In this document: positions 1-55,594 of the stretch, one piece after another
Layout: the number at the start of each line of letters is the position of its first letter
Position numbering within the stretch: position 1 is the stretch's first letter
NCBI GenBank assembly: GCA_002269645.1
Contig: NIVC01003092.1
Span: 1-55,594, forward strand
Direction of reading: 5' to 3'
DNA length: 55,594 nt
DNA from: Macrostomum lignano
Lineage: Eukaryota
Position numbers and translations under genes: made by a program
Notes under the pieces: model-generated
Seen by the model: only the letters and a program-made list of their open reading frames with translations
What the model was told of the DNA's origin: nothing
The model's database searches: none

Positions 1-310
1 GCTACCTGTTAATGTGCACTAGAGCTACCTGTTAATGTGCACTAGAGCTACCTGTTAATGGACACTAGAGCTACCTGTTAATGTGCACTAGAGCTACCTG
101 TTAATGGACACTAGTGCTACCTGTTAATACACTAGAGCTACCTGTTAATGTGCACTAGAGCTGCCTGTTAATGGACACTAGAGCTACCTGTTAATGTGCA
201 CTAGAGCTACCTGTTAATGGACACTAGAGCTACCTGTTAATGCACTAGAGCTACCTGTTAATGGACACTAGAGCTGCCTGTTAAATGGACATATCTGCTA
301 CCTGTTATAG
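1..310. repeat. 23-bp minisatellite (gctacctgttaatgtgcactaga / gctacctgttaatggacactaga), runs off the window start
   Basis: About 13 head-to-tail copies read directly; two unit variants alternate, a few are shortened. Confidence 0.95.
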
Positions 311-479
311 TGGACAATATAATAAAGCTGTATATACACTGTGTAAGGAAAAGTATTGCTAGCTAGAATAATTAATTTGTTAATGTACAATTCTACCTGA
401 AAATCAAGAGCTTTTACAACTTTAACTTTTGCACCGATCGTGATTTAATAACGTTGAGTTGATCAAGTCAATTAAAACA

Positions 480-2330
480 AATTATTGCCCACCCAAACAG
501 AGCTGAAACCGACAGTTCGAGCCACCGAAGATGATGACATAGTGAGATGGCATTCATGCTAGCCTTCTTGATTGAACCGTTCGACTGCTTGATCGCCTGA
601 AACACACACCAAGTCAAGCACTGCGCTCACTGCCGAAGTCACATTGAGCAGCTCTTGAATTTTTCTGTCCTTTTTCTGTCAACAAGCAAATATGAAGCAA
701 AGCGATTGCATTCCATTATTTTTCACAAAAATGTCACTGAAAAAGTCATCAATTTGAGCATACCTGAACGTCAAGCCTAGCTGTTCAATTCTTTGCATGC
801 AGCAAATATGCCTCCGCTTCTTGGAATCCGCTGTCAAGTGGACATCCTCTTGAAGATAATTAAATATACTTTAGTAATTTTTATATTTGAAAGTGACGTA
901 GTTTCAGAACGACTTGATTAAAATACACTCACTATGACACGTCATCGGTAGGTGCTTCAAGTCGCCAGATACCGCTGAAATTATCGACTTGAATATTAAA
1001 TGCAAACCTTCTCGCCATTGGTCAATATTACGTTTTCGGGGATTTAGGGCACTGCTGCAAGTAAAGGCATAGTCAGTCATGTACAAACTCTGTGTCTTGA
1101 CAGGATGACCTTCATAGGTTTGAATCGCACAGCCAGCCCTGTCAAGTGTCTTTGCACAGTAGCGAGAGTCGGATGCGGCTTCCGTTAAGATAAAAAAAGT
1201 GTTCTGCCCCTGTCAGACATCTTACCAGTTAGTAGATTCCGTTGAGGCTTGAACTCAGCTAGACGATCTTCAACAGCCATCCAGACAGTTTGCAGCTTGT
1301 TCACAGATTTGCGAGCAGCAGACTCAGCTGGGGCTCCAGCTGGCAAAGTCGGCGGGCTTCCCGACAGGCTGCTCTGAGCTCCGGCAGATGATGGAAAAGC
1401 AAGCGCTCAGCTTCCTGCAGAGAGGATTGGAAGGTGCGAAATCTCTGGGAGAATGGAAGTACAGTCTGAGGATCTGGGAGCCTGCTGGCCCAACAACTGA
1501 GGATCTCGGAGGCTGCTGGTTTAGCGATTGAGGATCTGGGAGGCTGGCCCAGCAACTGACACTCTGGGAGGCTGGTGACCCAACAACTGAGGATCTGGGA
1601 GGCTGCTGGCTTAGCAACTGAGGATCTGGGAGGCTGCTGGCTTAGCAACTGAGGATCTGGGAGGCTGACCCAGCGATTGAGGATCTGGGAGGCTGCTGGC
1701 TTAGCAACTGAGGATCTGGGAGGCTGCTGGCTTAGCAACTGAGGATCTGGGAGGCTGACCAGCGATTGAGGATCTGGGAGGCTGCTGGCTTAGCAACTGA
1801 GGATCTGGGAGGCTGCTGGCTTAGCAACTGAGGATCTGGGAGGCTGCTGGCTTAGCAACTGAGGATCTGGGAGGCTGACCCAGCGATTGAGGATCTGGGA
1901 GGCTGCTGGCTTAGCAACTGAGGATCTGGGAGGCTGACCCAGCGATTGAGGATCTGAGCAACTGAGGATCTGGGAGGCTGCTGGCTTAGCAACTGAGGAT
2001 CTGGGAGGCTGCTGGTTTAACAACTTGAGGATCTGAGAGGCTGACCCAGCGATTGAGGATATGGGAGGGTTGAACTAAGGGTCGCGGCTAAAAAATAGGT
2101 TTAACAGTTAAACTTGAAAACGCCAGTGACAAACCAGATAGTTAGTAAACTTTATCGAAGTAAAAACAGTCGATCGCTCCATCAGTTGATGCAACTCGTT
2201 GAGCCAATCATTGACTCGCCGGCACTGGGCATTGAAGGCATTCAGATCGGATCTGTGCGCCCTTAGAATGCTGAATGAAGTAGCCCTCATCATATGAATA
2301 ACTTTCTATGCCAGTGTCTCAGGTATCGGA
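480..2330 (-). CDS. Possible multi-exon gene of unknown product (fragmentary model)
   Basis: Several short open segments bounded by GT/AG signals on the minus strand. Examples: ...SVNKLQTVWMAVEDRLAEFKPQRNLLT ending at a GTAAG donor near 1226; AASDSRYCAKTLDRAGCAIQTYEGHPVKTQSLYMTDYAFTCSSALNPRK; KKDRKIQELLNVTSA|AIKQSNGSIKKASMNAISLCHHLRWLEL. Not all splice phases reconcile and no domain was recognised. Confidence 0.3.
1466..2070. repeat. Minisatellite with interleaved 31-bp (gaggatctgggaggctgctggcttagcaact) and 28-bp (gaggatctgggaggctgacccagcgatt) units
   Basis: Units read directly; all share the gaggatctgggaggctg core. Confidence 0.95.
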
Positions 2331-4194
2331 TCAACCTGGTGAAGAGTGTCACTACATTGTTAGTTTCCAACGCATTTTATAATAAGAACTATTTATAAAA
2401 ATTCGTATTATTCTTACCTTTCCAGAGAAGCCTATGTTGTATGATTTTAGACAAGCGTGATCTTATTTTTCTGACACATTCAAACACGCATTTATCAAAC
2501 TTTTGTTTCAATATGGAACTGCTGGAGTGGGCTGTCTTGAAAATTGAGAATTTTAATTCTAAATAGTAAATATTGAACTTGCAGCTGTCTATGTCTAATA
2601 GCATAACTAAAATTTATGTTATTAAGCAATTAGCTAGTCTAGTGTTATTTATATACTGCCATAACGAATTTTATAAAATATATAACACTCAAATTCAAAC
2701 ATTATTCACTTAATGTGATGCATGTGCTTCTAGATTCTGTAATCTTCTAGCCTTTACATATTTTCACTTCTGTATTCTGCATTCTACAAGTGAATTACTC
2801 GTACACATAGTGCTTGCTCAACAAGCTTAGCCAACCCACAAAGCAGTTAATCGTAAGAAATATTTCTCAGCTTTGGAAAAGCTACGCCCATGAAAAATGC
2901 TCGGCAAAGAATCGACGGATGAGCTATTTTTCCAAAAGTTGGACCAGAGACGGAAACAACTTTTCTGAGGTCAACTGCATTGGTGCCAGTGAGTTATAAC
3001 AAGAAAGCATACTTGCAAACTCACTGGCGAGCTTCCGGAGTCTACAAAGCCACAATCCCTTTTGTCAAACTGGTTTCCTCAAAATCAATACGGTCGCTTA
3101 CGAAAAAAAACTTGCAAGTGAGACGAAGTTGGAGACTTTACCGGAAGCCAAGGCAGACGCAAATGAAACTTTGACAAAGCATTTATAGAATCCATTGTTT
3201 GAAGACAAAATTCAGCCAGTCCAAGCAACTGTTGCTTCATCGATAGCCTCGTTTAACTGTAGTCGTTGATTAGCTCAGGTGACTTTTCGTTATGAACGTG
3301 TCTGCATTTCTCATACGAGTCAACGTTACCTGTCGTCAACGTATATTTTTAATAGAATCAGCCTACAGCTTGTCAAGATTAATACTGTCAAGACTAATTA
3401 GTTTTAAAATATGTATAGAAATATTTGTTAGCAAAACGTATACTCGTAATTTGCTCTTATTAGTTAGGCAATTGGGTACCATGCTATCCAGCCGACGCTT
3501 GCTAGGCAAAGGTTTGCTTGCTTTTACAGTCGAATAAATTTACGAATACAATTGTGAAACCTTATTACAGAATGCAGAGTACTTCTAATGCGCGTAGCTG
3601 ATTCTTAACTATTGTGATTCACTCTTGTGTACGCTCGTATGAGGTGTCCTCTCGTCTCATAGCTTAAAGTACAAAACAGGAGATTAACCATTTCGTAGCT
3701 GCAATTTAGAACACAAAAAGTTACCACGACTCAAGACGTCTGTAAAAAGTCAGTCGGCAATTGAAAGTTGGCAATTAAGTATCGGCTGATCACTATCTCA
3801 GTTCATTCGATGGCTTATTACACGAACTATAATTCGTGCCTCTATAATGCCTCTATAATGCGTACAATTGCAAGTTAATACAATGGGGCTATTCCCACAG
3901 ACAGAATGTGTCCTCGAAAACAAAATTAATACTAAAGATATCGTTTTGCGGTATGATACCCTTTAACTATTGAATAGCAACAGCGGGACTCCCACCTTAC
4001 CTTTACTTCGTCTTAATAGCCCGTTTACACTATCACCAATAGGACCATCAAACCACGTGATCCACAAACCAAACTGGCCAATAAAAAAGTTCGTCCGATA
4101 AAGCGCACACGCAAATGGCATCTTAAATAGAAAAATATCCGACAATTTGTTCTTGTATGGCCTTCACGAATTCTTGTCAACGGAAAAGTCTCAA

Positions 4195-4950
4195 ATGAAC
4201 TCAAAACGCTCACTGCAGCTGCTGCTCAGTGCAGCCCTCTTCTTGATGCCGATATCGACTCAAAGCCTGTTCCAGACTGTCAGAACTCGCAGTGCGGTGG
4301 CTCCGACAGTCACGGACTCTGCGCCAGGCAGCGTCAGCCTGGAGTGCGCATCGCTCTGCGCCCTGAGACCCGCCTGCTTCGGCTTCAGCCTGCTGCGGGG
4401 CCTCTGCCGCTTCTTCGATCTGTGGGCTTTTGAAAACGGCACTTGGCACAGCTCGGATGAGTGCGACCTGCACATCATGCTGACGGGTGAGTCCTCACTG
4501 TGAACCCGCCCGAGTTTTGGTTCGATAGAATAACTGAAAGGAACTGTGGGATATTGCAGACAAAGCCAAGCTGCAATTCATCAGCTGCCAGCAGAGCTCG
4601 GTTGAACACGGCTCAGTGTGCGGGAAGGCCATCGATGGAGTCAAAAATCAGGACGTAAAAAAGGATTCTGTAGCCACACTGGTAAAGGAAAAAGCGGCTG
4701 GTGGGAGGGCCAGCTGGCCAGACCTGCCTTCATCTCTCACGTCACCATCTACAACAGAGTTGACTGCTGCATGAACCGACTCAACAAGCTGTCACTGATT
4801 GCTGACGGTGTCGAGTGCAACCGGGTGGACCTGACGGTGCCGTTCTCTGTGGCCAGCTTCACCTGCAAGGCTTTCGGCAGCAAAGTGAGGATTGTTAACC
4901 TGCAAGACGTACCTTTGAATATGTGTGAAGTGGAGATCTACGGTCGCTGA
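4195..4950 (+). CDS. A1: secreted PAN/apple-like + F-type lectin (fucolectin) domain protein, with a 1-nt frameshift
   Basis: Exons 4195-4486 and 4560-4950 (GTGAGT donor, TTGCAG acceptor, phase 1). Signal peptide MNSKRSLQLLLSAALFLMPISTQS; PAN-type ECASLC...C...C; F-lectin motif H-x26-RVD-CCMN-R. Spliced length is 683 nt; the frame shifts in the A6 run at 4657-4662 relative to paralog A2. It is either a pseudogene or a sequencing error. Confidence 0.85.
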
Positions 4951-6984
4951 TTAATTGCTGAATTCTCTTGAAAGAAGACTTAATTCTGTGCTACAAGTGC
5001 AAAGTTAGAAGCATAGATGATGAGCGGTAAAGTAGCAGTTAACAGTCGTTATATTGAAATATTTCCCTATTGTTTTCAGACAACTATTTCTCACTATTTT
5101 AATTTCAGTTAAATGAAAAGGAAAAAAAACGCAAAAACATAAAACAAACGAAAACAATCATCTAATGTTCAAGACATATCTACTTTAATGTTTTTAATTT
5201 TTATTCATCTTGAAGTGGACTAAAAAACTAACGATATCTTTCTCTGTTTACCTGCACTGTTTCCTCATTTCTAAAGTTTTTGCTTTGTTTTCCACTGAAA
5301 CATTAGGACTCAACCGCTCGCATATAATAAATAGTTAAAAAACGTAGAGCCTAAAACTATGTTTAGAGTGGGTTTAGCTTTTTATGATGCATGTGCATTC
5401 AGGCAGACTAAGGAAGATAAAAAGTTTAATCTACGTTAATAAGCTCATTTGATTCGACTGATATCAAATGCAATAACAATAAAAATTTGATGCTGAAAGT
5501 TGTTGGATATCCGTCTGTTTCCAGTTACACTTGCTGGTAAACCCGCTCTTCCGTAAATAATCTCAAGTAAAAATCTCGTGGTAGGGAATAACCACGGGCT
5601 ATGGACAGGCTGACAAGATAAGCAAGAGCAGAAGCAAAAACGAAAACATTAAATTGAAGACAAATCGGCGCGAAAGGAGTATATTGGAGTGTAATACGGT
5701 GGCGAGAAAATAGCCCTTGAACTTATGAAATTATTTTGTTAAAATTAAGAAGTCTCTATACTTGTAAAGACTTCACTTAGTTTGCGTGGCAGAAAGATGC
5801 TTATGCGATAGCATGATAAAATCATTCATATATGTATTTGTCGAAATAGTATTTTAACCGATCAATAATTTGGGGACTGTAAAATAGACAAGTCACGTGC
5901 ATGTACGCACAAAAGAACAAGCGAAGGAGAGAGTTAAAGAGCACGATGGTAAAGTGTACGCAGCAACCCCCTCAGCACCCCACAATACACAAGCCAAGTC
6001 ACTATACTACAAATCTACAATACAACAGAGCCTCTCAAGCTCTTCCCTTGCCTGCCGAATCGGCTTCCTTGCGGAATCGGGTATTAGCTGACACCATATG
6101 ACGCGTCTATCCAGGAAGGCAGATGTACTCCGGCGTAAGGCTTTCTGTTCACCGGGTCTTAATTTGTCCGGGGGACATCGCAAAGCAAAATTATTGTCGC
6201 TTTGCGATAACCTACCCTGGATAATCCAAGGCGCAACAAAATCGGGCTTTGAAATGTCATGGGTCTTGAATTGTCCGGTGAATAAAAATTGGGGTGGCAA
6301 GTTAGTCAAATTATTTACAAGACCAGGCGCTTGTGAATGCGTGGGGCAGAAGCCGAAGGAACATCATTAAGCGAGAATAGGACTGACTCAGAGTGCTTGG
6401 GAGGGGCAGATAAGATGCCCGTGCAAGCGTACATCTACCCGTGCAAGCGTACATGCCATGAATATCAGTGTACGAGCTAATAGGCCGCAAAGGAATGTTC
6501 GCTAAAATTATAATACAACTATTCTTTTCAGATAGTTGGAATAAATTTCTTGCCTAAGTCCTACGTTTTGGAAAAATAATTCACTCGGTGGCCAAAGCAA
6601 CGCTAAAACAAGTGTTTTTTTACGTTTTTAGCGACGAGCATGTTGAGCTGCCAGAACATTACAGTACAAGAGAGAGACAAATGTCTCGGCAAAATTAGCT
6701 CGTACTTATCAGCTGGCTGGTTTCCCAAACTGTGAAAACGGAAAGCATCTAAGCGGATGGCCAATTTTTGATTTATCGAATTAGATTGGTGAATGGAGTA
6801 ACAAACTGGTTTTTGGTTGACAATAGTAGCTTTAATTTTAGTTCCTTTTGGAGAGTGAAACGCGAAATGGTTTTTGAAATATGCACCGTTAAATAAGCAT
6901 GACGCAGATGTTTGCCATGGAAAAAGTAGCAAAAAGTGATTTTCTACTTTGCGAAAAGTCTTCTCGAAAGTTTCTATTTCTATA

Positions 6985-7300
6985 GCCCCGGATATCAGTA
7001 TCTGGATGTCCTAAAGCAAACCTGAAGGCTGACCCCTCTCTTTCAACCTACAATCGGATGTCCTAAGACAACTTCCCCTTCTTGTGATCTCCGGGCCGGA
7101 TAGCAGAGTCGGTGCCGTAGGATGTCCGGGAGAGACATCTCAAAGTGCCCGGACAATGCAAATCAGCTCAAGATATCCGGGAAGGAGAAAACAAAGCAGG
7201 TTTTTTTGCTTGGCAGTATCCGGGCGGATATTGTAAGTGCGTTCGGATATCCGGGCCAGACAAAAAAACTCCGGATAGTCTAAAGTGTAACACCGGCGTT
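6985..7300. repeat. Degenerate element rich in ccggat/atccgg motifs in both orientations (possible MITE relic)
   Basis: ccccggatatc near the left end and gatatccggg near the right end, with repeated internal motifs; no clear TSD. Confidence 0.3.
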
Positions 7301-7321
7301 GCCCCCGTTTTCTCGCGAAAT

Positions 7322-7408
7322 CACGAACAGTGACCGCTCGAACCTACGCAGAACCGCTTTCGAGTATCCGAGGGCGACCACTGTGTCCCGCTGCACCGCT
7401 GCTTCCAC
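7322..7408 (-). mobile_element. tRNA-derived SINE head relic
   Basis: Minus strand reads ggaagcagcggtgcagcggg...gtaggttcgagcgg, giving A-box-like and B-box-like motifs at tRNA spacing. Confidence 0.4.
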
Positions 7409-7844
7409 GAGCATTACGATCTGCTCAAGAAAGTCTTGAGACTAATCAAGACGGGTGACAGAGGACGCAGAACAGGCGATAAAAATAATACAAAATGCAA
7501 AATTGTTGACCAAAAACTCTACAAAGCTGATTATCTGATCTCTTATCAGCGTATTTCAATCAATACGAATTCAGACTAATCCGTTTGAAGGCGGAATCCC
7601 CTGCTAATTTTTCGGCTGTTACCAAAACTAAAAATCGTCTTTAAAAGTGAAGGCATCCAATATTTGGATTGGATTGGGGAGATGCCAGGGTTCGCAGGGC
7701 AACTGCTGAAATTCCAATTACCATCAATCGATGGGGGACTAAGACTAAATATATAGATTTATATAATTTTTATATATTTAGTTATAGAAGCATATAGAAG
7801 CAGCGATGTCTTTACTCCTAGAAAGTTCTAAAATAAGAGAACAC

Positions 7845-8030
7845 ATGCAGAGCAGTACTCCCAGACTCATCAACTGATAAAACGCACGAGAGCCATGAAG
7901 CCTACACTCTAGGATTGGCTACGATCCCGATTTTCACAGACTTTCTTTCCGTGTATTTGTCTCAGTCTCAATAAAATTGCCACCTGACAGCAGCTCATAA
8001 AACAGGTTGCAAACGCACTACTGAAGCCTT
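7845..8030 (+). promoter_or_regulatory. Conserved upstream block of B1 with a CCAAT box (ATTGG at 7914-7918)
   Basis: Diverged homolog of the blocks upstream of B2, B3, B5 and relic B6, about 190 bp before the ATG. Confidence 0.45.
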
Positions 8031-8105
8031 TTTAAGTGTATCGTCACTCAATTAAAACCAGAAAAAAGCTGAAAGCTAAAATAATCTTCGTATCGCTGCA
8101 AAAGA

Positions 8106-9593
8106 ATGGCAAAACAACTTTTATCGATAAAGTTTGCTTATGTATTCGGTAAGTGACTGAACTATAGCCGCCACTATGATTTTAATACCAATTAGTTTTA
8201 CGCTTTAGGTTGCACTCTGTTCTTCAATGACAACAAAGTAAATTATCCCAACGCAGTTTGCTGCTCTCTCGTGCTTCGAGTACAAGGCACCAGTTTGCGG
8301 ACCTATTCTGTGTGCTCAGAGCAGCAGCTTCACATGCTGGAAGCCGTTCTGAACGCCTACAACAACGTCACGACAACAACCAAGGCCACTGATGCAACCG
8401 ACTGTCTAGCGAAGTGCCAGAGGGTGAGCTGCAGCGCTGCCGTCTCGGTGGAGAGCAATGCCACGTGCGAGATGGTCACCATAACAACCGCCAAGCTGTC
8501 AATCTCAGCAAATCAGGTGCAGCAAGTCATCGGATCTCAGGTCGGTGCGAAGGTGTGGAAGGCGGACGACAGCGACTGGCCTTCGCCTGCAGTGCAGCTT
8601 TGGAGTGAGTCATCAATGCATAGTCTTAGTCGTAAGTTGTTACCAAGATTTCGGCAGACAGAAATTGCACTCACTCCAGTTCTGCACGACGCTGCTCCGT
8701 TGCAGACAGCAGCACAGGTAGAAACGGCTCAATCCAAAGCGTCCTCATCAACACGACCGGCTGCTACCTGATCAAAGCTGCCGGCGCCAGAGGTGGCCAC
8801 AACTTACTGACGAACACACCCGGAGGCCAGGGAGCCCAGGTGAGCGCCAGAGTCAACCTGACAGCCGGCACCCAGCTGAGCATCGTTGTGGGCCAGATGG
8901 GCGGCTCGACCTCTCGAAATAGCGAAGGAGGCGGCGGAGGCGGCGGCAGCTTCGTGTACCGGACGGGTGACCAGCTGCTGCTGCTGGCTGCCGGCGGAGG
9001 CGGCGGAGCTTCTTGCTTAGAAAATGGTGAGCCCAGTAGCTGTAGTGTAAATTATAAAAAAAATCCACTTGAATCAACAATTTGATTTTACCGTAGGTAA
9101 ACCAGGAGAGACTGGGATAAACGGTTCTGACAGCCTGGGTAACGTCGCTAAATACACGGGATTCGGTGGCAGCAACGGTCAGCCGGGCTACAACAGCCCC
9201 GCTGACACCAGAAGCGATAGAACCCATGGAGGCTGCGGCGCCGGCTGGCTCGGCAGGGCCGTCAAGCGCAGGCGGAGCTCCTCGGACGGAGAGAGAGGCG
9301 GCAGTCTGGCCGACGGCTGGGTCGGCGGCAGCGCCGGAGACGGCAGCGTCTGCGACGGCGGCTTCGGTGGAGGCGGCGGAGGCGGCAGCAGGACCAGCTC
9401 ACTGAAAGGCGCCCCTGGAGCCGGCGGCGGCTTCAGCGGCGGCGGAGCCGGACTGAGCTACGGTCACGTCGGCGGCGGCGGCGGCTCCTTCTGCAGGGGC
9501 GGCTGCGTGTTCTGTGGCACCTCTACCGGGCACCAGGGCTTCGTCTCCGTCCTGCTGGAGTCGACCTCGGCCGCTTGCGATTCGGGCACCTGA
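8106..9593 (+). CDS. B1: secreted PAN/apple-like + ALK/LTK-type glycine-rich domain protein, 402 aa
   Basis: Exons 8106-8148, 8257-8604, 8706-9026, 9097-9593; all introns GT-AG phase 1; 1209 nt, open frame. Signal peptide MAKQLLSIKFAYVFVCCSLVLRVQG. PAN DCLAKCQRVSC...C. Gly-rich domain motifs GCYLIKAAGARGG, LSIVVGQMG, GGGGGGSF, LLAAGGGGG, GGSLADGWVGG, DGGFGGGGGG, GAGGGFSGG. Several N-x-S/T sequons; no TM segment before the stop. Confidence 0.9.
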
Positions 9594-10084
9594 TGCCATT
9601 GCAGCCGCTTGTTGACGTAGGGACTTACCAGTCTCTACTTGACGCTACTCTTCTGGGACATAAGAGTAAGGTTTAAAAAAGTAGACACAAGGAATCAGAT
9701 TAGCTTTCTCCACATATATTTGATTGAGTTCAGAAGAAAAGGGTCAACCTATTTTCTCAAAACTTTAATAGCTGAATTCGTTGAATACTGAGTTCAATTA
9801 CAATTCAATTATCATCAACTATAATACTAGTGCTGAAAACATTGTAAGTAGGGCAGGACATCAGAGTTGAGAAACTCTAATTATAACTACTTACCTGGTA
9901 CCTTATGTATAACTGCCGCCATACAACGTGGCCTATCTAGGAAATATAAGCTGCATGCTTTCAACTGACTTTCTTCACACTTATAAGTCAACTTTTCTAA
10001 AATAAATTTTTGCTGTTTTCTTCCTGAAATAACCCCGACCGAGATAATCTATTTTTACCTGATACTCGAATCTTTCACTGTTAC

Positions 10085-10345
10085 TGACTTTGCACTCAGA
10101 CAACTCGAACAGTTTTCAATTCCTAATTATTAATAAATACTCAATGCACTCGTCTGTCCGAAGCCACTCGTCGTTTTTTCCTGCCAGAGAATTTCTGGAG
10201 GTTTTTTTAGACGAGCGGAACAGATTTGTGAGCTCAGCTGTCTTTCAGCGTCTGCTTTCGGTGCATGCCAAGGCCGCTCGACTGCAGCTCCCTGCAGTTG
10301 CCTTCCTGCACGCATCCGCACCCTTCCGTACCATGCTTGCTCGCT
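10085..10345 (+). other. Conserved non-coding (or cryptic exon) element downstream of B1
   Basis: High-identity copies lie 3' of each intact B gene: 13300-13560, 20640-20845 and 34100-34375 (all minus). Confidence 0.75.
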
Positions 10346-10671
10346 CATGGGCTACGATGGGGAATTGAAAATCTTTTAAAAACTTGTTAAGTAGGCCGAG
10401 AAAATTTTAAACTGTAGCTTTCCCTAGCAGTTGAACATTTTGCCATGAAAACAAATCCTCGGGTTTACATGATGTACTTTCTGGCTCAGAAATTTGTGGT
10501 AATGATTTCGTTTTAACTTCTGTAGTCAGTGTTTAAGCTGACAAAGACTGCTAATTCAATACACCCTAATTAAATACTCGAAGCAATCTGCTTTGGTTTT
10601 TATTCTCGGAGCAACAATAGGTAAAAAATTACTTAAGCGGTCAATATATGCTTTTGGGAGATGCGGCAAGT

Positions 10672-11228
10672 TGGTAGAGATGCAGGGAGGCAGAGATGCA
10701 GGGCGGAGGCAGAGATGCAGGGTGGTGGCAGAGATGCAGGGAGGTGATAGAGACGCAGGGCGGAGGCAGAGATGCAGGGCGGTGGCAGAGATGCAAGGAG
10801 GTGGCAGAGATGCAGGAAGGTAGCAGAGATGCAGGGAGGTGGCAGAGATGCAGGAAGGTGGCAGAGATGCAGGAAGGTGGCAGAGATGCATGGAGGTGGC
10901 AGAGATGCAGGGAGGTGAGAGAGATGCAGGAAGGTGGCAGAGATGCATGGAGGTGGCAGAGATGCAGGGAGGTGATAGAGACGCAGGGCGGAGGCAGAGA
11001 TGCAGGGAGGTGATAGAGACGCAGGGCGGAGGCAGAGATGCAGGGAGGTGAGAGAGATGCAGGGCGGTGACAGAGATGCAGGGCGGTGACAGAGATGCAT
11101 GGAGGTGAGAAAGAGGCAGGGAGGTGAGAAAGAGGCAGGGAGGTGGCGGAGATGCAGGGAGGTGAGAGAGATGCAGGGCGGTGGCAGAGATGCAGGGAGG
11201 TGGCAGAGATGCAGGGATCGGTGACAGA
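10672..11228. repeat. 19-bp minisatellite (gcagagatgcagggaggtg and variants)
   Basis: About 29 imperfect copies read directly. Confidence 0.95.
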
Positions 11229-11289
11229 TGCTGGCTGCTTTCCTGCAGGCGCTTGTCTGAAACCGGCAATATTTGAGAGACCTCACGTG

Positions 11290-11410
11290 TGTTCAGGAAA
11301 CTGCAGGTCGGCATCGGTCAACTCTGAGCACAGGGGATGAGTCAACATCAGTTAGAATCTTCGAGCGCATAGGACTGATGCAGTCTGCAGCTTCAACAGG
11401 TACTTTGGTA
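11290..11410 (+). repeat. Innermost left arm of the B1/B2 inverted duplication
   Basis: Reverse complement of 12355-12478 (acctgttgaagctgcagactgcatcagtcctatg... versus acctgttaaagctgcagtctgcatcagtcctatg...). Confidence 0.85.
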
Positions 11411-11654
11411 ACTTAGAGCTCATGCTTTTTTACCACGGCTCCTATAAGTGAGTCATCATCCACTCAAATAATCTAATATATTGTCAAAGTCATCATTGTT
11501 ATTTTACCTGGGATATTTTCACTCGTGAAATCCTAAATCAATGACTCATATCAGTTACGTTAATACTCGCAGCAGGAAACAGTGCTACGATTTCAGGCCC
11601 ATTTTTTCTGAGCGTAATAATAATTAATAGTGATAATTGATTACACCTGCCCTA

Positions 11655-11812
11655 ATTGGCCAGCTGTGCAACCGACAGCTCAGCCGCAGCTATTGCGCGG
11701 CGCGGGGGTCGCTACGCACCCTCAATTACCCCACCTAATGCTGGGACCCATTTTACAGCTGGGTGAAGTGAAGCAATGCAGAGTTAAGTGTCTTGCTCAA
11801 GGGCACAAATGA
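11655..11812 (-). mobile_element. SINE body fragment, CORE-like
   Basis: caccctcaattacccc...ccattttacagctgggtgaa...gcagagttaagtgtcttg is shared with 38950-39035 and resembles the reverse MIR/CORE motif gttaagtgacttgcccaagg. The left part matches 44478-44570 and 33335-33375. Confidence 0.55.
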
Positions 11813-12004
11813 TGTTCATGGAGTTGGAGTTACCTACCGAATAGAAGTGTTGGTAAATGTGATAATCAAAGAAAGCTCCATTCCGCCATTGAAAGGAGTT
11901 CCAGTTTCCTAAATCTGAAAACTTAAAACTGTCCAGTCACCTTCAAGCTAATCAGCAATATTTTTCATCCAGCCTTCAATTTTGTGTGTCGATGTTGTGG
12001 AAGA

Positions 12005-12052
12005 GTCAATGTTGTCAATGTCAATGTCAATGTCAATGTTGTCAATGTTGTG
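12005..12052. repeat. (gtcaat)n / gttgtcaat microsatellite
   Basis: Read directly. Confidence 0.85.
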
Positions 12053-12354
12053 TGTCGCGTTTTAGAACTCTTTCTTAATTCAAAATGCACACTAGCTCTA
12101 TGTACACGTGACACTGTACATTGCATGAATCAATATTTCAACCCGCTTCACTTGACAATATATATAGTCTGACTTTGGCCAACTTGGGCCTCAAGAGTTT
12201 TGTCGTGCCTAAATGTCTCGCTTGTTCCTACTTAACAGCAGTGTGTGCTTGAGTATTTGGATATAGTTTAATGATGATACAGCTAATATAAAGTTAGATG
12301 GTCTCTAACTTACGTGAGCTGTGGCAAGAAAGCATGAATTCTAAATTGCAAATT

Positions 12355-12478
12355 ACCTGTTAAAGCTGCAGTCTGCATCAGTCCTATGTATTCGAAGATT
12401 CTGACTGATGCAGACCATGTGCTCAGAGTTGACTGTTGCCGACCCGCAGTGTCCCGAACACACGGGACATCAATCAGG
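12355..12478 (-). repeat. Innermost right arm of the B1/B2 inverted duplication
   Basis: Reverse complement of 11290-11410. Confidence 0.85.
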
Positions 12479-12714
12479 GACTGAACCTCGGTTAGAATAC
12501 AGGAAAACTTTATTCAATTTGAATCTTGCAAGAACTAAAACAAAAGTAGCAAGCATGCCGTTTCAATTTCACTGTCAAAGTTCAGTAAGGGTATGATAAA
12601 AAACATTTTCCACGTAACATAAACAGTGAAAATTATATTCATAAACTTTATTATACGATCTGTCTCTCCTTCATCTCCGACTGATCGGTGACTAGCGGAT
12701 TCATACATCGCTGC

Positions 12715-13290
12715 ACCTCGCTGCATCTCTGCTAGCTCCCTGCATCTCTGCTAGCTCGCTGCATCTCTGCTAGCTCCCTGCATCTCTGCTAGCTCCCTGC
12801 ATCTCTGCTAGCTCCCTGCATCCCTGCTAGCTCCCTGCATCTCTGCTAGCTCGCTGCATCTCTGCTAGCTCCCTGCATCTCTGCTAGCTCGCTGCATCTC
12901 TGCTAGCTCCCTGCATCTCTGCTAGCTCCCTGAATCTCTGCTAGCTCCCTGCATCCCTGCTAGCTCCCTGCATCTCTGCTAGCTCGCTGCATCTCTGCTA
13001 GCTCCCTGCATCTCTGCTAGCTCCCTGCATCTCTGCTAGCTCGCTGCATCTCTGCTAGCTCCCTGCATCTCTGCTAGCTCCCTGAATCCCTGCTAGCTCC
13101 CTGCATCCCTGTATCCCTCCTAGCTCCCTGCATCCCTCCTAGCTCCCTGTATCCCTCCTAGCTCCCTGTATCCCTCCTAGCTCCCTGCATCCCTCCTAGC
13201 TCCATGTATCCCTCCTAGCTCCCTGCATCCCTCCTAGCTCCCTGTATCCCTCCTAGCTCCCTGCATCCCTCCTAGCTCCCTGCATCCCTC
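12715..13290. repeat. 19-bp minisatellite (gctagctccctgcatctct, grading into ccctcctagctccctgcat)
   Basis: About 30 copies. The reverse complement gcagagatgcagggagcta matches 16 of 19 nt of the 10672-11228 unit. Confidence 0.95.
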
Positions 13291-13299
13291 CTAGCTCCC

Positions 13300-13560
13300 T
13301 GCATCCCTTCCGTCCCGCTTTATCAAGCAGTATGGAAGGGCGCAGATGCGAGCAGGAAGGCAGCTGCAGTCGAGCGGCCTTGGCATGCACCGAAAGCAGA
13401 CATTGAAGGACAGATGAACACACATTTTTCCGCTCGTCTAAAAAAACCTCCGACAATTCTCCGGTAGGAAAAAAGGACGAGCGGCTACGGACAAAGAAGT
13501 GTATTTAGTGTATTTAGTGATAAGAACTTAGTGAGTAGTCAGATTTCGAGTCACTTAACT
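13300..13560 (-). other. Conserved downstream element of B2
   Basis: Reverse-complement homolog of 10085-10345. Confidence 0.7.
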
Positions 13561-13955
13561 CTAAAATGCTACACTACAATGTTCCCGTCACCAGCAGTAT
13601 AGCGCAAATATCTTAAAATTAACATCTTTGACGTTGATAAATGATGGATAAAAATTGAATTAACGGAGAAAACTTCAGAAAATATTAATGTAAAACCACG
13701 AACGAATCAGATTCATCATGCCTACTTTATAACCCTACCCAGACTATATTGTCTCTAGGCACAAATACGAGCGTATTCTATTTATCTTTAATGGTCTACT
13801 GGTCGCTATCACAGCCTCCCTAGCACTACAAGCGTAAGCTCTTTGTCTCAGAAGAAAAGCCTTAAGGTTCAAAAGAATAAGCAGCATTAATCAGTGACCA
13901 TCCAAGTTAAACCACGACTGGCCAAATCCCATTTCAACAAGCGGTTTCTGCGGCA

Positions 13956-16900
13956 TCAGGTGTCCAAGTTGCAGGTGGCTGAGTCCGACTCCAGCAGGAC
14001 GGACACGAAGCCCTGGTCGCCGGTCCAGGTGCCGCCGAACACGCAGCCGCCACTACAGAAGGAGCCGCCGCCGCCGCCGCTGTGGCCGAAGCCCAGTCCG
14101 GCTCCGCCACCGCTGAAGCCGCCACCACCTCCAGCCGTTCCATTAAGTGGGCTGGTCCTGCTGCCGCATCCGCCGCCTCCGCCGAAGCCTCCGTCGCAGA
14201 CGCTGCCATCTCCGGCGCTGCCGCCGACCCAGCCGTCGGCCAGACTGCCGCCTCTCTCTCCGTCCGAGGAGCTCCTCCTGGGGCTGACGGCCCTGCCGAG
14301 CCAGCCGGCGCCGCAGCCACCGTGGTTGCTATGGCTTGGGGTTCCAGAGGGGCTGTTGGAGCCCGGATTACCGTTGGTGCCGCCGAATCCAGCCAGGGTA
14401 GTGCCGGCACCAAGACTGTCAGAACCGTTTATCCCAGTCTCTCCCTGTTGTCCTACGGTATAATCAAGCAAGCTGCTTATCAGTGGCTTTTCGGTTCATA
14501 ATTTACATATTTTTAGCAAAATGCAGCCACTGAGCTCACCGTTTCTACTAAAGGAAGCTCCGCCGCCTCCGCCGGCAGCAAGCAGCAGCAGCTGGTCGAC
14601 CGTCCGGTACACAAAGCTGCCGCCCCCTCCACCGCCTCCTTCTAAATCCAAGGAGGTCGAGCCGCCCATCTGACCCACAACGATGCTCAGCTGTGTGCCG
14701 GCTGTCAGGTTGACTCTGGCGCTCACCTGGGCTCCCTGGCCTCCAGATGTGCTCCTCAGTAAGTTGTGGCCACCTCTGGCGCCGGCAGCTTTGATCAGGT
14801 AGCAGCCGGTCGTGTTGATGAGGACGCTTTGGATTGAGCCGTTTCTACCTGTGCTGCTGTCTGCAACGGAGCAGCGTCAGCGAGTTACAGAACTGGAGTG
14901 AGTGCAATTTTTGTCTGTGCCAGAATCGTAGTTGCGTTGGTTTGTGACTGGTTCTAACCTGTGACTATCCAGTTTTGAATCCCAATCTTCGGCCCTGCCA
15001 GTGTCGCCCTGCATGCGTTCTCTCTTCCACTTGTCCACGCTGTATGGACTGCTTGGCTCTGTGTGCCTTGAGTGGTGGCCTGGTGGGGGCGGGCTTTAGC
15101 CTCGGCGTCTTGTATTTGCATCTCGCTATGTTTACTCAGTGCTTTGGGATGTCTGTATGAGCTCAAAACTTTAGCTGTAAATTTTCGATTTGCCGTCATA
15201 TCTGATATCGACCGGTTAAAAATGGCCCAAGTTCTCACGGCTCTGAGAGACAAAGGCCTGCCGGCTTCGGTAAATACGAGGGGTGATCAAAAAGTTCTGC
15301 AACCTTTTGTTATAGCTTTTAGTTATAGAATCAGCAAAAGCCAAAAACTTACACATATGCGGCTATATCTGTTTGCTATATTTATATGCATTTTTGGCTT
15401 CCAAATGTGCTCCAGTAAAATTTCACAGCCATATATTTTCCATGTGTTTTCAGTAGCTGATGGAAACATCAAAAGACAGTGTTCGCTTCTATATCTTTAT
15501 GTGCATGCAACTTGGTTGCAAAGTGACAGAGATTCACACCATGTTTTGTGAATGTTTTAGCTGACTCTGCTCCATCATTTGACACAGTTGCCTGCTGTCT
15601 CGCATACTGCTTCATTCTATCCCGTCTCGTCTCCTTCGTCATACTCTATACAGTCGCGTCTGATGGCGCCCTAACTACTGACAAATGTAGAGGTTTATCC
15701 ATTCATAGAATGTTACTGTAAGTAGACTAATGCAAACACGCATAGCAAAACTTAAACTGTTAATCATGTTACTATTAAAACGGAGAAATGGATCATGTTA
15801 TCATTTATAATGAAAAAGATGAATCATGCTACTCGTATTATTCATATCTCGCAAAAATTGCTTATAAATACAAGCAAAAAATCCGAGATGGAATCTTAGA
15901 CTCGGAGCAGCCTCAAGAGGACTTGAGAACAACCAAGAACTACGAGGCTACATCTCTGAGAGAAGTAAATACCGTTCGGTAAGTCTTTGTTGGAGTCTTT
16001 GTTATTTGATTACTGAGAGCTTTGTTACCGCCGGCCGTACTGATCAGTTGATTTCTATAGAGTTGTTGACTTTGAGGCCTCCCTTTTCCTAAGGGATTGG
16101 ATAAGATCTGCGGACCGATACCGATACTCTTAGACGATTATCGATTGATTGATTTTGGTACCCTAGAGTAACAGATAGGGGCACAAGACTCTGATTCTCC
16201 CTCAGAAGACGCCCTCTCAGAGGACCTCGTTATTGTTACTGGGTAATAGATGTTACTACGTAATATTGCTAATAGGGCTCATCTCTGATTTTGATTACTA
16301 ATTTCGAAGAATACATTGACGTCGACAGATCGAATTGTTACGTTCACTAAAGTGCTCTCATACTCGGCCGACTTCAGAATCCAAGAAACTCCGGAGGAAG
16401 ACTACATTGAGGAGACAAGCTCTATGGATCTGTCTGACAACTGAGGAGCCCGCAATAGTGAGTGATCACTAAATTCTGTTCCCAGACTTGCGGTCTGGAA
16501 GTGGGAGTTTTTGAGTGACTAATCACCACTCTTAAACTACTCACAAAATCTAACCAGCCCGCCAAGCCGCCAGGCAAAGCCGCCAATTCAGACACCGGGT
16601 CGATTTTTCACCCGGTGTCTCACCATAGTTTCAATATACTAGCCTGCGTCATGAATTCTTCATCGTCAAAAAGCCAGCTCAATCAGTCGCCGAAGTCAGC
16701 AACTACGAATCCGCTCTTTGTGAGGACAGAAAGACAGCTGGTTGAGTTCCAGATCAAAGAGGAAGATGAGACTGGCCGCACTTGATTAGAATCAGGTTGC
16801 TACCGCGCATCTCCGTTCGTGGCAATGCTGCTGTTGATCTTCTTTAGGTTTAATGCGTTGGTCTGTGACTGCTTCTGACTTGTTACTAACCAGTTTTAGG

Positions 16901-17725
16901 CAACACTACTCTGCCCTGTCTATGTCGCCTTGCGTGCGTCCTTTCTCTCTCTCTCTGCCCACGCTGTAGAGGGGGGGAGGGCGTTACTCGGCTCTGCGTG
17001 CATGGGGTGGTGACTCGATGGGGGGTGGGCGCCGTCGCCCTTATATTTGCGTCTTGCTCCGTCTAATCAGCGGTTTTGGCTGCCTGCGACAACTCAAAGT
17101 TTTTTCTCTAAAGTTCTTCTTTGCATCACTGTTTTAATTGGTTTTGCCAACTACACTTTGATTTCGAACTTTTGCTTTTACGTGCCATTGCTGCTTTTGT
17201 ATCTTCTCTAGATTTAAAACCACCCACGACTATAAATTGCTGACTCACTCTGAAGATGCACTGCAGGCGAAGGCCAGTCGCTGTCGTTCGCCTTCCACAC
17301 CTTCGCACCGACCTGAGATCCGATGACTTGCTGCACCTGATTTGCTGAGATTGACAGCTTGGCGGTTGTTATGGTGACCATCTCGCACGTGGCATTGCTC
17401 TCCACCGAGACGGCAGCGCTGCAGCTCACCCTCTGGCACTTTGCTAGACAGTCGATATGAGTAGCCTTGGTTGTTGTCGTGACGTTGTTGTAGGCGTTCA
17501 GAACGGCTTCCAGCATGAGAAGCTGCTGCTCTGAGCACACAGAATAAGTCCGCAAACTGGTGCCTTGTACTCGAAGCACGAGAGAGCAGCAAACTGCGTT
17601 GGGGCAATGCGCGGTCAGTAATGAACAGCATGCATTGAATAACTGTGAGCAGCGGTTTTGAGTCAGGAAGGGAGTCACTTACCGAATAAGAAAAGTAATT
17701 GTAAAGACAAAATTTGATCAGTCAT
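13956..17725 (-). CDS. B2: secreted PAN + ALK/LTK-type glycine-rich domain protein, 401 aa; intron 2 expanded by about 2.3 kb of nested insertions
   Basis: Exons 17725-17683, 17593-17249, 14860-14540, 14452-13956; 1206 nt, open frame, phase-1 GT-AG introns. Signal peptide MTDQILSLQLLFLFVCCSLVLRVQG. Intron-2 homology to B3/B5 breaks near 14936 and resumes near 17214. Confidence 0.88.
14940..17213 (+). mobile_element. Two tandem copies of an unclassified ~350-450-bp dispersed repeat; the first is split by nested insertions
   Basis: 14942-15175 is similar to 16855-17100 (gcgttggt.tgtgactg...ccagtttt...gtcgcc.tgc.tgcgt...ctcaaa). 16790-16850 and 17110-17210 both match the 38090-38240 end of a third, inverted copy. 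Confidence 0.6.
15275..15620 (+). mobile_element. Tc1/mariner transposon 5' relic
   Basis: Mariner-type TIR start tacgaggggtgatcaaaagt at 15275. ATG at 15460 gives METSKDSVRFYIFMCMQLGCKVTEIHTMFCE, then after a frameshift DSAPSFDTVA, matching the mariner N-terminal HTH pattern (G..ATEIH..L..VYGD.APS..TV). Confidence 0.75.
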
Positions 17726-17844
17726 GCTCTCTTGATTGTCGGCATTCGATTTCTTGCGATTCTTCTTGAGCAGAAGGCTTGAGAGATAGCTAATTTTGAC
17801 TACTAAAGTCGCGAATCAATTACTCATATGTCCGTTGCTTATAT

Positions 17845-18045
17845 ACTCGCAGGCGGGAAGCAGAGTGGGGTTGGTGCTATTTGTTTTTGAGAGCTGCTTG
17901 TGAGAAGACACTTGCTAGAGACTAAATCAAGTAGATGTGGAAGTAAGTCTGAGCAGAGGCAGGTTTGCAGCCAATCCCAGACTTGAGCTGCCCTCATGGC
18001 TCAGGAGCTTTGTCTATCGATGGCTTTTGGGTGCTGCTCTGCAGG
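17845..18045 (-). promoter_or_regulatory. Conserved upstream block of B2 with a CCAAT box (17971-17975)
   Basis: ctagagactaaatcaagtag...tctgagcagaggc...gcagccaatcccagac.tgagctg is shared with 22960-23150, 36640-36800 and 38560-38760. Confidence 0.6.
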
Positions 18046-18115
18046 AGCTTCTTAAATAGTAATCATAATTGCAGGAGAGTTGTCGTTGCCTTACACAGAA
18101 AGCGGTGCGGCAATT

Positions 18116-18118
<3 letters not shown>

Positions 18119-18186
<68 letters not shown>

Positions 18187-18198
18187 TTCTCTCTCTCT
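18119..18198. repeat. (CT)n microsatellite
   Basis: Read directly. Confidence 0.98.
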
Positions 18199-18199
18199 C

Positions 18200-20110
18200 A
18201 AAGTATCAAATTTGTTTACAATTTTCGACGCGTTTCGCACACTAAGGTGCATCATCAGGTTTATTCCGCAATGATTGATCAAACAATTGAAACGAACTGA
18301 GACAATTCGTATTAAATAGTGTCGGCATATTAATGTGGGAACGGCATTCAGCATGGTTTATTAAAACTGTGAGGTTGAACTGAATTAGCCAGGGGTAGGA
18401 AACGTCAAACAGAACAATGCTGATCAAATTTTAAAATGTCAGTGGTGCGGTGAGCGCATTATCAGCACACGCGGACAGCGTGAGCTACGCCACTATCCAT
18501 AATCTTGGTGCTGAGGGCTTCCACGTTGGCTTCCGGCCTGGCTGTTGTGAAAAAAGAACTGAAGAAAAAACAAATAAGAATGGGCTCCTGCTCTGAGAAA
18601 GTCGATAACATTTTTTGCATCCAAGCTTTGGACCTCCGCATTGTTTCACAAACGGCAGCATAAGGGGTTTGGTAGTTGCGGAAGCTGCCGAAAAAATTGC
18701 TAGAGCCCGTCTTGCGCTGTCTTTCTGTGGAGAGGGAAGTAAAGAGACCGGCGTAACACAAGTGTCTTGCTTTTTTTTTAATTCGATGGTGTACCGCAGC
18801 AGTATGATATTGATTTTTTTCATATAAGCTCCGAGATTTAGATTTTTGGGCTTTTGGGCTTACTTGTCTTACTCCATTGACGCCCGGACACGGTGGATAG
18901 GACGCAAAAACCATACGCCAGTTTTAATAATAGAATCAGCATTTATTTTTTGTGAACATATTCCTTTGTTCCTGCTCCTTCTGTTAAACTCACCCGTCCC
19001 CCTCGCGATGTGATTCTTGCGTCAATGAGGAGAGGGGCAATGAAATATCGGTAGACCAGCCCTAAAATTCCAGTCAATAATAGCAAAATAATACCGACTT
19101 TCTGCGACTTTGGCCCAGAATTTGAAGCTTAATCCCCTGAGTCGCATAAAGATGCGTTGTGGTAATTGCTGGCACGAAAGAAATACCATTGACACATCAC
19201 CCAGAGCCGCAGCATTTTCTGCAGAAGCGACTCCAACTCCAATTATTTCTGGTTGTTTGCTTGGTTTGAGAAGGTATTTAACCGGGCTGTGAGTTTGCAT
19301 CCGGTTGGCAGCGATACTCATTCAGAATGAGAGTAGCGTACTCCAACAGTAACTCGAAACTTGCAGTACTACAGCCGAGTCAGTTGCGTCAGAAGCTGAT
19401 AGATTACAAGCAGTTCAACCTGGCTCAGATCTCTATGCTCGTATGATTCATTTAAAAATCGATCTACCCCATTTATAATTCGGTCAGAAAGTTTCTCATT
19501 TGCTCATTCTCATTATTTTAAATGTTGATGATCATAATCATATGAACTGCGAAGGCGTTCAGGTACAGAATCAGTTCTCGTTGCAAGACTTCGGTGCCAG
19601 GACAAAGCAGAGGCAGAGGAAAATCATTCCAATATTGAAAGAGAAGCCATAGCAATTGTTTGCGCTGTGTCTCGCCTAAAGCACTACCTTCAGAATCGGA
19701 CGTTCGAGTTCCACACTGAACATCAGCCGCTGCTCCGGCTGTATGGTTGCAGCACTCCCGCTGGCACCTCGGCGAGAATCAGTAGATGGGCACTGTAGTA
19801 ACACTGACTTGAATTACTTGCCTTTAGGAAATTAAAAAAATAGCCAAAGACTTTTCCGTAGTAAGTTTAGGATGGGTGCAACTATATTTCTGCTTTTTGG
19901 TTGACAGGTTTAGGAGTCCATAGCGATCAAATTTGTACACCGGAAAAAATACTTTTTATGTATAGAGTACAGATTTTCTCTGATTGCAACAAAGTTATAA
20001 TAGTAGCTGTCATAATCCTCAATTATTACTCCATTACACCTTTGACACCATTGGGTTTAAAGTGCCTGATTAACATTCTAAGCGTTGACTTCTACTTGAT
20101 TCTCAGGATT
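18200..20110. repeat. Segmental duplication, copy 1 (upstream flank of B2); direct repeat of 24085-26070
   Basis: Colinear diverged blocks: 18220 with 24100, 18430-19020 with 24320-24920, 19090-19800 with 25070-25890, 19910-20110 with 25910-26075. Confidence 0.85.
19590..19798 (+). mobile_element. Ty3/gypsy pol RNase H relic
   Basis: Translates as AEENHSNIEREAIAIVCAVSRLKHYLQNRTFEFHTEHQPLLRLYGCSTPAGTSARISRWAL*, matching the gypsy RNase H pattern YSxxEREALAIV.AV..F..YL.GR.F...TDH.PL...ARLQRWAL. Confidence 0.85.
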
Positions 20111-20639
20111 TGTTCTCAGGCTCGCGCTGTCTATAATAGAAACCTGTTGAAACAACTGAAAACTGGAAGCTCCGTTGCCTGTCCATCTGCGCCTTGGCAC
20201 AAAATGGCAGCCTCGATGTCGTCCCGCACGCAGAGCACGACGATCTTCTGCGTGTAGACACCTGCGTGTAGGCACGCTTAAGCCACACATCAATCTCGAA
20301 TGTGTATAGCGAGCAGAAGGCAGCAGATTTCGCTTGCTGCGAAAAGCACGTGACGATGATGCAAAACGGACTGGGAGAAATACTTGAGCACCCGAAAAAA
20401 AAGAATCAGTCTATGACCCTGGTGATTCGTTTCAGCCGGTGCTGTAGAATCCCTCCATCGTTCGCCGCCCATACTAGGGTAGGAAGGGGAAATCGCTCTA
20501 GGTAGATGTCTCAGACACAGCACATGGAAACCCAAGGATTCGCCTTCAAGGCAAAATGTTTAACTTGTAAGGAAAGCTATCGTTTACAAGTTTTGCTTTC
20601 TACTTAACAAGTTTCAAAGCATGCAATTCCAATGAGCCC

Positions 20640-20845
20640 TGGAGTTGCAGCCGAGCGGCCTTGGCATGAGCCGAAAGCAGACACTGAAAGACAGCTGAAC
20701 TCACAAATATTTTTCGCCTGTCTAAAAAAACCTCCAGAAATTCTCTGGCAGGAAAAAAAGACGAGCGGCTACGGAGAGACGAGTGCATTCAGTATTTATT
20801 AATAATTGGGAATTGAGAACTGTTTGAGTTGTCTGAGTGCAAATT
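20640..20845 (-). other. Conserved downstream element of B3
   Basis: Reverse-complement homolog of 10085-10345. Confidence 0.7.
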
Positions 20846-21269
20846 AAGTAGCAGTGAAAAATTCAAGAAAAATTTCAAGGCAGTTTAGTTCGCAAAGTTT
20901 AGGAGGGAAACAGGAAAAAGTGCTGCACTACTTACAATGTTCTTATCGTCAGTAGTATAGTGCAAACAAGTCTCGAAAAAGAGCTCGAAACGATTCGGCG
21001 ATTTCAGGTGTTGGAATTGAGAAATGGATAGAATTCATCGGTTTAACAGAAAGAACTGCGAAAATGATGAATATGAAACTGCGAACTGATCAGATTTTTT
21101 ATGCTTACTGTATTATCCCACCCTTTTATATTGTTAGCAACTTTAATCCATTTACGTGTTATGCTCCCCTAATCACTATCACGGCTTCACTGAAATTCTT
21201 GTCCCAGAAGGCAGGCGTCAAGGTTCAGAAGACTAAGCAGCGTTAATCGGTGACTATCCAAGCCAAAAC

Positions 21270-22825
21270 TCAACTAGTTAAACCCCACCTCAACAAGCGG
21301 TTGCAGTGCCACCAGGTGCCCGAGTCGCAGGCGGCTGAGGCCGACTCCAGTATGATAGACACGAAGCCCTGGTCCCCGATCCAGGTGCCGCCGAAGACGC
21401 AGCCGCCCTTGCAGAAGGAGCCGCCGCCGCCGCCGATGTGGCCGTGGCTCAATCCGGCTCCGCCGCCGCTGAAGCCGCCGCCGGCCCCAGGGGTGCCTTT
21501 CAGTGAGCTGGTCCTGTGGCCGCATCCGCCGCCTCCGCCGAAGCCTCCGTCGCAGACGCTGCCGTCTCCGGCGCTGCCGCCGACCCAGCCGTCGGCCAGA
21601 CTGCCGCCTCTCTCTCCGTCCGAGGAGCTCCGCCTGGGGCTGACGGCCCTGCCGAGCCAGCCGGCGCCGCAGCCTCCATGGGTTCTATCGCTTGGGGTGT
21701 CAGCGGGATTGTTGTAGCCCGGCTGACCGTTGCTGCCGCCGAATCCCATGTATGCGCTGTTTGCTCCGATGCTGTCAGAACCGTTTATCCCAGTCTCTCC
21801 CGGCTGTCCTACATTTAAATTAATCCAACTGCCGATGTAATCTTATGTAATCTAATGCCGGTTTTTGGTTCGCATATTGTAGAATCTACCCTACTGCCGC
21901 TACTGAGCTCACCATTTTCACCGGTTGATGCTCCGCCGCCTCCGCCGGCAGCTAGCAGCAGCAGCTGGTCGACCGTCCGGTACATGAAGCTGCCGCCCCC
22001 TCCGCCGCCTCCTTCGATATCCAACGACGTCGAGCCGCCCATCTGACCCACAACGATGCTCAGCTGTGTGCCGGCTGTCAGGTTGACTCTGGCGCTCACC
22101 TGGGCTCCCTGGCCTCCAGATGTGCTCCTCAGTAAGTTGTGGCCACCTCTGGCGCCGGCAGCTTTGATCAGGTAGCAGCCGGTCGTGTTGATGAGGACGC
22201 TTTCGATTGAGCCGTTTCTGCCTGTGCTGCTGTCTGCAATGAAGCAGCGTCAGCGAGTTATAGAACTGGATTGAGTGCAATTTCTGTCTGTGCCAAAATC
22301 ATGGTAACCATCCACAACTAAGACTATGTATTGATGACTCACTCCGAAGCTGCACTGCAGGCGAAGGCCAGTCGCTGTCGTCCGCCTTCCACACCTTCGC
22401 ACCGACCTGAGATCCGATGACTTGCTGCACCTGATTTGCTGAGATTGACAGCTTGGCGGTTGTTATGGTGACCATCTCGCACGTGGCATTGCTCTCCACT
22501 GAGACGGCAGCGCTGCACCTCACCCTCTGGCACTTTGCTAGACAGTCGATATGAGTGGCCTTGGTTGTAGTCGTGACGTTGTTGTAGGCGTTCAGAACGG
22601 CTTCCAGCATCTGAAGCTGTTGCTCTGAGCACACAGAATAGGTCCGCAAACTGGTGCCTCGTACTCGAAGCACGAGAGAGCAGCAAACTGCGTTGGGGCA
22701 ATGCGTGGTCAGTAATACAGTACACAGCATGCATGGAATAACTGTGAGCATAGGTTTTTAAGTCAAGATTGCAGTCACTTACCGAATAAGCAAAGTAATT
22801 GTAAAGACAGAACTTTATCATCCAT
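21270..22825 (-). CDS. B3: secreted PAN + ALK/LTK-type glycine-rich domain protein, 415 aa (C-terminally extended)
   Basis: Exons 22825-22783, 22687-22343, 22233-21913, 21808-21270; 1248 nt, open frame. TGG at 21312-21314 replaces the TGA of the paralogs and adds WWHCNRLLRWGLTS. Confidence 0.9.
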
Positions 22826-22959
22826 GCTTGCAGGAGTAGCTTGATTGTCGGCCTTCAATTTTTTGTATTCTTCGTGAACAAGGGAGGCTGATAAATAGCT
22901 ATTTAACTTGGCCTTTGACTACTGAAATTCCAAAATAGTTACTCAGTTTTTTATAGACT

Positions 22960-23150
22960 TGCAGGCGGGAAGCAGGGTGCGGTTGCTGCTACTTGTTTTC
23001 TGGGAGCTGCTTCTGAGAAGACGCTTGCTAGAGACTAAATCAAGTAGACGTGGAAGAAAGTCTGAGCAGAGGCGGGTTCGCAGCCAATCCCAGACTTGAG
23101 CTGTCCTCATGGCTCAGGAACTATCGATCTATCTATCGATGATTCTATTG
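22960..23150 (-). promoter_or_regulatory. Conserved upstream block of B3 with a CCAAT box (23084-23088)
   Basis: Homologous to 17845-18045. Confidence 0.6.
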
Positions 23151-24084
23151 GAGTTTCCTGAATAATAAGAATTACGAGCGTATAAATTCAAGAGGGTCGC
23201 CTGTGGCACACGCAGAATCGCCAGATAATTTTCGTGTCCAACACCAAATTAATGCAGGAATCAAATCAGGATTCGTGGTGGGTTCGTTGCACCAGAGCCA
23301 GAAGCGTTTTCTCCTGTGCTTCTGCTTAGAACTTTCTTAAACCAAGGACAGAGCTGCCTCACAATTCGAAACTTTCTTCTTTTTTCTACTTGCTGAAAAA
23401 ATCTACAAATATGTTACCTCGTATCAGCGTTTTGTTAATTTCGAATCGAATATAGTTTATCCTAGCAGTTGCACTTGCAGTAGATATCATTTCAGTTAGC
23501 AACAAATATATTAGAAAACAGGCATCCTCGCTGTTGGCAATAATTTTTTGGGATTAGCTTCAACTGTAACGACTAAAAGTACAAGAAATGTGTCTGTCGA
23601 CTTGAGATGAAATTTACCACATCTAGAAGAGTGTGCATCTCCCAAAAAAGATTCCTTTTTACTTTCTTTACTCTCTTCTTGTTTATTCCTCCAATTATCC
23701 GGTTTGAATTCGCATTCTTTCAAACAATTATTTTGCTACTCAAAGACTATAGATTCCATCAGCTTTCAACCGTCAAAGCATGGACCCTCCTAAAAACTGT
23801 TTACAAAAAATGTTTCCAGTTGTTTCCCAAGGATTCAAATTTACAAATTGTACAAGTACGAGCTAGTTCTGGCACCAAGTAGAAATGAAAGTTTCGAATG
23901 TTTATCAGGCACTTAAATCCAACTGGTTGCATGGGTACTATATTGAATAATAATTAAGGATTATTAATTATTAATTAATGAGTTATAATTATTGGTTTTC
24001 ACAGCTACTATAAGTTTGCTGGAATTGCCAAGCAGTTACTGTAGGGTCCCACGACTTGAAAGATCTCTCTCTGACTACCAACAT

Positions 24085-26070
24085 TGGCTTGCGATTTTCG
24101 ACCGTTTCGCACTACCAAGGTACATCATCAGGTTTAATCTACAATGATCGGGAAACTGTTAAAACGAACCGAGACTAGTTATACCGCGTAAATAGTGTCT
24201 AGACGTTTGGGCTTATAACAGCATTCAGGATGGTTGAAGGCAATCGTGGGGAGAAACTATAAGTAGCTACAGGTACGAGTAGGTTGGGTAAACGGCACAA
24301 TGTTGCAAGAATGTAAAGATGTCAGTGATGTGGTGAGCGTACTCTCAGCACACTACGGAAACGTGAGCTGCATAAGCTGGGTAGTTGTAGCCTTCCGCGT
24401 TGGCTTCCGGCTAAAACGAGTGAAAAAAACAAAAAAGCATGTGATCCCTGCTCTGAAAAAAGTCGATGCTACACCGGAGACGAACAATATCGATTTTTTC
24501 ATCCAACCTGTGGACCTCCGCAGTTTTACAAAGGACTGTTTCGTTTGGTAGCTGCGGAAGCTGCCGAAAAAATTTCCAGAGCCCGTCCTGCGCTGTGGTC
24601 TTGCCTGAACCCATGAGGAGAGAGGAAAAGATAAGAGACCGGAGCTAACACAATTTTCTCACTTTTTAAATTCGATGTTATCCGGTAGCAGGACGATTTT
24701 TTTTTACATACGCTCTAGATCTGCACTCTGCACCTGTTGGGCATTCTTGACTTCACTGCATTGAAAACCCAGCAAGACACGGTGGATAATACGCTAAAAA
24801 ACCACAGGCAAGTTTTAAAAATAAAATCAGCATTCAATCTTTTGACCGAATATGCCTTTTGTTCCTGCTCCTTTTGTTAAACTCACCCACCCTCCTCGCA
24901 CTGTGTGATTCTTGCTTCATCCGCCGCGTGCATGGAGAGTGAGGAAAGGAAATACCGATAGACCAGCGCCATCACTACTGCCCTCCTCGGTCAGAATCGA
25001 TATTTTACCGAAGCTAAATATCGATTTAGGTTTCGGAAAGATACGAGTACAATACTTTTTTGCAGGACTTGGCGTAGATTTTGAATCTTAATCAAATCAA
25101 ATAATCAAATAAGTCACATGAAGAGGCGCAGTGCAATTGCTGGCACAAAATAATCTTTCTGACTTACCATTAAAACATCACCTGGAGCCGCCGAATTTTT
25201 CCCAGAAGCAACTCCAACTGCTTCTGGTATTTTGTTGAGTTGCGGAGTTTAATCGGTCTGTGATTTTGCATCCGGTTGGATACTCATTTAGACTAAGAGT
25301 AGCGTTTTCCAACAGATTGGAAACTGGAACCTTGCAGTACTGCAGCGGGGCTGTTGCTTCAGAAGCTGATAGATTACAAACATTTTCTGCACAAACATTT
25401 TCTCTAGTCATCGAATACTCCAGCAACTAGCTCGCATTTGACCTGTTTCACCTGCCTTGATTTTGTCTTCTTATAACGCATCATCCCGCGGCACCGAAGA
25501 CCGCAAGCAGACTTGCTATCTGTTCGCAGTTCAACTTGTCTCAGATCCCTATGATTCATATAAGAATCGACCGACTCCATTAGGAATTCGGTCACAATGC
25601 TTCTCATTTGCTCATTTTTATTTTTAAATCCTGATGATCTTCGGAGCTAAATGAGCTGCGGAGGCCATCAAATACCTAAGCAGTCCTCGTTGCATGGCTG
25701 CCATGCCCGGACCGAGCAGAGGCAAAGGAAAATCATTCAAATATGCGCTCGTAGAAGAGCAGCCCTAGCCATTGTTCGGGCTGACAAGGTCGAGTTTAAA
25801 GTTTAAAGTTTGAGATCCACAATGACTATCAGTTTTGTCCAGCTGTATGGTGACAGCATTCCTGCCGGTACCTCGGTGAAAATCGGTAATCTTCGGCGAG
25901 AATAGGTCAAATTTGTACACCGGCACACAAACTTTTTCTTTTTTATATACTCAGATACTCTCTGATTGCAACAAAGATATATTAGCTGTCATAATCCTTA
26001 ATTATTGTTCCACACCTTTGAAACCAGTTGGATTTAAGTGCCTGATTAAGATTATAAACGTTAACTTCTA
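24085..26070. repeat. Segmental duplication, copy 2 (upstream flank of B3), including a more decayed copy of the gypsy RNase H relic (~25700-25890)
   Basis: Colinear similarity to 18200-20110. Confidence 0.85.
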
Positions 26071-26145
26071 CCTGAAGCCAGAACTTTTGCATGTATTGGG
26101 TGCTTCGGCGCATTCTCTCCCTGGGCTTGTAGATGAAGAGCTTGA

Positions 26146-26338
26146 AGGTGAGATAATGCACAATCAGATAGATGAGACACCTGCTCCCGCCCGGCATGAA
26201 GATGAGATAATGCACAATCAGATAGATGAGACACCTGCTTCCGCCCGGCATCAAGATGAGATGATGCACAATCAGATAGATGAGACACCTGCTCCCGCCC
26301 GGCATGAAGATGAGATCATGCACAATCAGATAGATGAT
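26146..26338 (+). repeat. 54-bp tandem repeat, about 3.5 copies; frame-preserving (MHNQIDETPAPARHEDEI)
   Basis: atgcacaatcagatagatgagacacctgctcccgcccggcatgaagatgagata repeated; lies within ORF 25913-26359. Confidence 0.9.
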
Positions 26339-28369
26339 AAGATAATACAGCTTATTTAAATAGTTTCAATTGTTTTTTGTTACTAATCATAATTATCTAT
26401 ATCTTCTGCCATCGCAATCTGCATATTTTTAAGCCATTCCATGCGATATCTCTAGAAACTGTTGTCTGTTTCTGTTTGACCCAATTCCAGCCATCCTTGT
26501 CGGTTACCGATGCACCAAATTCAGAGAGTTTCTGCCGTGGACTTGAGAAATCTCTCCAGTTTGATTCGGGACTTGATGGGACATGATGGGACTTGACATG
26601 GAGACATGGGGCCGTCTGCTCGCTTGTGGTTAGATTAAAATCACTTTAGAATAGCATGCCGCAACTGCAGAATACACCATAACGCCCAGTCGCCTGGCGG
26701 AACGCGTATTGAATTAAAATTCTTTAGATGCTACTTTTCCTGTGGTGATTAATAAGTAGTTTTAATACTACTTAACTGTTTCAGTAAGAGAGCTGTAACT
26801 GCTTCAATAAATTTTACTACCTGGTGTATGGTTTTACGTCAACAACAAAAGCATTTGTTACAGCGACTTGAATGTCCTTTTTGCTCAATTGTAGAATCCT
26901 AATTTGAAAAAAAACATTCTAAATGTAAAGGACGTTGAAAGCTTTCTCCCTTACTTTGACTGCTTGCAAGGGATCCTGCTCAATGGTACGCTGTGTGGTT
27001 TCTAGCTCATAAAAGCGCAAGCACTTGCACCAAGGTTATCTATAAATGTAGCTTTTTGCAGCCCATTTGGACTTAAGTATAAGATAATAGCTTTATAATG
27101 CGCATTCTGTGGTCAGAAAGTCTGAGGTCGCATATAATGGCCTCGAGGCGAGCTATTTTATAGTATGTAAACTTCACTTACGCCAAACTGCATGGATTTC
27201 AATGAGCAGGACGATTAGCAAAATTTCAAATGCCATAGACAAATGTATACAGTATTGGAAAATTACTGAAGGCACACACAAGCTGATTAGCTGGAAGCAG
27301 GCTTTAACCACTTTTCAACTCGTGCTATACGTCGATCTTGACGAAATCGATTTGTCGTTCGACCAATTATTTATGGATATGGAGCCAGCTTAAGATGCGA
27401 CCAGAGTCAATAACGATGACACACCTACGAGACCGCTTGATAATAATACTGACGGCTGAAGATTTACAACGACATCTGGACGACATCTAAAGGCATCTCG
27501 TTTGCAGGCTCGACCTATGGCTGAGACTTCTCAGTGATGGTACTATCCCTAGAACTGTTTTGTCTCTGGTTGTCTCCAGCTCTCAACAGATTGACGTTTG
27601 CGTTAAACCTCTTGGATCGACAGGTCAGGATACTGTACCAACTAGCTGCTGAGAAAAAACAAACGTTCTGTCGACAAGGTGGATATTGACGGTGAGAGGG
27701 TTGTGGTGTTTTTGAAGTGAATCTAGTAAAAAATTCGATGAACTTTGGTTGAAGCTAGTTGATCAAACTTTTATTTACTTTTATCTTGATTATTTGCTAT
27801 TTTGTATATGTACGAGTATATAAATATGTTTTACTTCCTGAAGACACTTTTGCTTTATGTTGCATCATGCATCATGTGCATCATGGACTTACGGACCATA
27901 TACCAACAAGCGCACTGGTCTTGCTGACAGCAAGCCCATTTTCTAAATAATGGATAAATAATCAGCGGTCCCAGTGAGTGACAACGATTGTCTGGCGAGC
28001 GCCTACCGGCGTCGGCTTTGCATTGTTTTTCTGTTTGACAATCCTACAGACAATGCATTGTTTGTGGTAATGATTGTTCTGCATAAAATATGCAAATAAT
28101 GATCGTCAAATTGCTAAACAATGGTCTAGTAATACTTGAGTGTGGCCATAGACAAGCCCATTTCCGAAAAATAAGTGGACTATTATACGAGCTTTTTTGG
28201 CGTAAGTGGAGTTTAATTTTTTAGTATTTGATAGAATATTCATCTTTTCACGATGCATGTTAACCAAACCTATTAGCGAGTCATCGTGTAGAGCAAGGCT
28301 TGCAGAGAACCGGTAGCTACCGTTGGTAAATTTAGCTCAATATTGATAGAATCAGGAAAATGAAAATCA

Positions 28370-28550
28370 GAAAGTCAGCTGCCTTGCAGGCTTGAGTCCT
28401 TATCGTCCAGGCATCCAGGCACTCCAGCGCTATACGTTTTTACGTTTATTTCTGTGGATGGCTCGGGAACTCGTCTTGCACCTCGTAATTAGGGACGGAC
28501 TGTGCCGGGATTCGCGAAGCCACCTCACGCACCGGTTTGAGGTTTGAGAT
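28370..28550 (+). repeat. Dispersed repeat shared with 33640-33900 (partly also 20420-20525)
   Basis: aaaatcagaaagtc.gctgcctt.caggct...ttatcgt.cag...gactgtgccgggattcgcg is present at both main sites. Confidence 0.7.
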
Positions 28551-28571
28551 TGAATTGCAGAACTATCCCGA

Positions 28572-28648
28572 AATGACGCCTTACAGGAATCGAACCAGCG
28601 TTCTTTGATAAAGGCTGCGACGCATTACTGCATATAATCCAGCTACCT
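28572..28648 (-). mobile_element. tRNA-derived SINE head relic
   Basis: Minus strand ggtagctgg...ggttcgattcc gives a B-box GGTTCGATTCC. Confidence 0.4.
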
Positions 28649-28770
28649 TGCTGGAATATGCTTGCTATGATGTAGCCGTGCATTGTGGGCTTGAGCAGCT
28701 ACTCAGTAAAGCTGGGATATTTTGGCACAGATAGTTAATTGCACAACCGGCTGATGCTGCTCCATTGCAG

Positions 28771-29005
28771 ACAGCAGCACAGGTAGAAACGGCTCAATCC
28801 AAAGCGTCGTCATCAGCATGACCGGCTGCTACCTGATCAAAGATGCCAGCGCAAAAGTAGGCAGAAACTTACTGACTTGCACATCCGGAGTCTGCCTGAC
28901 AGCCGGTGCACAGCTGAACACCGTTGTTGGACGGATGGGCGGCTCGACCTCCTTGGATTTGGAAGGAGGCGGCGGTGGCGGCAGCTTCGTTTTCCAGACG
29001 AGCAT
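28771..29005 (+). pseudogene. Isolated, degraded exon 3 of family B
   Basis: Conserved acceptor ccattgcag|acagcagcacaggtagaaacgg. Translates TGCYLIKDASAKVGRNLLTCTSG[deletion]LTAGAQLNTVVGRMGGSTSLDLEGGGGGGSF and is then truncated; no flanking exons. Confidence 0.9.
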
Positions 29006-29622
29006 CGCAGCAACATGAGCGGTAAAATAATTTCCTTTAATCAAAGTGAATTTGCTGTTAGTAGTACGAGCGTGTCATTAGTCAAACAGTGCAGTGCCGA
29101 ATGCATTTTATTTAATGGGTATTTTTGTTCTAAACGCTACAGGTCTGTACTTAGTAGTTCCGTACCAAGAGCATGCGCTTCTTTCCAACCTAGGTTTAAA
29201 ACGAATAAAGAGCCTACACCAATTTTATACATTTTATTTACCTGTACATATTTAGTATTTACTAGAATCGATCACACACATACACCTACCTACCGACTGA
29301 CCATTTTTAGTATTGGGAAGTAAATCAATTGTTATTCAAAAGTTGCTGAGATGCCGTGACTCAAGGGAATGCTGATTTCTTGACTAGAAAGATTGGCTGC
29401 TCATACTGTTTAAACCTTATAAATATCAGAGAAAAGCAATGACTGTACAAGGCATTTTACGTTTTTTATTGGCAAACGAGAGCTTTAATTTAAAAGGCTT
29501 GACATCTGCGACTGTGGTAATGTCAGTCAGCCTTTCTAACCTCACACAAGCCCTAATATTAAGCTTCGTCATTCTTCCAATGCCTAAAAAGACAAGCCCT
29601 GTAATATGAGTACATCAATTGA

Positions 29623-30378
29623 TCAACGCCCGTAGATCTCGACTTCACACAGGTTCATAGGTTTTTCCTGCAGGTTGACAATTCTGACTTTGCTGCCAAA
29701 AGCCTTGCAGGTGAAGCTGACCACAGAGAACGGCACCGTCAGGTCCACCCGGTTGCACTCGACACCGTCAGCAATCAGCGACAGCTTGTTGAGGCGGTTT
29801 ATGCAGCAATCAACTCTGTTGTAGATGGTGACGTGCGAGATGAAGGCAGGTCTGGCCAGCTGGCCTTCCCACCAGCCCTTTGCTCTATTAGCCGTATGAC
29901 TACAAAATCCTGAGTTCTGATTTTTGACTCCATCGATGGCCTTCCCGCACACTGAGCCGTATTCAACCGAGCTCTGCTGGCAGCTGATGAATCTCAGCTT
30001 GGCTTTGTCTGCTATGTCCCAGAGTTCCTTTCAGTTATTTTATTGATTCATACCAAAACTCGGGCGGGTTCGCAGTGAGGACTCACCAGTCAGCATGATG
30101 TGCAGGTCGCACTCATTCGAGCTGTGCCAAGTGCCGTTTTCAAAAGCCCACAGATCGAAGAAGCGGCAGAGGCCCCGCAGCAGGCTGAAGCCGAAGCAGG
30201 CGGGTCTCAGGGCGCAGAGCGATGCGCACTCCAGGCTGACGCTGCCTGGCGCAGAGTCCGTGACTGTCGGAGCCACCGCACTGCGAGTTCTGACAGTCTG
30301 GAACAGGCTTTGAGTCGATATCGGCATGAAGAAGAGGGCTGCACTGAGCAGCAGCTGCAGTGAGCGTTTTGGCTTCAT
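29623..30378 (-). CDS. A2: secreted PAN/apple-like + F-type lectin (fucolectin) domain protein, 225 aa, intact
   Basis: Exons 30378-30087 and 30008-29623; 678 nt, open frame. Signal peptide MKPKRSLQLLLSAALFFMPISTQS. F-lectin features AIDG, CSHT, WW and an exact H-x26-R-x-D-x4-R (HT...RVDCCINR). Confidence 0.92.
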
Positions 30379-31981
30379 TCGATGCTGTGCGTGGATAAAA
30401 CAAGGTTTCCTTAAAAGATCGGCCTTTTAGACATGTTTTAACTCTGCGTGCGCGCTCCATTGGAGAAAGGCTCCATCATTGGTCGAATTGGTTGAGCTTG
30501 TAGTTGAGATGCTTCACGGCTATTGGTGGGAGTCGCGCAATAGTCATGCAGTAGGTATTTTAAACTGTGTTTAGTGCAGAAATACAGTTTTGTACAAGTT
30601 TTTTTGTTTATTGTTTGTCTCCAATCTCAAATGATCATCGGCTTCATTAGACAATAGACCCACTGGTGGGAACAGTTCCATCGTGAGTAGAACTCTTTGT
30701 TTCAAATTCGAATTCAGCAAAAAGTTTCATCTACAGTTGAATGAATCCCCGACAGAAGCGCAAGATCAAGTTCTAGCACTGCCCAGACACCTCAGATGAA
30801 TACCAATTTACAAGTTCGCTGCTGGCGATAATAAACTGGCTACCTGAATATTTACTTAATCAAGAATAATTTTGATTTGGCGTGTCTAGAAAACTCCAGA
30901 AAATATCTGGTACGATATAACGACAAGCGGCTGGTGACATACAGGTACAAATCGATTGTGTTCAAGGTTAGTTTTACTGCAACAGGTGTAGTGTGTTTCA
31001 AATGCGTAGTTGATTAGTTCAGCAAAGGTTCCAGACCTGCGTGCCAATGGGTCCCTCTTTGTACACAGAAAAGCTGCACAATTTTTGTCAAGATCAAAAG
31101 AAAACTTTATAACCCTCATGTGTTGGGAAGTGAGCGAAACAGAAGCAGCATAGAAGTCAAGCTAATCTTAACATTCCTAGCTCTGCAGCAACGAAGGCGA
31201 ATACGTTGAAAAGTAGCTCGCCTATGATATTATCTGACAGAAGTTCCAGGCGATGTTTCAGGTGCAGCACAATGGCAGAGATCGTGCGTAAGGAATTAAA
31301 ACAACCAAAGTTATAAAATCTCCTGCACCTGTTCCCTTTATTACTGATGATAACTCTTGCGTCTCTTCTCTTGAATTGAATCGTAAATACTCGTGATGAA
31401 ACTGTGGTCAGCAAAATCAAGTGTCTTTTGTTGCTAAATTTTCCAAGACTTGAAATCTACCGAGACAGATAAAAGCAACCAAGCTCAATTGTGAGTCGAT
31501 AGCGGGAAACCTGTTACAAAAGTATCAGGAAAAATCGATCAATTAGAAGTAGACCAAAAAAAACAATTGAACCGGTGCCAGCATTAAATCGCATATTCCA
31601 AATTTAAGTTGCGAGTTAGGGTTAGGGTTTGAGTTTGGGTTGGGCTCGTAGGGATGCAAAATATTTAATTTTTATCACTATCAGAAACTTTCTCAAGGAA
31701 GATAAAATAGAATAAATTGTCAGCGTTAGCATGAAAACAACCAAAAGCTCACTAAATCAATACATCTGCTCTATGAATACATCTTCGTTATTGTTCAGTC
31801 AAGTTAATACGTAAAAACAACCTATGGAATTCATTCGACGCTCGTATGGCTACTGAGAAATAATCGAGCAGCAGCATCAGGTGTCCAAGTCGCAGGTGGC
31901 TGAGGCCGACTCCAGCAGGACGAACACGAAGCCCTGGACGCCGGTCCAGGTCCCGCCGAAGACGCAGCCGCCCCGGCAGAA

Positions 31982-32209
31982 CCGCCGCAGCCGCCAATGT
32001 GGCCCTGACCCAGTCTGGCCCCGCCGACGCTGAAGCCACCGCCGCAGCCGCCAATGTGGCCCTGACCCAGTCTGGCCCCGCCGACGCTGAAGCCACCGCC
32101 GCAGCCGCCAATGTGGCCCCGACCCAGTCTGGCCCCGCCGACGCTGAAGCCACCGCCGCAGCCGCCAATGTGGCCCTGACCCAGTCTGGCTCCGCCGACG
32201 CTGAAGCCA
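31982..32209. repeat. 4 x 57-bp tandem duplication inside psi-B4 (GGGFSVGGARLGQGHIGGC)
   Basis: Units start at 31982, 32039, 32096 and 32153. Confidence 0.95.
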
Positions 32210-32510
32210 CCGCGGGTCCATCGAAGACGCTGCCGTCTCCGGCGCTGCCGCCGAACCAGACATCGGCCAGACGACTGCCGCTTCTCTTTTACTCTCTCCG
32301 AGCAGCCTGCCTGGGGCAACTCGGCCCTGCCGAGTTAGCGGGCTCCGCAGCCGCCGTGGTGCTAGCGGAGGTGTGTTAGTGGGGTTTTTGACGTCCGGCT
32401 GACCGTTGATGCCACCGAATCCCGCGTTGAGGCTGTAGCCGTCCAGTCCGTCGAAACCGTCAATTCCAGCCTCACCCGGTTGTTCTACGGTGAAATCCAT
32501 CAATCTGCTT

Positions 32511-32869
32511 TTTTTAGAGGCAGGGGGTTGTGTGCACCCTGGCGCACTTTAAGCGACATAGGCACACAACCGGCGAGAGGCATTACTGCCCATTCCGCCG
32601 ACTCCCTTGAGCAGGCATACAAGCGCGCGGATACGTACGCAGGCACACACTCACACAGGAGTGTACAGCGGCCCTAACTTTATATTATCGTTAGGCATGT
32701 ACACTTTACTGCGCCTTGGGGGGGTTGGCTCTCAAGGCCGTTAATTTCACGAGCAGAGCCAAGCCGAGATTCCAGTTCAGCCCCAAATTAATGTGACTGC
32801 ACTTGGAATCGAGCCTGGGTCGCTGGCACACCAGAGCAGCTGCGCTACCGCTGGGCTACGGCCCCCCAT
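32511..32869 (-). mobile_element. Full-length tRNA-derived SINE (~360 bp) with A-tail and 13-bp TSD
   Basis: TSD catcaatctgctt at 32498-32510 and 32870-32882. The minus-strand head ggggccgTAGCCCAGCGGtagcgc...GGCTCGATTCC carries A and B boxes; the 3' end is an oligo-A. Confidence 0.88.
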
Positions 32870-33639
32870 CATCAATCTGCTTACTCGGGTGGTTGCGGAT
32901 TTTCATAATTTACAATTCAAGCAACTGCTGCCACTGAGATCACCATTTGATTGAAGGAGGCCTCGGTGCCTCCTCTGATAGTTTGATTGTCAGCCTTCAT
33001 TTCTTGCGATTTTCTTGAACAAAGGCTCGAGAAATAGCTATTTTACCTGACAACTAAAATTCCAAATCGATATTGAGTTGTTTGAGGTGCCCTGCTTCAG
33101 CGGGCTGCTGCGATTAATGAGTGAGAAATTGACGCAGCTGCAGTCTGGTGCACCAGAGTGGCAGAATTCAAGCTAAGTCTGAGACAGCTCCATCAATAGA
33201 TGATTCTGGGTGCTGCTACTCAGAAGTGAGCTCCATTGTTATGGAGACCCAGAAGCTTTTATGCGTTTCCTGAAAAAATTCCTTACTTTTCAACTAAAAA
33301 AAAATCAGTGATTAAATCTGCCTTAAAGAGAAAATATGCAACCGACAGCCCAGCAGCAGCTATTGCGGCTTTTCAACTACAGTTGTGACAGCCGTTAAAT
33401 CTTTCAATTAGTTTTGCACTGAAGCTCTACCACTGTATAAACTTTCAGTATAAATCTTAAAATGTCCTGACTGCCGTGAATGCTGTTGTTTTTCAGCAAT
33501 TTAGGAGCTTTTGCATCATTGCGCTGGTCATCTTCTAAAAGTTTTAACCAGGCATTCCTAACGTCCTTATTTGCGAGTCATTGTGCAGAGTTGGGGAACC
33601 TGTAGTTAGGTTTAGCTCGATAGAAAGAAAATCAGAAAA

Positions 33640-33990
33640 AAAGAAAAGCAGAAAGTCGGCTGCCTTCCAGGCTGAAGCCCTTATCGTACAGACAATCCAT
33701 CAATATAAAAAACTGGTGGTTCGTGTCAGCCAGGGCGGCGGGTGCTTTTCTTCTTTCGCCGCCCTGATAAAGGGTACAAGGACTACTTTTTACGTTGATT
33801 TCTGTGGTTGGCTGACGAACTCGATTTGCGATTAGGGACTGCAGACTGTGCCGGGATTCGCGCAGCGATCTCACGCCCCGGTTTCGATTCGTTTCGGCCG
33901 GTAAGGCAGAAGCCATCCTTCGCTCGTCCCCAAGATTGAGGGTAGCGAACGGGCAATTCCCTTTAGATAGATTTCTGAGACACGGCACAT
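33640..33990 (+). repeat. Dispersed repeat shared with 28370-28550 and 20420-20525
   Basis: Similarity read directly; includes an internally duplicated ggttcgt.tcagcc.g...ttcgccgccc segment. Confidence 0.65.
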
Positions 33991-34099
33991 AGCAACCCGA
34001 GTATTAGAATTCATGATTATATTTTCAACTGCTAATAAAAATACTTTTTGGAACTTAAATTTAAATCCTGCTGACTGAATTGTGATCCATCAGTGAGCC

Positions 34100-34375
34100 C
34101 TAGCGTGCAGTACGGAAGGGCGCAGATGCCAGATGCGTGCAGGAAGGCAACTGCAGGGAGCTGCAGCCGAGCGACCTTGGCATGGGCCGAAAGCAGAAAC
34201 TGAAAGACAGCTGAGCTCAAAAATCTGTTCCGCTCGTCTAAAAAACCTCTAGAAATTGTCTGGCCGGAAAAAAAGACGAGCGGCTTCGGACAGACGAGTG
34301 CATTCAGTGTTTATTAATAATTAGGAATTGAGAACTGTTTGAGTTGTCTGAGTTCCAAGTCTGTAGCAGTGAAAG
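34100..34375 (-). other. Conserved downstream element of B5
   Basis: Reverse-complement homolog of 10085-10345, near-identical over long stretches. Confidence 0.75.
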
Positions 34376-34994
34376 GTTCGAGAACCAGTTAAATAGCTGT
34401 TTAGTTAGGGATTAAGGAAAGAAACAGCAAAAATGTATTGACGAAAAATTGCTTACTCGCGTGAAAATAATTAAATTAATAGAAAATAACAAGTCTTGAG
34501 TAAAAAGCCACACAATAGTTATGCGCCTGAGTCTTATGTTAGAGACTTTAAAAGCCACTCACACTACTAGTGATGAGACGTTACTAAGTATTTTAGTTAG
34601 ATTTATAGAGTTACTTAACTCTGAAGTCCTACACTACCTACGAAGCTTGCATTACCAGTATTATTGTGTTAATAATTATGCTTTAAACAAATTGCCAACC
34701 TGGGAGAACGTATGGAAATTGAGAATTTGTAAACAGAAATTTATTACTGAAAATTAGAACTGCAGAATTAAATTATTTTAAAAATAGCCAACTCAGATTC
34801 ATTTTGTGTACTTTTATAAACGATAGTTCCACAAATATTTACTCCACTAATCGCTACCACGGCTCCCTTGCACGTAGCCTTTTTTCACACAGGACAAGCG
34901 ACAATGTTCACAGGAATAAGCAGTATTAATCAGTGATCGTCCGAGTTAAAACACGACTGGCCAATCCCCACTTCAAAAAGCGGTTTCTGTGACA

Positions 34995-36493
34995 TCAGGT
35001 GCCCGAGTCGCAGGCGGCTGAGGCCGACTCCAGCAGGACAGACACGAAGCCCTGGTCGCCGGTCCAGGTGCCGCCGAACACGCAGCCGCCCCTGCAGAAG
35101 GAGCCGCCGCCACCGCCGCTGTGGCCCTGGGCCAGTCCGGCTCCGCCCCCGCTGAAGCCACCGCCGGCTCCAGGGGCGCCTTTCTCTGAGCTGGTCCTGT
35201 GACCGCCTCCACCGCCTCCGCCGAAGCCTCCATCGCAGACGCTGCCGTCTCCGGCGCTGCCGCCGACCCAGCCGTCGGCCAGACTGCCGCCTCTCTCTCC
35301 GTCCGAGGAGCTCCGCCTGGGGTTGACGGCCCTGCCGAGCCAGCCGGCGCCGCAGCCGCCGTGGTTGCTTTCGCTTGGAGTGTCAGCGGGGTTGTTGAAG
35401 CCTGGCTGACCGTTGATGCCGCCGAATCCTGCGTTTGGTTTGTAGTCACCCAGACTGTCGGAACCGTTGATCCCAGTCCCTCCCGGTAGCCCTACGATGA
35501 AATCAATCAAACTGCTTATCCAAGTTAAATTTTCGCTTTTGAAACTTCCCAATTCTAGCAACAAAGTTAATGAGATCACCATTTCTTTTGAAGCAAGCTC
35601 CGCCGCCTCCGCCGGCAGCAAGCAGCAGCAGCTGGTCGACCGTCTGGTACACGAAGCTGCCGCCGCCTCCGCCGCCTCCTTCGATATCCAACGACGTCGA
35701 GCCGCCCATCTGGCCCACAACGATGCTCAGCTGGGTGCCGGCTGTCAGGTTGACTCTGACGCTCACCTGGGCTCCCTGGCCTCCGGATGTGTTCGTCAGT
35801 AAGTTGTCGCCACCTCTGGCTCCGGCAGCTCTGATCAGGTAGCAGCCGGTCGTGTTGATGAGGACGCTTTGGATTGAGCCGTTTCTACCTGTGCTGCTGT
35901 CTGCAGTGGAGCAGCGTCAGCGAGTTACAAAATGGGAGTGAGTGCAATTTCTGTCTGTGCCAAAATCATGTAAGCCACCCACAACTAAGACTATGCATTG
36001 ATGACTCACTCCGAAGCTGCACTGCAGGAGAAGGCCAGTCGCTGTCGTCCGCCTTCCACACCTTCGCACCGACCTGAGATCCGATGACTTGCTGCATCTG
36101 ATTTGCTGAGATTGACAGCTTGGCGGTTGTTATGGTGACCATCTCGCACGTGGCATTGCTCTCCACCGAGACGGCAGCGCTGCAGCTCACCCTCTGGCAC
36201 TTTGCTAGACAGTCGGTTGCATCAGTGGCTTTGGTTGTTGTTCTGACGTTGTTGTAGACGTTCAGAACGGCTTCCAGCATGTGAAGCTGCTGCTCTGAGC
36301 ACACAGAATAGGTCCGCAAACTGGTGGTGCCTTGTACTCGCAGCACGAGAGAGCAGCAAACTGCGTTGGGGCAATTGGTTGTCATTAATAAATAGCATGC
36401 ATTGAATAACTTTTAGCAGCGGTTTTTAAGTCAAGATTGCAGTCACTTACCGAATAATAAAAGCAATTGTAAAGACAGAATTTTATTAGTCAT
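34995..36493 (-). CDS. B5: secreted PAN + ALK/LTK-type glycine-rich domain protein, 403 aa
   Basis: Exons 36493-36451, 36360-36010, 35900-35580, 35491-34995; 1212 nt, open frame. The intron-3 donor is GTGATC (weaker than GTGAGC in the paralogs). Signal peptide MTNKILSLQLLLLFVCCSLVLRVQG. Confidence 0.88.
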
Positions 36494-36639
36494 ACTTGCA
36501 GCGATAGTCTGATTGTCCACCTGCAATTTCTAGTGATTCTTGCGGCACAAACGGCTTGAGAGCTATTTTAACTGTATTTCCTCAACTTCAATCCTAAATG
36601 AACTATACTCATAAAGTATATATATCAGTTGTGTAAAGA

Positions 36640-36800
36640 CTCGCAGTAGGGATGCTGAGTGCGGTCGCTGATCCTTGTTTTGGGAGCTGCTTTTGAGGAG
36701 ACGCTTGCTAGAGACTGAATCAAGTAGATGTGGAAGGAAGTCTGAGCAGAGGCGGGTTCGCAGCCAATCCCAGACATGAGCTGCCCTCGTTGATAATGCT
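36640..36800 (-). promoter_or_regulatory. Conserved upstream block of B5 with a CCAAT box (36764-36768)
   Basis: Homologous to 17845-18045. Confidence 0.6.
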
Positions 36801-38004
36801 TGGGCGCTGTAAATAATAACAATTAGCAGGAGACTCAATTTTTTTATCATCGTCTCACGCATAAAGCGCTGGGGTAGTTCTTCATATTCCGCTTGATGAG
36901 CAGGTACTTTACACGCACACTCTGTGCCTTGGGATTTGGCCTTTGTTGTGGTTGGTTGTGATTCGCACGACAACCGCTGGCAATTTCGTGTACAACCCCA
37001 AATTAATTTTGGCCACGAACTTCGTTGTGCGAATGCCAGTCGCGTTTACCTCTGACCTACTCTGACCCCAACAGTTCGTGCATTTGGGAATTTTTAGACT
37101 GAAAACTGCCTCATATTGCGGACCTGTTTTCGTAGGATTTTTGTTAACTTGCCGAAAAATGTTACGCTCAGCTACAATTGTTCTACAAAATTCGAATTGG
37201 ATAACCTGTGCTCGAGTAACCAAGCTAGGCAATGCAGATGGATTCAGATGGATAAGCAGATAAGCATGAATAGGATGTCATCGCTGTTGGCAGGATTTTC
37301 TTGATTAGCCTCAAGTGTGCAGAATAAAAGTAAGTGCAAAAGAGGGCGCCGGCTTAGAATAAAAGTTTAGCACACTCAATAACTAGAAGAGTTAACACCT
37401 TTCAATAGTGGGTGTTTCACGCATGGTTTCGACACCAGCTGAATAAAAAATGCTGAACCTTGCATAGGCGTGCGGCAAAAATCTTGAGTTGTGTAAAGTG
37501 CCCTGCTTCAGCGAGCTGCTACCAAGAATAAGTGGGAAGTGGGAAATAAGTTCCATTGTTGTTGGAATATTTCGCGCTAGGGCTGAGAACCAGGAGAGAT
37601 TTTATATCATGAAGTCATATTTCATGTTCAAATCTAAATAAGCGCTTGACTTACTTGTCCGACTTGTTAGCCTCAACAAGAACGCTTTGAAGTAGGCACA
37701 AGACTTCGAAGGTCTTTAAAATCTTTTAAAAATCTTTTAAAAGGGTTTGGACCTGTGACTCTCTCTTAGGGCACTTCAAAAAGATTTCCGTTTTCGCCTT
37801 TTTGGGAGCTGTTGTACATATTTGATGAGTTGTAGTAATTACCTTTTAATAATCTATGGAATAAGTAATAAGCTAAATTACAATCATAAGTATTCTAAAC
37901 TTAAAAAGTTATTATTGATAATATAAAGTGATAATTATATTATCATATTAAGTGATAAATTGTACTAATACCTGTCTTACCAGTGTTACATGTACATTGC
38001 ACCA

Positions 38005-38760
38005 CACATTGAAGAGAAGCAATTGTTAAAGACAGAACTTGATCAGTCATGCTTGCAGCGATAGTCTTCAATGTCTTGCATTTCTTCTTTTTAAACCCAA
38101 AAGAAGAATCAAAAGCAGCATTGGCACGAAAGGGGATGCGCGGAAGCAACCCCATAAGAGCAACAGCTCGAATTAAAAGTGTATTTTGTATTACGAAAGC
38201 AAACAGCGATGCAAGAAAATTGGAAAAATAAAACTTTAAAGAAAAAAAATTGAGCTCACGCAGGCAGCCAAAAACGCTGAGTCAACTGAGCGAGACGCCA
38301 ATAAAAGGGGCGACGGCGCAGAGGCTAAAGCCCACCCCACCAGGCCACCACCCCACACACGCAGAGCCAAAGCATCACCCACACAGAGCGAACAGAAGGA
38401 GAGAGAAAGTACGCAAGGCGACACAAGGCGGGGCAGAGGAGTGGGCTTTAAAACTGGTTATTGACTAGTCATAAAAGGCTCGATTGATAGCTTTTCTACC
38501 TGTCTTTTTAGTGATGAAATACCAAATCAATTTTATCATATCAGAAGTTTTTATACTTTTAGTCAGGAAGCAGAGTGCATTCGCTGCTAGCTCGTACTTT
38601 TCCTCTGGAAGCTGAGAAGTTGTTTGCTACTCTAGAGACTAATACAAGTAGGTGTGGAAGAAGGTCTGAGCAGCGGACGGCTAAGAGGCCGACCAATCTC
38701 AGACATGAGCTGCCCTTATCGCTCAGGAGCTTTACCTACCGATGATTATTAAGCGCTGGA
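38005..38760 (-). pseudogene. psi-B6: exon-1 and promoter relic of family B, interrupted by a dispersed repeat
   Basis: gcaagcATGACTGATCAAGTTCTGTCTTTA (MTDQVLSL, then frameshifted, donor lost) near 38058; upstream block with CCAAT at 38693-38697; no exons 2-4 follow. Confidence 0.7.
38090..38475 (-). mobile_element. Third copy of the dispersed repeat found in B2 intron 2
   Basis: Reverse complement aligns with 16855-17210. Confidence 0.65.
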
Positions 38761-38918
38761 GTTTCTTAAAAAGTAATTTTTATTATTGCCCAAGGGCAGC
38801 CGTAGTTCCCACACAAGCGCTGAGACAATTCTGCCCATTCCGATGACTTTTGAGCACATTGATGTGCGTCAATACTTTACTTTACAGTACTCAATACGCG
38901 AGTACTGTATGTAGCACC

Positions 38919-38924
<6 letters not shown>

Positions 38925-38958
<34 letters not shown>

Positions 38959-39098
38959 CAATTACCCCAGCAAATGCTGGCGCCCATTTTACAGCTGGGT
39001 GAACTGAAGCAATGCAGAGTTAAGTGTCTTACCCAATCGAACCCCCGACATTTCGGTCTTGAGTTCATAGCTCTAACGGCTAGGCCACAGCCCCCCCC
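38925..39098 (-). mobile_element. tRNA-derived CORE-like SINE with a (CA)n tail
   Basis: Minus-strand head ggggctgtggcctagccgttagag...gggttcgattgg; body shared with 11720-11810; (CA)n at 38925-38955. Confidence 0.65.
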
Positions 39099-39161
39099 CT
39101 CAAGAATTGTTGAACTCATCAACCCCTAGATCAATAACATCCCTCACTCCCCTGTCCTCAG

Positions 39162-39586
39162 GTCCGTGAGCAGTGGCTGCTAATTGAGCACACCAACCAG
39201 GAGCTGCCGCCAAGCCGCCAGGCATCGGCTAGCAGAGCAGGCGGCAGCCGGGCTGGCCGTCCTCAGGGCTCAGTGCCGGAGAACAGCGCCTACGTGCTGC
39301 AGTACGAGATCAGCCTGCTGAAGCCGCACGCTGGCACAAACTCAAAAGCTGCCGAAGCAGTCAGAGGCCTTGAGCAGCGCCTCGCTCAGCACAAGCAGCT
39401 GCTGGCCAACTGTGGCGAGGTGAGAAGCGGCAGTACTGCTCAGTGCTGCAGCAGCTGTCGGCCACCTATGCTCAGCACGCCAAATCGGCTTTGCAGGAGA
39501 AGGACAGGGGCAAGGCTGAGAAGTTTCTTAAAAAGAAGAAGGAGGCGGACAGGGAGTTTCAGGATGTCAGTTCGCGGTTGCGGTGA
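39162..39586 (+). CDS. Orphan terminal exon resembling the C-terminus of CC2D1A/B (Lgd) family proteins; 1-nt frameshift near 39420
   Basis: Acceptor cccctgtcctcag|. Translates VREQWLLIEH...SAYVLQYEISLL...QHKQLLANCGE/GEKRQYCSVLQQLSATYAQHAKSALQEKDRGKAEKFLKKKKEADREFQDVSSRLR*. By recall this parallels CC2D1 ...EKWLVID...SLSVL...EYAAQLERQLQFYTEAARRL...RRNLVESEL. No upstream exons were recognised in the window. Confidence 0.5.
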
Positions 39587-40153
39587 CTGCAAAGTTTAAC
39601 AAATTCGGGTCTTGTCGATTCTTTGGGTAGACGGAGCAAGTTAAGGGGGCAGTTTTAAGTCGACTAATTAAATATTTGGGCCAAAAGTTCTCTAAACTGA
39701 TCCGCATTGGCTCTGATTGCCAGGCCGTTTTTTATTCAATAATATTTTGTATGAGTATAAAATGTCATGCATGCTACTTGAATTAGGGGGGAATCGCTTC
39801 GCCTAATGATAATTGCTATTGGCTGGTAATTGACTCCGCGCTTGCAAAACTATTTTAAGCAAATGTTAATAAGATTGATGTTTATTTGTTTAGCTATCAT
39901 GTTTTCATGATTAAATTTTCGACTGGAAGTATTTCATATATGAAAATGTTAATAAAGCAACTAATATATTCTATGTACATATATTCAGTTATAAATTCTG
40001 ATTGGTAAATAGGTTTTTTCCTGTTTATTAAATTGTTTTCTTTTTAAATGGTTCCGGCAGTTAAAGAAAGCACAAACAGATTGTGTTGGTCGTCCCGGTT
40101 TTCTGTTATAAATTTTCAGTCTGCTTTTTCCAGGAAAATTTGCCATTTCCAAG

Positions 40154-40450
40154 TTAAGTGTACCTTGGCCCGTTCTCGGTAGTCCTGCTGCTTCTTTTCG
40201 GGGGCTCATCCGTTTCCGACGCTGGCTGTGAAAAAATGCCGACGATAGCCACCGTGGATACCATCAGATCCTCGGGGGTAAGCCCATAGACTGCCCTGTG
40301 GCGGTCGCCAAGGGGACAGTCGAAGAGAGCGTGGTGCACCGTGTCTTTTGCACCGCAGTCGGGACAGGCTGGTGAATCTGCGATGCCCAGATCAGGACTG
40401 CGCAGGGGCGCAGCTGAGACAACTGCTCGGCTAGGTCGGTGCGTCAGGCC
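40154..40450 (-). mobile_element. Non-LTR retrotransposon (LINE) ORF2 3' relic with a CCHC zinc knuckle
   Basis: LGIADSPACPDCGAKDTVHHALFDCP fits C-x2-C-x6-7-H-x3-4-C, typical of LINE ORF2 C-termini. Confidence 0.65.
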
Positions 40451-40577
40451 TGCAATCCGTTATAGTTGATTTGCAGAACCTGGAGCTCTAGGCCGGGTCG
40501 AACGCTATGCCTGTGCTTTTTGCTCGTCCGTCTGGGCCGGTGGACGGCCGCATTGCTTGCGGTACCGCCCCCCCCCC

Positions 40578-40650
40578 CCACAAAGAGACAGTAGGGGCGC
40601 CCACCAAGAGACGGTAGGGGCGCCCACCAAGAGACAGTAGGCGCCCACCG
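40578..40650. repeat. 3 x ~23-bp tandem repeat (caccaagagacagtaggggcgcc)
   Basis: Read directly. Confidence 0.85.
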
Positions 40651-40998
40651 TAGGTGAAAATATAACAGAAGCACTACCCCTACATCAGTTAGAATATCTG
40701 ATAAGTTAGTAAAGAATAATCTGATAAGCCACAAAAATTTTGAATCATTCTCTAGAGGTATTTCGTCGAAAAATCAAACTGGACAGGATGTCAGTGACAA
40801 TCAGTAATAGTCGTTATTAACTCGTAAAATTATTCAACAGACTTCGAAGTTAATTAAAATATAAAATCTGGGCACGACATCGATCAGCCTTGCAAAAAAT
40901 CTTAAGTACATTTCTGAAGTCCTGCACACAAATGAATCACAGATCTTACTCAAAAAGTTTTTACTTTGGTGTGCATCCACTGCCGCCTGCCGGTGACA

Positions 40999-43074
40999 TC
41001 AGGCCAGTTGAATCATCAGTCGAATGCTCTTTAGGGCAACTAGGCCTCCAGCGGTGGCACCTGACCAATACATATATGCTAAGCCGCTCACTGCAGAGTT
41101 GTGATAAATCCCGTTCGGATTGGACTTTGAACAGCTTTGGAACCACCAACCTGAGTTTCCACGGGCGCTAGAACAGGCGGTACCATAATTATCGTTGTCT
41201 CGGTCCATGGTGGAGAACTGCATCCCCTTGTTGGCAGCAAGCGAGTTGCTGGTCGTGTTGGAACTGCCGCTCAGGTACGAAGTGTAGGTCATGATGTAGT
41301 TCGTGCTGGCATCGGCCACCGTGAAGCCGGAGTACTCGCAGACGTACAGCTCATCCGACCAGGTGACGGTCTCGACTCGCAAAAGTTTCGGTGAGCTTCC
41401 GGTCAGCTCGTGCATTTTACGAAGACCTGAAAATGTATTTGATATCATCTTTTGTTCGACTAAGCCGTCTGTTCGAATGAATTCTACGTGCTGCTCACCA
41501 ATCCAGAAGTCCGTGTCGTCTCCAAAGCCTTTTTCGTACTCAGTCCAACCGCGAGCAAAGCTGAGCTCGCCCTTCGATCTGTGCTGAATCACTTGGAATG
41601 TTTGACCACTGATTTCAACTAGCTTTTCTGAAAAAAGAAAAATAATAAACGTTAGCTTTAGTATTAAATGTCATCTCAGATATCTTGTACTGCCCCAAAA
41701 CTCACTGTCGCTCTTCGACAGAGCTTCGTTTCAGGAACAAAGGCGAAAGCAGAGCAGTCTTTTTTGTGCGAGGACTCGCACTTCAGAGCGCAGTCTACAG
41801 CGCTGTGACCAGGCTGCGATGTCATCGGAGCCGTCGTGGTTAGCAAAATCTCGACTTTAGAAAACACTGAAACATTGAAATAAACTTCCATCTGGTCCAG
41901 GACTGATGGAACTTTTAGGTTCAGCTGCGGTGTACCAGCGTATCGGATGCGAAACTGAATTTCAAATCTGTCGCAGCTATATTGTTGTGAATTGATTTGA
42001 GCTAAATATAGCAAAAGCCATGCGGACAAATCACAAGGACAACTTAAGCAGAAGGACGCAACACTCGAAATCTATGGTAAATGTTTTGAAGGCAACTCTT
42101 CGCCAGAGGAATACACTACGGAGATAGGAAACTTCACGATTTTTAACACTAAAACAGTGATTGGGTCTCTTAACAGTGTCAGAGAAAATCCTAAGCACAC
42201 TATTTTGTGCCTCAAATGCTGCTCTAACGGCTCATTAATCGATTTTTCATGTTAAATTAGCCTGTCACTTGAAAAAAAAACGTTAAAAATAATGACAAGA
42301 CCAATTCAACACGAAAAATCGATTAATGTGTCGTTAGAGCAGCATGTGAGGCACAAAATAGTGTGCTTAGGATTTTCTCTGACACTGTTAAGAGACCCAA
42401 TCACTGTTTTAGTGTTGAAAATCGTGAAATTTCCTATCTCCATAGTGTATTTTTCCTGTGAAATCTGCCTTAAGAACTATTTCTGAACGAAAAGCTTTAT
42501 GAATATCGATAGAGCAATAAGAACAGCACAACATATCAAAAGATAAACACTGGATCTGCCTCCTATCAAAAGCAATTACAATTTTTGTGCTGAAAAATGA
42601 AAACCTATCTCTGTAGTGTATTTTTCGGCGAAAAGTTGCCTTCGAAACATTTACCATATGTTTCGAGTGTAGCGTTCTATATATATATATATATATATAT
42701 ATGTTACTTGAGTAGTCCTTGACATATCATATTAAAAAGACTTTAAGATTAAAAGACTTAAGACTTAAAGATTAAAAAGTCTTATGAATATAATTCGATG
42801 TGTTCGAGCTATTACGATAGCCGTCCTGTGTGCCGGCCTTCTCAACACAAAATGAAATTAAAATCGCTCAGACCCCAGGTGAGATTAGATTTATTATAGA
42901 TTTATTTTTGTAACTTCATTAAAATAAAATTTGATTTATTTTAATGAACATTTGACAATAGGTTGAGCTGTAATCTAATTTACAATGGAACCTACCGGAT
43001 ACTGTGGTAGCGCCAGTCAAGAACGGAGTCCCGCCGATCAGCAACGCAGCAACGGCGACGAGAAAAACGGACAT
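40999..43074 (-). CDS. Secreted PAN/apple-like + fibrinogen-related domain (FReD) protein, about 265 aa
   Basis: Exon 1 43074-42996 (MSVFLVAVAALLIGGTPFLTGATTVS, GTAGGT donor, phase 1). PAN exon 41866 (or 42001)-41706 with DCALKCESSHKKDCSAFAFVPETKLC. FReD exons 41627-41499 and 41426-40999 with VIQHR, F.RGW.EY..GFG, FWIGL, FST.DRDND, GWWF..C..SN.NG. The PAN-FReD junction is 1 nt out of phase with the GTGAGT donor. Confidence 0.8.
42062..42669. mobile_element. MITE/foldback element in intron 1 of the PAN-FReD gene
   Basis: Long inverted arms cactcgaaa...atggtaaatgtt.. (42062-42270) and 42292-42460 plus 42600-42669; TA on the right flank, AA on the left. Confidence 0.8.
42678..42702. repeat. (TA)n microsatellite
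   Basis: Read directly. Confidence 0.95.
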
Positions 43075-44477
43075 GCTGCAGGCGAAGTTCTGGATCCGCT
43101 CGATTTTCGCTGCCTTCCCTAAACACTGTCTACTTTTGAAACGGCGTCTCTGGTTGCTGACTTTGACTCAACACTTTTACTTGCTCAAAGCACCTGTTGC
43201 TGTTGAACTGCCTGAGTCGATGCGTTTCCAATTGGCAGGCCTCCTAAAAAACTCTATTAACAAAAGCGCAGCCTTCAAATGAACCGAGGCCAATGAGGGA
43301 AGTTCCATTGTTTATGGTGCCTCAACTCCGTCCCTATTCGCGCCATCGTAGGTTTTTTTATTCGCGAGACAAAAACTTTTCAATGGTTACCCACGGGACT
43401 GTGGGCGCGGGGCCTTCTGGTATGTGAGGCTGAGCGTGGGCTAAACTATGAGAGGCGGTTAGTAAAAGACAATGCACCAACCAGCTGCTCCACTCTTGAC
43501 TTCTTTCCTGCCCTCACGGCTAACGCATCCCCATGGCTCTGCCTCATCTGTTTTTCGCATTTTGCGAAACCGTCAGTTCTGCATGACTGTCCTACTGGCT
43601 TGAAACTTTCCAATACCTGCTAGAGACTTCTGACCGCCGCCCCCACAGCATGTGTGCAGCAATGGTTGCTTTATTCAGTCTCTGCAGCAGCTTCGCAAAG
43701 TCGTAGAATCCCAAGTGACAATCATTGCAATATTTGATCGATCTACACGCAGCAAGGAAACTGCGTGCTTTTTAAAGCAGTAAATTCCAACAGAGGCTCT
43801 ATCCAGCGCTTTAACTCTGTCTCATCACTAAGCAGTTGGTTTTCCACCGCTTGTATTGAGGAACTGAGAGAAAAGTTTCTTCGCTATTAATGCATCGCTT
43901 TGCAAGACAAGCGCACCATATTTGCCTCAGAATTTAGCAAAATTTTCGGGGATTTCTATGCCCTAGTCACATCTGCTTGAATAGCATTGTCTTGAAAGAC
44001 CATAGGAGAGAATGAGCCGAACTTTGCCTTCCAAATGATAACTGCTGGAGTAAACTTGCCCGATGTAGCAAGATGTGCTATTCTTTTGCGATTGACGGAA
44101 TGCTCAAGCGAGATGGGAAAAGTGTGTTGCTACAGGTGGAGACTATGTTGAGAAGGCTGCTTTAAAGGTTGACGATGATGATGGATGACGACAATTCGTG
44201 TTTTTGAGGATAGAGCATCGCTTTTTAAAGTTTCTAAACTATTACTGTAAGACTATCAAAGGCATTGCGATGCTTTTTCACACAAATTTTAAATGAAATG
44301 ATCAAAAATACACGCGACTAAATTCATTAAAAAGAATGGATGCGCCACTTTCAAATCACACCAAAGTTGTGCTTGCAACTGCTTCTGTTTTTGATGGGGT
44401 TAAAAGTGTTTAGAACTTTCCTTTCGTAACTGCTGATTTTATGAAAAAATTGTTTTTACACCTGCCCTAATAGACAG

Positions 44478-44566
44478 ATGTGCAACCGACAGGTCAGCCG
44501 CAGCTTTTGCGCGGCGCTTCTGAAGGCTGCATGCGTACTGCTGTTCAGTCCAAGAACTGGGGGTCG

Positions 44567-44612
<46 letters not shown>
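44478..44612 (-). mobile_element. SINE 3' fragment with (CA)n
   Basis: gtgcaaccgacag.tcagccgcagct.ttgcgcggcgc is shared with 11666-11705; (CA)n at 44569-44612. Confidence 0.55.
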
Positions 44613-44616
<4 letters not shown>

Positions 44617-44749
44617 ACGCACCGGGCACTTGTTGGTACGGTATACAATGGTGGGCACTTATTTTGCAATTTTTTTTGACACACGAAAACACACACATAC
44701 ACACAGTGCAATGACCTATTAAGTATTTTTAGCATTTAAATGATGAAAA

Positions 44750-46471
44750 TGTCGCGACTTTCCTAGTCATTTCTTAGTTCACCTTCAATTGTCTCTGTTT
44801 ACTCCGTTTTCTCTCTCTCTGTCTAGCTCAATCTTGTTATTCTTATCTCTCTCTCCCTTGCTGCGTTCTGATTGGCTCTCCATTCTCGCCTCTCTCTTCA
44901 GTCGCGCACTCCACCCCCTCTCTTTATTATTCTAGGCTCAACCCCCAAAGTTAAATGTTCTATAAATATATCGGTTTGGGCCCTGCGCCCACTTACTGCT
45001 CCTTCAATTTAACTCCAATTAAATAGTTTTTAGTTTAGTTAGTATTTTTTCTACATGGCGCCCAATGAAAAATAATTAAGTCAATTCAGTAAGGCTGGCA
45101 AAGGCCATGCCATCGTCATAGTCGTAACCCTCCACCAGTCATCTCGTCATCCCGTCTGTCGGCCTCATCGCTTCGTTTGTCGGCCTCATCGCTTCGTCTG
45201 TCGGCCTCATCGCTTCGTCTGTCGGCCTCATCGCTTCGTCTGCCGGGGGTGCGTCCTGCGGTGTCCTCGGTCTCTCTCGGTCTCAAATTCTCGGCCGGGG
45301 CACCTCAGGGCTCGCCTGCCGGATCGTCTCTTCGCTCGTCGTCTGCCGGGGGTGCGTCCTGCGGTGTCCTCGGTCTCTCTCGGTTCAAATTCTCGGCCGG
45401 GGCGCCTCGGGGCTCGCCTGCCGGATCGTCTCTTCGCTCATCGCCTGCCGGATCGTCTCTTCGCTCGTCGTCTGCCGGGGGTGCGTCCTGCGGTGTCCTC
45501 GGTCTCTCTCGGTTTCCAATTCTCTGCCGGGGCGCCGCGGGGCTCGCCTGCCGGATCGTCTCTTCGCTCGCCTTCCGGATCGTCTCTTCGCTCGCCTGCC
45601 GGATCGTCTCTTCGCTCGCCTGCCGGATCGTCTCTTCGCTCGTCGTCTGCCGGGGGTGCGTCCTGCGGTGTCCTCGGTCTCTCTCGGTTCAAATTCTCGG
45701 CCGGGGCGCCTCGGGGCTCGCCTGCCGGATCGTCTCTTTGCTCATCGCCTGCCGGATCGTCTCTTCGCTCATCGCCTGCCGGATCGTCTCTTCGCTCATC
45801 GCCTGCCAGATCGCCTCGTTAATTCGTCATTCAATTTTTTCTTTCACCATGTAGTCACAATGTAAAAAATTAAATTAATTTTTAGGGGGGAGGGCGGATA
45901 TATTCAGTCTTTTCAGTCTTCTCATTGCTATGGTTCAAAAACTACTCAATAAAAATCTAAGTTTAAAATTCGGTCTTAATATTTTGCATTCGCTCTACTG
46001 TTTTTGTATTCAAATTCTTAGTTATATTATGTATTTTTCAAATCGTTTTATACACCATTTATTGTGAATGTGTTTTTCAATTTAATTCGACCTAATTCTA
46101 ACTCATTAATTTCAGTTGGTAATGGTACTCGAAAATTCAAAAAATGTTCCATTTTTTGGGGGGAGTGTCGCGACTTTCCTAGTCATTTCTTAGTTCACCT
46201 TCAATTGTCTCTGTTTACTCCGTTTTCTCTCTCTCTGTCTAGCTCAATCTTGTTATTCTTATCTCTCTCTCCCTTGCTGCGTTCTGATTGGCTCTCCATT
46301 CTCGCCTCTCTCTTCAGTCGCGCACTCCACCCCCTCTCTTTATTATTCTAGGCTCAACCCCCAAAGTTAAATGTTCTATAAATATATCGGTTTGGGCCCT
46401 GCGCCCACTTACTGCTCCTTCAATTTAACTCCAATTAAATAGTTTTTAGTTTAGTTAGTATTTTTTCTACA
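44750..46471 (+). mobile_element. Young non-autonomous LTR retroelement (TRIM-like), 1722 bp
   Basis: LTRs 44750-45055 and 46166-46471 (306 bp each, TG...CA, no differences seen). PBS TGGCGCCCAA at 45056; PPT ggggggag before the 3' LTR; TSD GAAAA at 44745-44749 and 46472-46476; no gag/pol motifs inside. Confidence 0.93.
45150..45815. repeat. Composite GC-rich tandem array inside the LTR element (21-bp, 21-24-bp and ~75-bp units)
   Basis: tcgcttcgtctgtcggcctca x4; tcgcctgccggatcgtctcttcgc(tca) multiple; tcgtctgccgggggtgcgtcctgcgg...cctcggggc x4. Confidence 0.92.
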
Positions 46472-46860
46472 GAAAAAAAGCATACATTGAAATAAAAAAG
46501 CACGTCCCATACTAATAGTATGATCTATTGAAAGTGAAGTAATAGCGTAACATCGTGTACCTATATTGTCCTCAGTCCAGCGAATTCAGCATTACTTGAA
46601 ATACAAAAGGCTTCGTTAAAGCCAATCCGCATGAAGGAAAAACTAGTTACAAGCAGTCTATTTACCTTTACCTTTACTAATACGCTATAATGCTGTACGC
46701 AATATGCCTGACTAATATGAATAAAAAATTCAATTACACTTGCGCTTAGGAAAAAACCTAAAATTGACAGTGAAACTGAAAAACTGAAACGCAGAGATTA
46801 GTTAAGCAGATTAAACAACAAATTCCGTTCGAGTGAGAAAGCAGGAGTTTCGTTATTTAG

Positions 46861-49800
46861 AGCACTCTGGCATCCAGCATTACGCTCGTAGACTATTAGC
46901 TGCTCTCCTGAGTTCGAAGCTGACAGGTCCGTTGCAGTCGGCATCGATTGAGTCGACTGCCAATTTAGTCAATGGGTTTCGTTTCTTCTTTTCACTGGAA
47001 CCTGTGGTGGGATTAGCAAAAGATCGATTTCGCATATCTATTTAGTGATTTCAAGGACGACAAAATCATTCTTCTCTGCATGTCAGCTCCAGAAGATGCT
47101 AGTTTGCTTGCAGCTTTCTGTAGGAGCATTCTACTTTAGTAAAGTGTACCCATTCTAAAATAAGCTGTTTTTAATGTGTCCCAACAAGTCTCTGTGCAGT
47201 GTGTCATCCGTTTGCCCATCAATTTGTTCTGGAGCCCTTTATTAATTGAGTTCTTTAGGTGACTTAACAAATGCGGAAAAAACTAGACACACACACACAG
47301 TGGCCCAACACTTCGTGTCCCAATAATTGCTAGGAAAAATGCACTGCAGTGTTTAAGCATCTCCTCTGAGGGGCCCTTGCATGCATAGCTATAGAAGCTG
47401 CTAAGACCCGATCTGAGAGTTAAAAGTACAAAAAGTTATAACGCTTCTAGACACGAAAACGAATGCAGCCACAGCATGAACTAACCTTTCATTGAAGCTT
47501 CTGCTTAAGACTTTGATGCTGTGAAGCATTCTGGCATCTAGCATTACTCTCGTAGACTATTAGCTGCTCTCCTGAGTTCGAAGCTGACAGGTCCGTTGCA
47601 GTCGGCATCGATTGAGTCGACTGCCAATTTAGTCAATGGGTTTCGTTTCTTCTTTTCACTGGAACCTGTGGTGGGATTAGCAAAAGATCGATTTCGCATA
47701 TCTATTTAGTGATTTCAAGGACGACAAAATCATTCTTCTCTGCATGTCAGCTCCAGAAGATGCTAGTTTGCTTGCAGCTTTCTGTAGGAGCATTCTACTT
47801 TAGTAAAGTGTACCCATTCTAAAATAAGCTGTTTTTAATGTGTCCCAACAAGTCTCTGTGCAGTGTGTCATCCGTTTGCCCATCAATTTGTTCTGGAGCC
47901 CTTTATTAATTGAGTTCTTTAGGTGACTTAACAAATGCGGAAAAAACTAGACACACACACACAGTGGCCCAACACTTCGTGTCCCAATAATTGCTAGGAA
48001 AAATGCACTGCAGTGTTTAAGCATCTCCTCTGAGGGGCCCTTGCATGCATAGCTATAGAAGCTGCTAAGACCCGATCTGAGAGTTAAAAGTACAAAAAGT
48101 TATAACGCTTCTAGACACGAAAACGAATGCAGCCACAGCATGAACTAACCTTTCATTGAAGCTTCTGCTTAAGACTTTGATGCTGTGAAGCATTCTGGCA
48201 TCTAGCATTACTCTCGTAGACTATTAGCTGCTCTCCTGAGTTCGAAGCTGACAGGTCCGTTGCAGTCGGCATCGATTGAGTCGACTGCCAATTTAGTCAA
48301 TGGGTTTCGTTTCTTCTTTTCACTGGAACCTGTGGTGGGATTAGCAAAAGATCGATTTCGCATATCTATTTAGTGATTTCAAGGACGACAAAATCATTCT
48401 TCTCTGCATGTCAGCTCCAGAAGATGCTAGTTTGCTTGCAGCTTTCTGTAGGAGCATTCTACTTTAGTAAAGTGTACCCATTCTAAAATAAGCTGTTTTT
48501 AATGTGTCCCAACAAGTCTCTGTGCAGTGTGTCATCCGTTTGCCCATCAATTTGTTCTGGAGCCCTTTATTAATTGAGTTCTTTAGGTGACTTAACAAAT
48601 GCGGAAAAAACTAGACACACACACAGTGGCCCAACACTTCGTGTCCCAATAATTGCTAGGAAAAATGCACTGCAGTGTTTAAGCATCTCCTCTGAGGGGC
48701 CCTTGCATGCATAGCTATAGAAGCTGCTAAGACCCGATCTGAGAGTTAAAAGTACAAAAAGTTATAACGCTTCTAGACACGAAAACGAATGCAGCCACAG
48801 CATGAACTAACCTTTCATTGAAGCTTCTGCTTAAGACTTTGATGCTGTGAAGCATTCTGGCATCTAGCATTACTCTCGTAGACTATTAGCTGCTCTCCTG
48901 AGTTCGAAGCTGACAGGTCCGTTGCAGTCGGCATCGATTGAGTCGACTGCCAATTTAGTCAATGGGTTTCGTTTCTTCTTTTCACTGGAACCTGTGGTGG
49001 GATTAGCAAAAGATCGATTTCGCATATCTATTTAGTGATTTCAAGGACGACAAAATCATTCTTCTCTGCATGTCAGCTCCAGAAGATGCTAGTTTGCTTG
49101 CAGCTTTCTGTAGGAGCATTCTACTTTAGTAAAGTGTACCCATTCTAAAATAAGCTGTTTTTAATGTGTCCCAACAAGTCTCTGTGCAGTGTGTCATCCG
49201 TTTGCCCATCAATTTGTTCTGGAGCCCTTTATTAATTGAGTTCTTTAGGTGACTTAACAAATGCGGAAAAAACTAGACACACACACACAGTGGCCCAACA
49301 CTTCGTGTCCCAATAATTGCTAGGAAAAATGCACTGCAGTGTTTAAGCATCTCCTCTGAGGGGCCCTTGCATGCATAGCTATAGAAGCTGCTAAGACCCG
49401 ATCTGAGAGTTAAAAGTACAAAAAGTTATAACGCTTCTAGACACGAAAACGAATGCAGCCACAGCATGAACTAACCTTTCATTGAAGCTTCTGCTTAAGA
49501 CTTTGATGCTGTGAAGCATTCTGGCATCTAGCATTACTCTCGTAGACTATTAGCTGCTCTCCTGAGTTCGAAGCTGACAGGTCCGTTGCAGTCGGCATCG
49601 ATTGAGTCGACTGCCAATTTAGTCAATGGGTTTCGTTTCTTCTTTTCACTGGAACCTGTGGTGGGATTAGCAAAAGATCGATTTCGCATATCTATTTAGT
49701 GATTTCAAGGACGACAAAATCATTCTTCTCTGCATGTCAGCTCCAGAAGATGCTAGTTTGCTTGCAGCTTTCTGTAGGAGCATTCTACTTTAGTAAAGTG

Positions 49801-52800
49801 TACCCATTCTAAAATAAGCTGTTTTTAATGTGTCCCAACAAGTCTCTGTGCAGTGTGTCATCCGTTTGCCCATCAATTTGTTCTGGAGCCCTTTATTAAT
49901 TGAGTTCTTTAGGTGACTTAACAAATGCGGAAAAAACTAGACACACACACACAGTGGCCCAACACTTCGTGTCCCAATAATTGCTAGGAAAAATGCACTG
50001 CAGTGTTTAAGCATCTCCTCTGAGGGGCCCTTGCATGCATAGCTATAGAAGCTGCTAAGACCCGATCTGAGAGTTAAAAGTACAAAAAGTTATAACGCTT
50101 CTAGACACGAAAACGAATGCAGCCACAGCATGAACTAACCTTTCATTGAAGCTTCTGCTTAAGACTTTGATGCTGTGAAGCATTCTGGCATCTAGCATTA
50201 CTCTCGTAGACTATTAGCTGCTCTCCTGAGTTCGAAGCTGACAGGTCCGTTGCAGTCGGCATCGATTGAGTCGACTGCCAATTTAGTCAATGGGTTTCGT
50301 TTCTTCTTTTCACTGGAACCTGTGGTGGGATTAGCAAAAGATCGATTTCGCATATCTATTTAGTGATTTCAAGGACGACAAAATCATTCTTCTCTGCATG
50401 TCAGCTCCAGAAGATGCTAGTTTGCTTGCAGCTTTCTGTAGGAGCATTCTACTTTAGTAAAGTGTACCCATTCTAAAATAAGCTGTTTTTAATGTGTCCC
50501 AACAAGTCTCTGTGCAGTGTGTCATCCGTTTGCCCATCAATTTGTTCTGGAGCCCTTTATTAATTGAGTTCTTTAGGTGACTTAACAAATGCGGAAAAAA
50601 CTAGACACACACACACAGTGGCCCAACACTTCGTGTCCCAATAATTGCTAGGAAAAATGCACTGCAGTGTTTAAGCATCTCCTCTGAGGGGCCCTTGCAT
50701 GCATAGCTATAGAAGCTGCTAAGACCCGATCTGAGAGTTAAAAGTACAAAAAGTTATAACGCTTCTAGACACGAAAACGAATGCAGCCACAGCATGAACT
50801 AACCTTTCATTGAAGCTTCTGCTTAAGACTTTGATGCTGTGAAGCATTCTGGCATCTAGCATTACTCTCGTAGACTATTAGCTGCTCTCCTGAGTTCGAA
50901 GCTGACAGGTCCGTTGCAGTCGGCATCGATTGAGTCGACTGCCAATTTAGTCAATGGGTTTCGTTTCTTCTTTTCACTGGAACCTGTGGTGGGATTAGCA
51001 AAAGATCGATTTCGCATATCTATTTAGTGATTTCAAGGACGACAAAATCATTCTTCTCTGCATGTCAGCTCCAGAAGATGCTAGTTTGCTTGCAGCTTTC
51101 TGTAGGAGCATTCTACTTTAGTAAAGTGTACCCATTCTAAAATAAGCTGTTTTTAATATGTCCCAACAAGTCTCTGTGCAGTGTGTCATCCGTTTGCCCA
51201 TCAATTTGTTCTGGAGCCCTTTATTAATTGAGTTCTTTAGGTGACTTAACAAATGCGGAAAAAACTAGACACACACACACAGTGGCCCAACACTTCGTGT
51301 CCCAATAATTGCTAGGAAAAATGCACTGCAGTGTTTAAGCATCTCCTCTGAGGGGCCCTTGCATGCATAGCTATAGAATCTGCTAAGACCCGATCTGAGA
51401 GTTAAAAGTACAAAAAGTTATAACGCTTCTAGACACGAAAACGAATGCAGCCACAGCATGAACTAACCTTTCATTGAAGCTTCTGCTTAAGACTTTGATG
51501 CTGTGAAGCATTCTGGCATCTAGCATTACTCTCGTAGACTATTAGCTGCTCTCCTGAGTTCGAAGCTGACAGGTCCGTTGCAGTCGGCATCGATTGAGTC
51601 GACTGCCAATTTAGTCAATGGGTTTCGTTTCTTCTTTTCACTGGAACCTGTGTGGGATTAGCAAAAGATCGATTTCGCATATCTATTTAGTGATTTCAAG
51701 GACGACAAAATCATTCTTCTCTGCATGTCAGCTCCAGAAGATGCTAGTTTGCTTGCAGCTTTCTGTAGGAGCATTCTACTTTAGTAAAGTGTACCCATTC
51801 TAAAATAAGCTGTTTTTAATTGTCCCAACAAGTCTCTGTGCAGTGTGTCATCCGTTTGCCCATCAATTTGTTCTGGAGCCCTTTATTAATTGAGTTCTTT
51901 AGGTGACTTAACAAATGCGGAAAAAACTACACACACACACACAGTGGCCCAACACTTCGTGTCCCAATAATTGCTAGGAAAAATGCACTGCAGTGTTTAA
52001 GCATCTCCTCTGAGGGGCCCTTGCATGCATAGCTATAGAATCTGCTAAGACCCGATCTGAGAGTTAAAAGTACAAAAAGTTATAACGCTTCTAGACACGA
52101 AAACGAATGCAGCCACAGCATGAACTAACCTTTCATTGAAGCTTCTGCTTAAGACTTTGATGCTGTGAAGCATTCTGGCATCTAGCATTACTCTCGTAGA
52201 CTATTAGCTGCTCTCCTGAGTTCGAAGCTGACAGGTCCGTTGCAGTCGGCATCGATTGAGTCGACTGCCAATTTAGTCAATGGGTTTCGTTTCTTAGCAA
52301 AAGATCGATTTCGCATATCTATTTAGTGATTTCAAGGACGACAAAATCATTCTTCTCTGCATGTCAGCTCCAGAAGATGCTAGTTTGCTTGCAGCTTTCT
52401 GTAGGAGCATTCTACTTTAGTAAAGTGTACCCATTCTAAAATAAGCTGTTTTTAATATGTCCCAACAAGTCTCTGTGCAGTGTGTCATCCGTTTGCCCAT
52501 CAATTTGTTCTGGAGCCCTTTATTAATTGAGTTCTTTAGGTGACTTAACAAATGCGGAAAAAACTAGACACACACACACAGTGGCCCAACACTTCGTGTC
52601 CCAATAATTGCTAGGAAAAATGCACTGCAGTGTTTAAGCATCTCCTCTGAGGGGCCCTTGCATGCATAGCTATAGAATCTGCTAAGACCCGATCTGAGAG
52701 TTAAAAGTACAAAAAGTTATAACGCTTCTAGACACGAAAACGAATGCAGCCACAGCATGAACTAACCTTTCATTGAAGCTTCTGCTTAAGACTTTGATGC

Positions 52801-55594
52801 TGTGAAGCATTCTGGCATCTAGCATTACTCTCGTAGACTATTAGCTGCTCTCCTGAGTTCGAAGCTGACAGGTCCGTTGCAGTCGGCATCGATTGAGTCG
52901 ACTGCCAATTTAGTCAATGGGTTTCGTTTCTTCTTTTCACTGGAACCTGTGGTGGGATTAGCAAAAGATCGATTTCGCATATCTATTTAGTGATTTCAAG
53001 GACGACAAAATCATTCTTCTCTGCATGTCAGCTCCAGAAGATGCTAGTTTGCTTGCAGCTTTCTGTAGGAGCATTCTACTTTAGTAAAGTGTACCCATTC
53101 TAAAATAAGCTGTTTTTAATATGTCCCAACAAGTCTCTGTGCAGTGTGTCATCCGTTTGCCCATCAATTTGTTCTGGAGCCCTTTATTAATTGAGTTCTT
53201 TAGGTGACTTAACAAATGCGGAAAAAACTAGACACACACACACAGTGGCCCAACACTTCGTGTCCCAATAATTGCTAGGAAAAATGCACTGCAGTGTTTA
53301 AGCATCTCCTCTGAGGGGCCCTTGCATGCATAGCTATAGAATCTGCTAAGACCGATCTGAGAGTTAAAAGTACAAAAAGTTATAACGCTTCTAGACACGA
53401 AAACGAATGCAGCCACAGCATGAACTAACCTTTCATTGAAGCTTCTGCTTAAGACTTTGATGCTGTGAAGCATTCTGGCATCTAGCATTACTCTCGTAGA
53501 CTATTAGCTGCTCTCCTGAGTTCGAAGCTGACAGGTCCGTTGCAGTCGGCATCGATTGAGTCGACTGCCAATTTAGTCAATGGGTTTCGTTTCTTCTTTT
53601 CACTGGAACCTGTGGTGGGATTAGCAAAAGATCGATTTCGCATATCTATTTAGTGATTTCAAGGACGACAAAATCATTCTTCTCTGCATGTCAGCTCCAG
53701 AAGATGCTAGTTTGCTTGCAGCTTTCTGTAGGAGCATTCTACTTTAGTAAAGTGTACCCATTCTAAAATAAGCTGTTTTTAATATGTCCCAACAAGTCTC
53801 TGTGCAGTGTGTCATCCGTTTGCCCATCAATTTGTTCTGGAGCCCTTTATTAATTGAGTTCTTTAGGTGACTTAACAAATGCGGAAAAAACTAGACACAC
53901 ACACAGTGGCCCAACACTTCGTGTCCCAATAATTGCTAGGAAAAATGCACTGCAGTGTTTAAGCATCTCCTCTGAGGGGCCCTTGCATGCATAGCTATAG
54001 AATCTGCTAAGACCCGATCTGAGAGTTAAAAGTACAAAAAGTTATAACGCTTCTAGACACGAAAACGAATGCAGCCACAGCATGAACTAACCTTTCATTG
54101 AAGCTTCTGCTTAAGACTTTGATGCTGTGAAGCATTCTGGCATCTAGCATTACTCTCGTAGACTATTAGCTGCTCTCCTGAGTTCGAAGCTGACAGGTCC
54201 GTTGCAGTCGGCATCGATTGAGTCGACTGCCAATTTAGTCAATGGGTTTCGTTTCTTCTTTTCACTGGAACCTGTGGTGGGATTAGCAAAAGATCGATTT
54301 CGCATATCTATTTAGTGATTTCAAGGACGACAAAATCATTCTTCTCTGCATGTCAGCTCCAGAAGATGCTAGTTTGCTTGCAGCTTTCTGTAGGAGCATT
54401 CTACTTTAGTAAAGTGTACCCATTCTAAAATAAGCTGTTTTTAATATGTCCCAACAAGTCTCTGTGCAGTGTGTCATCCGTTTGCCCATCAATTTGTTCT
54501 GGAGCCCTTTATTAATTGAGTTCTTTAGGTGACTTAACAAATGCGGAAAAAACTAGACACACACACACACAGTGGCCCAACACTTCGTGTCCCAATAATT
54601 GCTAGGAAAAATGCACTGCAGTGTTTAAGCATCTCCTCTGAGGGCCCTTGCATGCATAGCTATAGAATCTGCTAAGACCCGATCTGAGAGTTAAAAGTAC
54701 AAAAAGTTATAACGCTTCTAGACACGAAAACGAATGCAGCCACAGCATGAACTAACCTTTCATTGAAGCTTCTGCTTAAGACTTTGATGCTGTGAAGCAT
54801 TCTGGCATCTAGCATTACTCTCGTAGACTATTAGCTGCTCTCCTGAGTTCGAAGCTGACAGGTCCGTTGCAGTCGGCATCGATTGAGTCGACTGCCAATT
54901 TAGTCAATGGGTTTCGTTTCTTCTTTTCACTGGAACCTGTGGTGGGATTAGCAAAAGATCGATTTCGCATATCTATTTAGTGATTTCAAGGACGACAAAA
55001 TCATTCTTCTCTGCATGTCAGCTCCAGAAGATGCTAGTTTGCTTGCAGCTTTCTGTAGGAGCATTCTACTTTAGTAAAGTGTACCCATTCTAAAATAAGC
55101 TGTTTTTAATATGTCCCAACAAGTCTCTGTGCAGTGTGTCATCCGTTTGCCATCAATTTGTTCTGGAGCCCTTTATTAATTGAGTTCTTTAGGTGACTTA
55201 ACAAATGCGGAAAAAACTAGACACACACACACAGTGGCCCAACACTTCGTGTCCCAATAATTGCTAGGAAAAATGCACTGCAGTGTTTAAGCATCTCCTC
55301 TGAGGGGCCCTTGCATGCATAGCTATAGAATCTGCTAAGACCCGATCTGAGAGTTAAAAGTACAAAAAGTTATAACGCTTCTAGACACGAAAACGAATGC
55401 AGCCACAGCATGAACTAACCTTTCATTGAAGCTTCTGCTTAAGACTTTGATGCTGTGAAGCATTCTGGCATCTAGCATTACTCTCGTAGACTATTAGCTG
55501 CTCTCCTGAGTTCGAAGCTGACAGGTCGTTGCAGTCGGCATCGATTGAGTCGACTGCCAATTTAGTCAATGGGTTTCGTTTCTTCTTTTCACTG
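46861..55594. repeat. 664-bp tandem satellite, about 13.2 units, continues past the window end
   Basis: The anchor gtgaagcatt recurs at 47521, 48185, 48847, 49511, 50175, 50839, 51503, 52165, 52802, 53465, 54127, 54792 and 55455; units are near-identical. Confidence 0.98.

Follow-up and report, generated by a model that had tools for sequence, protein, structure and literature searches.

Lineage-specific PAN-headed secreted proteins, expanded by tandem duplication, in a Macrostomum lignano gene cluster

Introduction

PAN/apple proteins, among them plasminogen, HGF, factor XI/prekallikrein, the nematode PAN proteins, MIC4, and SML-2, share a CxxxC…C…C core frame whose cysteines form the hairpin disulfides, and have phase-1 exon borders of the kind usual for extracellular modules that have been shuffled. 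In the PAN fold, a beta sheet packs on a single helix that bears the CxxxC, and the strand following the last core cysteine ends in an aromatic-basic motif. The PAN module provides a binding or self-association surface in apicomplexan apple lectins, factor XI, and HGF. Combinations of PAN with a lectin occur elsewhere (nematode C-type lectin plus PAN/CW proteins and plant G-type lectin receptor kinases with PAN), but their lectin folds and domain order differ from those described here and no relation of descent is implied. In corals, secreted proteins such as Stylophora pistillata P0088 run from a signal peptide through a PAN module and an additional segment, often along with EGF repeats, to a glycine-rich domain (GRD) of the kind known from ALK/LTK. 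In that receptor family, the TNF-like and glycine-rich region forms the conserved extracellular core (PMC10605310).

We analyzed a 55,594-nucleotide stretch of Macrostomum lignano DNA (contig NIVC01003092.1 of assembly GCA_002269645.1; hereafter the window) in which the interval from 4.2 to 43.1 kb carries tandem copies of genes from three secreted, lectin-like families. All are headed by a PAN module which, as compared to the PAN/apple proteins above, is present as a single N-terminal copy fused to an F-type lectin, a fibrinogen domain (FReD), or a GRD.

Results

The 4.2-43.1 kb region contains two genes for PAN plus F-type lectin (A1 and A2), four intact genes for PAN plus ALK/LTK-type GRD (B1, B2, B3, and B5), one gene for PAN plus fibrinogen domain (Fib), and two B remnants. 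A first-pass annotation had counted seven full-length genes for secreted two-module proteins. A signal peptide, a CxxxC…C…C module, and a family-specific C-terminal domain are indeed present in all seven, and the module and C-terminal domain lie on different exons in 7 of 7 gene models; however, A1 is frameshifted as assembled and the PAN module of Fib is truncated. The C-terminal domain calls hold (A-family profile against MsaFBP32, E 2.2e-32; B-family GRD profile against ALK, E 5.6e-12; Fib against Fibrinogen_C, E 1.6e-37), and the gene models bear out the phase-1 end of the PAN exon in A and B. The region is rich in satellites, minisatellites, remnants of genes, and inverted duplications, and tandem growth shows up as blocks in self-blastn. 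That comparison found no DNA-level similarity between the A, B, and Fib families.

A1 lies on the forward strand. Its first exon (4195-4486), encoding the signal peptide and PAN, starts with the ATG at 4195 and ends in phase 1 before the donor GTGAGT at 4487; its F-type lectin exon (4560-4950), as aligned to A2, meets stops on translation. A2 (29623-30378, reverse strand) is intact, with signal peptide and PAN on exon 1 (30378-30087) and the lectin on exon 2 (30008-29623). No intron precedes the PAN exon in this family. The two genes are 98.3% identical in exon 1 and 89% in exon 2, where A1 has a 5-bp insertion at about 4654-4662 (with an A6 run at 4657-4662) that shifts the lectin exon off its reading frame, its lectin frame being visible as an ORF at 4618-4950 with a Pfam F5_F8_type_C_2 match. 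Because one extra A would restore NQDVKKGFCSHT in A1, the frameshift may be an assembly error at the homopolymer, such runs being typical sites of long-read errors.

After MsaFBP32 of striped bass, the A-family lectin profile matched the fucolectin-related protein of S. pneumoniae (E 7e-15) and eel agglutinin AAA (E 6e-13), a range of 2e-32 to 6e-13 for known F-type lectins, and A2 scored 32.9 bits against F5_F8_type_C_2 (cut-off 27.8). As read off the sequence, A2 has an intact fucose triad, H-x26-RVDCCINR (H-x26-R-x-D-x4-R), with the 26 intervening residues that the AAA numbering (His52/Arg79/Arg86) gives as well. It also shares the calcium motif (hhDGx, here AIDGV) and the ending …CEVEIYG with F-type lectins, but its domain is slightly short (about 125 aa) and is preceded by PAN. 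The published description of the fucose and calcium motif gives the His-Arg spacing as X24, and PAN is not shown among the partner domains in the domain-organization figure of that paper (PMC5712786). The three homologs that we found with PAN plus F-type lectin domain (PAN-FTLD) are all from M. lignano.

The intact B genes each have four exons, the second encoding PAN. B1 (402 aa; 8106-9593, forward strand) comprises exons 8106-8148, 8257-8604, 8706-9026, and 9097-9593. The others are on the reverse strand: B2 (401 aa; 13956-17725) with exons 17725-17683, 17593-17249, 14860-14540, and 14452-13956; B3 (415 aa; 21270-22825) with exons 22825-22783, 22687-22343, 22233-21913, and 21808-21270; and B5 (403 aa; 34995-36493) with exons 36493-36451, 36360-36010, 35900-35580, and 35491-34995. 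The second intron of B2 spans 2.4 kb, and UniRef A0A1I8HRN4 (P0001) equals B2 in the mature part; B3 has lost its stop and gained a 13-aa tail. In a four-way alignment, an exon 1 of its own, 43 nt long, holds the start of the B signal peptide; the first-pass annotation lacked this exon. All three B introns are in phase 1, so the PAN exon is flanked 1/1. The remnants, both frameshifted, are a fragment of exon 3 encoding the N-terminal part of the GRD (28750-29000, forward strand; blastn/tblastn self-matches) and B4, the last GRD exon alone (31874-32510, reverse strand), with a fourfold internal expansion of 57 bp.

The B GRD profile also matched the structures of SCD-2 (E 8e-10) and LTK (E 5e-7). 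Single window copies reached 16.5-21.7 bits against Pfam PF12810, under the cut-off of 24.5, and many B homologs carry a precomputed PF12810 match. We found no hydrophobic segment and no kinase in the B proteins, which end about 10 residues past the GRD (…LLESASAACDSGT, then the stop). No transmembrane helix or kinase follows the GRD, MAM, LDLa, and EGF domains are likewise absent, and we rejected the possibility that the B genes are ALK orthologs. The B paralogs are under purifying selection (dN/dS 0.3-0.7). Their dS is lower in the PAN exon (0.04-0.09) than in the GRD exons (0.10-0.27), which points to gene conversion.

Fib (about 263 aa; 40999-43074, reverse strand), which we compared with its paralogs, consists of exons 43074-42996 (signal peptide), 41866-41706 or 41702 (truncated PAN), 41622 or 41627-41499, and 41426-40999 (FReD). 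Only the front two thirds of the PAN module remain, ending 5-6 residues past the fourth cysteine, and about 30 residues kept in all paralogs (…LLSxxNADFxxxAPGxxVYRK) are missing; the module is complete in A (…DVYTR / DLHIML) and B (…VWK). The PAN exon of Fib begins in phase 1, and its end is in phase 0 or 1 according to which donor is used, whereas that of the Fib-family paralog L002 is in phase 1/1, so that B and L002 have class 1-1 modules. Fib shares DRDND…C…GWW…C..SNPNG with fibrinogen-related lectins (ficolins, FREPs, tachylectin-5, and FIBCD1) but has no collagen, IgSF, or coiled-coil head. Its Fibrinogen_C match covers profile positions 37-208 of 221, short of the full profile (A, B, and P subdomains), and begins at positions 37-43 in the scanned paralogs also; the N-terminal FReD subdomain (Pfam 1-36) is thus absent, and PAN takes its place throughout the M. 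lignano family.

The assignment of all three N-terminal modules to the PAN superfamily draws on paralogs, on comparisons of profiles, and on a fold prediction, with weak statistics for B, which is probably a PAN module. As a sequence pattern, four cysteines in the PAN arrangement (C-x3-C…C…C) are found in A (C-x3-C-x5-C-x9-C), B (C-x3-C-x4-C-x11-C), and Fib (C-x3-C-x7-C-x11-C). Against Pfam PAN_1 (cut-off 21.4 bits), the window Fib scored 20.3-21.5 bits, and no match was obtained for window A, window B, or any B-family member scanned, the A and B versions in the window being too diverged for this model. The cut-off was passed by the A-family paralog P0121 (25.3 bits), the Fib-family paralog P0134 (24.7 bits), and coral P0088; B homologs bear the UniRef name 'Apple domain-containing'. 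Searched against PDB, the PAN profiles matched the plasminogen PAN (E 0.01) and the MIC4 apple domain (E 0.11). Fold prediction covered the B module: an AF2 model with pLDDT 69 had almost exclusively PAN-module structures as its 30 best Foldseek matches (E 0.03-0.3, TM 0.3-0.4), the best being the HGF N domain, plasminogen, and SML-2, while an earlier model with pLDDT 50 had given no significant Foldseek match. The secondary structure of the AF2 model follows the beta-alpha-beta-beta order of PAN/apple proteins; particular to B are an additional helix at the N-terminus and, at the C-terminus, a long loop that finishes in VWK.

By hhalign, the A and B modules each resembled the fibrinogen-family PAN (87-90%, E 1-4e-6) more closely than an unrelated canonical coral PAN (E 0.03-0.4; 0.027 for B, which is barely similar). 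Between A and B themselves, no similarity was detectable (hhalign E 0.1-0.26; HMM scores of about 0 bits). Generic PANs from other animals were nearer to the fibrinogen-family PAN (E 1.8e-8, 22-32 bits) than either A or B was; the fibrinogen-family PAN occupies a hub linked to A, B, and generic PANs, a position that is partly built in because the generic control set was chosen by similarity to this family. The A and Fib families additionally have in common a motif preceding and including the first cysteines, SLPGR[DN]xxxCAxxC. The first-pass annotation had proposed one shared PAN module with interchangeable C-terminal domains; the membership of the modules in one superfamily is supported, but a single shared or interchangeable module is contradicted by the A-B comparison and by the proximity of the fibrinogen-family PAN to generic PANs.

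All three families occur elsewhere too, with M. lignano proteins as their best UniRef matches. Of the GRD paralogs elsewhere in M. lignano, at least 8 have a PAN of their own with a different sequence; together with the coral proteins, they indicate that the PAN-GRD combination is older than this cluster. Matches to PAN-FReD among 1.84 billion representatives were all from M. lignano, and that both PAN-FReD and PAN-FTLD were found in this species only suggests a single lineage-specific burst. No A or B genes were found within ±10 kb of three other PAN-FReD loci. Tandem arrangement recurs outside the window: locus L001 holds two PAN-FReD genes in tandem, and the public models P0121 and P0150 are tandem copies run together.

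Discussion

We conclude that the domain architectures in the region are specific to the lineage and have been expanded through tandem duplication. The idea of an exon-shuffled toolkit, as put forward in the first-pass annotation, is compatible with the 1-1 exon phases, but not, as a product of this cluster, with a PAN-GRD combination that predates it or with three PAN-FReD loci that have no A or B neighbors within ±10 kb. Recent local shuffling, in which one PAN exon moved between neighbors and became a common adaptor, possibly for A/B/Fib hetero-oligomers, would account for three architectures adjoining within 39 kb, the phase-1 borders, the SLPGR[DN]xxxCAxxC motif, and the excess of A-Fib and B-Fib similarity over that to the coral PAN. 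Because three unrelated C-terminal families, all PAN-headed, are unlikely to meet in 39 kb under random placement, there is room for a local origin. Yet beyond the cysteine frame the A and B modules have nothing detectable in common, self-blastn links no two families, PAN-GRD proteins exist in corals and as many dispersed paralogs, and generic PANs are nearer to the fibrinogen-family PAN than A or B is, so we regard such an origin as improbable. The adaptor and hetero-oligomer proposal, like the immune role once suggested for the glycine-rich family, draws only on adjacency. The first-pass interpretation is partly supported, and the sequence comparisons suggest that each family has an old PAN version of its own rather than an exon that the genes exchanged recently.

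It is also conceivable, though unlikely, that three secreted families, each evolved and expanded independently, simply lie side by side where duplications and repeats abound, and that their PAN heads mirror no more than how common PAN modules are among the secreted proteins of invertebrates; the repeats and remnants that fill the region, the presence of every family elsewhere, and the independent origin of PAN-lectin combinations in nematodes would all fit. Such a coincidence accords poorly with profile similarities (A-Fib and B-Fib, E ~1e-6) that surpass those to an unrelated canonical PAN, with the apparent single burst of PAN-FReD and PAN-FTLD in M. lignano, and with the rarity of a three-way adjacency expected under uniform placement. 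We give little credence to the view that B is not lectin-like but a soluble ALK ligand-binding module that binds or sequesters a cytokine of the ALK-ligand type, its lectin neighborhood being irrelevant. Its GRD does match the ligand-binding TNF-like and glycine-rich region of ALK, SCD-2, and LTK, and one M. lignano paralog (P0016) is named a kinase-domain protein; however, B has low identity to ALK, no candidate ligand turned up, and the nearest relatives are non-kinase metagenome GRD proteins of ~300 aa and coral secreted proteins, which indicates that the GRD fold is used far beyond receptor tyrosine kinase signaling. Least probable is a decaying, largely non-functional array of pseudogenes left by duplication: the A1 frameshift, the truncated Fib PAN, the two B remnants, and the lost B3 stop are in keeping with decay, but in four B genes and in A2 the reading frames are uninterrupted, the splice sites canonical, and dN/dS well under 1, the binding motifs of A2 are intact, and the defect in A1 sits at a homopolymer prone to long-read error.

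On balance, we find it somewhat probable that the region is a meeting point of tandem arrays from three Macrostomum-lineage families of small secreted proteins. These follow one plan, a signal peptide and one PAN/apple module followed by one ligand-binding domain, the options being a fucose-type F-lectin, a FReD that lacks the N-terminal subdomain, or a TNF-like and glycine-rich domain of ALK/LTK type. Classical shuffling of phase-1 modules most likely gave rise to this plan, long before the cluster took its present form, and the PAN types would since have diverged strongly, one per family. Later growth of the families probably proceeded through local duplications, both tandem and inverted, while gene conversion kept PAN exons within a family alike and some copies decayed. 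An extracellular recognition role is suggested for these proteins, in which the C-terminal domain would bind a glycan in A and Fib and a ligand in B and, by analogy with apicomplexan apple lectins, factor XI, and HGF, the PAN module may provide a second binding or self-association surface.

Results

The window is eukaryotic in character: its coding sequence is split into blocks, its introns are GT-AG and it contains microsatellites. The best protein matches to its genes all come from the free-living flatworm Macrostomum lignano, to which the window is assigned. Self-blastn and tblastn gave the gene order A1(+), B1(+), a minisatellite pair, B2(-), B3(-), a fragment of B exon 3(+), A2(-), B4(-), B5(-) and Fib(-), in which A genes pair a PAN-type cysteine module with an F-type lectin domain (FTLD), B genes pair one with an ALK/LTK-type glycine-rich domain (GRD), and Fib pairs one with a fibrinogen-related domain (FReD). 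The seven PAN-headed genes of the first-pass annotation stand, with corrections: A1 carries a frameshift, both the PAN and the FReD of Fib are truncated, the B genes have an additional exon, and there are two remnants. B4 (31874-32510, -) consists of a frameshifted last GRD exon only, and its Gly-rich coding sequence contains a near-perfect 57-bp x4.1 expansion (31981-32213). Ten further long intergenic ORFs gave no credible Pfam match, and no non-PAN gene was found within the cluster by a search that short multi-exon genes could escape. A literature search on Macrostomum fibrinogen, lectin, apple-domain or secreted-gene-cluster genes returned no paper on these genes.

Tandem arrays of 23/113-bp and 31/90/121-bp units (1-307 and 1466-2068) occupy the left window edge, upstream of A1. 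Two 19-bp minisatellite arrays (10672-11217 and 12706-13305; ∼29 and ∼31 copies) are mutual reverse complements; together they make up a large inverted pair that separates B1 from B2, where gene orientation switches. Beyond Fib, self-blastn revealed GC-rich repeats and then a satellite. A perfect 306-bp direct repeat (44750-45055 and 46166-46471) lies on either side of a GC-rich 24/175-bp tandem array (45412-45797), and the long ORFs that these repeats give rise to are probably not genes. The satellite (46861-55594; at least 13 copies, ∼99% identical) runs past the window end; its unit of ∼664 bp was taken from self-blastn offsets, as this period exceeds the TRF limit.

The A genes (A1, 4195-4950, +; A2, 30378-29623, -) have two exons, the first encoding the signal peptide and cysteine module and ending in phase 1, the second encoding the lectin domain. 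The A2 ORF is intact, and its lectin domain exceeds the Pfam cut-off (32.9 bits) and, as read from the sequence, retains the His…Arg-x-Asp-x4-Arg triad and AIDG calcium motif described for F-type lectins (PMC5712786). Against PDB, the A-family profile matched MsaFBP32 (E 2.2e-32), the pneumococcal fucolectin-related protein (7e-15) and eel agglutinin (6e-13). Compared with A2, A1 has a 5-bp insertion at the A6 run 4657-4662, and its lectin exon is out of frame. One added A would convert A1 to NQDVKKGFCSHT, with a loop length inside the paralog range, so an assembly error in the homopolymer and a pseudogene are equally likely. A micro-intron (GTAAAAAAG) was also considered as a rescue of A1 and dismissed as too short.

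In B1, B2, B3 and B5, a 43-nt first coding exon (MTDQILSLQLLFLF-) with the start Met (8106-8148, 17683-17725, 22783-22825 and 36451-36493) and a short intron emerged from a four-way DNA alignment, giving four exons per gene. Exon 2 encodes the end of the signal peptide (…VCCSLVLRVQG) and the cysteine module, and the remaining two exons encode the GRD; all introns are phase 1 and GT-AG, and the four ORFs are open (401-415 aa). The UniRef entry A0A1I8HRN4 (P0001 in our set of homologous database proteins) is identical to B2 across the mature part. The 43-nt exon is absent from the public models P0001 and P0002, which instead start within unrelated sequence upstream; the deposited proteins thus have no signal peptide. 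Intron 2 of B2 (14861-17248) is 2.4 kb long as compared to ∼100 bp in B1, B3 and B5, has repeat pieces recurring at 38155-38474, and was probably enlarged by a transposon insertion. In B3 (21270-21312, -), TGG replaces the TGA stop of the other B genes and adds 13 residues. A 21-sequence GRD family profile matched ALK (E 5.6e-12), C. elegans SCD-2 (8e-10) and LTK (5e-7); this profile was required, as a single B GRD searched against PDB with phmmer gave a marginal match (LTK, E 0.075). Because the B proteins stop directly after the GRD, they are soluble proteins rather than receptor kinases (for the domain organisation of ALK, see PMC10605310).

Fib (43074-40999, -) begins with a signal exon (phase 1) and a cysteine-module exon; its FReD is split over two exons by a 72-nt intron that is open by chance. 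The junction 3' of the cysteine module can use either a strong phase-0 donor with a cryptic acceptor or a weak phase-1 donor with an acceptor homologous to that of paralog P0125, the candidate donors being 41706 and 41702. The FReD (Pfam E 1.6e-37), with conserved Ca/ligand-site motifs, covers profile positions 37-208 only, and since its paralogs begin at the same point, the whole M. lignano family is without the N-terminal FReD subdomain and has the cysteine module there instead. The Fib PAN ends 5-6 residues past its fourth Cys, where the closest paralog, P0134, whose N-terminus is near-identical, continues with LLSELQNAEFAAVAPTGLVYRK.

The modules of all three families share a C-x3-C…C…C frame, and we accept them as members of the PAN superfamily, as the first-pass annotation had proposed, with B the weakest case. 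The window copy of Fib lies at the Pfam PAN cut-off (20.3-21.5 bits vs 21.4), paralog P0134 passes it (24.7 bits), and the top PDB match of the Fib-family profile is the plasminogen PAN (E 0.01). A Pfam scan found no PAN match in the A and B PAN exons of the window; the A-family paralog P0121 passes (25.3 bits), and the top PDB match of the A-family profile is to the apple-domain pair in MIC4 of Toxoplasma (E 0.11). UniRef labels A-family P0121 and P0123 and B-family P0001, P0002 and P0018 as 'Apple domain-containing'. The B module matched nothing in Pfam or in a PDB profile search with its own alignment. Its first AF2 model, from nine sequences, had a pLDDT of 50 and no significant Foldseek match; from eleven sequences, pLDDT rose to 69 (82-84 over the Cys core), and the top 30 Foldseek matches in PDB were nearly all PAN-module structures, including the HGF N domain, plasminogen and the apple lectin SML-2 (prob 0.99), yet with E of 0.03-0.3 and TM of 0.3-0.4.

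The first-pass annotation had suggested PAN as a shared adaptor; beyond the common superfamily membership, a shared interchangeable adaptor is not supported. By hhalign, the Fib PAN matched those of A (87%, E 4e-6) and B (88-90%, E 1-3e-6), whereas A and B barely matched each other (0.2-0.5%, E 0.1-0.26), and self-blastn of the window found no nucleotide similarity between families. Coral PAN, which is canonical, independent and above the Pfam cut-off, gave E values of 0.027 with B, 0.09 with Fib and 0.39 with A. A generic set of mollusc, metagenome and coral PANs, its non-coral members picked for matching the Fib profile, gave 95% (E 1.8e-8) with Fib, 4e-4 with A and 1.4e-3 to 0.015 with B. 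In a domain-level HMM matrix, the Fib HMM scored A members at 7-16 bits and B members at 3-20 bits, A and B scored ∼0 bits with each other's HMMs, and Fib members scored 22-32 bits with the generic HMM. Searched exhaustively with the Fib-PAN profile, 1.84 billion representatives yielded the PAN-FReD family and generic multi-PAN proteins, with no A- or B-family protein at E <= 0.001. Together these comparisons indicate that the three PANs are related, with that of the Fib family as the least diverged hub, and are not copies of one exchangeable exon.

Within families, the PAN exon is the less diverged part. The dS of B PAN exons (e.g., 8257-8604) is 0.04-0.09 vs 0.10-0.27 in GRD exons, two- to five-fold lower, and identity between A1 and A2 is 98.3% for exon 1 (4195-4486 / 30087-30378), 86% for the intron and 89% for exon 2. 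Such low divergence speaks for gene conversion of the PAN exon, or for its more recent common history, and suggests conversion confined to the 5' part of the genes (B PAN exons, A exon 1). The dN/dS of B paralogs is 0.3-0.7 in PAN and GRD alike, which indicates purifying selection; this crude test gave no sign of diversifying selection.

Discussion

The intron phases support the proposed phase-1 exon shuffling, as the A PAN exon ends in phase 1 and all B introns are phase 1, and two of the architectures are lineage-specific in the libraries searched: PAN-FReD occurs in ∼15-20 M. lignano clusters and nowhere else, and PAN-FTLD has only three other homologs, all from M. lignano. A recent local origin is not supported. 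The stony corals Stylophora, Pocillopora and Porites encode signal-PAN-(spacer/EGF)-GRD proteins, and no fewer than eight further GRD proteins of M. lignano have their own, very different PAN ahead of the GRD; PAN-GRD thus long pre-dates the cluster. Three PAN-FReD loci on other contigs hold one or two tandem PAN-FReD genes each, with no GRD or F-lectin match within ±10 kb. Two paralogous loci come from assembly GCA_002269645.1; the GRD matches P0044 and P0099 come from a different assembly and are uninformative on clustering. The public models P0121 and P0150 run tandem copies together, so each family tends toward its own arrays. We consider rather improbable a scenario in which a Macrostomum-specific PAN clade seeded, in or close to this locus, the new architectures PAN-GRD, PAN-FTLD and PAN-FReD (the PAN replacing the N-terminal FReD subdomain), and in which the GRD family that corals also have, secreted and without a kinase, would be an as yet unrecognised class of extracellular recognition or lectin-like proteins co-regulated with true lectins.

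The paralogs show some further features. One of the three other PAN-FReD loci adjoins a wnt gene. UniRef gives the PAN-GRD paralogs P0007, P0010 and P0016 WSC-, calmodulin/EF-hand- or kinase-domain names; these may include genuine additional fusions as well as gene models that have been run together. In the coral proteins P0088, P0052 and P0098, a segment …SCKEIK…SGKYWL…VLAHCDM… lies between PAN and GRD (residues ∼110-160); we take it to resemble the motif seen in the N-terminal subdomain of domains of the fibrinogen or collagen-C-propeptide type, and a Pfam scan of the segment reported nothing.

The products are secreted two-module proteins under selective constraint. By family likeness, A and Fib would bind glycans, with fucose-type and acetyl-group-type ligands, and B may bind some ligand through its ALK-like TNF-like/Gly-rich surface. 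PAN provides an added binding site or self-association in apple lectins, factor XI and HGF, and could by analogy act here as a second binding site or drive self-association. The 'immune' label and the hetero-oligomer idea derive from gene adjacency only, and a joint function is not supported.

We conclude that the cluster is a variation on mosaic lectin-like proteins of known kinds, relevant to specialists in flatworms or lectins. Its present value is mainly descriptive, providing corrected M. lignano gene models, a clear case of tandem duplication with probable PAN-exon gene conversion, and two combinations, PAN with F-lectin and PAN with truncated FReD, so far found in this species only. Should the three families work jointly, the locus would exemplify, in compact form, an invertebrate recognition repertoire built from few extracellular modules, and would give a first functional lead for the many secreted, kinase-less ALK-type GRD proteins, found in flatworms and corals and among many metagenomic proteins.

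What the first reader, a model, noticed from the sequence alone, without database searches (positions are those of the whole stretch)
8106..36493. Expanded family of secreted 'ALK-ectodomain-only' proteins: PAN module + glycine-rich domain, no TM or kinase
Seen: four intact 4-exon genes (B1, B2, B3, B5) and three relics encode signal peptide + PAN + a domain with the motif order of the ALK/LTK glycine-rich region, then stop. Established: in ALK/LTK this region is the ligand-binding and dimerising part, built on polyglycine-II helices, and is followed by EGF-like, TM and kinase domains. PGII bundles also form binding surfaces in phage gp38 adhesins and snow-flea antifreeze protein. Inference: this is a tandemly amplified soluble binder family (ligand decoy, pattern-recognition, mucus/adhesive or reproductive secretion). 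I do not recognise this architecture as a named gene family.
Basis: partly seen in the sequence, partly recalled or inferred. Interest (0 to 1): 0.88.

Follow-up and report, generated by a model that had tools for sequence, protein, structure and literature searches.

The report
Secreted flatworm PAN-plus-glycine-rich-domain gene cluster
A flatworm (Macrostomum lignano) gene cluster encodes four intact secreted proteins made of a divergent PAN/Apple module and the same TNF-like plus polyglycine domain that forms the ligand-binding part of the ALK/LTK receptors. That domain proves to be a widespread kinase-independent binding module (cnidarians, bacteria, phage tail fibres), so the genes are real and uncharacterised but less exotic than first thought.

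Summary
Window 8106-36493 carries four intact four-exon genes (B1 +; B2, B3, B5 -), all GT-AG, 84-88% identical in protein, under purifying selection (dN/dS 0.45-0.48). There are decayed relics as well.

Each gene encodes a hydrophobic signal-type N-terminus, a four-cysteine PAN-like domain of about 100 aa, and a C-terminal domain of about 270 aa. The protein stops 11-13 residues after the last strand. I found no TM segment and no kinase motif anywhere in the window.

The C-terminal domain is homologous to the ALK/LTK TNF-like plus glycine-rich region:
- Pfam PF12810 is just above cut-off for B1.
- A family profile hits only ALK, SCD-2 and LTK in the PDB (E 2e-11 to 7e-8).
- An AlphaFold model hits only ALK/LTK structures (E 2e-11 to 7e-7).

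PAN is supported only indirectly.

The framing needs correction. These genes are already TrEMBL entries of Macrostomum lignano. Their nearest relatives are cnidarian secreted PAN/EGF/lectin-GRD proteins, not ALK. The domain has over 5,400 cluster representatives, including bacteria and a choanoflagellate. Fold matches extend to phage tail-fibre and virion proteins and giant viruses.

Most likely function: secreted extracellular binding or recognition proteins. This is inferred, not shown. I rate it a new variant of a known kind, of moderate interest.

The parts
8106..9596 (+). Gene B1. Exons 8106-8148, 8257-8604 (alternative acceptor 8209), 8706-9026, 9097-9593, then a TGA stop. 402 aa.
   Evidence: GT-AG, intact frame. 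Pfam PF12810 scores 26.2 bits against a cut-off of 24.5.
13953..17725 (-). Gene B2. Exons 17725-17683, 17593-17249, 14860-14540, 14452-13956, then a stop. 401 aa. Intron 2 is 2.4 kb because of an inserted repeat-flanked element.
   Evidence: 97% identical to UniProt A0A1I8HRN4 (P0001), with an identical exon 4. Intact only with the downstream exon-2 acceptor.
21270..22825 (-). Gene B3. Exons 22825-22783, 22687-22343, 22233-21913, 21808-21273, then TGA at 21272-21270. 415 aa. The ancestral stop is mutated (TGA to TGG), giving a 15-aa extension.
34992..36493 (-). Gene B5. Exons 36493-36451, 36360-36010, 35900-35580, 35491-34995, then a stop. 403 aa.
   Evidence: Pfam PF12810 scores 20.2 bits, below the cut-off.
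28719..29001 (+). Relic A. An isolated exon-3-like fragment (start of the GRD) with an internal deletion. It ends in a stop and has no exon 2 or 4 nearby.
   Evidence: tblastn 63-66% identity, E up to 4e-21. nhmmer E 4e-69.
31869..33067 (-). Relic B, a gutted gene. The 5' region has lost its ATG (32977-33067). An intron-3-like piece lies at 32871-32974. The exon-4-like part (32518-31869) is frame-shifted and carries a 4x tandem expansion of a 19-codon unit. Exon 2 and most of exon 3 are deleted.
38014..38091 (-). Relic C, outside the stated span. An orphan exon-1-like fragment with an ATG and the start of the signal peptide. It has a 1-nt insertion and has lost its GT donor.
   Evidence: nhmmer E 6.6e-8. 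Alignment.
10060..10345 (+). Conserved block of about 250 nt downstream of B1. Copies lie behind B2 (13590-13318), B3 (20875-20635) and B5 (34385-34100). It holds an AATAAA signal and a 9-bp perfect inverted repeat. It is probably the 3'UTR or polyA region of the duplication unit.
   Evidence: No Rfam hit.

Best explanation
The window is Macrostomum lignano DNA (a free-living flatworm). It holds a young tandem and inverted array of genes for small secreted, N-glycosylated two-domain proteins.

After a cleavable signal peptide (M..LSLQLLLLFVCCSLVLRVQG|T, inferred) comes a divergent PAN/Apple-like domain of about 100 aa with four core cysteines. One intron further on comes a domain of about 270 aa with the fold of the ALK/LTK 'TG' region. 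In that fold a TNF-like beta-sandwich has a lattice of polyglycine-II helices inserted into it. The protein ends 11-13 residues after the last sandwich strand.

These are not truncated ALK receptors. They belong to a large, old family of kinase-less proteins that carry this domain at their C-terminus. The nearest relatives are cnidarian secreted proteins: PAN_1-COLFI-like-EGF-GRD in corals, EGF-GRD in Nematostella, and EGF-C-type-lectin-GRD in a jellyfish. More distant ones occur in a choanoflagellate and bacteria, with fold matches in phage tail-fibre and virion proteins and in giant viruses.

Proposed mechanism (inferred). The proteins are extracellular binders. The invariant glycine motifs and beta-strands form a rigid scaffold. 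The loops between them, which are the most variable parts among the paralogues, would form the binding surface. This is how ALK/LTK bind cytokines and how the Pam3 phage fibre tip is described as recognising the host receptor. The PAN-like module would add a second protein or glycan contact. The likeliest role is recognition or adhesion in mucus, at the epithelial surface or in innate defence. This fits the two neighbouring gene families in the same window, which pair a signal peptide and PAN-like exon with classical lectin domains (F-type lectin; fibrinogen-related).

Shown: gene structure, intactness, purifying selection, homology and fold of the GRD, absence of a TM segment or kinase, and phyletic spread. 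Inferred: secretion, the PAN assignment, the binding function and the ligand class.
For: Gene models and splice sites.

Organism: P0001 is 97% identical to B2. The chimeric UniProt model P0310 spans the same gene order as window 4147-14463.

Purifying selection: dN/dS 0.45-0.48, binomial P 2e-4 to 9e-4.

GRD homology:
- Pfam PF12810 scores 26.2 bits against a cut-off of 24.5 for B1.
- A profile of 69 family members hits only ALK, SCD-2 and LTK among 177,635 PDB sequences, E 2.3e-11 to 7.1e-8, across the whole domain.
- The AF2 model has pLDDT of about 80-96 over most of the GRD. Its top 21 Foldseek PDB hits are all ALK/LTK/SCD-2 TG domains, probability 1.0, E 2.4e-11 to 6.9e-7, TM 0.39-0.60.

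No TM or kinase: a single N-terminal hydrophobic segment, no kinase motif in six frames, and stop codons at the homologous position in B1, B2 and B5, in divergent paralogues and in corals.

Relatives:
- Corals, E 1e-26 to 1e-23, with architecture PAN_1...GRD.
- Nematostella, Sanderia (C-type lectin + GRD), Bicosta, Verrucomicrobiota, Bacillus, Brocadiia.
- 5,407 cluster representatives at E<=1e-3.
- 80 viral fold matches at E<=1e-3, the best at 3e-17 and 5e-14, including virion structural and tail-fibre proteins.

[quoted passage not shown] They propose a conserved glycine stem with a hypervariable receptor-binding tip, and report similarity to C. elegans ALK 7LIR (PMC9608196).

Paralogue variation is concentrated in inter-glycine loops: codons 231-275 and 331-350 have pN 0.13-0.27, against 0-0.06 in the strands and glycine runs.

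Neighbour genes: PAN_1 + Fibrinogen_C (5e-31) and Cys-rich + F5/8C/FTP.

PAN: the N-domain profile matches, at hhalign probability 96.8% and E 2.5e-10, a paralogous domain that passes the Pfam PAN_1 cut-off. The top 17 fold hits are all PAN domains.
Against: - There are no expression, localisation or binding data.
- The signal peptide is judged only by hydropathy and the -3/-1 rule.
- PAN is not detected directly by Pfam or by profile comparison with coral PAN domains. The fold hits are sub-significant (E 0.14-1.6) on a model of pLDDT 65.
- No window of the alignment shows convincing dN/dS>1, so there is no signature of diversifying selection as seen in many immune recognition families.
- The lectin neighbourhood is circumstantial. 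The PAN-like exons of the neighbours are not demonstrably homologous to the B N-domain.
- The match to the solved Pam3 fibre itself is not significant (7ypx, E 0.37).
Confidence: 0.6

Rival explanations
1. Structural or material secretion. The proteins would be bulk components of a flatworm secretion (mucus, rhabdites, adhesive or cement gland product, eggshell, seminal fluid). The rigid glycine lattice would be used as a building block, not a specific binding surface. Gene amplification would serve dosage.
For: There are many near-identical copies. At least about 27 TrEMBL entries fall in the ten 90%-identity clusters I looked up, and four intact genes lie in 28 kb. dS mosaics indicate concerted evolution, which is typical of dosage families. 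The domain is 28-30% glycine. There are 7-9 N-glycosylation sequons per protein. There is no signature of diversifying selection.
Against: The domain is a compact globular fold with conserved cysteines, not a low-complexity repeat. In the two contexts where the fold has been studied (ALK/LTK and the Pam3 fibre), its role is described as specific recognition. The partner modules in relatives are recognition modules (PAN, C-type lectin, EGF).
Confidence: 0.2
2. Soluble decoy or modulator of ALK signalling. The free GRD would sequester the flatworm's ALK ligand (Jeb/HEN-1-type) or heterodimerise with the ALK receptor.
For: The domain is homologous to the ligand-binding and dimerising part of ALK/LTK. 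Soluble receptor ectodomains acting as decoys are a well-established principle.
Against: The B proteins are far closer to cnidarian secreted GRD proteins (41-45% identity, E about 1e-26) than to any ALK. Identity to ALK/LTK is 18-25% in structural alignment, and phmmer to LTK gives E 0.15. The same kinase-less architecture exists in organisms and viruses that have no ALK. M. lignano has several deeply diverged PAN-GRD subfamilies (33-49% identity), which is more than a single-ligand decoy needs. Conservation of ligand-contact residues was not tested.
Confidence: 0.07
3. Not independent functional genes. They would be decaying duplicates, or mis-joined exons of a larger gene such as an ALK-like receptor whose remaining exons lie elsewhere.
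For: The region does contain decayed copies (relics A-C). B3 has lost its stop. M. lignano gene models are often chimeric (P0135, P0310).
Against: There are four complete frames of 401-415 codons across canonical introns. dN/dS is 0.45-0.48, significantly below 1. The stop is conserved at the same position in distant paralogues and in cnidarians. B1 and B2 are tail-to-tail, with only repeats between them. There is no kinase motif in the window. A polyA signal lies 120-540 nt downstream of each stop.
Confidence: 0.03

Closest known systems
ALK / LTK / SCD-2 extracellular TG region (TNF-like + glycine-rich domain; Pfam PF12810; PDB 7N00, 7NX3, 7NX1, 7LRZ, 7LIR)
   Same: It is the same domain. 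There is profile-level homology over the whole region (E 2e-11 to 7e-8) and the same fold (Foldseek probability 1.0). The conserved motifs are shared: Y-x-I-x-A-x-G-A-x-G-G, L-x-I-V-V-G-Q-x-G, G5-S-F-V-Y, LL-x-AAGGGGG and GGFGGGGGG. The topology matches too, with beta-strands before and after the glycine lattice.
   Different: There is no EGF-like module, TM helix or kinase, and no MAM or LDLa. Identity is only 18-25%. A PAN-like module sits in front. The proteins are secreted rather than membrane-bound. The ligand is unknown.
Cnidarian secreted GRD proteins. RefSeq and UniProt names include 'loricrin-like', 'putative lysozyme-like protein' and 'uncharacterized transmembrane protein DDB_G0289901-like'. 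Examples are Stylophora P0088/P0098, Porites P0090, Pocillopora P0052, Montipora P0042, Nematostella XP_048576998 and Sanderia P0139.
   Same: These are the best non-flatworm matches (E 1e-33 to 1e-23, 41-45% identity). They share a signal peptide, an N-terminal PAN, and a GRD as the last domain ending a few residues after the final strand. They have no TM or kinase. An intron sits exactly at the front boundary of the GRD. They are uncharacterised.
   Different: Corals insert a COLFI-like segment and 0-2 calcium-binding EGF domains between PAN and GRD. Their PAN passes Pfam PAN_1, whereas the flatworm N-domain does not. The coral GRD is one exon, while the flatworm GRD is split by a phase-1 intron. 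Homology of the two PAN modules is not demonstrable.
Phage tail-fibre or virion proteins with TNF-like + glycine-rich tips (Pam3 gp24, PDB 7YPX; many predicted cyanophage, Caulobacter-phage and giant-virus proteins)
   Same: The two-part fold is the same. There are 80 BFVD matches at E<=1e-3. The best are 3e-17 and 5e-14 (TM 0.64, 29% identity), which is stronger than the match to ALK. The authors of the Pam3 gp24 structure propose a conserved glycine stem and variable distal loops that bind the host receptor (PMC9608196). This matches the pattern of conservation and variation among B1-B5.
   Different: The viral proteins are trimeric fibres anchored by N-terminal helices or collars, and some need a chaperone. 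The flatworm proteins have a signal peptide and a PAN-like domain, and their oligomeric state is unknown. The match to the solved 7YPX chain itself is not significant (E 0.37).
Invertebrate secreted lectin-type recognition families (fibrinogen-related proteins, F-type lectins). This is a comparison of how the proteins may work, not of membership.
   Same: They are small secreted proteins built as signal peptide + N-terminal module + C-terminal recognition domain, and they are tandemly amplified. Genes of exactly these two kinds, each with a PAN-like first module, lie in the same window (4147-4950, 29613-30382, 40999-42029).
   Different: The C-terminal domain is a GRD, which has no documented glycan-binding activity. 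There is no demonstrated diversifying selection.

Membership tests
PF12810 ALK_LTK_GRD (TNF-like + glycine-rich domain) superfamily | Match to the Pfam profile at or above the gathering score (24.5 bits) | tested here: met
   B1 scores 26.2 bits, residues 164-388. B5 alone scores 20.2 bits, below the cut-off. Many M. lignano paralogues and the coral relatives carry precomputed PF12810 hits.
PF12810 ALK_LTK_GRD (TNF-like + glycine-rich domain) superfamily | Profile-level sequence homology to the experimentally defined ALK/LTK/SCD-2 domains | tested here: met
   A profile of 69 family members was searched against all PDB sequences. The only hits are ALK, SCD-2 and LTK, E 2.3e-11 to 7.1e-8, aligned over profile positions 34-333.
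PF12810 ALK_LTK_GRD (TNF-like + glycine-rich domain) superfamily | Fold: a beta-sandwich with an inserted polyglycine-II lattice | tested here: met
   AF2 model of P0001 (97% identical to B2), pLDDT about 80-96 over most of the domain. Strands lie at 144-243 and 391-410, flanking a region that is mostly without regular secondary structure. The top 21 Foldseek hits are all ALK/LTK/SCD-2, probability 1.0.
ALK/LTK receptor tyrosine kinases | Transmembrane helix after the ectodomain | tested here: not met
   The only hydrophobic 19-residue windows above 1.6 lie within residues 1-29. The stop comes 11-13 codons after the last strand.
ALK/LTK receptor tyrosine kinases | Cytoplasmic tyrosine kinase domain | tested here: not met
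   No kinase family in Pfam scans of the proteins. No HRDxAARN or HRD...N motif in any frame of the 55.6-kb window.
ALK/LTK receptor tyrosine kinases | EGF-like module directly after the GRD | tested here: not met
   Only ...LLESASAACDSGT follows the last strand, and there is no EGF hit.
ALK/LTK receptor tyrosine kinases | Binding of ALKAL, Jeb or HEN-1 ligands | not testable with these tools
   This needs binding assays. Conservation of contact residues was not examined because the primary structure papers were not held.
PAN/Apple domain (Pfam PAN_1 PF00024; PROSITE Apple) | Match to the Pfam PAN profile at the gathering score | tested here: not met
   No PAN hit at E<=1 for the full proteins or for the isolated N-domain. 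UniProt nevertheless names P0001, P0002 and P0018 'Apple domain-containing protein', as the source wrote it.
PAN/Apple domain (Pfam PAN_1 PF00024; PROSITE Apple) | Homology to a domain that does pass the PAN profile | tested here: met
   The second N-domain inside the M. lignano model P0135 scores PAN_1 23.5 bits against a cut-off of 21.4. The B N-domain profile aligns to it with hhalign probability 96.8%, E 2.5e-10. Comparison with coral PAN domains is not significant (probability 0.5%).
PAN/Apple domain (Pfam PAN_1 PF00024; PROSITE Apple) | PAN fold (helix packed on a beta-sheet, core disulfides) | tested here: inconclusive
   The N-domain model has pLDDT 65. The top 17 Foldseek hits are all PAN (HGF N domain, Sarcocystis SML-2) but at E 0.14-1.6 and probability 0.2-0.7. 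The motif C-x3-C-x4-C-x11-12-C holds in most paralogues; three of these cysteines are invariant and the first is present in at least 90% of sequences.
Cnidarian secreted PAN-...-GRD proteins | The GRD is the closest relative and is the terminal domain of a secreted protein | tested here: met
   E 1e-33 to 1e-23, 41-45% identity. Both end within about 2-13 residues of the last strand.
Cnidarian secreted PAN-...-GRD proteins | Intervening COLFI-like segment and calcium-binding EGF domains; single-exon GRD | tested here: not met
   Neither is present in B1-B5. The coral GRD is one 299-codon exon, whereas the flatworm GRD is split by a phase-1 intron.
Phage TNF-like + glycine-rich tail-fibre tips (Pam3 gp24 type) | Fold similarity to viral fibre or virion proteins | tested here: met
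   80 BFVD matches at E<=1e-3, the best at 3.3e-17 and 4.7e-14. The match to the solved 7YPX chain is E 0.37 only.
Phage TNF-like + glycine-rich tail-fibre tips (Pam3 gp24 type) | Trimeric fibre with an N-terminal helical shaft or collar | not tested
   No multimer prediction was available. The N-terminal part here is a signal peptide and a PAN-like domain, not a helical shaft.

The most novel reading that the evidence does not exclude
Free-standing TNF-like/polyglycine domains would be an ancient class of secreted metazoan recognition proteins, shared by cnidarians and flatworms and related to bacterial and phage adhesin tips. The ALK/LTK ectodomain would have been recruited from this class by exon shuffling. 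In M. lignano the domain would work as a new type of lectin-like or pattern-recognition head. It would be interchangeable with fibrinogen-related and F-type-lectin heads behind a common signal-peptide and PAN-like front end in one genomic cluster.
Probability: 0.2. Interest if true: 0.7.

Novelty: new variant of a known kind. Interest (0 to 1): 0.45.

Why it matters
The ALK/LTK glycine-rich region is usually treated as a peculiarity of two receptor kinases. These genes, and the relatives found with them, show that the same fold is a modular, kinase-independent extracellular domain. It has been reused in flatworms, cnidarians, a choanoflagellate, bacteria and viruses.

M. lignano is an experimentally tractable flatworm (my own knowledge: RNAi, in situ hybridisation and transgenesis are established). 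That makes it a practical place to ask what a free GRD binds. The answer could show what ALK's ectodomain did before it was coupled to a kinase, and whether animals use the fold for recognition as the phage fibre is proposed to.

There is also a practical annotation point. Dozens of kinase-less proteins, flatworm and viral, are named 'receptor protein-tyrosine kinase' in UniProt solely because of this domain. Several M. lignano models of this locus are chimeric.

Tried and rejected
I used P0001 (97% identical to B2) and the single-exon N-domain instead.
2. It frame-shifts B2, and sequence conservation starts downstream of it.
3. Direct PAN detection failed. Pfam gave nothing at E<=1. hhalign against coral PAN domains gave probability 0.5%. 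A profile search of the PDB gave 0 hits. A profile search of 5.8 billion proteins found the N-domain only in M. lignano.
4. Homology of the B N-domain to the PAN-like exons of the neighbouring lectin genes is not significant.
5. A sliding-window dN/dS search for diversifying selection found no window with robust pN/pS>1. The few values above 1 rest on 3-5 synonymous changes.
6. Rfam found no known RNA in the window, including the conserved downstream block. Four copies are too few to judge covariation.
7. The coral genomic context (L001) showed a single called gene in 23 kb and was uninformative about tandem arrays.
8. Literature searches found no functional study of kinase-less animal GRD proteins. 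What I found was a note on three PF12810 proteins in the fungus Drechmeria (PMC4859500), a Gly_rich abbreviation in a sea-anemone multi-omics paper (PMC13514124) and the Pam3 phage fibre paper. A full-text request by PMC id for one of the 2021 ALK structure papers (Reshetnyak et al.) found it not held.
9. The third protein-homology search was left unused. It would again have listed only the top coral and flatworm hits.

Full report
WHAT IS THERE

The window is eukaryotic. Between 8106 and 36493 I reconstructed four complete genes from the raw sequence.
- B1 (+): exons 8106-8148, 8257-8604, 8706-9026, 9097-9593.
- B2 (-): exons 17725-17683, 17593-17249, 14860-14540, 14452-13956.
- B3 (-): exons 22825-22783, 22687-22343, 22233-21913, 21808-21273.
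- B5 (-): exons 36493-36451, 36360-36010, 35900-35580, 35491-34995.

All introns are GT-AG and all three junctions are phase 1. The products are 401-415 aa. The finding's end coordinates are the two outermost start codons, so they are exact.

One correction concerns exon 2. The acceptor conserved in all four copies is aacgcag|TTTGCTGC. The more upstream acceptor (8209 in B1) puts B2 out of frame because of a 5-nt deletion. DNA similarity between copies begins only at about 8241-8247. With the common acceptor every protein starts M-x3-(L/I)LS(L/I)-x-(L/F)-x3-FVCCSLVLRV(Q/R)G|T, which looks like a textbook signal peptide.

The copies are 85-96% identical in DNA and 84-88% in protein.

THE GENES ARE REAL, NOT CHANCE ORFS OR DEAD COPIES

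Pairwise dN/dS is 0.45-0.48. In every pair, non-synonymous changes are fewer than neutral expectation (binomial P 2e-4 to 9e-4). The pairs are not independent of one another.

The decayed copies make a useful contrast.
- Relic A (28719-29001, +) is a lone exon-3 fragment with an internal deletion.
- Relic B (31869-33067, -) has lost its ATG, exon 2 and most of exon 3. Its exon 4 is frame-shifted and carries a fourfold expansion of a 19-codon unit.
- Relic C (38014-38091, -), just outside the stated span, is an orphan exon 1 with a 1-nt insertion and no donor site.

ORGANISM AND DATABASE STATUS

The best database matches are all Macrostomum lignano TrEMBL entries. P0001 (A0A1I8HRN4, 'Apple domain-containing protein') is 97% identical to B2 and has an identical exon 4.

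P0310 ('FTP domain-containing protein') is a chimeric gene model. It strings together the same three neighbours seen in window 4147-14463: an F-type-lectin gene, a B1-like gene, and the antisense strand of a B2-like gene.

The ten 90%-identity clusters I looked up hold at least about 27 TrEMBL entries. Many are fragments. Many are named 'receptor protein-tyrosine kinase' although they have no kinase. The same misnaming appears on phage proteins, so it evidently follows the domain hit.

The genes are therefore catalogued. Eight full-text searches found no functional study.

THE C-TERMINAL DOMAIN

- Pfam PF12810 (ALK_LTK_GRD) matches B1 at 26.2 bits against a cut-off of 24.5. B5 is below the cut-off at 20.2 bits. 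Single-sequence phmmer to PDB gives LTK only at E=0.15.
- At family level the homology is clear. A profile of 69 flatworm and cnidarian members hits only ALK, C. elegans SCD-2 and LTK among 177,635 PDB sequences. E is 2.3e-11 to 7.1e-8, aligned across the whole domain.
- An AlphaFold2 model of P0001 has pLDDT of about 80-96 over most of this domain. Beta-strands lie at 144-243 and 391-410, either side of a glycine-rich stretch that is mostly without regular secondary structure. This is the 'TNF-like sandwich with inserted glycine lattice' topology.
- Foldseek against the PDB returns ALK/LTK/SCD-2 TG structures as its top 21 hits (probability 1.0, E 2.4e-11 to 6.9e-7, target TM 0.39-0.60). Nothing else is significant.

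THE N-TERMINAL DOMAIN

PAN is the weakest part of the observation.
- Pfam finds no PAN at E<=1.
- A profile of the domain finds nothing in the PDB.
- The same profile finds only M. lignano proteins among 5.8 billion sequences.
- It does not match coral PAN domains.

There is indirect support.
- The same profile aligns with probability 96.8% (E 2.5e-10) to a paralogous M. lignano domain that does pass Pfam PAN_1, at 23.5 bits against a cut-off of 21.4.
- Three of the four cysteines of the motif C-x3-C-x4-C-x11-12-C are invariant across subfamilies, and the first is present in at least 90% of sequences.
- A separate, mediocre model (pLDDT 65) gives PAN domains (HGF N domain, Sarcocystis SML-2 lectin) as its top 17 fold hits, though at E 0.14-1.6.

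I call it a divergent PAN-like domain.

NO MEMBRANE ANCHOR, NO KINASE

- Each protein has one hydrophobic segment, at the N-terminus.
- The stop comes 11-13 codons after the last beta-strand in B1, B2 and B5. The divergent paralogues and the cnidarian proteins also end a few residues after their last strand. B3 reads through for 15 codons because TGA became TGG.
- B1 and B2 are tail-to-tail, with only tandem repeats between them.
- No kinase catalytic-loop motif occurs in any frame of the window.
- AATAAA or ATTAAA signals lie 120-540 nt after each stop.

HOW FAR THE FAMILY EXTENDS

After the M. lignano paralogues, the next-best hits are stony-coral proteins at E 1e-33 to 1e-23 and 41-45% identity. 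M. lignano itself has several deeply diverged PAN-like-GRD subfamilies at 33-49% identity.

Pfam shows the coral proteins to be signal peptide-PAN_1-(COLFI-like)-0 to 2 EGF_CA-GRD, ending right after the GRD. In Porites each module is one exon. An intron sits exactly at the front edge of the GRD, as in the flatworm. The flatworm GRD has one extra internal intron.

An exhaustive HMM search of 1.84 billion cluster representatives found 5,407 relatives at E<=1e-3 and 1,505 at E<=1e-10. Many are giant multi-GRD proteins. Sampled members are:
- Nematostella 'loricrin' (EGF + GRD);
- the jellyfish Sanderia (EGFs + C-type lectin + GRD);
- the choanoflagellate Bicosta;
- Verrucomicrobiota, Bacillus and Brocadiia proteins.

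Foldseek against predicted viral structures gave 80 matches at E<=1e-3. The best two (3e-17; 5e-14 with TM 0.64 and 29% identity) are stronger than the match to ALK. The hits include cyanophage virion structural proteins, tail-fibre and tail-collar proteins, and giant-virus proteins.

'ALK-ectodomain-only' is therefore the wrong frame. ALK/LTK are one branch of users of an old, widespread extracellular module.

HOW IT PROBABLY WORKS

Two lines of experimental work bear on this fold. In ALK/LTK it binds the cytokine ligand and mediates dimerisation (titles of PDB entries 7N00, 7NWZ and 7NX0; established knowledge).

The cyanophage Pam3 fibre gp24 has been solved by cryo-EM. [quoted passage not shown] They describe a conserved glycine-rich stem and propose a hypervariable distal tip as the receptor-binding site. 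They note structural similarity to C. elegans ALK (PMC9608196).

Among B1-B5 the strands and glycine runs are nearly invariant (pN 0-0.06). Replacements pile up in the inter-glycine loops at codons about 231-275 and 331-350 (pN 0.13-0.27). This is the same conserved-scaffold, variable-loop pattern.

The partner modules in relatives are recognition modules: PAN, C-type lectin and EGF. In this very window two other gene families have the same layout, with classical lectin heads.
- A Cys-rich PAN-like exon plus an F-type-lectin (F5/8C) domain, in two copies 92% identical (4147-4950 + and 30382-29613 -).
- A PAN_1 exon plus a fibrinogen-related domain (42029-40999 -; Fibrinogen_C E 5e-31).

I therefore favour secreted binding or recognition proteins, acting at the surface, in mucus or in innate defence.

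This is inference. There are no expression or binding data. No window shows convincing positive selection. The neighbours' PAN-like exons are not demonstrably homologous to the B N-domain.

The main rival is a bulk structural or secretory-material role. Copy number and signs of concerted evolution fit it. A decoy for ALK ligands is unlikely given the distance to ALK and the presence of the architecture in ALK-less lineages. Pseudogenes or fragments of a larger receptor gene are essentially excluded.

EVOLUTION OF THE ARRAY

Synonymous divergence is mosaic. dS is about 0-0.04 over codons 71-190 and 291-320, but 0.25-0.37 elsewhere. The PAN-like exon is far more uniform (dS 0.04-0.09) than the GRD (0.17-0.23). 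This indicates gene-conversion tracts within the array.

The duplication unit includes about 270-300 bp upstream in B2, B3 and B5, and a conserved downstream block.

VERDICT

It is neither an ALK derivative nor an unrecognised architecture. It is a flatworm variant of a widespread, catalogued but functionally unexplored family of kinase-less GRD proteins. Interest is moderate.

Noticed in passing
window 10060-10345 (+), 13318-13590 (-), 20635-20875 (-), 34100-34385 (-): A non-coding block of about 250 nt lies 400-550 bp downstream of the stop of each intact B gene. It is 75-89% identical between copies, while the sequence between it and the stop aligns poorly and is full of indels. It contains ATTAATAAATAC (a polyA signal) followed by a perfect 9-bp inverted repeat, CCGCTCGTC...GACGAGCGG, which encloses a second small hairpin. 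There is no Rfam match. It could be a 3'UTR/polyA region, a MITE-like repeat or an ncRNA; this is not resolved.
   Followed up: partly
window 4147-4950 (+) and 29613-30382 (-): Two copies (92% identical) of a two-exon gene. It encodes a signal peptide, a Cys-rich PAN-like segment, and an F5/8-type-C or F-type-lectin domain (Pfam F5_F8_type_C_2, E 1.7e-8). The UniProt chimeric model P0310 is named 'FTP domain-containing protein'.
   Followed up: partly
window 40999-42029 (-): A gene with a PAN_1 exon (21.5 bits against a cut-off of 21.4) followed by a fibrinogen-related domain (Fibrinogen_C E 5e-31). It is a third 'PAN-like + recognition head' gene type in the same window.
   Followed up: partly
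window 14861-17248 (B2 intron 2); 38155-38474: B2's intron 2 is 2.4 kb, against about 100 bp in B1, B3 and B5. Its two ends (14966-15185 and 16873-17180) both resemble 38155-38474 in the same orientation. This suggests an inserted element with LTR-like direct repeats, and a solo copy near 38.3 kb.
   Followed up: no
window 8257-9593 and paralogues (codon alignment): Synonymous divergence between paralogues is mosaic. dS is about 0-0.04 in codons 71-190 and 291-320, against 0.25-0.37 elsewhere. This indicates gene-conversion tracts. The PAN-like exon is homogenised much more than the GRD.
   Followed up: partly
window 10556-11314 and 12700-13310: Two arrays of a tandem repeat of about 57 bp (19 codons) lie in inverted orientation to each other. 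They fill the tail-to-tail spacer between B1 and B2.
   Followed up: no
window 46861-55594: A tandem satellite of period about 664 bp, with at least 13 copies about 99% identical, runs to the end of the window.
   Followed up: no
window 44750-45055 and 46166-46471; 42079-42482: A 306-bp segment is duplicated at 100% identity 1.4 kb apart. Separately, a region of about 400 bp is its own reverse complement at 85% identity (a palindrome).
   Followed up: no
database entries P0003-P0005, P0121-P0129, P0135, P0310; viral hits: UniProt names kinase-less GRD proteins 'receptor protein-tyrosine kinase', both the M. lignano fragments and many phage proteins. Several M. lignano gene models are chimeras: P0135 fuses two PAN-GRD genes with IFT140, and P0310 fuses a lectin gene, a B1-like gene and antisense B2. 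This is an annotation artefact worth flagging.
   Followed up: partly
window 18462-18914 (-): An ORF upstream of B2 contains '...RQRKTGSSNFFGSFRNYQT...'. This resembles the spurious N-terminus of the UniProt model P0001 ('ARPQRRTGSGNFFGSFRSYQT'). It may be an upstream non-coding exon, a UTR or a repeat joined to the gene model.
   Followed up: no

What the first reader, a model, noticed from the sequence alone, without database searches (positions are those of the whole stretch)
9003..9240. Hypervariable patches in otherwise near-identical B paralogs
Seen: long exon stretches are identical among paralogs, yet short patches differ in nearly every copy. After GINGSDS(L/I)G the six residues are NVAKYT (B1, 9141-9158), AGTTLA (B2), ANSAYM (B3), DYKPNA (B5) and GYSLNA (psi-B4). 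The exon-3 end reads ASCLEN, ASFSRN, ASTGEN or ACFKRN. A further patch reads YNSPADTRSDRT, SNSPSGTPSHSN, YNNPADTPSDRT or FNNPADTPSESN. Inference: these are surface loops between PGII helices under diversifying selection, i.e. specificity-determining loops as in gp38-type adhesins.
Basis: partly seen in the sequence, partly recalled or inferred. Interest (0 to 1): 0.75.

Follow-up and report, generated by a model that had tools for sequence, protein, structure and literature searches.

The report
Hypervariable loops on a polyglycine scaffold
A cluster of duplicated flatworm (Macrostomum lignano) genes encodes proteins that look secreted and have a rigid glycine-rich fold related to the ligand-binding domain of the human ALK receptor; a few short loops differ in nearly every gene copy, and one of them has changed faster than neutral DNA, as expected for a binding-specificity loop.

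Summary
The window is Macrostomum lignano DNA. It holds four intact paralogs (B1, B2, B3, B5), one truncated pseudogene and one exon fragment. The gene encodes a PAN/Apple-like domain followed by an ALK/LTK-type TNF-like plus polyglycine-II ("TG") domain. That fold assignment rests on an AlphaFold2 model (pLDDT 90.9) and Foldseek matches to LTK/ALK (E about 2e-9).

Amino-acid changes cluster in short loops between family-invariant glycine motifs (0 of 100,000 permutations reach the observed clustering). The same loops carry the differences in independent UniProt paralogs, at 3-17 times the framework rate.

The four patches behave differently:
- **P2 (9141-9158, NVAKYT)** is saturated, with 1.42 changes per site at codon positions 1+2. 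Neutral proxies give 0.21-0.26 (four-fold sites, intron 2) and 0.60-0.68 (3'UTR, intron 3). It beats all four proxies. It is also the most variable stretch in 91 homologs from other animals.
- **P1 (exon-3 end) and P0** exceed the exon and intron-2 proxies only.
- **P3 (YNSPADTRSDRT)** is no faster than neutral and looks shuffled by recombination.

Diversifying selection is therefore supported for one loop, possible for two, and not supported for the fourth. I could not test whether the loops cluster on one face, because no model coordinates were available. The gp38 comparison holds as an analogy of design, not as family membership.

The parts
8257..8604 (+). B1 exon 2: PAN/Apple-like domain. 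The 5' limit is uncertain and there is no in-frame ATG upstream in B1.
   Evidence: Translation. It is collinear with the Pfam PAN_1 region of coral protein P0068. UniProt names the paralogs 'Apple domain-containing'. Pfam PAN itself was not detected here.
8706..9026 (+). B1 exon 3: first half of the TG (TNF-like + glycine-rich) domain, residues 1-106 counted from SSTGRNG.
   Evidence: Beta strands at 9-13, 18-25, 43-51, 56-60, 81-85 and 90-95 in the AF2 model.
8915..8923 (+). Patch P0 (residues 70-72): RNS in B1, LDL/LDI/LDY/LSS in other copies. It lies at the tip between VGQMGG and GGGGGGG.
   Evidence: Homologs from other animals carry an insertion of about 19 residues here.
9011..9025 (+). 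Patch P1a (residues 102-106, the exon-3 end): SCLEN in B1. There are 22 distinct strings among 38 regex-extracted strings from M. lignano models (a few from distant paralogs are off-target).
9027..9096 (+). Intron 3 (GT..AG). It is much more diverged (0.68 changes/site, many indels) than intron 2 (0.21).
9099..9104 (+). Patch P1b (residues 108-109): KP / QQ / QP / LP.
9105..9140 (+). Conserved GETGINGSDSLG segment between P1 and P2, with G-x-x-G periodicity.
9141..9158 (+). Patch P2 (residues 122-127, NVAKYT): the truly hypervariable loop. It is saturated at all codon positions and its length is conserved.
9189..9224 (+). Patch P3 (residues 138-149, YNSPADTRSDRT): moderately variable, no faster than neutral, with motifs shared between paralogs.
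9097..9593 (+). B1 exon 4: second half of the TG domain, through the stop codon.
13956..14862 (-). B2 exons 3-4 (P1a 14540-14557, P2 14391-14408, P3 14325-14360). Its PAN exon lies 2.3 kb upstream at 17228-17678.
   Evidence: The TG domain is 100% identical to UniProt A0A1I8HRN4.
21270..22751 (-). B3, complete ORF-bearing copy with a signal-peptide-like start (P1a 21913-21930, P2 21747-21764, P3 21681-21716). The stop codon is changed to TGG, adding 18 residues.
34995..36370 (-). B5 (P1a 35580-35597, P2 35430-35447, P3 35364-35399).
31877..32503 (-). psi-B4: an exon-4-only copy, broken after P3, with a 57-bp x4.1 internal tandem repeat. Its P2 is GYSLNA at 32423-32440.
28827..29000 (+). Isolated, degraded fragment of a B exon 3.

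Best explanation
The B genes are a young, partly inverted cluster of M. lignano paralogs. Each encodes an apparently secreted protein with a PAN/Apple-like domain followed by an ALK/LTK-type TG domain, that is, a TNF-like beta-sandwich from which a lattice of polyglycine-II segments grows.

The sandwich and the glycine motifs are the scaffold, and purifying selection holds them nearly constant (dN/dS about 0.3). The short non-glycine segments that join successive glycine motifs are loops. I propose that these loops contact the ligand. Each paralog carries its own combination, so the family (at least 13 distinct P2 loop variants in M. lignano protein models) would offer a germline-encoded set of binding specificities.

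Diversity arises in three ways:
- gene duplication;
- repeated amino-acid replacement under diversifying selection, clearest in the 6-residue loop P2 and probable in P1 and P0;
- recombination or gene conversion between paralogs, which reshuffles loop variants (seen in P3 and P0) and helps keep the framework alike.

Shown here: the fold, the loop positions relative to invariant motifs, the excess rate in P2, the recombination signal, and the generality across paralogs and across other animals. Inferred: that the loops are exposed, lie at one end of the lattice, and bind a ligand. The ligand is unknown. Because the neighbouring genes are lectin-like, a sugar or microbial surface is the best guess.
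For: **Fold**
- The AF2 model has pLDDT 90.9 and pTM 0.89.
- Foldseek PDB ranks 1-21 are all LTK/ALK TG domains (E 2e-9 to 2e-6, TM 0.47-0.66).
- A profile search hits ALK 7n00 at E 9.4e-13.
- BFVD matches to phage and giant-virus glycine-rich structural proteins reach E 5e-16 and TM 0.72.

**Clustering**
- 0 of 100,000 permutations reach the observed clustering.

**Rates (minimum changes per site among four copies)**
- Neutral proxies: four-fold sites 0.26, intron 2 0.21, 3'UTR 0.60, intron 3 0.68.
- Framework codon positions 1+2: 0.097.
- P2 positions 1+2: 1.42 (random sequence would give 1.73). P1: 0.81. P0: 0.83. P3: 0.375.
- In simulation, P2 exceeds each proxy: p<1e-5, <1e-5, 1e-4 and 3.7e-4.
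- After correcting for 266 possible windows this remains <0.03 for three proxies and 0.098 for intron 3.
- The counts do not depend on a tree, so recombination cannot inflate them.

**Independent replication**
- In UniProt paralogs not used to define the patches, differences are 3-17 times denser in the patches.
- For example, P0128 versus P0130 has 0/147 framework differences and 5/29 patch differences (Fisher p 9e-5). P0133 versus P0134 has 15/147 and 17/29.

**Generality**
- P2 is the highest-entropy stretch (2.22 bits, mean 0.73) in 91 homologs from other animals.

**Signs of function rather than decay**
- Loop length is conserved with no indels among the window copies, although intron 3 is full of indels.

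**Against a mutational hotspot**
- B1 and its near-twin P0132 differ at 3 framework residues but share identical P1 and P2.

**Recombination**
- All three possible groupings of the four copies occur, in blocks (7, 16 and 15 informative sites).

**Context**
- The neighbouring genes are lectin-like and secreted: two genes with a PAN-like domain plus a galactose-binding-like domain (F5/8 type C_2), and a fibrinogen-C-domain ORF.

**Design precedent**
- gp38 is built of conserved glycine-rich motifs and hypervariable segments (GRM/HVS; PMC3157838). Pam3 gp24 has TNF-like plus glycine-rich domains with a hypervariable distal tip (PMC9608196).
Against: - No coordinates were available, so exposure and co-location of the loops are untested.
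- Strict alternation of antiparallel glycine segments could put P2 at the opposite end from P1 and P3.
- Intron 3 and the 3'UTR are 2-3 times more diverged than intron 2 and the four-fold sites.
- If they reflect the true age of the copies, and the framework was homogenised by conversion, then only P2 beats neutrality, and only modestly (corrected p about 0.1 against intron 3).
- P3 fails the test outright.
- Third codon positions inside P2 are almost as diverged as positions 1+2 (1.17 against 1.42). That fits very old or replaced sequence as well as repeated selection.
- Only four intact DNA copies were available, so no site-model test was possible.
- There is no expression, localisation or binding data. 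B1 itself lacks a clear start codon.
Confidence: 0.6

Rival explanations
1. Relaxed constraint without positive selection. The paralogs are older than the exon bodies suggest. Gene conversion plus purifying selection keeps the glycine/beta framework alike, and the loops are simply free to drift and have drifted to saturation.
For: - Recombination between copies is evident.
- Intron 3, which lies between P1a and P1b, is 3 times more diverged than intron 2, as if this region escaped homogenisation.
- P3 and P1 are no faster than intron 3 or the 3'UTR.
- dN/dS computed within the patches is 0.46-0.84 overall.
- P2 is variable across the whole family, which is also what a structurally tolerant loop would show.
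Against: - P2 still exceeds even the intron 3 rate (p 3.7e-4 uncorrected).
- Conversion tracts cannot by themselves leave an 18-bp island unconverted between segments of about 30 bp that are homogenised, so selection for keeping the differences would still be needed.
- Loop lengths are conserved while the intron has accumulated many indels.
- Paralogs with 0/147 framework differences already differ at 5/29 patch residues.
Confidence: 0.27
2. A local mutational mechanism produces the patches: hypermutation, compensated frameshifts, or copying of short cassettes from donor sequences.
For: - All three codon positions in P2 are randomised (and the counts).
- P3 and P0 variants are shared between otherwise different paralogs, which is cassette-like.
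- One pair (B1/B3 in P2) aligns slightly better with gaps than shuffled sequence does (p 0.04, uncorrected).
Against: - No donor copy of any P1a or P2 variant exists elsewhere in the window.
- Gapped alignments of P2, P1a and P0 are in general no better than shuffles.
- Near-identical copies (B1/P0132, B2/P0001, P0002/P0122) carry identical P1 and P2 while their frameworks differ, so the patches are not currently hypermutable.
- P2 variants show graded relationships (GYASFT / GYAPFT / GYAPFA; DYKPNA / GYSLNA), as expected from stepwise substitution.
Confidence: 0.08
3. Artefact: the copies are decaying pseudogenes or assembly errors, and the patches are junk.
For: psi-B4 and the exon-3 fragment are broken. 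B1 lacks an obvious start codon. B3 has lost its stop codon. B2 carries a 2.3-kb insertion in intron 2.
Against: - Four copies keep open frames through 271 codons with framework dN/dS of about 0.3.
- Splice sites are conserved.
- The same patches recur in an independent annotation of the species.
- The AF2 model is confident through the patches (block pLDDT means 79-96 over the blocks that hold the patches).
Confidence: 0.04

Closest known systems
ALK/LTK extracellular TG domain (TNF-like + glycine-rich; Pfam PF12810; PDB 7nx1, 7nx0, 7nwz, 7ls0, 7n00)
   Same: - Same fold: a beta-sandwich with an inserted lattice of glycine segments (Foldseek E about 2e-9, TM 0.6-0.66; profile E 9e-13).
- In ALK and LTK this domain is the cytokine-binding module (PMC12017499).
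   Different: - There is no kinase, no transmembrane segment and no EGF, MAM or LDLa modules. The gene stops right after the domain.
- It is a multigene family in a cluster, with a PAN-like domain in front.
- Sequence identity to ALK/LTK is only 22-28%.
- A single B sequence falls below Pfam's curated cut-off (22.0 and 16.5 bits against 24.5).
Cyanophage Pam3 tail fibre gp24, and related phage and giant-virus glycine-rich structural proteins
   Same: - TNF-like domain plus glycine-rich domain.
- Paired glycine-rich motifs form hairpins whose tips are less conserved and are proposed to bind the host receptor (PMC9608196).
- Many BFVD viral models match the B1 model significantly.
   Different: - The match to the solved Pam3 structure itself is not significant (E 0.13, TM 0.24).
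- The phage proteins are trimeric virion fibres with chaperones.
- The B proteins are animal proteins, probably monomeric and secreted.
gp38 adhesins of T2/T6/S16-type phages (glycine-rich motifs alternating with hypervariable segments)
   Same: - Strictly conserved glycine-rich motifs separate short hypervariable segments.
- Each segment has a restricted set of motifs that recombination can exchange. P3 and P0 behave this way here (PMC3157838).
   Different: - No significant fold or sequence match to gp38 appeared among the listed PDB hits.
- gp38 lacks the TNF-like sandwich arrangement found here.
- The function of the variable segments is proven genetically for gp38 and is not tested here.
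Coral and other marine-invertebrate PAN (+/- EGF) + glycine-rich-domain proteins (e.g. Stylophora pistillata P0068)
   Same: - Same domain order, PAN then TG domain.
- 32% identity over 380 residues, collinear.
- The same loop (P2) is their most variable stretch.
   Different: - They carry a loop about 19 residues longer at P0, and P1 is conserved in them.
- None is functionally characterised, and no paper on them was found in the library.
Diversified lectin-type recognition families of invertebrates (e.g. snail fibrinogen-related proteins)
   Same: Clustered multigene families of secreted proteins with a conserved fold and variable binding regions. A fibrinogen-domain ORF and lectin-like genes sit in the same window. 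The comparison itself rests on general knowledge.
   Different: Unrelated fold. No evidence here for somatic diversification or for an immune role.

Membership tests
ALK/LTK glycine-rich (TG) domain superfamily, PF12810 | Single-sequence Pfam PF12810 score above the curated cut-off (24.5 bits) | tested here: not met
   B1 scores 22.0 bits (E 1.9e-4) and B3 16.5 bits. Several M. lignano paralogs do carry a precomputed PF12810 hit.
ALK/LTK glycine-rich (TG) domain superfamily, PF12810 | Profile-level sequence homology to solved ALK/LTK TG domains | tested here: met
   The profile of 105 homologs hits ALK 7n00 at E 9.4e-13, and also scd-2 and LTK.
ALK/LTK glycine-rich (TG) domain superfamily, PF12810 | Fold: TNF-like beta-sandwich with an inserted polyglycine lattice | tested here: met
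   AF2 pLDDT 90.9. Foldseek ranks 1-21 are all ALK/LTK/scd-2 TG domains with probability 1.00 and TM 0.47-0.66. PGII geometry itself was not measured, because no coordinates are returned.
ALK/LTK receptor tyrosine kinases (orthology) | Transmembrane segment and intracellular kinase domain after the TG/EGF region | tested here: not met
   The ORF ends 9 residues after the last beta strand, with a stop at 9591-9593. No kinase was found in the Pfam scans.
gp38-type phage adhesins | Conserved glycine-rich motifs alternating with hypervariable segments | tested here: met
   The definition comes from PMC3157838.
gp38-type phage adhesins | Detectable sequence or fold homology to gp38 (e.g. S16 gp38, PDB 6F45) | tested here: not met
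   gp38 is absent from the PDB hits listed. The nearest phage structure, the Pam3 fibre, scores E 0.13.
gp38-type phage adhesins | Variable segments lie together at the distal tip and determine receptor specificity | not testable with these tools
   The structure tool returns no coordinates, and there are no binding data.
Gene families under diversifying selection | Replacement rate above the neutral rate at the variable sites | tested here: inconclusive
   Met for P2 against four neutral proxies. Met for P1 and P0 only against the four-fold-site rate (which intron 2 matches). Not met for P3. Only four DNA copies were available, so no site models were run.
PAN/Apple domain proteins | Pfam PAN match in the N-terminal exon | tested here: not met
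   No PAN hit even at E 10. The region is collinear with the PAN_1 domain of coral P0068, and UniProt names the paralogs as Apple-domain proteins.

The most novel reading that the evidence does not exclude
Flatworms, and perhaps cnidarians and other marine invertebrates, possess a previously unrecognised family of germline-encoded variable recognition proteins. These proteins would be built on the polyglycine-II/TNF-like scaffold. That scaffold also forms the ligand-binding domain of ALK and the receptor-binding tips of some phage tail fibres. Hypervariable hairpin tips would serve as the binding site, and the family would act in recognising microbes or sugars alongside the neighbouring lectin genes.
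Probability: 0.2. Interest if true: 0.8.

Novelty: new variant of a known kind. Interest (0 to 1): 0.6.

Why it matters
The polyglycine-II/TNF-like TG domain is known functionally only as the cytokine-binding module of ALK and LTK, and as a phage fibre tip. Here the same scaffold appears as an expanded family of stand-alone proteins that look secreted. Its conserved glycine framework presents a few fast-changing loops.

If those loops are binding sites, three things follow:
- It would be an animal counterpart of the phage adhesin design.
- It would be a candidate new class of invertebrate recognition molecules.
- It would be a natural library showing which positions of this very rigid scaffold tolerate or exploit variation, which is useful for understanding ALK ligand recognition and for protein engineering.

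The claim is directly testable in Macrostomum lignano, which is a laboratory model with RNAi and transgenesis (general knowledge).

Tried and rejected
1. **Compensated frameshifts as the source of the patches.** Gapped alignments of P2, P1a and P0 between copies are in general no better than shuffled sequence. Only B1/B3 in P2 reaches p 0.04, uncorrected.
2. **Donor cassettes in the window.** There are none for P1a or P2 at up to 2 mismatches. The rest of the genome could not be searched.
3. **dN/dS inside the patches by Nei-Gojobori**. This is uninformative, because both classes of site are saturated and there are only 3-8 synonymous sites per patch. I replaced it with tree-free minimum-change counts set against four neutral proxies, with simulation.
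4. **Mapping the patches onto the ALK-ALKAL interface.**
   - The three 2021 structure papers are not held, and the reviews held give no residue lists.
   - By the profile alignment, the ALK segment TFHPERLENNSSVLG aligns with P1b plus the conserved GETGINGSDSLG segment, and ALK LNGNSG aligns with P2.
   - From memory, ALK E859 is a ligand contact and would align with the conserved E111, not with a patch. This is a lead only.
5. **Single-sequence search of solved structures.** It barely sees LTK (E 0.1), so a profile was needed.
6. **Literature on PF12810 proteins outside ALK/LTK, or on this family in Macrostomum.** Nothing relevant was found.
7. **UniProt models P0132 and P0001 as evidence of a fused lectin-B gene.** I rejected this. 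The upstream 'A' gene has its own stop codon, and P0132 even reads into the antisense strand of B2.
Full report
**1. What the region is**

The window is eukaryotic. The finding lies in a gene I call B1, on the plus strand.
- Exon 3 is 8706-9026.
- A 70-bp GT..AG intron is 9027-9096.
- Exon 4 is 9097-9593 and ends in a stop codon.
- An upstream exon (about 8257-8604) is joined in phase 1.

A tblastn search with the B1 exons finds three further intact copies on the minus strand:
- B2: exons 3-4 at 14862-13956.
- B3: 22751-21270.
- B5: 36370-34995.

It also finds an exon-4-only broken copy (psi-B4, 32503-31877) and a degraded exon-3 fragment (28827-29000).

The 271-residue product of B2 exons 3-4 is identical to UniProt A0A1I8HRN4 of the flatworm Macrostomum lignano. 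Dozens of further M. lignano models are 50-96% identical. The window is therefore M. lignano DNA.

**2. Check of the observation**

In a nucleotide alignment of the four intact copies, the exon bodies differ at 1-7% of positions. Four short patches stand out:

| Patch | Residues | Window coordinates |
|---|---|---|
| P0 | 70-72 | 8915-8923 |
| P1 | 102-106 and 108-109 | 9011-9025 and 9099-9104 |
| P2 | 122-127 | 9141-9158 |
| P3 | 138-149 | 9189-9224 |

P2 differs at 56-72% of nucleotides, which is close to random. Most pairs of P2 sequences are no more alike than shuffled sequences. The clustering of amino-acid changes is far beyond chance: 0 of 100,000 permutations reach it.

**3. What the protein is**

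Pfam gives only a sub-threshold ALK/LTK glycine-rich-domain hit for single sequences. Stronger evidence comes from three sources:
- A profile of 105 homologs hits the ALK extracellular domain at E 9e-13.
- AlphaFold2 with that alignment gives a confident model (pLDDT 90.9, pTM 0.89).
- The 21 best PDB matches of that model are all TG domains (TNF-like plus glycine-rich) of LTK, ALK and the nematode ALK, with probability 1.0 and TM up to 0.66.

Against predicted viral structures, the model matches many glycine-rich virion or fibre proteins of phages and giant viruses (best E 5e-16, TM 0.72). The solved Pam3 cyanophage fibre appears just below significance in the PDB search.

The B genes have no kinase or membrane segment. 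They end right after the domain.

The upstream exon resembles a PAN/Apple domain in two ways: it is collinear with the coral PAN_1 region, and UniProt names the paralogs that way. Pfam itself does not detect it.

B3 and B5 begin with a signal-peptide-like stretch, judged by eye. The closest relatives outside Macrostomum are coral PAN(+EGF)+TG proteins and about 300-residue proteins on gene-poor, animal-like contigs.

**4. Where the patches sit**

All four patches are non-glycine segments bounded by residues that are invariant or nearly so across the whole family: A101/S102, G107, G110, G116, S119, G121, then G130, G131, G134, P136, G137, then H150-W157.

In the model the patches are coil or short 3-10 turns, not beta strands. 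Isolated bridges at residues 120 and 129 are compatible with closing the P2 loop, though the bridge partners are not reported.

I could not test whether the loops are exposed and lie on one face, because the structure tool returns no coordinates. By analogy with Pam3 gp24, where each excursion from the TNF-like sandwich is a hairpin of two glycine motifs with a variable distal tip (PMC9608196), the roughly 6-residue spacing of motifs would place P0, P1, P2 and P3 at successive hairpin tips. This is inference only.

**5. Is it diversifying selection?**

Nei-Gojobori estimates give a framework dN/dS of about 0.3 with dS of 0.15-0.19. Inside the patches both classes of site are saturated, so the internal ratios are meaningless.

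I therefore counted the minimum number of changes per site among the four copies. This count needs no tree and cannot be inflated by recombination.

| Class of site | Changes per site |
|---|---|
| Four-fold sites outside the patches | 0.26 |
| Intron 2 | 0.21 |
| 3'UTR | 0.60 |
| Intron 3 | 0.68 |
| Framework, codon positions 1+2 | 0.097 |
| P2, positions 1+2 | 1.42 |
| P1, positions 1+2 | 0.81 |
| P0, positions 1+2 | 0.83 |
| P3, positions 1+2 | 0.375 |
| Random sequence | 1.73 |

Simulations calibrated to each neutral proxy give these results:
- **P2** has p<1e-5 against four-fold sites and against local third positions, 1e-4 against the 3'UTR, and 3.7e-4 against intron 3. After correcting for 266 possible windows, the last two become 0.027 and 0.098.
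- **P1** is significant only against the exon-based proxies (1.3e-4 and 0.008), not against the 3'UTR or intron 3 (0.13 and 0.26).
- **P3** is never significant (0.17-0.99).

**6. Independent replication**

The patches were defined on the window copies, so I tested them on UniProt paralogs that played no part in the definition. Differences there are 3-17 times denser in the patches.
- P0128 versus P0130: 0/147 framework differences and 5/29 patch differences (p 9e-5).
- P0133 versus P0134: 15/147 and 17/29 (p 5e-8).

Among the 19 M. lignano sequences that cover P2 there are 13 different P2 strings, one per lineage. The regex pulled 38 exon-3-end strings, 22 of them distinct, though a few from distant paralogs are off-target.

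In 91 homologs from other animals, P2 is again the most variable stretch (2.22 bits against a mean of 0.73). In those homologs P1 is conserved and P0 carries a 19-residue insertion.

**7. Mechanism of diversification**

All three possible two-by-two groupings of the four copies occur, in runs along the gene (7, 16 and 15 sites). The copies have therefore exchanged sequence.

P3 and P0 variants are shared among otherwise different paralogs (for example SNSPASTPS in P0002 and P0128, and YNNPADTPS in B3, P0003 and P0130). This resembles the "restricted palette" described for gp38 segments (PMC3157838).

P2 and P1 variants are unique to each lineage but show graded relationships (GYASFT / GYAPFT / GYAPFA; DYKPNA / GYSLNA), as expected from stepwise substitution.

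Three observations argue against hypermutation, cassette copying within the window, and frameshift pairs:
- Near-twin copies keep identical P1 and P2 while their frameworks differ (B1 versus P0132).
- No donor fragments exist in the window.
- Gapped alignments show no hidden similarity.

**8. The main rival**

Intron 3, which lies between the two halves of P1, and the 3'UTR are 2-3 times more diverged than intron 2 and the silent sites. That pattern would arise if the copies are older than they look and the framework has been homogenised by conversion.

In that case P1, P0 and P3 need only relaxed constraint. P2 still exceeds the oldest proxy. In addition, an 18-bp island surviving between homogenised segments of about 30 bp implies selection against losing the differences. 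The strict conservation of loop length, next to an indel-ridden intron, also argues for function.

I put the diversifying-selection and binding-loop explanation at about 0.6, and pure relaxation at about 0.27.

**9. Comparison with what is known**

The B proteins belong to the ALK/LTK-type glycine-rich domain superfamily by profile and by fold. They are not ALK or LTK orthologs.

They work like gp38 and Pam3 gp24 in design: a conserved glycine scaffold with variable segments. They show no significant match to gp38, and no functional test exists.

I found no paper on stand-alone PF12810 proteins in invertebrates or on this family in Macrostomum.

The neighbouring genes are lectin-like and secreted. 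They are two 'A' genes, each with a PAN-like domain and a galactose-binding-like domain, and a fibrinogen-C-domain ORF. This gives weak contextual support for a recognition role.

**10. Verdict**

The structural half of the claim remains untested.

I rate the finding a new variant of a known kind, with moderate to high interest.

Noticed in passing
window 4200-4950 (+) and 29650-30400 (-): Two 'A' genes, 92% identical in nucleotide sequence. Each is a small two-exon gene with a signal peptide, a PAN-like Cys-rich domain and a galactose-binding-like domain (F5/8 type C_2, E 1e-7), and each has its own stop codon. UniProt model A0A1I8HRC7 wrongly fuses such a gene with B1 and then with the antisense strand of B2.
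   Followed up: partly
window 40999-41592 (-): ORF encoding a fibrinogen C-terminal domain (Pfam E 5e-31). This is another lectin-type domain in the same neighbourhood.
   Followed up: partly
window 46861-55594: Satellite with a 664-bp unit, about 13 copies at about 99.5% identity, running to the end of the window.
   Followed up: no
window 10672-11217 and 12706-13305: Two 19-bp minisatellite arrays (about 29 and 31 copies) whose units appear to be reverse complements of each other (compared by eye). They lie between the convergent genes B1 (+) and B2 (-), which suggests an inverted duplication.
   Followed up: no
window 14927-17228: B2 is split. Its PAN exon (17228-17678, minus strand) lies 2.3 kb from exon 3, whereas the same intron is about 100 bp in B1, B3 and B5. 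This looks like an insertion into intron 2.
   Followed up: no
window 21270-21320 (-): In B3 the stop codon shared by the other copies reads TGG, which extends the protein by 18 residues.
   Followed up: no
window 8190-8260 (+): B1 has no in-frame ATG ahead of its PAN exon, because of a 2-bp difference from B5 and B3, which do have one. Its start is unresolved, or it may be non-functional.
   Followed up: partly
window 31981-32213 (-): psi-B4 contains a 57-bp x4.1 tandem repeat (98% identical) that multiplies one glycine-motif unit (GGFSxGGAxLGxGHxGG). In effect it is an expansion of a scaffold hairpin, inside a copy that is otherwise frameshifted.
   Followed up: no
window 44750-45055 and 46166-46471: A 306-bp direct repeat, 100% identical, flanks a low-complexity repeat-rich stretch (45153-45817). 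It could be an LTR-like pair or an assembly duplication.
   Followed up: no
Residues 31-38 also lie between two glycine motifs, and homologs carry a 6-residue insertion there.
   Followed up: partly
locus L001 (ENA contig, 4.8 Mb), gene at 6001-6918: The roughly 300-residue homologs from public assemblies sit on gene-poor contigs beside an animal-type HTH (transposon-like) gene. They are therefore single-exon animal genes rather than bacterial ones.
   Followed up: partly
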